From NCBI GenBank assembly GCA_964057225.1, contig OZ059894.1:3224001-3288000 (forward strand): a DNA stretch of 64,000 nt. Reading direction: 5' to 3'. Of this stretch, positions 1-64,000 are shown piece after piece (the first letter of the stretch is position 1; every line of letters starts with the position of its first letter). A model generated the notes under the pieces. It ran no database searches and was not told where the DNA came from. It saw nothing but the letters and a program-made list of their open reading frames with translations. The DNA comes from Auanema rhodensis. Lineage: Eukaryota; Animalia; Nematoda. The position numbers were made by a program, and so were the translations under genes.

Positions 1-351
1 AAAATGCACCGAGATATCAACTGATATAAGTTCACACTTATATCCTAGATTTTCACCCCGAAGAATTAATTTTTTCGTTGAATAACATTGTCCATCGTCT
101 TTGCCTTGAAAAAAGGAATCTAAAAACATCTACTTTTTGCTAAATTATTTTGAAATTTTTCGAAAAAATTTTTGTCAAAATGTTTTTGGAAGCAATGTTG
201 AGTGTACATGGAAACTCAACATACACTAATGCATCATTTTTCAAACGATCATAACTAATTTTTGTATTAAGCGTTTTTCAATGTAGTATAGTGCATTCGA
301 TGCGGATTTTCAAGCTGCGTCGATCTGTGTTATCAGATTTGCGCTAGCTTA
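1..351 (+). repeat. Representative satellite monomer (351 bp, about 31% GC; phase arbitrary)
   Basis: 1-351 is repeated essentially identically from 352. Hand count gives 110 G+C in 351, with many A4-A7/T4-T7 tracts. Confidence 0.97.
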
Positions 352-3300
352 AAAATGCACCGAGATATCAACTGATATAAGTTCACACTTATATCCTAGA
401 TTTTCACCCCGAAGAATTAATTTTTTCGTTGAATAACATTGTCCATCGTCTTTGCCTTGAAAAAAGGAATCTAAAAACATCTACTTTTTGCTAAATTATT
501 TTGAAATTTTTCGAAAAAATTTTTGTCAAAATGTTTTTGGAAGCAATGTTGAGTGTACATGGAAACTCAACATACACTAATGCATCATTTTTCAAACGAT
601 CATAACTAATTTTTGTATTAAGCGTTTTTCAATGTAGTATAGTGCATTCGATGCGGATTTTCAAGCTGCGCCGATCTGTGTTATCAGATTTGCGCTAGCT
701 TAAAAATGCACCGAGATATCAACTGATATAAGTTCACACTTATATCCTCGATTTTCACCCTGAAGAATTAATTTTTTCGTTGAATAACATTGTCCATCGT
801 CTTTGCCTTGAAAAAAGGAATCTAAAAACATCTACTTTTTGCTAAATTATTTTGAAATTTTTCGAAAAAATTTTTGTCAAAATGTTTTTGGAAGCAATGT
901 TGAGTGTACATGGAAAATCAACATACACTAATGCATCATTTTTCAAACGATCATAACTAATTTTTGTATTAAGCGTTTTTCAATGTAGTATAGTGCATTC
1001 GATGCGGATTTTTAAGCTGCGTCGATCTGTGTTATCCGATTTGCGCTAGCTGAAAAATGCACCGAGATATCAACTGATATAAGTTCACACTTATATCCTC
1101 GATTTTCACCCTGAAGAATTAATTTTTTCGTTGAATAACATTGTCCATCGTCTTTGCCTTGAAAAAAGGAATCTAAAAACATCTACTTTTTGCTAAATTA
1201 TTTTGAAATTTTTCGAAAAAATTTTTGTCAAAATGTTTTTGGAAGCAATGTTGAGTGTACATGGAAACTCAACATACACTAATGCATCATTTTTCAAACG
1301 ATCATAACTAATTTTTGTATTAAGCGTTTTTCAATGTAGTATAATGCATTCGATGCGGATTTTTAAGCTGCGTCGATCTGTGTTATCCGATTTGCGCTAG
1401 CTGAAAAATGCACCGAGATATCAACTGATATAAGTTCACACTTATATCCTCGATTTTCACCCTGAAGAATTAATTTTTTCGTTGAATAACATTGTCCATC
1501 GTCTTTGCCTTGAAAAAAGGAATCTAAAAACATCTACTTTTTGCTAAATTATTTTGAAATTTTTCGAAAAAATTTTTGTCAAAATGTTTTTGGAAGCAAT
1601 GTTGAGTGTACATGGAAACTCAACATACACTAATGTATCATTTTTCAAACGATCATAACTAATTTTTGTATTAAGCGTTTTTCAATGTAGTATAGTGCAT
1701 TCGATGCGGATTTTCAAGCTGCGCCGATCTGTGTTATCAGATTTGCGCTAGCTTAAAAATGCACCGAGATATCAACTGATATAAGTTCACACTTATATCC
1801 TCGATTTTCACCCTGAAGAATTAATTTTTTCGTTGAATAACATTGTCCATCGTCTTTGCCTTGAAAAAAGGAATCTAAAAACATCTACTTTTTGCTAAAT
1901 TATTTTGAAATTTTTCGAAAAAATTTTTGTCAAAATGTTTTTGGAAGCAATGTTGAGTGTACATGGAAACTCAACATACACTAATGCATCATTTTTCAAA
2001 CGATCATAACTAATTTTTGTATTAAGCGTTTTTCAATGTAGTATAGTGCATTCGATGCGGATTTTTAAGCTGCGTCGATCTGTGTTATCCGATTTGCGCT
2101 AGCTGAAAAATGCACCGAGATATCAACTGATATAAGTTCACACTTATATCCTCGATTTTCACCCTGAAGAATTAATTTTTTCGTTGAATAACATTGTCCA
2201 TCGTCTTTGCCTTGAAAAAAGGAATCTAAAAACATCTACTTTTTGCTAAATTATTTTGAAATTTTTCGAAAAAATTTTTGTCAAAATGTTTTTGGAAGCA
2301 ATGTTGAGTGTACATGGAAACTCAACATACACTAATGCATCATTTTTCAAACGATCATAACTAATTTTTGTATTAAGCGTTTTTCAATGTAGTATAGTGC
2401 ATTCGATGCGGATTTTCAAGCTGCGTCGATCTGTGTTATCAGATTTGCGCTAGCTTAAAAATGCACCGAGATATCAACTGATATAAGTTCACACTTATAT
2501 CCTAGATTTTCACCCCGAAGAATTAATTTTTTCGTTGAATAACATTGTCCATCGTCTTTGCCTTGAAAAAAGGAATCTAAAAACATCTACTTTTTGCTAA
2601 ATTATTTTGAAATTTTTCGAAAAAATTTTTGTCAAAATGTTTTTGGAAGCAATGTTGAGTGTACATGGAAACTCAACATACACTAATGCATCATTTTTCA
2701 AACGATCATAACTAATTTTTGTATTAAGCGTTTTTCAATGTAGTATAGTGCATTCGATGCGGATTTTCAAGCTGCGCCGATCTGTGTTATCAGATTTGCG
2801 CTAGCTTAAAAATGCACCGAGATATCAACTGATATAAGTTCACACTTATATCCTCGATTTTCACCCTGAAGAATTAATTTTTTCGTTGAATAACATTGTC
2901 CATCGTCTTTGCCTTGAAAAAAGGAATCTAAAAACATCTACTTTTTGCTAAATTATTTTGAAATTTTTCGAAAAAATTTTTGTCAAAATGTTTTTGGAAG
3001 CAATGTTGAGTGTACATGGAAAATCAACATACACTAATGCATCATTTTTCAAACGATCATAACTAATTTTTGTATTAAGCGTTTTTCAATGTAGTATAGT
3101 GCATTCGATGCGGATTTTTAAGCTGCGTCGATCTGTGTTATCCGATTTGCGCTAGCTGAAAAATGCACCGAGATATCAACTGATATAAGTTCACACTTAT
3201 ATCCTCGATTTTCACCCTGAAGAATTAATTTTTTCGTTGAATAACATTGTCCATCGTCTTTGCCTTGAAAAAAGGAATCTAAAAACATCTACTTTTTGCT

Positions 3301-4520
3301 AAATTATTTTGAAATTTTTCGAAAAAATTTTTGTCAAAATGTTTTTGGAAGCAATGTTGAGTGTACATGGAAACTCAACATACACTAATGCATCATTTTT
3401 CAAACGATCATAACTAATTTTTGTATTAAGCGTTTTTCAATGTAGTATAATGCATTCGATGCGGATTTTTAAGCTGCGTCGATCTGTGTTATCCGATTTG
3501 CGCTAGCTGAAAAATGCACCGAGATATCAACTGATATAAGTTCACACTTATATCCTCGATTTTCACCCTGAAGAATTAATTTTTTCGTTGAATAACATTG
3601 TCCATCGTCTTTGCCTTGAAAAAAGGAATCTAAAAACATCTACTTTTTGCTAAATTATTTTGAAATTTTTCGAAAAAATTTTTGTCAAAATGTTTTTGGA
3701 AGCAATGTTGAGTGTACATGGAAACTCAACATACACTAATGTATCATTTTTCAAACGATCATAACTAATTTTTGTATTAAGCGTTTTTCAATGTAGTATA
3801 GTGCATTCGATGCGGATTTTCAAGCTGCGCCGATCTGTGTTATCAGATTTGCGCTAGCTTAAAAATGCACCGAGATATCAACTGATATAAGTTCACACTT
3901 ATATCCTCGATTTTCACCCTGAAGAATTAATTTTTTCGTTGAATAACATTGTCCATCGTCTTTGCCTTGAAAAAAGGAATCTAAAAACATCTACTTTTTG
4001 CTAAATTATTTTGAAATTTTTCGAAAAAATTTTTGTCAAAATGTTTTTGGAAGCAATGTTGAGTGTACATGGAAACTCAACATACACTAATGCATCATTT
4101 TTCAAACGATCATAACTAATTTTTGTATTAAGCGTTTTTCAATGTAGTATAGTGCATTCGATGCGGATTTTTAAGCTGCGTCGATCTGTGTTATCCGATT
4201 TGCGCTAGCTGAAAAATGCACCGAGATATCAACTGATATAAGTTCACACTTATATCCTCGATTTTCACCCTGAAGAATTAATTTTTTCGTTGAATAACAT
4301 TGTCCATCGTCTTTGCCTTGAAAAAAGGAATCTAAAAACATCTACTTTTTGCTAAATTATTTTGAAATTTTTCGAAAAAATTTTTGTCAAAATGTTTTTG
4401 GAAGCAATGTTGAGTGTACATGGAAACTCAACATACACTAATGCATCATTTTTCAAACGATCATAACTAATTTTTGTATTAAGCGTTTTTCAATGTAGTA
4501 TAGTGCATTCGATGCGGATT
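60..4520 (+). repeat. Tandem 6-mer higher-order repeat (2106 bp x2) in a highly homogeneous subfamily
   Basis: Private SNPs recur at offset 2106: CCTAGAT 398/2504, GGAAAATC 917/3023, GTATAATG 1344/3450, AATGTATC 1636/3742. Confidence 0.88.
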
Positions 4521-6768
4521 TTTAAGCTGCGTCGATCTGTGTTATCCGATTTGCGCTAGCTGAAAAATGCACCGAGATATCAACTGATATAAGTTCACAC
4601 TTATATCCTCGATTTTCACCCTGAAGAATTAATTTTTTCGTTGAATAACATTGTCCATCGTCTTTGCCTTGAAAAAAGGAATCTAAAAACATCTACTTTT
4701 TGCTAAATTATTTTGAAATGTTTCGAAAAAATTTTTGTCAAAATGTTTTTGGAAGCAATGTTGAGTGTACATGGAAACTCAACATACACTAATGCATCAT
4801 TTTTCAAACGATCATAACTAATTTTTGTATTAAGCGTTTTTCAATGTAGTATAGTGCATTCGATGCGGATTTTTAAGCTGCGTCGATCTGTGTTATCCGA
4901 TTTGCGCTAGCTGAAAAATGCACCGAGATATCAACTGATATAAGTTCACACTTATATCCTCGATTTTCACCCTGAAGAATTAATTTTTTCGTTGAATAAC
5001 ATTGTCCATCGTCTTTGCCTTGAAAAAAGGAATCTAAAAACATCTACTTTTTGCTAAATTATTTTGAAATGTTTCGAAAAAATTTTTGTCAAAATGTTTT
5101 TGGAAGCAATGTTGAGTGTACATGGAAACTCAACATACACTAATGCATCATTTTTCAAACGATCATAACTAATTTTTGTATTAAGCGTTTTTCAATGTAG
5201 TATAGTGCATTCGATGCGGATTTTTAAGCTGCGTCGATCTGTGTTATCCGATTTGCGCTAGCTGAAAAATGCACCGAGATATCAACTGATATAAGTTCAC
5301 ACTTATATCCTCGATTTTCACCCTGAAGAATTAATTTTTTCGTTGAATAACATTGTCCATCGTCTTTGCCTTGAAAAAAGGAATCTAAAAACATCTACTT
5401 TTTGCTAAATTATTTTGAAATTTTTCGAAAAAATTTTTGTCAAAATGTTTTTGGAAGCAATGTTGAGTGTACATGGAAACTCAACATACACTAATGCATC
5501 ATTTTTCAAACGATCATAACTGATTTTTGTATTAAGCGTTTTTCAATGTAGTATAGTGCATTCGATGCGGATTTTCAAGCTGCGTCGATCTGTGTTATCA
5601 GATTTGCGCTAGCTTAAAAATGCACCGAGATATCAACTGATATAAGTTCACACTTATATCCTCGATTTTCACCCCGAAGAATTAATTTTTTCGTTGAATA
5701 ACATTGTCCATCGTCTTTGCCTTGAAAAAAGGAATCTAAAAACATCTACTTTTTGCTAAATTATTTCGAAATTTTTCGAAAAAATTTTTGTCAAAATGTT
5801 TTTGGAAGCAATGTTGAGTGTACATGGAAACTCAACATACACTAATGCATCATTTTTCAAACGATCATAACTAATTTTTGTATTAAGCGTTTCTCAATGA
5901 AGTATAGTGCATTCAATGCGGATTTTTGAGCTGCGTCGATCTGTGTTATCAAATTTGCGCTAGCTTAAGAATGCACCGAGATATCAACTGATATAGGTTC
6001 ACACTTATATCCTCGATTTTCACCCTGAAGAGTTTATTTTTTCGCTGAATAACATTGTCCATCATCTTCGCCTCGAAAAAAGAAATCTAAAAACATCTAC
6101 TTTTCGTGAAATTATTTTGAAATTTTCCGGGAAAATTTTTGTCAAAATGTTTTTGGAAGCAATGTTGAGTGTACATGGAAACTCAACATACAATAATGCA
6201 TCATTTTTCAAACGATCATAACTAATTTTTGTATTGAGCGTTTCTCAATGAAGTATAGTGCATTCAATGCGGATTTTTGAGCTGCGTCGATCTGTGTTAT
6301 CAAAATTGCGCTAGCTTTAGAATGCACCGAGATATCAACTGATATCGGTTCACACTTATATCCTCGATTTTCACCCTGAAGAGTTAATTTTTTCGCTGAA
6401 TAACATTGTCCATCGTCTTCGCCTTGAAAAAAAGAAATCTAAAAACATCTACTTTTCGTGAAATTATTTCGAAATTTTTCGGGAAAATTTTTGTCAAAAT
6501 GTTTTTGAAAGCAATGTTGAGTGTACATTGAAACTCAATATACAGTAATGCATCATTTTCCAAACGATCATAACTAATTTTTGTATTGAGCATTTCTTAA
6601 TGAAGTATAGTGCATTCGATGTGGATTTTTGTGCTGCGTCGATCTGTGTTATCAGATTTGCGCTAGCTTAAGAATGCACCGAGATATCAACTGATATAGG
6701 TTCACACTTATATCCTCGATTTTCACCCTGAAGAGTTTATTTTTTCGCTGAATAACATTGTCCATCGT

Positions 6769-9700
6769 CTTCCCCTTGAAAAAAGGAATCTAAAAACATC
6801 TACTTTTCGTGAAATTATTTCGAAATTTTTCGGGAAAATTTTTGTCAAAATGTTTTTGGAAGCAATGTTGAGTGTACATGGAAACTCAACATACACTAAT
6901 GCATCATTTTCCAAACGATCATAACTAATTTTTGTATTGAGCATTTCTTAATGAAGTATAGTGCATTCGATGTGGATTTTTGAGCTGCGTCGATCTGTGT
7001 TATCAGATTTGCGCTAGCTTAAGAATGCACCGAGATATCAACTGATATAGGTTCACACTTATATCCTCGATTTTCACCCTGAAGAATTAATTTTTTCGTT
7101 GAATAACATTGTCCATCGTCTTTGCCTTGAAAAAAGGAATCTAAAAACATCTACTTTTTGCTAAATTATTTTGAAATGTTTCGAAAAAATTTTTGTCAAA
7201 ATGTTTTTGGAAGCAATGTTGAGTGTACATGGAAACTCAACATACACTAATGCATCATTTTTCAAACGATCATAACTAATTTTTGTATTAAGCGTTTTTC
7301 AATGTAGTATAGTGCATTCGATGCGGATTTTTAAGCTGCGTCGATCTGTGTTATCCGATTTGCGCTAGCTGAAAAATGCACCGAGATATCAACTGATATA
7401 AGTTCACACTTATATCCTCGATTTTCACCCTGAAGAATTAATTTTTTCGTTGAATAACATTGTCCATCGTCTTTGCCTTGAAAAAAGGAATCTAAAAACA
7501 TCTACTTTTTGCTAAATTATTTTGAAATTTTTCGAAAAAATTGGAAGCAATGTTGAGTGTACATGGAAACTCAACATACACTAATGCATCATTTTTCAAA
7601 CGATCATAACTAATTTTTGTATTAAGCGTTTTTCAATGTAGTATAGTGCATTCGATGCGGATTTTCAAGCTGCGTCGATCTGTGTTATCAGATTTGCGCT
7701 AGCTTAAAAATGCACCGAGATATCAACTGATATAAGTTCACACTTATATCCTCGATTTTCACCCCGAAGAATTAATTTTTTCGTTGAATAACATTGTCCA
7801 TCGTCTTTGCCTTGAAAAAAGGAATCTAAAAACATCTACTTTTTGCTAAATTATTTCGAAATTTTTCGAAAAAATTTTTGTCAAAATGTTTTTGGAAGCA
7901 ATGTTGAGTGTACATGGAAACTCAACATACACTAATGCATCATTTTTCAAACGATCATAACTAATTTTTGTATTAAGCGTTTCTCAATGAAGTATAGTGC
8001 ATTCAATGCGGATTTTTGAGCTGCGTCGATCTGTGTTATCAAATTTGCGCTAGCTTAAGAATGCACCGAGATATCAACTGATATAGGTTCACACTTATAT
8101 CCTCGATTTTCACCCTGAAGAGTTTATTTTTTCGCTGAATAACATTGTCCATCATCTTCGCCTCGAAAAAAGAAATCTAAAAACATCTACTTTTCGTGAA
8201 ATTATTTTGAAATTTTCCGGGAAAATTTTTGTCAAAATGTTTTTGGAAGCAATGTTGAGTGTACATGGAAACTCAACATACAATAATGCATCATTTTTCA
8301 AACGATCATAACTAATTTTTGTATTGAGCGTTTCTCAATGAAGTATAGTGCATTCAATGCGGATTTTTGAGCTGCGTCGATCTGTGTTATCAAAATTGCG
8401 CTAGCTTTAGAATGCACCGAGATATCAACTGATATCGGTTCACACTTATATCCTCGATTTTCACCCTGAAGAGTTTATTTTTTCGCTGAATAACATTGTC
8501 CATCGTCTTCCCCTTGAAAAAAGGAATCTAAAAACATCTACTTTTCGTGAAATTATTTCGAAATTTTTCGGGAAAATTTTTGTCAAAATGTTTTTGGAAG
8601 CAATGTTGAGTGTACATGGAAACTCAACATACACTAATGCATCATTTTTCAAACGATCATAACTAATTTTTGTATTAAGCGTTTTTCAATGTAGTATAGT
8701 GCATTCGATGCGGATTTTTAAGCTGCGTCGATCTGTGTTATCCGATTTGCGCTAGCTGAAAAATGCACCGAGATATCAACTGATATAAGTTCACACTTAT
8801 ATCCTCGATTTTCACCCTGAAGAATTAATTTTTTCGTTGAATAACATTGTCCATCGTCTTTGCCTTGAAAAAAGGAATCTAAAAACATCTACTTTTTGCT
8901 AAATTATTTTGAAATTTTTCGAAAAAATTGGAAGCAATGTTGAGTGTACATGGAAACTCAACATACACTAATGCATCATTTTTCAAACGATCATAACTAA
9001 TTTTTGTATTAAGCGTTTTTCAATGTAGTATAGTGCATTCGATGCGGATTTTCAAGCTGCGTCGATCTGTGTTATCAGATTTGCGCTAGCTTAAAAATGC
9101 ACCGAGATATCAACTGATATAAGTTCACACTTATATCCTCGATTTTCACCCCGAAGAATTAATTTTTTCGTTGAATAACATTGTCCATCGTCTTTGCCTT
9201 GAAAAAAGGAATCTAAAAACATCTACTTTTTGCTAAATTATTTCGAAATTTTTCGAAAAAATTTTTGTCAAAATGTTTTTGGAAGCAATGTTGAGTGTAC
9301 ATGGAAACTCAACATACACTAATGCATCATTTTTCAAACGATCATAACTAATTTTTGTATTAAGCGTTTCTCAATGAAGTATAGTGCATTCAATGCGGAT
9401 TTTTGAGCTGCGTCGATCTGTGTTATCAAATTTGCGCTAGCTTAAGAATGCACCGAGATATCAACTGATATAGGTTCACACTTATATCCTCGATTTTCAC
9501 CCTGAAGAGTTTATTTTTTCGCTGAATAACATTGTCCATCATCTTCGCCTCGAAAAAAGAAATCTAAAAACATCTACTTTTCGTGAAATTATTTTGAAAT
9601 TTTCCGGGAAAATTTTTGTCAAAATGTTTTTGGAAGCAATGTTGAGTGTACATGGAAACTCAACATACACTAATGCATCATTTTTCAAACGATCATAACT

Positions 9701-12700
9701 AATTTTTGTATTGAGCGTTTCTCAATGAAGTATAGTGCATTCAATGCGGATTTTTGAGCTGCGTCGATCTGTGTTATCAAAATTGCGCTAGCTTTAGAAT
9801 GCACCGAGATATCAACTGATATCGGTTCACACTTATATCCTCGATTTTCACCCTGAAGAGTTAATTTTTTCGCTGAATAACATTGTCCATCGTCTTCGCC
9901 TTGAAAAAAAGAAATCTAAAAACATCTACTTTTCGTGAAATTATTTCGAAATTTTTCGGGAAAATTTTTGTCAAAATGTTTTTGAAAGCAATGTTGAGTG
10001 TACATTGAAACTCAATATACAGTAATGCATCATTTTCCAAACGATCATAACTAATTTTTGTACTGAGCATTTCTTAATGAAGTATAGTGCATTCGATGTG
10101 GATTTTTGTGCTGCGTCGATCTGTGTTATCAGATTTGCGCTAGCTTAAGAATGCACCGAGATATCAACTGATATAGGTTCACACTTATATCCTCGATTTT
10201 CACCCTGAAGAGTTTATTTTTTCGCTGAATAACATTGTCCATCGTCTTCCCCTTGAAAAAAGGAATCTAAAAACATCTACTTTTCGTGAAATTATTTCGA
10301 AATTTTTCGGGAAAATTTTTGTCAAAATGTTTTTGGAAGCAATGTTGAGTGTACATGGAAACTCAACATACACTAATGCATCATTTTCCAAACGATCATA
10401 ACTAATTTTTGTATTGAGCATTTCTTAATGAAGTATAGTGCATTCGATGTGGATTTTTGAGCTGCGTCGATCTGTGTTATCAGATTTGCGCTAGCTTAAG
10501 AATGCACCGAGATATCAACTGATATAGGTTCACACTTATATCCTCGATTTTCACCCTGAAGAGTTTATTTTTTCGCTGAATAACATTGTCCATCATCTTT
10601 GCCTCGAAAAAAGAAATCTAAAAACATCTACTTTTCGTGAAATTATTTTGAAATTTTCCGGGAAAATTTTTGTCAAAATGTTTTTGGAAGCAATGTTGAG
10701 TGTACATGGAAACTCAACATACACTAATGCATCATTTTTCAAACGATCATAACTAATTTTTGTATTGAGCATTTCTTAATGAAGTATAGTGCATTCGATG
10801 TAGATTTTTGAGCTGCGTCGATCTGTGTTATCAGATTTGCGCTAGCTTAAAAATGCACCGAGATATCAACTGATATATGTTCACACTTATATCCTCGATT
10901 TTCACCCTGAAGATTTACTTTTTTCGTTGAATAACATTGTCCATCGTTTTTGCCTTGAAAAAAGGAATCTAAAAACATCTACTTTTTGCTAAACTATTTT
11001 GAAATTTTTCGAAAAAATTTTTGTCAAAATGTTTTTGGAAGCAATGTTGAGTGTACATGGAAACTCAACATACACTAATGCATCATTTTTCAAACGATCA
11101 TAACTAATTTTTGTATTGAGCGTTTCTCAATGAAGTATAGTGCATTCAATGCGGATTTTTGAGCTGCGTCGATCTGTGTTATCAAAATTGCGCTAGCTCT
11201 AGAATGCACCGAGATATCAACTGATATCGGTTCACACTTATATCCTCGATTTTCACCCTGAAGAGTTATTTTTTTCGCTGAATAACATTGTCCATCGTCT
11301 TCGCCTTAAAAAAAGGAATCTAAAAACATCTACTTTTCGTGAAATTATTTCGAAATTTTTCGGGAAAATTTTTGTCAAAATGTTTTTGAAAGCAATGTTG
11401 AGTGTACATTGAAACTCAATATACAGTAATGCATCATTTTCCAAACGATCATAACTAATTTTTGTATTGAGCATTTCTTAATGAAGTATAGTGCATTCGA
11501 TGTGGATTTTTGAGCTGCGTCGATCTGTGTTATCAGATTTGCGCTAGCTTAAGAATGCACCGAGATATCAACTGATATAGGTTCACACTTATATCCTCGA
11601 TTTTCACCCTGAAGAGTTTATTTTTTCGCTGAATAACATTGTCCATCATCTTCGCCTCGAAAAAAGAAATCTAAAAACATCTACTTTTCGTGAAATTATT
11701 TTGAAATTTTCCGGGAAAATTTTTGTCAAAATGTTTTTGGAAGCAATGTTGAGTGTACATGGAAACTCAACATACACTAATGCATCATTTTTCAAACGAT
11801 CATAACTAATTTTTGTATTGAGCGTTTCTCAATTTAGTATAGTGCATTCAATGCGGATTTTTGAGCTGCGTCGATCTGTGTTATCAAATTTGCGCTAGCT
11901 TTAGAATGCACCGAGATATCAACTGATATCGGTTCACACTTATATCCTCGATTTTCACCCTGAAGAGTTAATTTTTTCGCTGAATAACATTGTCCATCGT
12001 CTTCGCCTTGAAAAAAGGAATCTAAAAACATCTACTTTTCGTGAAATTATTTCGAAATTTTTCGGGAAAATTTTTGTCAAAATGTTTTTGAAAGCAATGT
12101 TGAGTGTACATTGAAACTCAATATACAGTAATGCATCATTTTCCAAACGATCATAACTAATTTTTGTATTGAGCATTTCTTAATGAAGTATAGTGCATTC
12201 GATGTGATTTTTGAGCTGCGTCGATCTGTGTTATCAGATTTGCGCTAGCTTAAGAATGCACCGAGATATCAACTGATATAGGTTCACACTTATATCCTCG
12301 ATTTTCACCCTGAAGAGTTTATTTTTTCGCTGAATAACAATGTCCATCATCTTCGCCTCGAAAAAAGAAACCTAAAAACATCTACTTTTCGTGAAATTAT
12401 TTTGAAATTTTCCGGGAAAATTTTTGTCAAAATGTTTTTGGAAGCAATGTTGAGTGTACATGGAAACTCAACATACAATAATGCATCATTTTTCAAACGA
12501 TCATAACTAATTTTTGTATTGAGCATTTCTTAATGAAGTATAGTGCATTCGATGTAGATTTTTGAGCTGCGTCGATCTGTGTTATCAGATTTGCGCCAGC
12601 TTAAGAATGCACCGAGATATCAACTGATATATGTTCACACTTATATCCTCGATTTTCACCCTGAAGATTTACTTTTTTCATTGAATAACATTGTCCATCG

Positions 12701-15700
12701 TTTTTGCCTTGAAAAAAGGAATCTAAAAACATCTACTTTTTGCTAAACTATTTTGAAATTTTTCGAAAAAATTTTTGTCAAAATGTTTTTGGAAGCAATG
12801 TTGAGTGTACATGAAAACTCAACATAAAACTAATGCATCATTTTTCAAACGATCATAACTAATTTTTGTATTGAGCGTTTCTCAATGAAGTATAGTGCAT
12901 TCAATGCGGATTTTTGAGCTGCGTCGATCTGTATTATCAAATTTGCGCTAGCTTTAGAATGCACCGAGATATCAACTGATATCGGTTCACACTTATATCC
13001 TCGATTTTCACCCTGAAGAGTTAATTTTTTCGCTGAATAACATTGTCCATCGTCTTTGCCTTGAAAAAAGGAATCTAAAAACATCTACTTTTCGTGAAAT
13101 TATTTCGAAATTTTTCGGGAAAATTTTTGTCAAAATGTTTTTGAAAGCAATGTTGAGTGTACATTGAAACTCAATATACAGTAATGCATCATTTTCCAAA
13201 CGATCATAACTAATTTTTGTATTGAGCATTTCTTAATGAAGTATAGTGCATTCGATGTGGATTTTTGAGCTGCGTCGATCTGTGTTATCAGATTTGCGCT
13301 AGCTTAAGAATGCACCGAGATATCAACTGATATAGGTTCACACTTATATCCTCGATTTTCACCCTGAAGAGTTTATTTTTTCGCTGAATAACATTGTCCA
13401 TCATCTTCGCCTCGAAAAAAGAAATCTAAAAACATCTACTTTTCGTGAAATTATATTGAAATTTCCCGGGAAAATTTTTGTCAAAATGTTTTTGGAAGCA
13501 ATGTTGAGTGTACATGGAAACTCAACATACAATAATGCATCATTTTTCAAACGATCATAACTAATTTTTGTATTGAGCATTTCTCAATGAAGTATAGTGC
13601 ATTCGATGTAGATTTTTGAGCTGCGTCGATCTGTGTTATCAGATTTGCGCTAGCTTAAAAATGCACCGAGATATCAACTGATATATGTTCACACTTATAT
13701 CCTCGATTTTCACCCTGGAGAGTTTATTTTTTCGCTGAATAACATTGTCCATCATCTTCGCCTCGAAAAAGGGAATCTAAAAACATCTACTTTTTGTGAA
13801 ATTATTTTGAAATTTTTCGGGAAAATTTTTGTCAAAATGTTTTTGGAAGCAATGTTGAGTGTACATTGAAACTCAATATACAGTAATGCATCATTTTCCA
13901 AACGATCATAACTAATTTTTGTATTGAGCATTTCTTAATGAAGTATAGTGCATTCGATGTGGATTTTTGTGCTGCGTCGATCTGTGTTATCAGATTTGCG
14001 CTAGCTTAAGAATGCACCGAGATATCAACTGATATAGGTTCACACTTATATCCTCGATTTTCACCCTGAAGAGTTTATTTTTTCGCTGAATAACATTGTC
14101 CATCGTCTTCCCCTTGAAAAAAGGAATCTAAAAACATCTACTTTTCGTGAAATTATTTCGAAATTTTTCGGGAAAATTTTTGTCAAAATGTTTTTGGAAG
14201 CAATGTTGAGTGTACATGGAAACTCAACATACACTAATGCATCATTTTTCAAACGATCATAACAAATTTTTGTATTGAGCATTTCTTAATGAAGTATAGT
14301 GCATTCGATGTAGATTTTTGAGCTGCGTCGATCTGTGTTATCAGATTTGCGCTAGCTTAAAAATGCACCGAGATATCAACTGATATATGTTCACACTTAT
14401 ATCCTCGATTTTCACCCTGAAGATTTACTTTTTTCGTTGAATAACATTGTCCATCGTTTTTGCCTTGAAAAAAGGAATCTAAAAACATCTACTTTTTGCT
14501 AAACTATTTTGAAATTTTTCGAAAAAATTTTTGTCAAAATGTTTTTGGAAGCAATGTTGAGTGTACATGGAAACTCAACATACACTAATGCATCATTTTT
14601 CAAACGATCATAACTAATTTTTGTATTGAGCGTTTCTCAATGAAGTATAGTGCATTCAATGCGGATTTTTGAGCTGCGTCGATCTGTGTTATCAAAATTG
14701 CGCTAGCTCTAGAATGCACCGAGATATCAACTGATATCGGTTCACACTTATATCCTCGATTTTCACCCTGAAGAGTTAATTTTTTCGCTGAATAACATTG
14801 TCCATCGTCTTCGCCTTAAAAAAAGGAATCTGAAAACATCTACTTTTCGTGAAATTATTTCGAAATTTTTCGGGAAAATTTTTGTCAAAATGTTTTTGGA
14901 AGCAATGTTGAGTGTACATTGAAACTCAATATACAGTAATGCATCATTTTCCAAACGATCATAACTAATTTTTGTGTTGAGCATTTCTTAATGAAGTATA
15001 GTGCATTCGATGTGGATTTTTGTGCTGCGTCGATCTGTGTTATCAGATTTGCGCTAGCTTAAGAATGCACCGAGATATCAACTGATATAGGTTCACACTT
15101 ATATCCTCGATTTTCACCCTGAAGAGTTTATTTTTTCGCTGAATAACATTGTCCATCGTCTTCCCCTTGAAAAAAAGAATCTAAAAACATCTACTTTTCG
15201 TGAAATTATTTCGAAATTTTTCGGGAAAATTTTTGTCAAAATGTTTTTGGAAGCAATGTTGAGTGTACATGGAAACTCAACATACACTAATGCATCATTT
15301 TTCAAACGATCATAACTAATTTTTGTATTGAGCATTTCTTAATGAAGTATAGTGCATTCGATGTAGATTTTTGAGCTGCGTCGATCTGTGTTATCAGATT
15401 TGCGCTAGCTTAAAAATGCACCGAGATATCAACTGATATATGTTCACACTTATATCCTCGATTTTCACCCTGAAGATTTACTTTTTTCGTTGAATAACAT
15501 TGTCCATCGTTTTTGCCTTGAAAAAAGGAATCTAAAAACATCTACTTTTTGCTAAACTATTTTGAAATTTTTCGAAAAAATTTTTGTCAAAATGTTTTTG
15601 GAAGCAATGTTGAGTGTACATGGAAACTCAACATACACTAATGCATCATTTTTCAAACGATCATAACTAATTTTTGTATTGAGCGTTTCTCAATGAAGTA

Positions 15701-18700
15701 TAGTGCATTCAATGCGGATTTTTGAGCTGCGTCGATCTGTGTTATCAAAATTGCGCTAGCTCTAGAATGCACCGAGATATCAACTGATATCGGTTCACAC
15801 TTATATCCTCGATTTTCACCCTGAAGAGTTAATTTTTTCGCTGAATAACATTGTCCATCGTCTTCGCCTTAAAAAAAGGAATCTAAAAACATCTACTTTT
15901 CGTGAAATTATTTCGAAATTTTTCGGGAAAATTTTTGTCAAAATGTTTTTGAAAGCAATGTTGAGTGTACATTGAAACTCAATATACAGTAATGCATCAT
16001 TTTCCAAACGATCATAACTAATTTTTGTGTTGAGCATTTCTTAATGAAGTATAGTGCATTCGATGTGGATTTTTGTGCTGCGTCGATCTGTGTTATCAGA
16101 TTTGCGCTAGCTTAAGAATGCACCGAGATATCAACTGATATAGGTTCACACTTATATCCTCGATTTTCACCCTGAAGAGTTTATTTTTTCGCTGAATAAC
16201 ATTGTCCATCGTCTTCCCCTTGAAAAAAAGAATCTAAAAACATCTACTTTTCGTGAAATTATTTCGAAATTTTTCGGGAAAATTTTTGTCAAAATGTTTT
16301 TGGAAGCAATGTTGAGTGTACATGGAAACTCAACATACACTAATGCATCATTTTCCAAACGATCATAACTAATTTTTGTATTGAGCATTTCTTAATGAAG
16401 TATAGTGCATTCGATGTGGATTTTTGAGCTGCGTCGATCTGTGTTATCAGATTTGCGCTAGCTTAAGAATGCACCGAGATATCAACTGATATAGGTTCAC
16501 ACTTATATCCTCGATTTTCACCCTGAAGAGTTTATTTTATCGCTGAATAACATTGTCCATCATCTTCGCCTCGAAAAAAGAAATCTAAAAACATCTACTT
16601 TTCGTGAAATTATTTTGAAATTTTCCGGGAAAATTTTTGTCAAAATGTTTTTGGAAGCAATGTTGAGTGTACATGGAAACTCAACATACACTAATGCATC
16701 ATTTTTCAAACGATCATAACTAATTTTTGTATTGAGCGTTTCTCAATTTAGTATAGTGCATTCAATGCGGATTTTTGAGCTGCGTCGATCTGTGTTATCA
16801 AATTTGCGCTAGCTTTAGAATGCACCGAGATATCAACTGATATCGGTTCACACTTATATCCTCGATTTTCACCCTGAAGAGTTATTTTTTTCGCTGAATA
16901 ACATTGTCCATCGTCTTCGCCTTGAAAAAAGGAATCTAAAAACATCTACTTTTCGTGAAATTATTTCGAAATTTTTCGGGAAAATTTTTGTCAAAATGTT
17001 TTTGAAAGCAATGTTGAGTGTACATTGAAACTCAATATACAGTAATGCATCATTTTCCAAACGATCATAACTAATTTTTGTATTGAGCATTTCTTAATGA
17101 AGTATAGTGCATTCGATGTGATTTTTGAGCTGCGTCGATCTGTGTTATCAGATTTGCGCTAGCTTAAGAATGCACCGAGATATCAACTGATATAGGTTCA
17201 CACTTATATCCTCGATTTTCACCCTGAAGAGTTTATTTTTTCGCTGAATAACAATGTCCATCATCTTCGCCTCGAAAAAAGAAATCTAAAAACATCTACT
17301 TTTCGTGAAATTATTTTGAAATTTTCCGGGAAAATTTTTGTCAAAATGTTTTTGGAAGCAATGTTGAGTGTACATGGAAACTCAACATACAATAATGCAT
17401 CATTTTTCAAACGATCATAACTAATTTTTGTATTGAGCATTTCTTAATGAAGTATAGTGCATTCGATGTAGATTTTTGAGCTGCGTCGATCTGTGTTATC
17501 AGATTTGCGCCAGCTTAAGAATGCACCGAGATATCAACTGATATATGTTCACACTTATATCCTCGATTTTCACCCTGAAGATTTACTTTTTTCATTGAAT
17601 AACATTGTCCATCGTTTTTGCCTTGAAAAAAGGAATCTAAAAACATCTACTTTTTGCTAAACTATTTTGAAATTTTTCGAAAAAATTTTTGTCAAAATGT
17701 TTTTGGAAGCAATGTTGAGTGTACATGGAAACTCAACATACACTAATGCATCATTTTTCAAACGATCATAACTAATTTTTGTATTAAGCGTTTTTCAATG
17801 TAGTATAGTGCATTCGATGCGGATTTTTAAGCTGCGTCGATCTGTGTTATCAGATTTGCGCTAGCTTAAAAATGCACCGAGATATCAACTGATATAGGTT
17901 CACACTTATATCCTCGATTTTCACCCTGAAGAGTTTATTTTTTCGCTGAATAACAATGTCCATCATCTTCGCCTCGAAAAAAGAAATCTAAAAACATCTA
18001 CTTTTCGTGAAATTATTTTGAAATTTTCCGGGAAAATTTTTGCCAAAATGTTTTTGGAAGCAATGTTGAGTGTACATGGAAACTCAACATACAATAATGC
18101 ATCATTTTTCAAACGATCATAACTAATTTTTGTATTGAGCATTTCTTAATGAAGTATAGTGCATTCGATGTAGATTTTTGAGCTGCGTCGATCTGTGTTA
18201 TCAGATTTGCGCCAGCTTAAGAATGCACCGAGATATCAACTGATATATGTTCACACTTATATCCTCGATTTTCACCCTGAAGATTTACTTTTTTCATTGA
18301 ATAACATTGTCCATCGTCTTCCCCTTGAAAAAAGGAATCTAAAAACATCTACTTTTCGTGAAATTATTTCGAAATTTTTCGGGAAAATTTTTGTCAAAAT
18401 GTTTTTGGAAGCAATGTTGAGTGTACATGGAAACTCAACATACACTAATGCATCATTTTCCAAACGATCATAACTAATTTTTGTATTGAGCATTTCTTAA
18501 TGAAGTATAGTGCATTCGATGTGGATTTTTGAGCTGCGTCGATCTGTGTTATCAGATTTGCGCTAGCTTAAGAATGCACCGAGATATCAACTGATATAGG
18601 TTCACACTTATATCCTCGATTTTCACCCTGAAGAATTAATTTTTTCGTTGAATAACATTGTCCATCGTCTTTGCCTTGAAAAAAGGAATCTAAAAACATC

Positions 18701-21700
18701 TACTTTTTGCTAAATTATTTTGAAATGTTTCGAAAAAATTTTTGTCAAAATGTTTTTGGAAGCAATGTTGAGTGTACATGGAAACTCAACATACACTAAT
18801 GCATCATTTTTCAAACGATCATAACTAATTTTTGTATTAAGCGTTTTTCAATGTAGTATAGTGCATTCGATGCGGATTTTTAAGCTGCGTCGATCTGTGT
18901 TATCCGATTTGCGCTAGCTGAAAAATGCACCGAGATATCAACTGATATAAGTTCACACTTATATCCTCGATTTTCACCCTGAAGAATTAATTTTTTCGTT
19001 GAATAACATTGTCCATCGTCTTTGCCTTGAAAAAAGGAATCTAAAAACATCTACTTTTTGCTAAATTATTTTGAAATTTTTCGAAAAAATTGGAAGCAAT
19101 GTTGAGTGTACATGGAAACTCAACATACACTAATGCATCATTTTTCAAACGATCATAACTAATTTTTGTATTAAGCGTTTTTCAATGTAGTATAGTGCAT
19201 TCGATGCGGATTTTCAAGCTGCGTCGATCTGTGTTATCAGATTTGCGCTAGCTTAAAAATGCACCGAGATATCAACTGATATAAGTTCACACTTATATCC
19301 TCGATTTTCACCCCGAAGAATTAATTTTTTCGTTGAATAACATTGTCCATCGTCTTTGCCTTGAAAAAAGGAATCTAAAAACATCTACTTTTTGCTAAAT
19401 TATTTCGAAATTTTTCGAAAAAATTTTTGTCAAAATGTTTTTGGAAGCAATGTTGAGTGTACATGGAAACTCAACATACACTAATGCATCATTTTTCAAA
19501 CGATCATAACTAATTTTTGTATTAAGCGTTTCTCAATGAAGTATAGTGCATTCAATGCGGATTTTTGAGCTGCGTCGATCTGTGTTATCAAATTTGCGCT
19601 AGCTTAAGAATGCACCGAGATATCAACTGATATAGGTTCACACTTATATCCTCGATTTTCACCCTGAAGAGTTTATTTTTTCGCTGAATAACATTGTCCA
19701 TCATCTTCGCCTCGAAAAAAGAAATCTAAAAACATCTACTTTTCGTGAAATTATTTTGAAATTTTCCGGGAAAATTTTTGTCAAAATGTTTTTGGAAGCA
19801 ATGTTGAGTGTACATGGAAACTCAACATACAATAATGCATCATTTTTCAAACGATCATAACTAATTTTTGTATTGAGCGTTTCTCAATGAAGTATAGTGC
19901 ATTCAATGCGGATTTTTGAGCTGCGTCGATCTGTGTTATCAAAATTGCGCTAGCTTTAGAATGCACCGAGATATCAACTGATATCGGTTCACACTTATAT
20001 CCTCGATTTTCACCCTGAAGAGTTAATTTTTTCGCTGAATAACATTGTCCATCGTCTTCGCCTTGAAAAAAAGAAATCTAAAAACATCTACTTTTCGTGA
20101 AATTATTTCGAAATTTTTCGGGAAAATTTTTGTCAAAATGTTTTTGAAAGCAATGTTGAGTGTACATTGAAACTCAATATACAGTAATGCATCATTTTCC
20201 AAACGATCATAACTAATTTTTGTACTGAGCATTTCTTAATGAAGTATAGTGCATTCGATGTGGATTTTTGTGCTGCGTCGATCTGTGTTATCAGATTTGC
20301 GCTAGCTTAAGAATGCACCGAGATATCAACTGATATAGGTTCACACTTATATCCTCGATTTTCACCCTGAAGAGTTTATTTTTTCGCTGAATAACATTGT
20401 CCATCGTCTTCCCCTTGAAAAAAGGAATCTAAAAACATCTACTTTTCGTGAAATTATTTCGAAATTTTTCGGGAAAATTTTTGTCAAAATGTTTTTGGAA
20501 GCAATGTTGAGTGTACATGGAAACTCAACATACACTAATGCATCATTTTCCAAACGATCATAACTAATTTTTGTATTGAGCATTTCTTAATGAAGTATAG
20601 TGCATTCGATGTGGATTTTTGAGCTGCGTCGATCTGTGTTATCAGATTTGCGCTAGCTTAAGAATGCACCGAGATATCAACTGATATAGGTTCACACTTA
20701 TATCCTCGATTTTCACCCTGAAGAGTTTATTTTTTCGCTGAATAACATTGTCCATCATCTTTGCCTCGAAAAAAGAAATCTAAAAACATCTACTTTTCGT
20801 GAAATTATTTTGAAATTTTCCGGGAAAATTTTTGTCAAAATGTTTTTGGAAGCAATGTTGAGTGTACATGGAAACTCAACATACACTAATGCATCATTTT
20901 TCAAACGATCATAACTAATTTTTGTATTGAGCATTTCTTAATGAAGTATAGTGCATTCGATGTAGATTTTTGAGCTGCGTCGATCTGTGTTATCAGATTT
21001 GCGCTAGCTTAAAAATGCACCGAGATATCAACTGATATATGTTCACACTTATATCCTCGATTTTCACCCTGAAGATTTACTTTTTTCGTTGAATAACATT
21101 GTCCATCGTTTTTGCCTTGAAAAAAGGAATCTAAAAACATCTACTTTTTGCTAAATTATTTCGAAATTTTTCGAAAAAATTTTTGTCAAAATGTTTTTGG
21201 AAGCAATGTTGAGTGTACATGGAAACTCAACATACACTAATGCATCATTTTTCAAACGATCATAACTAATTTTTGTATTGAGCGTTTCTCAATGAAGTAT
21301 AGTGCATTCAATGCGGATTTTTGAGCTGCGTCGATCTGTGTTATCAAAATTGCGCTAGCTCTAGAATGCACCGAGATATCAACTGATATCGGTTCACACT
21401 TATATCCTCGATTTTCACCCTGAAGAGTTATTTTTTTCGCTGAATAACATTGTCCATCGTCTTCGCCTTAAAAAAAGGAATCTAAAAACATCTACTTTTC
21501 GTGAAATTATTTCGAAATTTTTCGGGAAAATTTTTGTCAAAATGTTTTTGAAAGCAATGTTGAGTGTACATTGAAACTCAATATACAGTAATGCATCATT
21601 TTCCAAACGATCATAACTAATTTTTGTATTGAGCATTTCTTAATGAAGTATAGTGCATTCGATGTGGATTTTTGAGCTGCGTCGATCTGTGTTATCAGAT

Positions 21701-24700
21701 TTGCGCTAGCTTAAGAATGCACCGAGATATCAACTGATATAGGTTCACACTTATATCCTCGATTTTCACCCTGAAGAGTTTATTTTTTCGCTGAATAACA
21801 TTGTCCATCATCTTCGCCTCGAAAAAAGAAATCTAAAAACATCTACTTTTCGTGAAATTATTTTGAAATTTTCCGGGAAAATTTTTGTCAAAATGTTTTT
21901 GGAAGCAATGTTGAGTGTACATGGAAACTCAACATACACTAATGCATCATTTTTCAAACGATCATAACTAATTTTTGTATTGAGCGTTTCTCAATTTAGT
22001 ATAGTGCATTCAATGCGGATTTTTGAGCTGCGTCGATCTGTGTTATCAAATTTGCGCTAGCTTTAGAATGCACCGAGATATCAACTGATATCGGTTCACA
22101 CTTATATCCTCGATTTTCACCCTGAAGAGTTAATTTTTTCGCTGAATAACATTGTCCATCGTCTTCGCCTTGAAAAAAGGAATCTAAAAACATCTACTTT
22201 TCGTGAAATTATTTCGAAATTTTTCGGGAAAATTTTTGTCAAAATGTTTTTGAAAGCAATGTTGAGTGTACATTGAAACTCAATATACAGTAATGCATCA
22301 TTTTCCAAACGATCATAACTAATTTTTGTATTGAGCATTTCTTAATGAAGTATAGTGCATTCGATGTGATTTTTGAGCTGCGTCGATCTGTGTTATCAGA
22401 TTTGCGCTAGCTTAAGAATGCACCGAGATATCAACTGATATAGGTTCACACTTATATCCTCGATTTTCACCCTGAAGAGTTTATTTTTTCGCTGAATAAC
22501 AATGTCCATCATCTTCGCCTCGAAAAAAGAAACCTAAAAACATCTACTTTTCGTGAAATTATTTTGAAATTTTCCGGGAAAATTTTTGTCAAAATGTTTT
22601 TGGAAGCAATGTTGAGTGTACATGGAAACTCAACATACAATAATGCATCATTTTTCAAACGATCATAACTAATTTTTGTATTGAGCATTTCTTAATGAAG
22701 TATAGTGCATTCGATGTAGATTTTTGAGCTGCGTCGATCTGTGTTATCAGATTTGCGCCAGCTTAAGAATGCACCGAGATATCAACTGATATATGTTCAC
22801 ACTTATATCCTCGATTTTCACCCTGAAGATTTACTTTTTTCATTGAATAACATTGTCCATCGTTTTTGCCTTGAAAAAAGGAATCTAAAAACATCTACTT
22901 TTTGCTAAACTATTTTGAAATTTTTCGAAAAAATTTTTGTCAAAATGTTTTTGGAAGCAATGTTGAGTGTACATGAAAACTCAACATAAAACTAATGCAT
23001 CATTTTTCAAACGATCATAACTAATTTTTGTATTGAGCGTTTCTCAATGAAGTATAGTGCATTCAATGCGGATTTTTGAGCTGCGTCGATCTGTATTATC
23101 AAATTTGCGCTAGCTTTAGAATGCACCGAGATATCAACTGATATCGGTTCACACTTATATCCTCGATTTTCACCCTGAAGAGTTAATTTTTTCGCTGAAT
23201 AACATTGTCCATCGTCTTTGCCTTGAAAAAAGGAATCTAAAAACATCTACTTTTCGTGAAATTATTTCGAAATTTTTCGGGAAAATTTTTGTCAAAATGT
23301 TTTTGAAAGCAATGTTGAGTGTACATTGAAACTCAATATACAGTAATGCATCATTTTCCAAACGATCATAACTAATTTTTGTATTGAGCATTTCTTAATG
23401 AAGTATAGTGCATTCGATGTGGATTTTTGAGCTGCGTCGATCTGTGTTATCAGATTTGCGCTAGCTTAAGAATGCACCGAGATATCAACTGATATAGGTT
23501 CACACTTATATCCTCGATTTTCACCCTGAAGAGTTTATTTTTTCGCTGAATAACATTGTCCATCATCTTCGCCTCGAAAAAAGAAATCTAAAAACATCTA
23601 CTTTTCGTGAAATTATATTGAAATTTCCCGGGAAAATTTTTGTCAAAATGTTTTTGGAAGCAATGTTGAGTGTACATGGAAACTCAACATACAATAATGC
23701 ATCATTTTTCAAACGATCATAACTAATTTTTGTATTGAGCATTTCTCAATGAAGTATAGTGCATTCGATGTAGATTTTTGAGCTGCGTCGATCTGTGTTA
23801 TCAGATTTGCGCTAGCTTAAAAATGCACCGAGATATCAACTGATATATGTTCACACTTATATCCTCGATTTTCACCCTGGAGAGTTTATTTTTTCGCTGA
23901 ATAACATTGTCCATCATCTTCGCCTCGAAAAAGGGAATCTAAAAACATCTACTTTTTGTGAAATTATTTTGAAATTTTTCGGGAAAATTTTTGTCAAAAT
24001 GTTTTTGGAAGCAATGTTGAGTGTACATTGAAACTCAATATACAGTAATGCATCATTTTCCAAACGATCATAACTAATTTTTGTATTGAGCATTTCTTAA
24101 TGAAGTATAGTGCATTCGATGTGGATTTTTGTGCTGCGTCGATCTGTGTTATCAGATTTGCGCTAGCTTAAGAATGCACCGAGATATCAACTGATATAGG
24201 TTCACACTTATATCCTCGATTTTCACCCTGAAGAGTTTATTTTTTCGCTGAATAACATTGTCCATCGTCTTCCCCTTGAAAAAAGGAATCTAAAAACATC
24301 TACTTTTCGTGAAATTATTTCGAAATTTTTCGGGAAAATTTTTGTCAAAATGTTTTTGGAAGCAATGTTGAGTGTACATGGAAACTCAACATACACTAAT
24401 GCATCATTTTTCAAACGATCATAACAAATTTTTGTATTGAGCATTTCTTAATGAAGTATAGTGCATTCGATGTAGATTTTTGAGCTGCGTCGATCTGTGT
24501 TATCAGATTTGCGCTAGCTTAAAAATGCACCGAGATATCAACTGATATATGTTCACACTTATATCCTCGATTTTCACCCTGAAGATTTACTTTTTTCGTT
24601 GAATAACATTGTCCATCGTTTTTGCCTTGAAAAAAGGAATCTAAAAACATCTACTTTTTGCTAAACTATTTTGAAATTTTTCGAAAAAATTTTTGTCAAA

Positions 24701-27700
24701 ATGTTTTTGGAAGCAATGTTGAGTGTACATGGAAACTCAACATACACTAATGCATCATTTTTCAAACGATCATAACTAATTTTTGTATTGAGCGTTTCTC
24801 AATGAAGTATAGTGCATTCAATGCGGATTTTTGAGCTGCGTCGATCTGTGTTATCAAAATTGCGCTAGCTCTAGAATGCACCGAGATATCAACTGATATC
24901 GGTTCACACTTATATCCTCGATTTTCACCCTGAAGAGTTAATTTTTTCGCTGAATAACATTGTCCATCGTCTTCGCCTTAAAAAAAGGAATCTGAAAACA
25001 TCTACTTTTCGTGAAATTATTTCGAAATTTTTCGGGAAAATTTTTGTCAAAATGTTTTTGGAAGCAATGTTGAGTGTACATTGAAACTCAATATACAGTA
25101 ATGCATCATTTTCCAAACGATCATAACTAATTTTTGTGTTGAGCATTTCTTAATGAAGTATAGTGCATTCGATGTGGATTTTTGTGCTGCGTCGATCTGT
25201 GTTATCAGATTTGCGCTAGCTTAAGAATGCACCGAGATATCAACTGATATAGGTTCACACTTATATCCTCGATTTTCACCCTGAAGAGTTTATTTTTTCG
25301 CTGAATAACATTGTCCATCGTCTTCCCCTTGAAAAAAAGAATCTAAAAACATCTACTTTTCGTGAAATTATTTCGAAATTTTTCGGGAAAATTTTTGTCA
25401 AAATGTTTTTGGAAGCAATGTTGAGTGTACATGGAAACTCAACATACACTAATGCATCATTTTTCAAACGATCATAACTAATTTTTGTATTGAGCATTTC
25501 TTAATGAAGTATAGTGCATTCGATGTAGATTTTTGAGCTGCGTCGATCTGTGTTATCAGATTTGCGCTAGCTTAAAAATGCACCGAGATATCAACTGATA
25601 TATGTTCACACTTATATCCTCGATTTTCACCCTGAAGATTTACTTTTTTCGTTGAATAACATTGTCCATCGTTTTTGCCTTGAAAAAAGGAATCTAAAAA
25701 CATCTACTTTTTGCTAAACTATTTTGAAATTTTTCGAAAAAATTTTTGTCAAAATGTTTTTGGAAGCAATGTTGAGTGTACATGGAAACTCAACATACAC
25801 TAATGCATCATTTTTCAAACGATCATAACTAATTTTTGTATTGAGCGTTTCTCAATGAAGTATAGTGCATTCAATGCGGATTTTTGAGCTGCGTCGATCT
25901 GTGTTATCAAAATTGCGCTAGCTCTAGAATGCACCGAGATATCAACTGATATCGGTTCACACTTATATCCTCGATTTTCACCCTGAAGAGTTAATTTTTT
26001 CGCTGAATAACATTGTCCATCGTCTTCGCCTTAAAAAAAGGAATCTAAAAACATCTACTTTTCGTGAAATTATTTCGAAATTTTTCGGGAAAATTTTTGT
26101 CAAAATGTTTTTGAAAGCAATGTTGAGTGTACATTGAAACTCAATATACAGTAATGCATCATTTTCCAAACGATCATAACTAATTTTTGTGTTGAGCATT
26201 TCTTAATGAAGTATAGTGCATTCGATGTGGATTTTTGTGCTGCGTCGATCTGTGTTATCAGATTTGCGCTAGCTTAAGAATGCACCGAGATATCAACTGA
26301 TATAGGTTCACACTTATATCCTCGATTTTCACCCTGAAGAGTTTATTTTTTCGCTGAATAACATTGTCCATCGTCTTCCCCTTGAAAAAAAGAATCTAAA
26401 AACATCTACTTTTCGTGAAATTATTTCGAAATTTTTCGGGAAAATTTTTGTCAAAATGTTTTTGGAAGCAATGTTGAGTGTACATGGAAACTCAACATAC
26501 ACTAATGCATCATTTTCCAAACGATCATAACTAATTTTTGTATTGAGCATTTCTTAATGAAGTATAGTGCATTCGATGTGGATTTTTGAGCTGCGTCGAT
26601 CTGTGTTATCAGATTTGCGCTAGCTTAAGAATGCACCGAGATATCAACTGATATAGGTTCACACTTATATCCTCGATTTTCACCCTGAAGAGTTTATTTT
26701 ATCGCTGAATAACATTGTCCATCATCTTCGCCTCGAAAAAAGAAATCTAAAAACATCTACTTTTCGTGAAATTATTTTGAAATTTTCCGGGAAAATTTTT
26801 GTCAAAATGTTTTTGGAAGCAATGTTGAGTGTACATGGAAACTCAACATACACTAATGCATCATTTTTCAAACGATCATAACTAATTTTTGTATTGAGCG
26901 TTTCTCAATTTAGTATAGTGCATTCAATGCGGATTTTTGAGCTGCGTCGATCTGTGTTATCAAATTTGCGCTAGCTTTAGAATGCACCGAGATATCAACT
27001 GATATCGGTTCACACTTATATCCTCGATTTTCACCCTGAAGAGTTATTTTTTTCGCTGAATAACATTGTCCATCGTCTTCGCCTTGAAAAAAGGAATCTA
27101 AAAACATCTACTTTTCGTGAAATTATTTCGAAATTTTTCGGGAAAATTTTTGTCAAAATGTTTTTGAAAGCAATGTTGAGTGTACATTGAAACTCAATAT
27201 ACAGTAATGCATCATTTTCCAAACGATCATAACTAATTTTTGTATTGAGCATTTCTTAATGAAGTATAGTGCATTCGATGTGATTTTTGAGCTGCGTCGA
27301 TCTGTGTTATCAGATTTGCGCTAGCTTAAGAATGCACCGAGATATCAACTGATATAGGTTCACACTTATATCCTCGATTTTCACCCTGAAGAGTTTATTT
27401 TTTCGCTGAATAACAATGTCCATCATCTTCGCCTCGAAAAAAGAAATCTAAAAACATCTACTTTTCGTGAAATTATTTTGAAATTTTCCGGGAAAATTTT
27501 TGTCAAAATGTTTTTGGAAGCAATGTTGAGTGTACATGGAAACTCAACATACAATAATGCATCATTTTTCAAACGATCATAACTAATTTTTGTATTGAGC
27601 ATTTCTTAATGAAGTATAGTGCATTCGATGTAGATTTTTGAGCTGCGTCGATCTGTGTTATCAGATTTGCGCCAGCTTAAGAATGCACCGAGATATCAAC

Positions 27701-28479
27701 TGATATATGTTCACACTTATATCCTCGATTTTCACCCTGAAGATTTACTTTTTTCATTGAATAACATTGTCCATCGTTTTTGCCTTGAAAAAAGGAATCT
27801 AAAAACATCTACTTTTTGCTAAACTATTTTGAAATTTTTCGAAAAAATTTTTGTCAAAATGTTTTTGGAAGCAATGTTGAGTGTACATGGAAACTCAACA
27901 TACACTAATGCATCATTTTTCAAACGATCATAACTAATTTTTGTATTAAGCGTTTTTCAATGTAGTATAGTGCATTCGATGCGGATTTTTAAGCTGCGTC
28001 GATCTGTGTTATCAGATTTGCGCTAGCTTAAAAATGCACCGAGATATCAACTGATATAGGTTCACACTTATATCCTCGATTTTCACCCTGAAGAGTTTAT
28101 TTTTTCGCTGAATAACAATGTCCATCATCTTCGCCTCGAAAAAAGAAATCTAAAAACATCTACTTTTCGTGAAATTATTTTGAAATTTTCCGGGAAAATT
28201 TTTGCCAAAATGTTTTTGGAAGCAATGTTGAGTGTACATGGAAACTCAACATACAATAATGCATCATTTTTCAAACGATCATAACTAATTTTTGTATTGA
28301 GCATTTCTTAATGAAGTATAGTGCATTCGATGTAGATTTTTGAGCTGCGTCGATCTGTGTTATCAGATTTGCGCCAGCTTAAGAATGCACCGAGATATCA
28401 ACTGATATATGTTCACACTTATATCCTCGATTTTCACCCTGAAGATTTACTTTTTTCATTGAATAACATTGTCCATCGT
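6769..28479 (+). repeat. Large tandem duplication: copy 1 ~6769-18317 (11,549 bp, 33 monomers), copy 2 ~18318-28479 (10,162 bp, 29 monomers)
   Basis: ORF and SNP patterns repeat at offset 10,162 (9861/20023, 12845/23007, 14061/24223, 16869/27031) and at 11,549 for the first monomers (6723/18272; 17-bp deletion 7541/19090). 10,162 = 29x351 - 17. Confidence 0.9.
7533..7548 (+). other. 17-bp deletion junction (334-bp monomer variant); also at ~8928 and ~19090
   Basis: CGAAAAAATTGGAAGC versus canonical CGAAAAAATTTTTGTCAAAATGTTTTTGGAAGC. Confidence 0.92.
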
Positions 28480-30020
28480 TTTTGCCTTGAAAAAAGGAAT
28501 CTAAAAACATCTACTTTTTGCTAAACTATTTTGAAATTTTTCGAAAAAATTTTTGTCAAAATGTTTTTGGAAGCAATGTTGAGTGTACATGAAAACTCAA
28601 CATAAAACTAATGCATCATTTTTCAAACGATCATAACTAATTTTTGTATTGAGCGTTTCTCAATGAAGTATAGTGCATTCAATGCGGATTTTTGAGCTGC
28701 GTCGATCTGTATTATCAAATTTGCGCTAGCTTTAGAATGCACCGAGATATCAACTGATATCGGTTCACACTTATATCCTCGATTTTCACCCTGAAGAGTT
28801 AATTTTTTCGCTGAATAACATTGTCCATCGTCTTTGCCTTGAAAAAAGGAATCTAAAAACATCTACTTTTCGTGAAATTATTTCGAAATTTTTCGGGAAA
28901 ATTTTTGTCAAAATGTTTTTGAAAGCAATGTTGAGTGTACATTGAAACTCAATATACAGTAATGCATCATTTTCCAAACGATCATAACTAATTTTTGTAT
29001 TGAGCATTTCTTAATGAAGTATAGTGCATTCGATGTGGATTTTTGAGCTGCGTCGATCTGTGTTATCAGATTTGCGCTAGCTTAAGAATGCACCGAGATA
29101 TCAACTGATATAGGTTCACACTTATATCCTCGATTTTCACCCTGAAGAGTTTATTTTTTCGCTGAATAACATTGTCCATCATCTTCGCCTCGAAAAAAGA
29201 AATCTAAAAACATCTACTTTTCGTGAAATTATATTGAAATTTCCCGGGAAAATTTTTGTCAAAATGTTTTTGGAAGCAATGTTGAGTGTACATGGAAACT
29301 CAACATACAATAATGCATCATTTTTCAAACGATCATAACTAATTTTTGTATTGAGCATTTCTCAATGAAGTATAGTGCATTCGATGTAGATTTTTGAGCT
29401 ACGTCGATCTGTGTTATCAGATTTGCGCTAGCTTAAAAATGCACCGAGATATCAACTGATATATGTTCACACTTATATCCTCGATTTTCACCCTGGAGAG
29501 TTTATTTTTTCGCTGAATAACATTGTCCATCATCTTCGCCTCGAAAAAAGAAATCTAAAAACATCTACTTTTCGTGAAATTATATTGAAATTTCCCGGGA
29601 AAATTTTTGTCAAAATGTTTTTGGAAGCAATGTTGAGTGTACATGGAAACTCAACATACAATAATGCATCATTTTTCAAACGATCATAACTAATTTTTGT
29701 ATTGAGCATTTCTCAATGAAGTATAGTGCATTCGATGTAGATTTTTGAGCTTCGTCGATCTGTGTTATCAGATTTGCGCTAGCTTAAAAATGCACCGAGA
29801 TATCAACTGATATATGTTCACACTTATATCCTCGATTTTCACCCTGGAGAGTTTATTTTTTCGCTGAATAACATTGTCCATCATCTTCGCCTCGAAAAAG
29901 GGAATCTAAAAACATCTACTTTTTGTGAAATTATTTTGAAATTTTTCGGGAAAATTTTTGTCAAAATGTTTTTGGAAGCAATGTTGAGTGTACATTGAAA
30001 CTCAACATACAGTAATGCAT

Positions 30021-30046
30021 CATTTTTCTCGATTTTCACACTGAAG
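30021..30046 (+). other. 154-bp deletion junction (197-bp monomer variant); first of 9 copies
   Basis: CATTTTTC|TCGATTTTCACACTGAAG joins monomer position 242 to position 46 of the next unit. The same junction is at ~31278 (+) and, reverse-complemented, at ~36580, 37128, 38730, 39278, 58078, 60381 and 63386. Confidence 0.93.
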
Positions 30047-31370
30047 AGTTAATTTTTTCGCTGAATAACATTGTCCATCGTCTTCGCCTTGAAAAAAGGA
30101 ATCTAAAAACATCTACTTTTCGTGAAATTATTTTGAAATTTTCCGGGAAAATTTTTGTCAAAATGTTTTTGGAAGCAATGTTGAGTGTACATGGAAACTC
30201 AACATACACTAATGCATCATTTTTCAAACAATCATAACTAATTTTTGTATTAAGCGTTTTTCAATGTAGTATAGTGCATTCGATGCGGATTTTTAAGCTG
30301 CGTCGATCTGTGTTATCAGATTTGCGGTAGCTTAAAAATGCAACAAGATATCAACTGATATAAGTTTACACCTATATCCTCGATTTTCACACTGAAGAGT
30401 TAATTTTTTCGCTGAATAACATTGTCCATCGTCTTTGCCTTGAAAAAAGGAATCTAAAAACATCTACTTTTCGTGAAATTATTTTGAAATTTTCCGGGAA
30501 AATTTTTGTCAAAATGTTTTTGGAAGCAATGTTGAGTGTACATGGAAACTCAACATACAGTAATGCATCATTTTTCAAACGATCATAACTAATTTTTGTA
30601 TTAAGCTTTTCTCAATGTAGTATAGTGCATTCAATGCGGATTTTTAAGCTGCGTCGATCTATGTTATCATATTTGCGCTAGCTTAAAAATGCACCGAGAT
30701 ATCAACTGATATCGGTACACACTTATATCCTCGATTTTCACCCTGAAGAGTTAATTTTTTCGCTGAATAACATTGTCCATCGTCTTTGCCTTGAAAAAAG
30801 GAATCTAAAAACATCTACTTTTCGTGAAATTATTTCGAAATTTTTCGGGAAAATTTTTGTCAAAATGTTTTTGAAAGCAATGTTGAGTGTACATTGAAAC
30901 TCAATATACAGTAATGCATCATTTTCCAAACGATCATAACTAATTTTTGTATTGAGCATTTCTCAATGAAGTATAGTGCATTCGATGTAGATTTTTGATC
31001 TGCGTCGATCTGTGTTATCAGATTTGCGCTAGCTTAAAAATGCACCGAGATATCAACTGATATATGTTCACACTTATATCCTCGATTTTCACCCTGAAGA
31101 GTTTATTTTTTCGCTAAATAACATTGTCCATCATCTTCGCCTCGAAAAAGGGAATCTAAAAACATCTACTTTTCGTGAAATTATTTTGAAATTTTTCGGG
31201 AAAATTTTCGTCAAAATGTTTTTGGAAGCAATGTTGAGTGTACATTGAAACTCAACATACAGTAATGCATCATTTTTCTCGATTTTCACACTGAAGAGTT
31301 AATTTTTTCGCTGAATAACATTGTCCATCGTCTTTGCCTTGAAAAAAGGAATCTAAAAACATCTACTTTT

Positions 31371-31393
31371 CGTGAAATCGTGATCGACGCAGC
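31371..31393. other. Inversion (orientation-switch) junction of the satellite array
   Basis: CGTGAAAT|CGT|GATCGACGCAGC. The left arm stops at monomer position ~145, 3 extra bases follow, then the reverse-complement monomer starts at position ~325. Confidence 0.96.
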
Positions 31394-34300
31394 TTAAAAA
31401 TCCGCATCGAATGCACTATACTACATTGAGAAACGCTTAATTCATAAATTAGTTATGATCGTTTGGAAAATGATGCATTACTGTATATTGAGTTTCAATG
31501 TACACTCAACATTGCTTTCAAAAACATTTTGACAAAAATTTTCCCGAAAAATTTCGAAATAATTTCACGAAAAGTAGATGTTTTTAGATTTCTTTTTTTC
31601 AAGGCGAAGACGATGGACAATGTTATTCAGCGAAAAAATTAACTCTTCAGGGTGAAAATCGAGGATATAAGTGTGAACCGATATCAGTTGATATCTCGGT
31701 GCATTCTAAAGCTAGCGCAATTTTGATAACACAGATCGACGCAGCTCAAAAATCCGCATTGAATGCACTATACTTCATTGAGAAACGCTCAATACAAAAA
31801 TTAGTTATGATCGTTTGAAAAATGATGCATTAGTGTATGTTGAGTTTCCATGTACACTCAACATTGCTTCCAAAAACATTTTGACAAAAATTTTCCCGGA
31901 AAATTTCAAAATAATTTCACGAAAAGTAGATGTTTTTAGATTTCTTTTTTCGAGGCAAAGATGATGGACAATGTTATTCAGCGAAAAAATAAACTCTTCA
32001 GGGTGAAAATCGAGGATATAAGTGTGAACCTATATCAGTTGATATCTCGGTGCATTCTTAAGCTAGCGCAAATCTGATAACACAGATCGACGCAGCTCAA
32101 AAATCCTCATCGAATGCACTATACTTCATTAAGAAATGCTCAATACAAAAATTAGTTATGATCGTTTGGAAAATGATGCATTAGTGTATGTTGAGTTTCC
32201 ATGTACACTCAACATTGCTTCCAAAAACATTTTGACAAAAATTTTCCCGAAAAATTTCGAAATAATTTCACGAAAAGTAGATGTTTTTAGATTCCTTTTT
32301 TCAAGGGGAAGACGATGGACAATGTTATTCAGCGAAAAAATAAACTCTTCAGGGTGAAAATCGAGGATATAAGTGTGAACCTATATCAGTTGATATCTCG
32401 GTGCATTCTTAAGCTAGCGCAAATCTGATAACACAGATCGACGCAGCACAAAAATCCACATCGAATGCACTATACTTCATTAAGAAATGCTCAATACAAA
32501 AATTAGTTATGATCGTTTGGAAAATGATGCATTACTGTATATTGAGTTTCAATGTACACTCAACATTGCTTTCAAAAACATTTTGACAAAAATTTTCCCG
32601 AAAAATTTCGAAATAATTTCACGAAAAGTAGATGTTTTTAGATTTCTTTTTTTCAAGGCGAAGACGATGGACAATGTTATTCAGCGAAAAAATTAACTCT
32701 TCAGGGTGAAAATCGAGGATATAAGTGTGAACCGATATCAGTTGATATCTCGGTGCATTCTAAAGCTAGCGCAATTTTGATAACACAGATCGACGCAGCT
32801 CAAAAATCCGCATTGAATGCACTATACTTCATTGAGAAACGCTCAATACAAAAATTAGTTATGATCGTTTGAAAAATGATGCATTATTGTATGTTGAGTT
32901 TCCATGTACACTCAACATTGCTTCCAAAAACATTTTGACAAAAATTTTCCCGGAAAATTTCAAAATAATTTCACGAAAAGTAGATGTTTTTAGATTTCTT
33001 TTTTCGAGGCGAAGATGATGGACAATGTTATTCAGCGAAAAAATAAACTCTTCAGGGTGAAAATCGAGGATATAAGTGTGAACCTATATCAGTTGATATC
33101 TCGGTGCATTCTTAAGCTAGCGCAAATTTGATAACACAGATCGACGCAGCTCAAAAATCCGCATTGAATGCACTATACTTCATTGAGAAACGCTCAATAC
33201 AAAAATTAGTTATGATCGTTTGAAAAATGATGCATTAGTGTATGTTGAGTTTCAATGTACACTCAACATTGCTTTCAAAAACATTTTGACAAAAATTTTC
33301 CCGGAAAATTTCAAAATAATTTCACGAAAAGTAGATGTTTTTAGATTCCTTTTTTCAAGGCGAAGACGATGGACAATGTTATTCAGCGAAAAAATTAACT
33401 CTTCAGGGTGAAAATCGAGGATATAAGTGTGAACCGATATCAGTTGATATCTCGGTGCATTCTAAAGCTAGCGCAATTTTGATAACACAGATCGACGCAG
33501 CTCAAAAATCCGCATTGAATGCACTATACTTCATTGAGAAACGCTCAATACAAAAATTAGTTATGATCGTTTGAAAAATGATGCATTAGTGTATGTTGAG
33601 TTTCCATGTACACTCAACATTGCTTCCAAAAACATTTTGACAAAAATTTTTTCGAAAAATTTCAAAATAGTTTAGCAAAAAGTAGATGTTTTTAGATTCC
33701 TTTTTTCAAGGCAAAAACGATGGACAATGTTATTCAACGAAAAAAGTAAATCTTCAGGGTGAAAATCGAGGATATAAGTGTGAACATATATCAGTTGATA
33801 TCTCGGTGCATTTTTAAGCTAGCGCAAATCTGATAACACAGATCGACGCAGCTCAAAAATCTACATCGAATGCACTATACTTCATTAAGAAATGCTCAAT
33901 ACAAAAATTAGTTATGATCGTTTGAAAAATGATGCATTAGTGTATGTTGAGTTTCCATGTACACTCAACATTGCTTCCAAAAACATTTTGACAAAAATTT
34001 TCCCGAAAAATTTCGAAATAATTTCACGAAAAGTAGATGTTTTTAGATTCCTTTTTTCAAGGGGAAGACGATGGACAATGTTATTCAGCGAAAAAATTAA
34101 CTCTTCAGGGTGAAAATCGAGGATATAAGTGTGAACCTATATCAGTTGATATCTCGGTGCATTCTTAAGCTAGCGCAAATCTGATAACACAGATCGACGC
34201 AGCACAAAAATCCACATCGAATGCACTATACTTCATTAAGAAATGCTCAATACAAAAATTAGTTATGATCGTTTGGAAAATGATGCATTACTGTATATTG

Positions 34301-35239
34301 AGTTTCAATGTACACTCAACATTGCTTTCAAAAACATTTTGACAAAAATTTTCCCGAAAAATTTCGAAATAATTTCACGAAAAGTAGATGTTTTTAGATT
34401 TCTTTTTTTCAAGGCGAAGACGATGGACAATGTTATTCAGCGAAAAAATTAACTCTTCAGGGTGAAAATCGAGGATATAAGTGTGAACCGATATCAGTTG
34501 ATATCTCGGTGCATTCTAAAGCTAGCGCAATTTTGATAACACAGATCGACGCAGCTCAAAAATCCGCATTGAATGCACTATACTTCATTGAGAAACGCTC
34601 AATACAAAAATTAGTTATGATCGTTTGAAAAATGATGCATTATTGTATGTTGAGTTTCCATGTACACTCAACATTGCTTCCAAAAACATTTTGACAAAAA
34701 TTTTCCCGGAAAATTTCAAAATAATTTCACGAAAAGTAGATGTTTTTAGATTTCTTTTTTTCAAGGCGAAGATGATGGACAATGTTATTCAGCGAAAAAA
34801 TAAACTCTTCAGGGTGAAAATCGACGATATAAGTGTGAACAAATATCAGTTGATATCTCGGTGCATTTTTAAGCTAGCGCAAATCTGATAACACAGATCG
34901 GCGCAGCTCAAAAATCTACATCGAATGCACTATACTTCATTAAGAAATGCTCAATACAAAAATTAGTTATGATCGTTTGGAAAGTGATGCATTACTGTAT
35001 GTTGAGTTTCAATGTACACTCAACATTGCTTTCAAAAACATTTTGACAAAAATTTTCCCGAAAAATTTCGAAATAATTTCACGAAAAGTAGATGTTTTTA
35101 GATTTCTTTTTTCGAGGCGAAGATGATGGACAATGTTATTCAGCGAAAAAATAAACTCTTCAGGGTGAAAATCGAGGATATAAGTGTGAACATATATCAG
35201 TTGATATCTCGGTGCATTTTTAAGCTAGCGCAAATTTGA

Positions 35240-38200
35240 TAACACAGATCGACGCAGCTCAAAAATCCGCATTGAATGCACTATACTTCATTGAGAAACG
35301 CTCAATACAAAAATTAGTTATGATCGTTTGAAAAATGATGCATTAGTGTATGTTGAGTTTCAATGTACACTCAACATTGCTTTCAAAAACATTTTGACAA
35401 AAATTTTCCCGGAAAATTTCAAAATAATTTCACGAAAAGTAGATGTTTTTAGATTTCTTTTTTTCAAGGCGAAGATGATGGACAATGTTATTCAGCGAAA
35501 AAATAAACTCTTCAGGGTGAAAATCGACGATATAAGTGTGAACAAATATCAGTTGATATCTCGGTGCATTTTTAAGCTAGCGCAAATCTGATAACACAGA
35601 TCGACGCAGCTCAAAAATCTACATCGAATGCACTATACTTCATTAAGAAATGCTCAATACAAAAATTAGTTATGATCGTTTGGAAAGTGATGCATTACTG
35701 TATGTTGAGTTTCAATGTACACTCAACATTGCTTTCAAAAACATTTTGACAAAAATTTTCCCGAAAAATTTCGAAATAATTTCACGAAAAGTAGATGTTT
35801 TTAGATTTCTTTTTTCGAGGCGAAGATGATGGACAATGTTATTCAGCGAAAAAATAAACTCTTCAGGGTGAAAATCGAGGATATAAGTGTGAACATATAT
35901 CAGTTGATATCTCGGTGCATTTTTAAGCTAGCGCAAATTTGATAACACAGATCGACGCAGCTCAAAAATCTACATCGAATGCACTATACTTCATTAAGAA
36001 ATGCTCAATACAAAAATTAGTTATGATCGTTTGGAAAGTGATGCATTACTGTATGTTGAGTTTCAATGTACACTCAACATTGCTTTCAAAAACATTTTGA
36101 CAAAAATTTTCCCGAAAAATTTCGAAATAATTTCACGAAAAGTAGATGTTTTTAGATTCCTTTTTTCAAGGCGAAGACGATGGACAATGTTATTCAGCGA
36201 AAAAATTAACTCTTCAGGGTGAAAATCGAGGATATAAGTGTGAACAGATATCAGTTGATATCTCGGTGCATTTTTAAGCTAGCGCAAATTTGATAACACA
36301 GATCGACGCAGCTCAAAAATCTACATCGAATGCACTATACTTCATTAAGAAATGCTCAATACAAAATTAGTTATGATCGTTTGAAAAATGATGCATTATT
36401 GTATGTTGAGTTTCAATGTACACTCAACATTGCTTCCAAAAACATTTTGACAAAAATTTTCCCGAAAAATTTCAAAATAATTTCACGAAAAGTAGATGTT
36501 TTTAGATTCCTTTTTTCAAGGCGAAGACGATGGACAATGTTATTCAGCGAAAAAATTAACTCTTCAGTGTGAAAATCGAGAAAAATGATGCATTACTGTA
36601 TGTTGAGTTTCAATGTACACTCAACATTGCTTTCAAAAACATTTTGACAAAAATTTTCCCGAAAAATTTCGAAATAATTTCACGAAAAGTAGATGTTTTT
36701 AGATTCCTTTTTTCAAGGCGAAGACGATGGACAATGTTATTCAGCGGAAAAATTAACTCTTCAGGGTGAAAATCGAGGATATAAGTGTGAACCGATATCA
36801 GTTGATATCTCGGTGCATTTTTAAGCTAGCGCAAATCTGATAACACAGATCGACGCAGCTCAAAAATCTACATCGAATGCACTATACTTCATTGAGAAAA
36901 GCTTAACACAAAAATTAGTTATGATCGTTTGAAAAATGATGCATTACTGTATGTTGAGTTTCCATGTACACTCAACATTGCTTCCAAAAACATTTTGACA
37001 AAAATTTTCCCGAAAAATTTCTAGATAATTTCACAAAAAGTAGATGTTTTTAGATTTCTTTTTTCAAGGCGAAGACGACGGACAATGTTATTCAGCGAAA
37101 AAATTAACTCTTCAGTGTGAAAATCGAGAAAAATGATGCATTACTGTATGTTGAGTTTCAATGTACACTCAACATTGCTTTCAAAAACATTTTGACAAAA
37201 ATTTTCCCGAAAAATTTCGAAATAATTTCACGAAAAGTAGATGTTTTTAGATTTCTTTTTTTCAAGGCGAAGATGATGGACAATGTTATTCAGCGAAAAA
37301 ATAAACTCTTCAGGGTGAAAATCGACGATATAAGTGTGAACAAATATCAGTTGATATCTCGGTGCATTTTTAAGCTAGCGCAAATCTGATAACACAGATC
37401 GACGCAGCTCAAAAATCCGCATTGAATGCACTATACTTCATTGAGAAACGCTCAATACAAAAATTAGTTATGATCGTTTGAAAAATGATGCATTAGTGTA
37501 TGTTGAGTTTCAATGTACACTCAACATTGCTTTCAAAAACATTTTGACAAAAATTTTCCCGGAAAATTTCAAAATAATTTCACGAAAAGTAGATGTTTTT
37601 AGATTTCTTTTTTTCAAGGCGAAGATGATGGACAATGTTATTCAGCGAAAAAATAAACTCTTCAGGGTGAAAATCGACGATATAAGTGTGAACAAATATC
37701 AGTTGATATCTCGGTGCATTTTTAAGCTAGCGCAAATCTGATAACACAGATCGACGCAGCTCAAAAATCTACATCGAATGCACTATACTTCATTAAGAAA
37801 TGCTCAATACAAAAATTAGTTATGATCGTTTGGAAAGTGATGCATTACTGTATGTTGAGTTTCAATGTACACTCAACATTGCTTTCAAAAACATTTTGAC
37901 AAAAATTTTCCCGAAAAATTTCGAAATAATTTCACGAAAAGTAGATGTTTTTAGATTTCTTTTTTCGAGGCGAAGATGATGGACAATGTTATTCAGCGAA
38001 AAAATAAACTCTTCAGGGTGAAAATCGAGGATATAAGTGTGAACATATATCAGTTGATATCTCGGTGCATTTTTAAGCTAGCGCAAATTTGATAACACAG
38101 ATCGACGCAGCTCAAAAATCTACATCGAATGCACTATACCTCATTAAGAAATGCTCAATACAAAAATTAGTTATGATCGTTTGGAAAGTGATGCATTACT

Positions 38201-39400
38201 GTATGTTGAGTTTCAATGTACACTCAACATTGCTTTCAAAAACATTTTGACAAAAATTTTCCCGAAAAATTTCGAAATAATTTCACGAAAAGTAGATGTT
38301 TTTAGATTCCTTTTTTCAAGGCGAAGACGATGGACAATGTTATTCAGCGAAAAAATTAACTCTTCAGGGTGAAAATCGAGGATATAAGTGTGAACAGATA
38401 TCAGTTGATATCTCGGTGCATTCTAAAGCTAGCGCAAATCTGATAACACAGATCGACGCAGCTCAAAAATCCGCATCGAATGCACTATACTTCATTAAGA
38501 AATGCTCAATACAAAATTAGTTATGATCGTTTGAAAAATGATGCATTATTGTATGTTGAGTTTCAATGTACACTCAACATTGCTTCCAAAAACATTTTGA
38601 CAAAAATTTTCCCGAAAAATTTCAAAATAATTTCACGAAAAGTAGATGTTTTTAGATTCCTTTTTTCAAGGCGAAGACGATGGACAATGTTATTCAGCGA
38701 AAAAATTAACTCTTCAGTGTGAAAATCGAGAAAAATGATGCATTACTGTATGTTGAGTTTCAATGTACACTCAACATTGCTTTCAAAAACATTTTGACAA
38801 AAATTTTCCCGAAAAATTTCGAAATAATTTCACGAAAAGTAGATGTTTTTAGATTCCTTTTTTCAAGGCGAAGACGATGGACAATGTTATTCAGCGGAAA
38901 AATTAACTCTTCAGGGTGAAAATCGAGGATATAAGTGTGAACCGATATCAGTTGATATCTCGGTGCATTTTTAAGCTAGCGCAAATCTGATAACACAGAT
39001 CGACGCAGCTCAAAAATCTACATCGAATGCACTATACTTCATTAAGAAAAGCTTAACACAAAAATTAGTTATGATCGTTTGAAAAATGATGCATTACTGT
39101 ATGTTGAGTTTCCATGTACACTCAACATTGCTTCCAAAAACATTTTGACAAAAATTTTCCCGAAAAATTTCTAGATAATTTCACAAAAAGTAGATGTTTT
39201 TAGATTTCTTTTTTCAAGGCGAAGACGACGGACAATGTTATTCAGCGAAAAAATTAACTCTTCAGTGTGAAAATCGAGAAAAATGATGCATTACTGTATG
39301 TTGAGTTTCAATGTACACTCAACATTGCTTTCAAAAACATTTTGACAAAAATTTTCCCGAAAAATTTCGAAATAATTTCACGAAAAGTAGATGTTTTTAG
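35240..39400 (-). repeat. Higher-order repeat of 2150 bp x~2 (5 full + 2 truncated monomers)
   Basis: ORF-track pairs at offset 2150 (35328/37478, 36001/38151, 36330/38480, 36569/38719). Deletion junctions pair as 36580/38730 and 37128/39278. Confidence 0.88.
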
Positions 39401-39969
39401 ATTCCTTTTTTCAAGGCGAAGACGATGGACAATGTTATTCAGCGGAAAAATTAACTCTTCAGGGTGAAAATCGAGGATATAAGTGTGAACCGATATCAGT
39501 TGATATCTCGGTGCATTTTTAAGCTAGCGCAAATCTGATAACACAGATCGACGCAGCTTAAAAATCCGCATTGAATGCACTATACTACATTGAGAAACGC
39601 TTAATATAAAAATTAGTTATGATCGTTTGAAAAATGATGCATTAGTGTATGTTGAGTTTCCATGTACACTCAACATTGCTTCCAAAAACATTTTGACAAA
39701 AATTTTCCCGAAAAATTTCTAGATAATTTCACAAAAAGTAGATGTTTTTAGATTTCTTTTTTCAAGGCGAAGACGACGGACAATGTTATTCAACGTAAAA
39801 ATTAGTTCTTTAGGGTGAAAATCGAGGATATAGGTGTGAACTTATATCAGTTGATATCTCGGTGCATTTTTAAGCTAGCGCAAATCTGATAACACAGATC
39901 GACGCAGCTTAAAAATCCGCATTGAATGCACTATACTACATTGAGAAACGCTTAATATAAAAATTAGTT

Positions 39970-42900
39970 ATGATCGTTTGAAAAATGATGCATTAGTGTA
40001 TGTTGAGTTTCCATGTACACTCAACATTGCTTCCAAAAACATTTTGACAAAAATTTTTTCGAAAAATTTCAAAATAGTTTAGCAAAAAGTAGATGTTTTT
40101 AGATTCCTTTTTTCAAGGCAAAAACGATGGACAATGTTATTCAACGAAAAAAGTAAATCTTCAGGGTGAAAATCGAGGATACAAGTGTGAACATATATCA
40201 GTTGATTTCTCGGTGCATTTTTAAGCTAGCGCAAATATGATAACATAGATCGACGCAGCTCAAAAATCTACATCGAATGCACTATACCACATTAAGAAAC
40301 GCTCAATACAAGACTTAGTTATGATCGTTTAAAAAATGATGCATTATTGTATGTTGAGTTTCAATGTACACTCAACATTGCTTCCAAAAACATTTTGACA
40401 AAAATTTTCCCGAAAAATTTCAAAATAATTTCACGAAAAGTAGATGTTTTTAGATTTCTTTTTTCGAGGCGAAGATGATGGATAATGTTATTCAGCGAAA
40501 AAATAAACTCTTCAGGGTGAAAATCGAGGATATAAGTGTGAACATATATCAGTTGATATCTCGGTGCATTTTTAAGCTAGCGCAAATCTGATAACACAGA
40601 TCGACGCAGCTCAAAAATCTACATCGAATGCACTATACCACATTAAGAAACGCTCAATACAAGACTTAGTTATGATCGTTTGAAAAATGATGCATTACTG
40701 TATGTTGAGTTTCAATGTACACTCAACATTGCTTCCAAAAACATTTTGACAAAAATTTTCCCGGAAAATTTCAAAATAATTTCACGAAAAGTAGATGTTT
40801 TTAGATTTCTTTTTTCGAGGCGAAAATGATGGACAATGTTATTCAGCGAAAAAATAAACTCTTCAGGGTGAAAATCGAGGATATAAGTGTGAACCTATAT
40901 CAGTTGATATCTCGGTGCATTCTTAAGCTAGCGCAAATCTGATAACACAGATCGACGCAGCTCAAAAATCCACATCGAATGCACTATACTTCATTAAGAA
41001 ATGCTCAATACAAAAATTAGTTATGATCGTTTGGAAAATGATGCATTACTGTATATTGAGTTTCAATGTACACTCAACATTGCTTTCAAACACATTTTGA
41101 CAAAAATTTTCCCGAAAAATTTCGAAATAATTTCACGAAAAGTAGATGTTTTTAGATTCCTTTTTTCAAGGCGAAGACGATGGACAATGTTATTCAGCGA
41201 AAAAATTAACTCTTCAGGGTGAAAATCGAGGATATAAGTGTGAACCGATATCAGTTGATATCTCGGTGCATTCTAAAGCTAGCGCAAATTTGATAACACA
41301 GATCGACGCAGCTCAAAAATCCGCATTGAATGCACTATACTTCATTGAGAAACGCTCAATACAAAAATTAGTTATGATCGTTTGAAAAATGATGCATTAG
41401 TGTATGTTGAGTTTCCATGTACACTCAACATTGCTTCCAAAAACATTTTGACAAAAATTTTTTCGAAAAATTTCAAAATAGTTTAGCAAAAAGTAGATGT
41501 TTTTAGATTCCTTTTTTCAAGGCAAAAACGATGGACAATGTTATTCAACGAAAAAAGTAAATCTTCAGGGTGAAAATCGAGGATACAAGTGTGAACATAT
41601 ATCAGTTGATTTCTCGGTGCATTTTTAAGCTAGCGCAAATATGATAACATAGATCGACGCAGCTCAAAAATCTACATCGAATGCACTATACCACATTAAG
41701 AAACGCTCAATACAAGACTTAGTTATGATCGTTTAAAAAATGATGCATTATTGTATGTTGAGTTTCAATGTACACTCAACATTGCTTCCAAAAACATTTT
41801 GACAAAAATTTTCCCGAAAAATTTCAAAATAATTTCACGAAAAGTAGATGTTTTTAGATTTCTTTTTTCGAGGCGAAGATGATGGACAATGTTATTCAGC
41901 GAAAAAATAAACTCTTCAGGGTGAAAATCGAGGATATAAGTGTGAACATATATCAGTTGATATCTCGGTGCATTTTTAAGCTAGCGCAAATCTGATAACA
42001 CAGATCGACGCAGCTCAAAAATCCACATCGAATGCACTATACTTCATTAAGAAACGCTCAATACAAGACTTAGTTATGATCGTTTGAAAAATGATGCATT
42101 ACTGTATGTTGAGTTTCAATGTACACTCAACATTGCTTCCAAAAACATTTTGACAAAAATTTTCCCGGAAAATTTCAAAATAATTTCACGAAAAGTAGAT
42201 GTTTTTAGATTTCTTTTTTCGAGGCGAAAATGATGGACAATGTTATTCAGCGAAAAAATAAACTCTTCAGGGTGAAAATCGAGGATATAAGTGTGAACCT
42301 ATATCAGTTGATATCTCGGTGCATTCTTAAGCTAGCGCAAATCTGATAACACAGATCGACGCAGCTCAAAAATCCACATCGAATGCACTATACTTCATTA
42401 AGAAATGCTCAATACAAAAATTAGTTATGATCGTTTGGAAAATGATGCATTACTGTATATTGAGTTTCAATGTACACTCAACATTGCTTTCAAACACATT
42501 TTGACAAAAATTTTCCCGAAAAATTTCGAAATAATTTCACGAAAAGTAGATGTTTTTAGATTACTTTTTTCAAGGCGAAGACGATGGACAATGTTATTCA
42601 GCGAAAAAATTAACTCTTCAGGGTGAAAATCGAGGATATAAGTGTGAACCGATATCAGTTGATATCTCGGTGCATTCTAAAGCTAGCGCAAATTTGATAA
42701 CACAGATCGACGCAGCTCAAAAATCCGCATTGAATGCACTATACTTCATTGAGAAACGCTCAATACAAAAATTAGTTATGATCGTTTGAAAAATGATGCA
42801 TTAGTGTATGTTGAGTTTCCATGTACACTCAACATTGCTTCCAAAAACATTTTGACAAAAATTTTTTCGAAAAATTTCAAAATAGTTTAGCAAAAAGTAG

Positions 42901-42985
42901 ATGTTTTTAGATTCCTTTTTTCAAGGCAAAAACGATGGACAATGTTATTCAACGAAAAAAGTAAATCTTCAGGGTGAAAATCGAG
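39970..42985 (-). repeat. 4-mer higher-order repeat (1404 bp x~2)
   Basis: GGATACAAG at 40181/41585, shared TTCAAACAC variant, and ORFs 41001/42405 at offset 1404. Confidence 0.82.
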
Positions 42986-45900
42986 GATATAAGTGTGAAC
43001 ATATATCAGTTGATATCTCGGTGCATTTTTAAGCTAGCGCAAATCTGATAACACAGATCGACGCAGCTCAAAAATCCACATCGAATGCACTATACTTCAT
43101 TAAGAAACGCTTAATACAAGACTTAGTTATGATCGTTTGAAAAATGATGCATTATTGTATGTTGAGTTTCCATGTTCACTCAACATTGCTTCCAAAAACA
43201 TTTTGAAAAAAATTTTCCCGGAAAATTTCAAAATAATTTCACGAAAAGTAGATGTTTTTAGATTTCTTTTTTCGAGGCGAAGATGATGGACAATGTTATT
43301 CAGCGAAAAAATAAACTCTTCAGGGTGAAAATCGAGGATATAAGTGTGAACAAATATCAGTTGATATCTCGGTGCATTTTTAAGCTAGCGCAAATCTGAT
43401 AACACAGATCGACGCAGCTCAAAAATCTACATCGAATGCACTATACTTCATTGAGAAAAGCTTAACACAAAAATTAGTTATGATCGTTTGAAAAATGATG
43501 CATTACTGTATGTTGAGTTTCCATGTACACTCAACATTGCTTCCAAAAACATTTTGACAAAAATTTTCCCGAAAAATTTCTAGATAATTTCACAAAAAGT
43601 AGATGTTTTTAGATTTCTTTTTTCAAGGCGAAAATGATGGACAATGTTATTCAGCGAAAAAATAAACTCTTCAGGGTGAAAATCGAGGATATAAGTGTGA
43701 ACATATATCAGTTGATATCTCGGTGCATTTTTAAGCTAGCGCAAATCTGATAACACAGATCGACGCAGCTCAAAAATCCACATCGAATGCACTATACTTC
43801 ATTAAGAAACGCTTAATACAAGACTTAGTTATGATCGTTTGAAAAATGATGCATTATTGTATGTTGAGTTTCCATGTTCACTCAACATTGCTTCCAAAAA
43901 CATTTTGAAAAAAATTTTCCCGGAAAATTTCAAAATAATTTCACGAAAAGTAGATGTTTTTAGATTTCTTTTTTCGAGGCGAAGATGATGGACAATGTTA
44001 TTCAGCGAAAAAATAAACTCTTCAGGGTGAAAATCGAGGATATAAGTGTGAACAAATATCAGTTGATATCTCGGTGCATTTTTAAGCTAGCGCAAATCTG
44101 ATAACACAGATCGACGCAGCTCAAAAATCTACATCGAATGCACTATACTTCATTGAGAAAAGCTTAACACAAAAATTAGTTATGATCGTTTGAAAAATGA
44201 TGCATTACTGTATGTTGAGTTTCCATGTACACTCAACATTGCTTCCAAAAACATTTTGACAAAAATTTTCCCGAAAAATTTCTAGATAATTTCACAAAAA
44301 GTAGATGTTTTTAGATTTCTTTTTTCAAGGCGAAGACGACGGACAATGTTATTCAACGTAAAAATTAGTTCTTTAGGGTGAAAATCGAGGATATAGGTGT
44401 GAACTTATATCAGTTGATATCTCGGTGCATTTTTAAGCTAGCGCAAATCTGATAACACAGATCGACGCAGCTTAAAAATCCGCATTGAATGCACTATACT
44501 ACATTGAGAAACGCTTAATATAAAAATTAGTTATGATCGTTTGAAAAATGATGCATTAGTGTATGTTGAGTTTCCATGTACACTCAACATTGCTTCCAAA
44601 AACATTTTGACAAAAATTTTTTCGAAAAATTTCAAAATAGTTTAGCAAAAAGTAGATGTTTTTAGATTCCTTTTTTCAAGGCAAAAACGATGGACAATGT
44701 TATTCAACGAAAAAAGTAAATCTTCAGGGTGAAAATCGAGGATACAAGTGTGAACATATATCAGTTGATTTCTCGGTGCATTTTTAAGCTAGCGCAAATA
44801 TGATAACATAGATCGACGCAGCTCAAAAATCTACATCGAATGCACTATACCACATTAAGAAACGCTCAATACAAGACTTAGTTATGATCGTTTAAAAAAT
44901 GATGCATTATTGTATGTTGAGTTTCAATGTACACTCAACATTGCTTCCAAAAACATTTTGACAAAAATTTTCCCGAAAAATTTCAAAATAATTTCACGAA
45001 AAGTAGATGTTTTTAGATTTCTTTTTTCGAGGCGAAGATGATGGACAATGTTATTCAGCGAAAAAATAAACTCTTCAGGGTGAAAATCGAGGATATAAGT
45101 GTGAACATATATCAGTTGATATCTCGGTGCATTTTTAAGCTAGCGCAAATCTGATAACACAGATCGACGCAGCTCAAAAATCTACATCGAATGCACTATA
45201 CCACATTAAGAAACGCTCAATACAAGACTTAGTTATGATCGTTTGAAAAATGATGCATTACTGTATGTTGAGTTTCAATGTACACTCAACATTGCTTCCA
45301 AACACATTTTGACAAAAATTTTCCCGAAAAATTTCGAAATAATTTCACGAAAAGTAGATGTTTTTAGATTCCTTTTTTCAAGGCGAAGACGATGGACAAT
45401 GTTATTCAGCGAAAAAATTAACTCTTCAGGGTGAAAATCGAGGATATAAGTGTGAACCGATATCAGTTGATATCTCGGTGCATTCTTAAGCTAGCGCAAA
45501 TCTGATAACACAGATCGACGCAGCTCAAAAATCCACATCGAATGCACTATACTTCATTAAGAAATGCTCAATACAAAAATTAGTTATGATCGTTTGGAAA
45601 ATGATGCATTACTGTATATTGAGTTTCAATGTACACTCAACATTGCTTTCAAACACATTTTGACAAAAATTTTCCCGAAAAATTTCGAAATAATTTCACG
45701 AAAAGTAGATGTTTTTAGATTCCTTTTTTCAAGGCGAAGACGATGGACAATGTTATTCAGCGAAAAAATTAACTCTTCAGGGTGAAAATCGAGGATATAA
45801 GTGTGAACCGATATCAGTTGATATCTCGGTGCATTCTAAAGCTAGCGCAAATTTGATAACACAGATCGACGCAGCTCAAAAATCCGCATTGAATGCACTA

Positions 45901-46559
45901 TACTTCATTGAGAAACGCTCAATACAAAAATTAGTTATGATCGTTTGAAAAATGATGCATTAGTGTATGTTGAGTTTTCATGTACACTCAACATTGCTTC
46001 CAAAAACATTTTGACAAAAATTTTTTCGAAAAATTTCAAAATAGTTTAGCAAAAAGTAGATGTTTTTAGATTCCTTTTTTCAAGGCAAAAACGATGGACA
46101 ATGTTATTCAACGAAAAAAGTAAATCTTCAGGGTGAAAATCGAGGATATAAGTGTGAACATATATCAGTTGATATCTCGGTGCATTTTTAAGCTAGCGCA
46201 AATCTGATAACACAGATCGACGCAGCTCAAAAATCCACATCGAATGCACTATACTTCATTAAGAAACGCTTAATACAAGACTTAGTTATGATCGTTTGAA
46301 AAATGATGCATTATTGTATGTTGAGTTTCCATGTTCACTCAACATTGCTTCCAAAAACATTTTGACAAAAATTTTCCCGGAAAATTTCAAAATAATTTCA
46401 CGAAAAGTAGATGTTTTTAGATTTCTTTTTTCGAGGCGAAAATGATGGACAATGTTATTCAGCGAAAAAATAAACTCTTCAGGGTGAAAATCGAGGATAT
46501 AAGTGTGAACAAATATCAGTTGATATCTCGGTGCATTTTTAAGCTAGCGCAAATCTGAT

Positions 46560-47935
46560 AACACAGATCGACGCAGCTCAAAAATCTACATCGAATGCAC
46601 TATACTTCATTAAGAAATGCTCAATACAAAAATTAGTTATGATCGTTTGGAAAATGATGCATTACTGTATGTTGAGCTTCAATGTACACTCAACATTGCT
46701 TCCAAAAACATTTTGACAAAAATTTTCCCGAAAAATTTCAAAATAATTTCACGAAAAGTAGATGTTTTTAGATTCCTTTTTTCAAGGCGAAGACGATGGA
46801 CAATGTTATTCAGCGAAAAAATTAACTCTTCAGGGTGAAAATCGAGGATATAAGTGTGAACCGATATCAATTGATATCTCGGTGCATTCTAAAGCTAGCG
46901 CAAATTTGATAACACAGATCGACGCAGCTCAAAAATTCACATCGAATGCACTATACTTCATTAAGAAATGCTCAATACAAAAATTAGTTATGATCGTTTG
47001 GAAAATGATGCATTACTGTATATTGAGTTTCAATGTACACTCAACATTGCTTTCAAACACATTTTGACAAAAATTTTCCCGAAAAATTTCGAAATAATTT
47101 CACGAAAAGTAGATGTTTTTAGATTCCTTTTTTCAAGGCGAAGATGATGGACAATGTTATTCAGCGAAAAAATTAACTCTTCAGGGTGAAAATCGAGGAT
47201 ATAAGTGTGAACATATATCAGTTGATATCTCGGTGCATTCTAAAGCTAGCGCAAATTTGATAACACAGATCGACGCAGCTCAAAAATCTACATCGAATGC
47301 ACTATACTTCATTAAGAAATGCTCAATACAAAAATTAGTTATGATCGTTTGGAAAATGATGCATTACTGTATGTTGAGCTTCAATGTACACTCAACATTG
47401 CTTCCAAAAACATTTTGACAAAAATTTTCCCGAAAAATTTCAAAATAATTTCACGAAAAGTAGATGTTTTTAGATTCCTTTTTTCAAGGCGAAGACGATG
47501 GACAATGTTATTCAGCGAAAAAATTAACTCTTCAGGGTGAAAATCGAGGATATAAGTGTGAACCGATATCAATTGATATCTCGGTGCATTCTAAAGCTAG
47601 CGCAAATTTGATAACACAGATCGACGCAGCTCAAAAATTCACATCGAATGCACTATACTTCATTAAGAAATGCTCAATACAAAAATTAGTTATGATCGTT
47701 TGGAAAATGATGCATTACTGTATATTGAGTTTCAATGTACACTCAACATTGCTTTCAAACACATTTTGACAAAAATTTTCCCGAAAAATTTCGAAATAAT
47801 TTCACGAAAAGTAGATGTTTTTAGATTCCTTTTTTCAAGGCGAAGATGATGGACAATGTTATTCAGCGAAAAAATTAACTCTTCAGGGTGAAAATCGAGG
47901 ATATAAGTGTGAACATATATCAGTTGATATCTCGG
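46560..47935 (-). repeat. Dimer duplication (702 bp x2)
   Basis: Private GAGCTTC, ATCAATTGAT and AAATTCAC variants repeat at offset 702 (ORFs 46617/47319, 46762/47464). Confidence 0.82.
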
Positions 47936-48899
47936 TGCATTTTTAAGCTAGCGCAAATCTGATAACACAGATGGACGCAGCTCAAAAATCTACATCGAAT
48001 GCACTATACTTCATTAAGAAATGCTCAATACAAAAATTAGTTATGATCGTTTGAAAAATGATGCATTATTGTATGTTGAGTTTCCATGTACACTCAACAT
48101 TGCTTCCAAAAACATTTTGACAAAAATTTTCCCGGAAAATTTCAAAATAATTTCACGAAAAGTAGATGTTTTTAGACTTCTTTTTTCGAGGCGAAGATGA
48201 TGGACAATGTTATTCAGCGAAAAAATAAACTCTTCAGGGTGAAAATCGAGGATATAAGTGTGAACAAATATCAGTTGATATCTCGGTGCATTTTTAAGCT
48301 AGCGCAAATCTGATAACACAGATCGACGCAGCTCAAAAATCTACATCGAATGCACTATACTTCATTAAGAAATGCTCAATACAAAAATTAGTTATGATCG
48401 TTTGGAAAATGATGCATTACTGTATGTTGAGTTTCAATGTACACTCAACATTGCTTCCAAAAACATTTTGACAAAAATTTTTTCGAAAAATTCCAAAATA
48501 GTTTAGCAAAAAGTAGATGTTTTTAGATTTCTTTTTTCAAGGCAAAAACGATGGACAATGTTATTCAACGAAAAAAGTAAATCTTCAGGGTGAAAATCGA
48601 GGATATAAGTGTGAACATATATCAGTTGATATCTCGGTGCATTCTAAAGCTAGCTCAAATTTGATAACACAGATCGACGCAGCTCAAAAATCCGCATTGA
48701 ATGCACTATACTTCATTGAGAAACGCTCAATACAAAAATTAGTTATGATCGTTTGAAAAATGATGCATTAGTGTATGTTGAGTTTCCATGTACACTCAAC
48801 ATTGCTTCCAAAAATATTTTGACAAAAATTTTTTCGAAAAATTTCAAAATAGTTTAGCAAAAAGTTGATGTTTTTAGATTCCTTTTTTCAAGGCAAAAA

Positions 48900-50960
48900 C
48901 GATGGACAATGTTATTCAACGAAAAAAGTAAATCTTCAGGGTGAAAATCGAGGATATAAGTGTGAACATATATCAGTTGATATCTCGGTGCATTTTTAAG
49001 CTAGCGCAAATCTGATAACACAGATGGACGCAGCTCAAAAATCTACATCGAATGCACTACACTTCATTAAGAAATGCTCAATACAAAAATTAGTTATGAT
49101 CGTTTGGAAAATGATGCATTACTGTATGTTGAGTTTCCATGTACACTCAACATTGCTTCCAAAAACATTTTGACAAAAATTTTCCCGGAAAATTTCAGAA
49201 TAATTTCACGAAAAGTAGATGTTTTTAGATTTCTTTTTTCGAGGCGAAGATGATGGACAATGTTATTCAGCGAAAAAATAAACTCTTCAGGGTGAAAATC
49301 GAGGATATAAGTGTGAACAAATATCAGTTGATATCTCGGTGCATTTTTAAGCTAGCGCAAATCTGATAACACAGATCGACGCAGCTCAAAAATCCGCATT
49401 GAATGCACTATACTTCATTTTGAAACGCTCAATACAAAAATTAGTTATGATCGTTTGAAAAATGATGCATTACTGTATGTTGAGTTTCAATGTACACTCA
49501 ACATTGCTTCCAAAAACATTTTGACAAAAATTTTCCCGAAAAATTTCAAAATAATTTCACGAAAAGTAGATGTTTTTAGATTCCTTTTTTCAAGGCGAAG
49601 ACGATGGACAATGTTATTCAGCGAAAAAATTAACTCTTCAGGGTGAAAATCGAGGATATAAGTGTGAACCGATATCAGTTGATATCTCGGTGCATTCTAA
49701 AGCTAGCGCAAATTTGATAACACAGATCGACGCAGCTCAAAAATCCGCATTGAATGCACTATACTTCATTTTGAAACGCTCAATACAAAAATTAGTTATG
49801 ATCGTTTGAAAAATGATGCATTAGTGTATGTTGAGTTTCCATGTACACTCAACATTGCTTCCAAAAACATTTTGACAAAAATTTTTTCGAAAAATTTCAA
49901 AATAGTTTAGCAAAAAGTAGATGTTTTTAGATTTCTTTTTTCAAGGCAAAAACGATGGACAATGTTATTCAACGAAAAAAGTAAATCTTCAGGGTGAAAA
50001 TCGAGGATATAAGTGTGAACATATATCAGTTGATATCTCGGTGCATTTTTAAGCTAGCGCAAATCTGATAACACAGATGGACGCAGCTCAAAAATCTACA
50101 TCGAATGCACTATACTTCATTAAGAAATGCTCAATACAAAAATTAGTTATGATCGTTTGGAAAATGATGCATTACTGTATGTTGAGTTTCCATGTACACT
50201 CAACATTGCTTCCAAAAACATTTTGACAAAAATTTTCCCGGAAAATTTCAGAATAATTTCACGAAAAGTAGATGTTTTTAGATTTCTTTTTTCGAGGCGA
50301 AGATGATGGACAATGTTATTCAGCGAAAAAATAAACTCTTCAGGGTGAAAATCGAGGATATAAGTGTGAACAAATATCAGTTGATATCTCGGTGCATTTT
50401 TAAGCTAGCGCAAATCTGATAACACAGATCGACGCAGCTCAAAAATCCGCATTGAATGCACTATACTTCATTTTGAAACGCTCAATACAAAAATTAGTTA
50501 TGATCGTTTGAAAAATGATGCATTACTGTATGTTGAGTTTCAATGTACACTCAACATTGCTTCCAAAAACATTTTGACAAAAATTTTCCCGAAAAATTTC
50601 AAAATAATTTCACGAAAAGTAGATGTTTTTAGATTCCTTTTTTCAAGGCGAAGACGATGGACAATGTTATTCAGCGAAAAAATTAACTCTTCAGGGTGAA
50701 AATCGAGGATATAAGTGTGAACCGATATCAGTTGATATCTCGGTGCATTCTAAAGCTAGCGCAAATTTGATAACACAGATCGACGCAGCTCAAAAATCCG
50801 CATTGAATGCACTATACTTCATTTTGAAACGCTCAATACAAAAATTAGTTATGATCGTTTGAAAAATGATGCATTAGTGTATGTTGAGTTTCCATGTACA
50901 CTCAACATTGCTTCCAAAAACATTTTGACAAAAATTTTTTCGAAAAATTTCAAAATAGTT
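48900..50960 (-). repeat. Trimer duplication (1053 bp x~2)
   Basis: CATTTTGAAACG and TTTCAGAAT variants and ORFs 49455/50508 and 49570/50623 at offset 1053. Confidence 0.8.
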
Positions 50961-51239
50961 TAGCAAAAAGTTGATGTTTTTAGATTCCTTCTTTTAAGGC
51001 AAAAACGATGGACAATGTTATTCAACGAAAAAAGTAAATCTTCAGGGTGAAAATCGAGGATATAAGTGTGAACATATATCAGTTGATATCTCGGTGCATT
51101 TTTAAGCTAGCGCAAATCTGATAACACAGATGGACGCAGCTCAAAAATCTACATCGAATGCACTATACTTCATTAAGAAATGCTCAATACAAAAATTAGT
51201 TATGATCGTTTGAAAAATGATGCATTACTGTATGTTGAG

Positions 51240-52540
51240 TTTCAATGTACACTCAACATTGCTTCCAAAAACATTTTGACAAAAATTTTTTCGAAAAATT
51301 CCAAAATAGTTTAGCAAAAAGTAGATGTTTTTAGATTTCTTTTTTCAAGGCAAAAACGATGGACAATGTTATTCAACGAAAAAAGTAAATCTTCAGGGTG
51401 AAAATCGAGGATATAAGTGTGAACATATATCAGTTGATATCTCGGTGCATTCTAAAGCTAGCGCAAATTTGATAACACAGATCGACGCAGCTCAAAAATC
51501 TACATCGAATGCACTATACTTCATTAAGAAACGCTCAATACAAGACTTAGTTATGATCGTTTGAAAAATGATGCATTATTGTATGTTGAGTTTCCATGTA
51601 CACTCAACATTGCTTCCAAAAACATTTTGACAAAAATTTTCCCGGAAAATTTCAAAATAATTTCACGAAAAGTAGATGTTTTTAGATTTCTTTTTTCAAG
51701 GCAAAAACGATGGACAATGTTATTCAACGAAAAAAGTAAATCTTCAGGGTGAAAATCGAGGATATAAGTGTGAACATATATCAGTTGATATCTCGGTGCA
51801 TTCTAAAGCTAGCGCAAATTTGATAACACAGATCGACGCAGCTCAAAAATCCGCATTGAATGCACTATACTTCATTGAGAAACGCTCAATACAAAAATTA
51901 GTTATGATCGTTTGAAAAATGATGCATTAGTGTATGTTGAGTTTCAATGTACACTCAACATTGCTTCCAAAAACATTTTGACAAAAATTTTTTCGAAAAA
52001 TTCCAAAATAGTTTAGCAAAAAGTAGATGTTTTTAGATTTCTTTTTTCAAGGCAAAAACGATGGACAATGTTATTCAACGAAAAAAGTAAATCTTCAGGG
52101 TGAAAATCGAGGATATAAGTGTGAACATATATCAGTTGATATCTCGGTGCATTCTAAAGCTAGCGCAAATTTGATAACACAGATCGACGCAGCTCAAAAA
52201 TCTACATCGAATGCACTATACTTCATTAAGAAACGCTCAATACAAGACTTAGTTATGATCGTTTGAAAAATGATGCATTATTGTATGTTGAGTTTCCATG
52301 TACACTCAACATTGCTTCCAAAAACATTTTGACAAAAATTTTCCCGGAAAATTTCAAAATAATTTCACGAAAAGTAGATGTTTTTAGATTTCTTTTTTCA
52401 AGGCAAAAACGATGGACAATGTTATTCAACGAAAAAAGTAAATCTTCAGGGTGAAAATCGAGGATATAAGTGTGAACATATATCAGTTGATATCTCGGTG
52501 CATTCTAAAGCTAGCGCAAATTTGATAACACAGATCGACG
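51240..52540 (-). repeat. Dimer duplication (702 bp x~2)
   Basis: AAATTCCAAAATAG variant and ORFs 51325/52027 and 51561/52263 at offset 702. Confidence 0.78.
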
Positions 52541-55500
52541 CAGCTCAAAAATCCGCATTGAATGCACTATACTTCATTGAGAAACGCTCAATACAAAAAT
52601 TAGTTATGATCGTTTGAAAAATGATGCATTAGTGTATGTTGAGTTTCCATGTACACTCAACATTGCTTCCAAAAACATTTTGACAAAAATTTTTTCGAAA
52701 AATTTCAAAATAGTTTAGCAAAAAGTTGATGTTTTTAGATTCCTTTTTTCAAGGCAAAAACGATGGACAATGTTATTCAACGAAAAAAGTAAATCTTCAG
52801 GGTGAAAATCGAGGATATAAGTGTGAACATATATCAGTTGATATCTCGGTGCATTTTTAAGCTAGCGCAAATCTGATAACACAGATGGACGCAGCTCAAA
52901 AATCTACATCGAATGCACTATACTTCATTAAGAAATGCTCAATACAAAAATTAGTTATGATCGTTTGGAAAATGATGCATTACTGTATGTTGAGTTTCCA
53001 TGTACACTCAACATTGCTTCCAAAAACATTTTGACAAAAATTTTCCCGGAAAATTTCAGAATAATTTCACGAAAAGTAGATGTTTTTAGATTTCTTTTTT
53101 CGAGGCGAAGATGATGGACAATGTTATTCAGCGAAAAAATAAACTCTTCAGGGTGAAAATCGAGGATATAAGTGTGAACATATATCAGTTGATATCTCGG
53201 TGCATTTTTAAGCTAGCGCAAATCTGATAACACAGATCGACGCAGCTCAAAAATCTACATCGAATGCACTATACTTCATTAAGAAACGCTCAATACAAGA
53301 CTTAGTTATGATCGTTTGAAAAATGATGCATTATTGTATGTTGAGTTTCCATGTACACTCAACATTGCTTCCAAAAACATTTTGACAAAAATTTTCCCGG
53401 AAAATTTCAAAATAATTTCACGAAAAGTAGATGTTTTTAGATTTCGTTTTTCGAGGCGAAGATGATGGACAATGTTATTCAGCGAAAAAACAAACTCTTC
53501 AGGGTGAAAATCGAGGATATAAGTGTGAACAAATATCAGTTGATATCTCGGTGCATTTTTAAGCTAGCGCAAATCTGATAACACAGATCGACGCAGCTCA
53601 AAAATCTACATCGAATGCACTATACTTCATTAAGAAATGCTCAATACAAAAATTAGTTATGATCGTTCGGAAAATGATGCATTATTGTATGTTGAGTTTC
53701 CATGTACACTCAACATTGCTTCCAAAAACATTTTGACAAAAATTTTCCCGGAAAATTTCAAAATAATTTCACGAAAAGTAGATGTTTTTAGATTTCTTTT
53801 TTTGAGGCGAAGATGATGGACAATGTTATTCAGCGAAAAAATAAACTCTTCAGGGTGAAAATCGAGGATATAAGTGTGAACAAATATCAGTTGATATCTC
53901 GGTGCATTTTTAAGCTAGCGCAAATCTGATAACACAGATGGACGCAGCTCAAAAATCTACATCGAATGCACTATACTTCATTAAGAAATGCTCAATACAA
54001 AAATTAGTTATGATCGTTTGAAAAATGATGCATTATTGTATGTTGAGTTTCCATGTACACTCAACATTGCTTCCAAAAATATTTTGACAAAAATTTTCCC
54101 GGAAAATTTCAGAATAATTTCACGAAAAGTAGATGTTTTTAGATTTCTTTTTTCGAGGCGAAGATGATGGACAATGTTATTCAGCGAAAAAATAAACTCT
54201 TCAGGGTGAAAATCGAGGATATAAGTGTGAACATATATCAGTTGATATCTCGGTGCATTTTTAAGCTAGCGCAAATCTGATAACACAGATCGACGCAGCT
54301 CAAAAATCTACATCGAATGCACTATACTTCATTAAGAAACGCTCAATACAAGACTTAGTTATGATCGTTTGAAAAATGATGCATTATTGTATGTTGAGTT
54401 TCCATGTACACTCAACATTGCTTCCAAAAACATTTTGACAAAAATTTTCCCGGAAAATTTCAAAATAATTTCACGAAAAGTAGATGTTTTTAGATTTCTT
54501 TTTTCGAGGCGAAGATGATGGACAATGTTATTCAGCGAAAAAATAAACTCTTCAGGGTGAAAATCGAGGATATAAGTGTGAACAAATATCAGTTGATATC
54601 TCGGTGCATTTTTAAGCTAGCGCAAATCTGATAACACAGATCGACGCAGCTCAAAAATCTACATCGAATGCACTATACTTCATTAAGAAATGCTCAATAC
54701 AAAAATTAGTTATGATCGTTTGGAAAATGATGCATTACTGTATGTTGAGTTTCAATGTACACTCAACATTGCTTCCAAAAACATTTTGACAAAAATTTTT
54801 TCGAAAAATTCCAAAATAGTTTAGCAAAAAGTAGATGTTTTTAGATTTCTTTTTTCAAGGCAAAAACGATGGACAATGTTATTCAACGAAAAAAGTAAAT
54901 CTTCAGGGTGAAAATCGAGGATATAAGTGTGAACATATATCAGTTGATATCTCGGTGCATTCTAAAGCTAGCGCAAATTTGATAACACAGATCGACGCAG
55001 CTCAAAAATCCGCATTGAATGCACTATACTTCATTGAGAAACGCTCAATACAAAAATTAGTTATGATCGTTTGAAAAATGATGCATTAGTGTATGTTGAG
55101 TTTCCATGTACACTCAACATTGCTTCCAAAAACATTTTGACAAAAATTTTTTCGAAAAATTTCAAAATAGTTTAGCAAAAAGTTGATGTTTTTAGATTCC
55201 TTTTTTCAAGGCAAAAACGATGGACAATGTTATTCAACGAAAAAAGTAAATCTTCAGGGTGAAAATCGAGGATATAAGTGTGAACATATATCAGTTGATA
55301 TCTCGGTGCATTTTTAAGCTAGCGCAAATCTGATAACACAGATGGACGCAGCTCAAAAATCTACATCGAATGCACTATACTTCATTAAGAAATGCTCAAT
55401 ACAAAAATTAGTTATGATCGTTTGGAAAATGATGCATTACTGTATGTTGAGTTTCCATGTACACTCAACATTGCTTCCAAAAACATTTTGACAAAAATTT

Positions 55501-56400
55501 TCCCGGAAAATTTCAGAATAATTTCACGAAAAGTAGATGTTTTTAGATTTCTTTTTTCGAGGCGAAGATGATGGACAATGTTATTCAGCGAAAAAATAAA
55601 CTCTTCAGGGTGAAAATCGAGGATATAAGTGTGAACATATATCAGTTGATATCTCGGTGCATTTTTAAGCTAGCGCAAATCTGATAACACAGATCGACGC
55701 AGCTCAAAAATCTACATCGAATGCACTATACTTCATTAAGAAACGCTCAATACAAGACTTAGTTATGATCGTTTGAAAAATGATGCATTATTGTATGTTG
55801 AGTTTCCATGTACACTCAACATTGCTTCCAAAAACATTTTGACAAAAATTTTCCCGGAAAATTTCAAAATAATTTCACGAAAAGTAGATGTTTTTAGATT
55901 TCTTTTTTCGAGGCGAAGATGATGGACAATGTTATTCAGCGAAAAAATAAACTCTTCAGGGTGAAAATCGAGGATATAAGTGTGAACAAATATCAGTTGA
56001 TATCTCGGTGCTTTTTTAAGCTAGCGCAAATCTGATAACACAGATCGACGCAGCTCAAAAATCTACATCGAATATACTATACTTCATTAAGAAATGCTCA
56101 ATACAAAAATTAGTTATGATCGTTTGGAAAATGATGCATTATTGTATGTTGAGTTTCCATGTACACTCAACATTGCTTCCAAAAACATTTTGACAAAAAT
56201 TTTCCCGGAAAATTTCAAAATAATTTCACGAAAAGTAGATGTTTTTAGATTTCTTTTTTTGAGGCGAAGATGATGGACAATGTTATTCAGCGAAAAAATA
56301 AACTCTTCAGGGTGAAAATCGAGGATATAAGTGTGAACAAATATCAGTTGATATCTCGGTGCATTTTTAAGCTAGCGCAAATCTGATAACACAGATCGAC
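52380..56400 (-). repeat. 7-mer higher-order periodicity (2457 bp)
   Basis: AAAAGTTGATG at 52725/55182, TTTTTTTGAGG at 53804/56261 and ORFs 52378/54835, all at offset 2457. Confidence 0.75.
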
Positions 56401-57294
56401 GCAGCTCAAAAATCTACATCGAATGCACTATACTTCATTAAGAAATGCTCAATACCAAAATTAGTTATGATCGTTTGGAAAATGATGCATTACTGTATGT
56501 TGAGTTTCAATGTACACTCAACATTGCTTCCAAAAACATTTTGACAAAAATTTTCCCGAAAAATTTCAAAATAATTTCACGAAAAGTAGATGTTTTTAGA
56601 TTCCTTTTTTCAAGGCGAAGACGATGGACAATGTTATTCAGCGAAAAAATTAACTCTTCAGGGTGAAAATCGAGGATATAAGTGTGAACCGATATCAGTT
56701 GATATCTCGGTGCATTCTAAAGCTAGCGCAAATTTGATAACACAGATCGACGCAGCTCAAAAATCCGCATTGAATGCACTATACTTCATTGAGAAACGCT
56801 CAATACAAAAATTAGTTATGATCGTTTGAAAAATGATGCATTAGTGTATGTTGAGTTTCCATGTACACTTAACATTGCTTCCAAAAACATTTTGACAAAA
56901 ATTTTTTCGAAAAATTTCAAAATAGTTTAGCAAAAAGTAGATGTTTTTAGATTCCTTTTTTCAAGGCAAAAACGATGGACAATGTTATTCAACGAAAAAA
57001 GTAAATCTTCAGGGTGAAAATCGAGGATATAAGTGTGAACATATATCAGTTGATATCTCGGTGCATTTTTAAGCTAGCGCAAATCTGATAACACAGATGG
57101 ACGCAGCTCAAAAATCTACATCGAATGCACTATACTTCATTAAGAAATGCTCAATACAAAAATTAGTTATGATCGTTTGAAAAATGATGCATTATTGTAT
57201 GTTGAGTTTCCATGTACACTCAACATTGCTTCCAAAAACATTTTGACAAAAATTTTCCCGGAAAATTTCAGAATAATTTCACGAAAAGTAGATG

Positions 57295-60200
57295 TTTTTA
57301 GATTTCTTTTTTCGAGGCGAAGATGATGGACAATGTTATTCAGCGCAAAAATAAACTCTTCAGGGTGAAAATCGAGGATATAAGTGTGAACATATATCAG
57401 TTGATATCTCGGTGCATTTTTAAGCTAGCGCAAATCTGATAACACAGATCGACGCAGCTCAAAAATCTACATCGAATGCACTATACTTCATCAAGAAATG
57501 CTCAATACAAAAATTAGTTATGATCGTTTGAAAAATGATGCATTATTGTATGTTGAGTTTCCATGTACACTCAACATTGCTTCCAAAAACATTTTGACAA
57601 AAATTTTCCCGGAAAATTTCAAAATAATTTCACGGAAAGTAGAAGTTTTTAGATTTCTTTTTTCGAGGCGAAGATGATGGACAATGTTTTTCAGCGAAAA
57701 AATAAACTCTTCAGGGTGAAAATCGAGGATATAAGTGTGAACAAATATCAGTTGATATCTCGGTGCATTTTTAAGCTAGCGCAAATCTGATAACACAGAT
57801 CGACGCAGCTCAAAAATCTACATCGAATGCACTATACTTCATTAAGAAATGCTCAATACAAAAATTAGTTATGATCGTTTGGAAAATGATGCATTACTGT
57901 ATGTTGAGTTTCAATGTACACTAAACATTGCTTCCAAAAACATTTTGACAAAAATTTTCCCGAAAAATTTCAAAATAATTTCACGAAAAGTAGATGTTTT
58001 TAGATTCCTTTTTTCAAGGCGAAGACGATGGACAATGTTATTCAGCGAAAAAATTAACTCTTCAGTGTGAAAATCGAGAAAAATGATGCATTACTGTATG
58101 TTGAGTTTCAATGTACACTCAACATTGCTTCCAAAAACATTTTGACAAAAATTTTCCCGAAAAATTTCAAAATAATTTTACGAAAAGTAGATGTTTTTAG
58201 ATTTCTTTTTTCGAGGCGAAGATGATGGACAATGTTATTCAGCGAAAAAATAAACTCTTCAGGGTGAAAATCGAGGATATAAGTGTGAACATATATCAGT
58301 TGATATCTCGGTGCATTTTTAAGCTAGCGCAAATCTGATAACACAGATCGACGCAGCTCAAAAATCTACATCGAATGCACTATACTTCATTAAGAAATGC
58401 TCAATACCAAAATTAGTTATGATCGTTTGGAAAATGATGCATTACTGTATGTTGAGTTTCAATGTACACTCAACATTGCTTTCAAAAACATTTTAACAAA
58501 AATTTTCCCGAACAATTTCGAAATAATTTCACAAAAAGTAGACGTTTTTAGATTCCTTTTTTCAAGGCGAAGACGATAGACAATGTTATTCAGCGAAAAA
58601 ATTAACTCTCCAGGGTGAAAATCGAGGATATAAGTGTGAACCGATATCAGTTGATGTCTCGGTGCATTTTTAAGCTAGCGCAAATATGATAACATAGATG
58701 GACGCAGCTTAAAAATCCGCATTGAATGCACTATACTACATTGAGAAAAGCTTAATACAAAAATTAGTTATGATCGTTTGAAAAATGATGCATTACTGTA
58801 TGTTGAGTTTCCATGTACACTCAACATTGCTTCCAAAAACATTTTGACAAAAATTTTCCCAAAAAATTTCTAGATAATTTCACAAAAAGTAGATGTTTTT
58901 AGATTCCTTTTTTCAAGGCGAAGACGACGGACAATGTTATTCAACGTAAAAATTAGTTCTTTAGGGTGAAAATCGAGGATATAGGTGTGAACTTATATCA
59001 GTTGATTTCTCGGTGCATTTTTAAGCTAGCGCAAATCTGATAACACAGATCGACGCAGCTTAAAAATCCGCATCGAATGCACTATACTACATTAAGAAAT
59101 GCTCAATTTCAAAATTAGTTATGATCGTTTGGAAAATGATGCATTACTGTATGTTGAGTTTCAATGTACACTCAACATTGCTTTCAAAAACATTTTGACA
59201 AAAATTTTCCCGAAAAATTTCGAAATAATTTCACGAAAAGTAGATGTTTTTAGATTCCTTTTTTCAAGGCGAAGACGATAGACAATGTTATTCAGCGAAA
59301 AAATTAACTCTCCAGGGTGAAAATCGAGGATATAAGTGTGAACCGATATCAGTTGATATCTCGGTGCATTTTTAAGCTAGCGCAAATATGATAACATAGA
59401 TCGACGCAGCTTAAAAATCCGCATTGAATGCACTATACTACATTGAGAAAAGCTTAATACAAAAATTAGTTATGATCGTTTGAAAAATGATGCATTACTG
59501 TATGTTGAGTTTCCATGTACACTCAACATTGCTTCCAAAAACATTTTGACAAAAATTTTCCCGAAAAATTTCTAGATAATTTCACAAAAAGTAGATGTTT
59601 TTAGATTTCTTTTTTCGAGGCGAAGATGATGGACAATGTTATTCAGCGCAAAAATAAACTCTTCAGGGTGAAAATCGAGGATATAAGTGTGAACATATAT
59701 CAGTTGATATCTCGGTGCATTTTTAAGCTAGCGCAAATCTGATAACACAGATCGACGCAGCTCAAAAATCTACATCGAATGCACTATACTTCATCAAGAA
59801 ATGCTCAATACAAAAATTAGTTATGATCGTTTGAAAAATGATGCATTATTGTATGTTGAGTTTCCATGTACACTCAACATTGCTTCCAAAAACATTTTGA
59901 CAAAAATTTTCCCGGAAAATTTCAAAATAATTTCACGGAAAGTAGAAGTTTTTAGATTTCTTTTTTCGAGGCGAAGATGATGGACAATGTTTTTCAGCGA
60001 AAAAATAAACTCTTCAGGGTGAAAATCGAGGATATAAGTGTGAACAAATATCAGTTGATATCTCGGTGCATTTTTAAGCTAGCGCAAATCTGATAACACA
60101 GATCGACGCAGCTCAAAAATCTACATCGAATGCACTATACTTCATTAAGAAATGCTCAATACAAAAATTAGTTATGATCGTTTGGAAAATGATGCATTAC

Positions 60201-61910
60201 TGTATGTTGAGTTTCAATGTACACTAAACATTGCTTCCAAAAACATTTTGACAAAAATTTTCCCGAAAAATTTCAAAATAATTTCACGAAAAGTAGATGT
60301 TTTTAGATTCCTTTTTTCAAGGCGAAGACGATGGACAATGTTATTCAGCGAAAAAATTAACTCTTCAGTGTGAAAATCGAGAAAAATGATGCATTACTGT
60401 ATGTTGAGTTTCAATGTACACTCAACATTGCTTCCAAAAACATTTTGACAAAAATTTTCCCGAAAAATTTCAAAATAATTTTACGAAAAGTAGATGTTTT
60501 TAGATTTCTTTTTTCGAGGCGAAGATGATGGACAATGTTATTCAGCGAAAAAATAAACTCTTCAGGGTGAAAATCGAGGATATAAGTGTGAACATATATC
60601 AGTTGATATCTCGGTGCATTTTTAAGCTAGCGCAAATCTGATAACACAGATCGACGCAGCTCAAAAATCTACATCGAATGCACTATACTTCATTAAGAAA
60701 TGCTCAATACCAAAATTAGTTATGATCGTTTGGAAAATGATGCATTACTGTATGTTGAGTTTCAATGTACACTCAACATTGCTTTCAAAAACATTTTAAC
60801 AAAAATTTTCCCGAACAATTTCGAAATAATTTCACAAAAAGTAGACGTTTTTAGATTCCTTTTTTCAAGGCGAAGACGATAGACAATGTTATTCAGCGAA
60901 AAAATTAACTCTCCAGGGTGAAAATCGAGGATATAAGTGTGAACCGATATCAGTTGATGTCTCGGTGCATTTTTAAGCTAGCGCAAATATGATAACATAG
61001 ATGGACGCAGCTTAAAAATCCGCATTGAATGCACTATACTACATTGAGAAAAGCTTAATACAAAAATTAGTTATGATCGTTTGAAAAATGATGCATTACT
61101 GTATGTTGAGTTTCCATGTACACTCAACATTGCTTCCAAAAACATTTTGACAAAAATTTTCCCAAAAAATTTCTAGATAATTTCACAAAAAGTAGATGTT
61201 TTTAGATTCCTTTTTTCAAGGCGAAGACGACGGACAATGTTATTCAACGTAAAAATTAGTTCTTTAGGGTGAAAATCGAGGATATAGGTGTGAACTTATA
61301 TCAGTTGATTTCTCGGTGCATTTTTAAGCTAGCGCAAATCTGATAACACAGATCGACGCAGCTTAAAAATCCGCATCGAATGCACTATACTACATTAAGA
61401 AATGCTCAATTTCAAAATTAGTTATGATCGTTTGGAAAATGATGCATTACTGTATGTTGAGTTTCAATGTACACTCAACATTGCTTTCAAAAACATTTTG
61501 ACAAAAATTTTCCCGAAAAATTTCGAAATAATTTCACGAAAAGTAGATGTTTTTAGATTCCTTTTTTCAAGGCGAAGACGATAGACAATGTTATTCAGCG
61601 AAAAAATTAACTCTCCAGGGTGAAAATCGAGGATATAAGTGTGAACCGATATCAGTTGATATCTCGGTGCATTTTTAAGCTAGCGCAAATATGATAACAT
61701 AGATCGACGCAGCTTAAAAATCCGCATTGAATGCACTATACTACATTGAGAAAAGCTTAATACAAAAATTAGTTATGATCGTTTGAAAAATGATGCATTA
61801 CTGTATGTTGAGTTTCCATGTACACTCAACATTGCTTCCAAAAACATTTTGACAAAAATTTTCCCGAAAAATTTCTAGATAATTTCACAAAAAGTAGATG
61901 TTTTTAGATT
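57295..61910 (-). repeat. Higher-order repeat of 2303 bp x2 (6 full + 1 truncated monomer)
   Basis: Private SNPs (CAGCGCAAAA 57346/59649, CACGGAAAGTAGAAG, ACACTAAAC, GAACAATTTCG, CTCAATTTC) and deletion junctions 58078/60381 at offset 2303 = 6x351 + 197. Confidence 0.9.
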
Positions 61911-64000
61911 CCTTTTTTCAAGGCGAAGACGACGGACAATGTTATTCAACGTAAAAATTAGTTCTTTAGGGTGAAAATCGAGGATATAGGTGTGAACTTA
62001 TATCAGTTGATATCTCGGTGCATTTTTAAGCTAGCGCAAATCTGATAACACAGATCGACGCAGCTTAAAAATCCGCATCGAATGCACTATACTACATTAA
62101 GAAACGCTTAATATAAAAATTAGTTATGATCGTTTGAAAAATGATGCATTAGTGTATGTTGAGTTTCCATGTACACTCAACATTGCTTCCAAAAACATTT
62201 TGACAAAAATTTTCCCGGAAAATTTCAAAATAATTTCACGAAAAGTAGATGTTTTTAGATTTCTTTTTTCGAGGCGAAGATGATGGACAATGTTATTCAG
62301 CGAAAAAATAAACTCTTCAGGGTGAAAATCGAGGATATAAGTGTGAACAAATATCAGTTGATATCTCGGTGCATTTTTAAGCTAGCGCAAATCTGATAAC
62401 ACAGATCGACGCAGCTCAAAAATCTACATCGAATGCACTATACTTCATTAAGAAATGCTCAATACAAAAATTAGTTATGATCGTTTGGAAAATGATGCAT
62501 TACTGTATGTTGAGTTTCCATGTACACTCAACATTGCTTCCAAAAACATTTTGACAAAAATTTTTTCGAAAAATTTCAAAATAGTTTAGCAAAAAGTAGA
62601 TGTTTTTAGATTCCTTTTTTCAAGGCAAAAACGATGGACAATGTTATTCAACGAAAAAAGTAAATCTTCAGGGTGAAAATCGAGGATATAAGTGTGAACA
62701 TATATCAGTTGATATCTCGGTGCATTTTTAAGCTAGCGCAAATCTGATAACACAGATCGACGCAGCTCAAAAATCTACATCGAATGCACTATACTTCATT
62801 AAGAAATGCTCAATACAAAAATTAGTTATGATCGTTTGGAAAATGATGCATTACTGTATGTTGAGTTTCAATGTACACTCAACATTGCTTTCAAAAACAT
62901 TTTGACAAAAATTTTCCCGAAAAATTTCGAAATAATTTCACGAAAAGTAGATGTTTTTAGATTCCTTGTTTCAAGGCGAAGACGATAGACAATGTTATTC
63001 AGCGAAAAAATTAACTCTCCAGGGTGAAAATCGAGGATATAAGTGTGAACAAATATCAGTTGATATCTCGGTGCATTTTTAAGCTAGCGCAAATCTGATC
63101 ACACAGATCGACGCAGCTCAAAAATCTACATCGAATGCACTATACTTCATTAAGAAATGCTCAATACAAAAATTAGTTATGATCGTTTGGAAAATGATGC
63201 ATTACTGTATGTTGAGTTTCAATGTACACTCAACATTGCTTCCAAAAACATTTTGACAAAATTTTTCCCGAAAAATTTCAAAATAATTTCACGAAAAGTA
63301 GATGTTTTTAGATTCCTTTTTTCAAGGCGAAGACGATGGACAATGTTATTCAGCGAAAAAATTAACTCTTCAGTGTGAAAATCGAGAAAAATGATGCATT
63401 ACTGTATGTTGAGTTTCAATGTACACTCAACATTGCTTCCAAAAACATTTTGACAAAAATTTTCCCGAAAAATTTCAAAATAATTTCACGAAAAGTAGAT
63501 GTTTTTAGATTTCTTTTTTCGAGGCGAAGATGATGGACAATGTTATTCAGCGAAAAAATAAACTCTTCAGGGTGAAAATCGAGGATATAAGTGTGAACAT
63601 ATATCAGTTGATATCTCGGTGCATTTTTAAGCTAGCGCAAATCTGATAACACAGATCGACGCAGCTCAAAAATCTACATCGAATGCATTATACTTCATTA
63701 AGAAATGCTCAATACCAAAATTAGTTATGATCGTTTGGAAAATGATGCATTACTGTATGTTGAGTTTCAATGTACACTCAACATTGCTTTCAAAAACATT
63801 TTGACAAAAATTTTCCCGAAAAATTTCGAAATAATTTCACGAAAAGTAGATGTTTTTAGATTCCTTGTTTCAAGGCGAAGACGATAGACAATGTTATTCA
63901 GCGAAAAAATTAACTCTCCAGGGTGAAAATCGAGGATATAAGTGTGAACCGATATCAGTTGATATCTCGGTGCATTTTTAAGCTAGCGCAAATATGATAA

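Follow-up and report, generated by a model that had tools for sequence, protein, structure and literature searches.

A single reversal of orientation splits the window, that is, the whole 64,000-nt stretch of A. rhodense DNA analysed here, into two opposed arms of one 351-bp satellite. The flip is probably a scar left within the probable AT-2 satellite when a one-ended repair or replication event was sealed by end joining, and it probably has no dedicated function. The scar looks old.

The satellite accounts for 99.7% of the window by monomer matching, and the 163 bases lying outside its consensus all fall in gaps of 1-4 nt. A reference monomer yields 91 plus-strand matches up to 31,378 followed by 96 minus-strand matches from 31,382, and TRF delimits a 351-bp array at 3-31,278 and an array of the reverse-complement consensus at 31,382-63,386. 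The AT skew passes from about -0.08 to about +0.08 across 30-32 kb of the window. The same monomer family is found in opposite orientations on both sides of the flip, and the opposed arms are separated by 3 nt (CGT). As the window contains neither N nor telomere repeat anywhere and its gaps measure only 1-4 nt, foreign DNA is absent between the arms, in agreement with the original observation of a single flip at about 31,380 with nothing foreign in between. Only one phase break is detected in the plus arm by monomer matching. The window is devoid of ORFs longer than 101 aa, and the comparison to RNA families returned a single snoRNA-like match, below threshold (20 bits for a cut-off of 50).

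Judged from its sequence, the strand switch appears to belong to a class with precedents in human satellite DNA and not to be a centromere device. In T2T-CHM13, a 1.7-Mb inversion is present in the alpha-satellite array of chromosome 1, and more than 200 inversion breakpoints occur in HSat3B5 and beta satellite (bioRxiv 10.1101/2021.07.12.452052). The human switches share with the present one a single satellite family in opposed orientations, abrupt breakpoints and a large number per genome, whereas A. rhodense differs in being holocentric, in probably losing this germline-only DNA from the soma and in having an unrelated monomer. The flip alone is an ordinary satellite rearrangement and its value is descriptive.

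Genomic setting and orientation domains

The germline assembly of A. rhodense amounts to 180.9 Mb; its terminal repeat blocks, built on the autosomes from units of 167-504 nt, are eliminated from the soma (bioRxiv 10.64898/2026.08.27.747507). A FISH probe published for AT-1 produces 138,553 matches with a 176-bp period, starting at C1:134 on the contig that holds the window, and the 351-bp repeat alternates with AT-1 across C1:2.75-4.2 Mb. Several large contigs also carry the 351-bp satellite at either end, and a conserved 22-mer of it occurs 102,579 times (53,266 plus and 49,313 minus) in the genome. As the repeat occurs alongside AT-1 in multi-megabase terminal blocks and has a unit within the reported size range, it is probably AT-2. 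The 351-bp unit was rejected as a dimer of AT-1 or of its own halves, the similarity being no better than that of shuffles in either case.

Both arms exceed 30 kb, as originally claimed, and the domains to which they belong extend far past the window. The plus domain occupies C1:2,811,057-3,255,378 (about 444 kb) and the minus domain continues to C1:3,504,511 (about 249 kb), extents that were judged from 10-kb samples at a density of about 10-40%, through which small inverted blocks could escape. Minus arrays flank the plus domain on both sides. At its left boundary (C1:2,811,056/7), a minus array ending at monomer position 315 is joined to a plus array starting at position 187.

Five partial scans of the genome revealed 24 other flip loci in the 351-bp satellite, which extrapolates roughly to a genome-wide total of the order of 100 and suggests roughly one flip per 200-350 kb, each orientation domain measuring a few hundred kb. 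The geometry, position and sequence of the junctions vary between sites. Some flips have been amplified within larger units, and another junction is present in three copies with diverged flanks (94-99% identity in one comparison, 98.4-99.0% in another), so flips are inherited features of this genome. The junction k-mer of the window was searched for in the assembly, as had been proposed, and the 28-mer occurs once in the whole genome assembly. The suggestion of a recurrent organising unit is therefore borne out as far as the abundance of flips is concerned, but not with regard to a common junction. The main text of the genome paper, as far as a search by term shows, mentions neither the orientation of its repeats nor flips (bioRxiv 10.64898/2026.08.27.747507). 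These data suggest that the germline-only multi-megabase blocks of A. rhodense are mosaics of orientation domains with sub-arrays of different ages, in which homogenisation through unequal exchange is confined to tracts delimited by flips. Such inversions may come at little cost where chromosomes are holocentric and the DNA escapes somatic constraint, in which case the blocks could suit measurement of the rate of satellite rearrangement and of its repair routes.

Sub-arrays and symmetry of the arms

The plus arm begins with an A-type sub-array (1-5,300, plus strand), as established by matching multi-kb blocks to genome samples; the identity of these blocks is 99.4-99.9% with the sample adjoining the window on the left and 97-99% with samples as distant as 1 Mb. 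A seamless transition (approximately 5,301-9,500, plus), with continuous monomer phase and no junction, leads to B-type sequence, which extends on the plus strand from 9,501 to 31,378, ending at monomer position 143, and on the minus strand from 31,382, starting at monomer position 323, to 64,000. Sub-type assignment thus gives B-type on either side of the flip. The B-type plus stretch is 95-97% identical to the minus arm and to the minus samples L020-L022, compared with 93-94% to A-type. A marker of B-type is provided by a 549-bp variant, a monomer with positions 43-240 duplicated, of which B-type sequence yielded 25 minus copies and A-type sequence, over about 150 kb, none. Seven of its joints lie in the minus arm (36,580; 37,128; 38,730; 39,278; 58,078; 60,381; 63,386). 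The only two plus copies (29,789-31,378, joints at 30,028 and 31,278) are both within 1.4 kb of the junction, and the second is truncated by the flip 100 bp past its joint. The plus arm also contains a direct tandem duplication (8,573-28,479), in which 8,573-18,317 recurs as 18,735-28,479, the 9,745-bp copies differing by 3 mismatches and having a period of 10,162 bp (29 monomers). This duplication is recent.

The window had been described as an imperfect inverted repeat of at least 62 kb, which holds at the level of the monomer family but not as a mirror, since no register stands out. Monomers average 93.9% identity when compared between arms and 94.2 and 94.3% when compared within them. In the mirror register they reach 94.4%, the overall mean being 93.9%; among diagonals, the highest mirror score (94.8%) is exceeded by the highest score of the non-physical control (95.2%). 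Inverted matches of at least 1 kb between the arms attain a maximum of 96.8-97.0%, direct duplicates within one arm up to 99.97%. The best inverted match between the last 1.5 kb of the plus arm and the first 8 kb of the minus arm is 95-96%, equal to background, and cross-arm identity equals same-arm identity at matched distance. A mirror palindrome was accordingly rejected, no signal above background having emerged from alignments of the whole arms, from monomer matrices or from the 1.5 kb next to the junction: the flip lacks the symmetry of a true palindrome, and near-identical mirror copies do not adjoin the junction. Arm-diagnostic variants were discarded as well, the top frequency difference being 0.48 between arms versus 0.44 between the halves of one arm.

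Origin of the flip

Fold-back inverted duplications arise in breakage-fusion-bridge and DUP-TRP/INV-DUP events. They have in common with the present flip a head-to-head junction that is the only illegitimate one and a spacer of less than one monomer, but they display near-identical mirror copies by definition, whereas only background identity is observed here. A fold-back origin of the flip is suggested by the sub-type adjacency and the single junction alone, the mirror copy having gone. A local origin is supported by the B-type sequence on both sides, by the 549-bp variant near the junction and by the equality of cross-arm and same-arm identity. A broken or stalled end within the B-type sub-array would have switched strands, and end joining would have sealed the switch, leaving a 3-nt filler apparently templated locally. 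At its far end, the inverted tract would then have merged in register with the neighbouring plus array via homology, which would account for the presence of a single illegitimate junction. Later unequal exchange, of which the 9.75-kb duplication is an example, and sequence turnover may have erased the mirror symmetry. We infer the repair pathway, the order of these events and the absence of function. As an expected consequence, unequal crossing-over would be unable to homogenise across the flip.

The filler (CGT, 31,379-31,381) reads TCGTGA with its flanks and is a direct copy of a TCGTGA located 8 nt upstream. Only 1.8% of 6-mers have a direct copy within 15 nt, which speaks for local templating, but 11.6% recur on either strand within 30 nt, which leaves the argument for a templated filler weak. 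In C. elegans, end joining by polymerase theta leaves templated-insertion scars at deletions of 50-200 bp (PMC4032859). This junction resembles such scars in having minimal homology at the joint and a short filler that may copy sequence a few nt away; they were however described for deletions and not for strand switches, and the match of the A. rhodense filler is short and could be due to chance. The junction of a flip on contig C3 carries a 12-nt filler, a partial copy of AAAATGTT located downstream in the plus arm.

A two-break inversion or inverted insertion, with the flip of the window and that at C1:2,811,056/7 as the two ends of one 444-kb event, is a less likely origin. It is favored by the minus arrays on either side of the plus domain, by arms that draw on one variant pool without mirror symmetry, as an inverted pre-existing array would, and by the fact that both minus arms flanking the plus domain abut the same 9-mer GATCGACGC (positions 323-315), placed at the end of the left minus arm and at the start of the right one. 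The chance of such a coincidence is nevertheless estimated at about 5-10%, and the left junction is 315/187 instead of the reciprocal 144/324 expected from a clean inversion. No complementary-phase junction (minus ending at 144 joined to plus starting at 324) was found on C1 by a pattern scan for the predicted spacing, and a clean balanced inversion with the flip at C1:2.811 Mb was rejected on account of the mismatched monomer phases. Moreover, the flip lies inside B-type sequence, but the left junction (C1:2,811,056/7) and the far end of the minus domain are A-type, so that an inversion of the whole domain would have had to split B-type sequence. A breakpoint hotspot at GATCGACGC, which three junctions abut, was likewise rejected as not significant: about two independent events are involved, because the left junction on C1 and that on C3 are possibly related by a 31-bp deletion.

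An assembly artefact, either a chimeric read or a wrong hifiasm path in repeats, is improbable. The junction 28-mer does occur only once, HiFi coverage of repeat regions is only about 29-fold, and a 9.75-kb duplication with 99.97% identity lies 2.9 kb from the junction, which makes the region hard to assemble. The absence of N excludes a scaffold join, however, and a missed-adapter fold-back would give a perfect mirror where the arms reach 97% at most. The same local sub-type is present on both sides, which would be rare for a random chimera, and flips are frequent, some of them in several diverged copies.

Functional readings and hairpin potential

Dyad symmetry had been put forward as a means of specifying centromeres. 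A. rhodense is a rhabditid nematode, and rhabditid chromosomes are holocentric (bioRxiv 10.1101/2020.09.04.283127); as the array moreover probably belongs to the terminal blocks eliminated from the soma, the centromere frame is probably not the relevant one. It is also very unlikely that flips are kept because hairpin RNA or non-B DNA marks the blocks for H3K27me3, elimination or meiotic pairing: a long hairpin is predicted in silico at the flip, flips are numerous and sometimes amplified in larger units, and H3K27me3-rich lagging DNA comes before elimination (bioRxiv 10.64898/2026.08.27.747507), but junction positions and sequences are site-specific, that of the window being unique, and the satellite strands are about equally abundant genome-wide, so that antisense pairing would need no flip. 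In Ascaris, siRNAs do not target the major eliminated satellite and eliminated DNA is without CENP-A (PMC12633612). Elimination sites in A. rhodense are set by a 29-nt palindromic SFE motif with telomere addition, of which only 15 high-scoring sites exist in all eliminated DNA (bioRxiv 10.64898/2026.08.27.747507); its location within the monomer was rejected, with 15 sites for about 100,000 monomer copies. Still more improbable is the specific proposal that flips are a selected feature whose read-through hairpin RNAs give rise to small RNAs and to H3K27me3 across the blocks ahead of their elimination; if true, it would add to animal DNA elimination a small-RNA-guided step comparable to that of ciliates.

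The predicted large hairpin can form in silico. As single-stranded DNA, the segment 31,072-31,871 folds into an imperfect hairpin whose loop (31,279-31,464) measures about 185 nt and whose stem, according to the dot-bracket output, has about 300 bp. The potential of the structure would be limited by this loop and by a stem that is about 94% matched; in yeast, inverted repeats provoke rearrangements less readily the further apart and the more divergent they are (PMC10164571). The folding energy is -243.6 kcal/mol (z = -28), compared with -94.3 kcal/mol (z = -3.4) for the control.

Structure of the orientation switch

The 351-bp array was detected by Tandem Repeats Finder at window 3-31,278 and its reverse-complement consensus at 31,382-63,386. 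The 91 + strand BLAST matches to a reference monomer (window 3-353) extend up to 31,378, and its 96 - strand matches begin at 31,382. Over the interval 30-32 kb, the AT skew reverses its sign. The satellite consensus covers the window except for 163 bases, every one of which lies in a gap of 1-4 nt. The original prediction, in which two arms of one satellite face each other across a single flip without foreign DNA in between, is therefore a correct description of the array. Neither N nor telomere repeats were found across the 64-kb window. At the flip (31,378/31,382), the + arm stops at monomer position 143 and is followed by a CGT filler (3 nt) and by the - arm from position 323, a junction denoted 143|323.

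A palindrome at the flip was rejected. Mean monomer identity amounts to 94.2% and 94.3% inside the arms versus 93.9% across them, and to 94.4% in exact mirror register. The top mirror diagonal (94.8%) scores below the top diagonal (95.2%) of an order-preserving control, a physically meaningless register. The final 1.5 kb of the + arm and the initial 8 kb of the - arm are 95-96% identical, which is background, and the highest inverted match of at least 1 kb anywhere between the arms reaches 96.8-97.0%. Monomers are as similar across arms as within one arm when physical distance is matched, and no arm-specific variants were found among those of the two arms. Pairs at least 99% identical within 4 kb represent 7-10% of same-arm pairs versus 0 of 32 cross-arm pairs, a lack that, in this small sample, would fit unequal exchange blocked at the flip. 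The + arm also contains a direct tandem duplication, 8,573-18,317 being repeated at 18,735-28,479 (9,745 bp, 3 mismatches, period of 10,162 bp or 29 monomers). This pair reflects either unequal exchange in the very recent past or a region that is difficult to assemble.

Chromosomal setting and sub-arrays

The window occupies C1:3,224,001-3,288,000 of an assembly that comprises 180,911,798 bp in 112 contigs; HiFi reads assembled with hifiasm, together with Hi-C, are described as the basis of the A. rhodense germline assembly (180.9 Mb), and the terminal repeats AT-1 and AT-2 as forming nearly whole autosome ends (bioRxiv 10.64898/2026.08.27.747507). The AT-1 FISH probe of that study matches the genome 138,553 times with a 176-bp period, from C1:134, and so establishes its identity. 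Genome-wide, a conserved 22-mer of the 351-bp repeat has 53,266 forward and 49,313 reverse occurrences; it is carried by 158 of the 168 window monomers, which corresponds to ~109,000 monomers or ~38 Mb. On C1, C3 and C7 the repeat is located toward both ends, on C5 at one end, and on C6 at 19.4 Mb as well as at one end. Because of this contig-end location and of its alternation with AT-1 along C1, it is probably AT-2.

The layout of C1 was established from 10-kb samples and from the sequence of the left junction. The 351-bp repeat is in - orientation at 2.75 Mb, turns to + at C1:2,811,056/7 without filler (- ends at 315, + starts at 187), remains + from 2.81 to 3.255 Mb, turns to - at the window flip (~3.255 Mb) and continues as such to 3,504,511. 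The window arms are parts of these domains of ~444 kb (+) and ~249 kb (-). Immediately to the right, 1.6 kb of AT-1 (-) at C1:3,504,504-3,506,130 (4,504-6,130 of sample L025) turns to + at about 3,506,128, so AT-1 arrays also have strand switches. AT-1 is + at 3.6-3.7 Mb, as is the 351-bp repeat at 3.8-4.2 Mb, and polarity toward the chromosome end is not constant among the C1 samples. Two samples, L023 (C1:3,400,001-3,410,000) and L024 (C1:3,450,001-3,460,000), hold 27% and 46% of 351-bp repeat, the remainder of which may be another repeat or an inserted element.

Two sub-arrays can be distinguished. A-type sequence (samples L013-L019, L025 and L028-L032, and window 1 to about 5,300) has common blocks of at least 2 kb at 97-99.9% in either orientation. 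B-type sequence (the remaining window and L020-L022) is 95-98% identical internally and only 93-94% to A-type; no break of monomer phase was found at the A-to-B change (window about 5.3-9.5 kb). B-type is diagnosed by a 549-bp variant monomer in which duplication of positions 43-240 adds 198 bp; 25 - copies of this variant occur in B-type and none in about 150 kb of A-type. Those of the window's - arm are located at 36,580, 37,128, 38,730, 39,278, 58,078, 60,381 and 63,386, and the variant is also present in L020-L022. Only two copies are on the + strand (window 30,018 and 31,268, with variant joints at 30,028 and 31,278). The sub-typing of both sides therefore places the flip inside B-type, 22-26 kb of B(+) facing at least 105 kb of B(-). 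In the A-type samples (C1:2.75-4.2 Mb), neighbouring monomers differ by ~5%, yet 2-10 kb blocks are found again over more than 1.4 Mb, in both orientations, with 97-99% identity, a sequence pattern that points to recent large-scale amplification of multi-monomer blocks without simple higher-order period.

Other switches in the genome

The 28-mer of the window junction occurs once genome-wide, even with 2 mismatches permitted. A scan of five 31-nt spacing windows for a 16-mer with its reverse complement downstream retrieved 8 convergent and 16 divergent flip loci on C1, C3, C5, C6 and C7. Assuming uniform breakpoint phases, these windows represent ~16% and 23% of possible spacings, and a rough extrapolation suggests ~100-130 flips, or one per ~200-350 kb of satellite. 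One divergent C3 junction (- ends at 314, 12-nt filler AAAAATGTTATG, + starts at 168) exists in three copies at 0.16, 22.97 and 23.57 Mb (L033, C3:159,335-162,607; L034, C3:22,966,049-22,969,321; L035, C3:23,568,023-23,571,295). The left-end copy is 99% identical, inverted, to one right-end copy, suggesting exchange between the two ends of C3. Identical junctions are also found three times on C7 (870,110, 886,945 and 897,816; 11-17 kb spacing), three times on C3 (1,666,167, 1,671,367 and 1,675,163; 4-5 kb) and twice on C6 (1,367,937 and 1,372,351; 4.4 kb). At such spacings of 4-17 kb, the short inverted segments are parts of tandemly amplified larger units, and the repetition of junctions implies that flips are inherited and amplified along with their surroundings. 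Junction geometry is site-specific (143|323 in the window, 315|187, 314|168 with the 12-nt filler, and 84|273). The 9-mer GATCGACGC (positions 323-315) borders the - arm at three junctions (window 31,382-31,390; left C1 junction L036, 1,324-1,332; L033, 1,550-1,558) and may reflect common descent of the junctions or a weakly preferred breakpoint site, the events being too few for significance.

Origin and functional potential

The flip would have arisen by a one-ended strand-switch event within B-type sequence, the other end of the inverted tract being resolved by homology into the + array. Such an event fits better because there is only one illegitimate junction, because the same local sub-type lies on both sides and because the sole + 549-bp variants sit at the joint; as the mirror is missing, it would predate the later turnover that removed it. 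An assembly artefact is improbable: coverage is only ~29-fold in repeat regions, but the join holds no N and is not a scaffold gap, a missed-adapter fold-back would yield a perfect mirror whereas the arms are not mirror copies and the junction lacks fold-back mirror copies, and like is joined to like, with B-type on both sides. A clean balanced inversion with the 2.811-Mb flip as partner is rejected, since the predicted 144|324 junction was found neither at that left boundary nor in the C1 spacing scan, and since inversion of the whole domain would need B-type sequence to be split.

As to the joining step of the one-ended event, the window filler and its flanks read TCGTGA, with a second copy 8 nt upstream (chance 1.8% by strict and 11.6% by loose count), and the C3 filler is a partial copy of AAAATGTT downstream in its + arm. 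Both resemble the templated fillers reported for polymerase theta end joining in C. elegans (PMC4032859), a likeness that is no more than suggestive.

The complete human genome offers well-documented strand switches within satellite arrays (bioRxiv 10.1101/2021.07.12.452052). The window flip is of the same kind and constitutes a new instance in a different and unusual setting, a worm with holocentric chromosomes and DNA that only its germline keeps; by term search, no description of repeat orientation was retrieved from the main text of the A. rhodense genome paper (bioRxiv 10.64898/2026.08.27.747507). Since Rhabditid nematodes are reported to be holocentric (bioRxiv 10.1101/2020.09.04.283127), a regional-centromere reading, and with it centromere specification by dyad symmetry, is not applicable.

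Folded as single-stranded DNA, 800 nt around the flip give a predicted -243.6 kcal/mol (z = -28), versus -94.3 kcal/mol (z = -3.4) for a one-orientation control. The predicted hairpin has a stem of roughly 300 bp, ~94% matched, and a loop of ~185 nt. In yeast, spacing and divergence of inverted repeats are reported to lower their rearrangement power, long single-stranded regions excepted (PMC10164571). In Ascaris, siRNAs are described as not targeting the major eliminated satellite (PMC12633612), and elimination sites of A. rhodense as set by a 29-nt motif rare in eliminated DNA (bioRxiv 10.64898/2026.08.27.747507). Given the imperfect hairpin, the absence of such siRNAs in Ascaris and the rarity of the motif, the flip is treated here as a neutral scar. 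Smaller dyads are built into each monomer at positions about 193-220 (ATGTTGAGT...ACTCAACAT, 9-bp stem; e.g. window 195-222) and about 11-24 (ATATCA-AC-TGATAT), and both are predicted to form small hairpins in the control fold.
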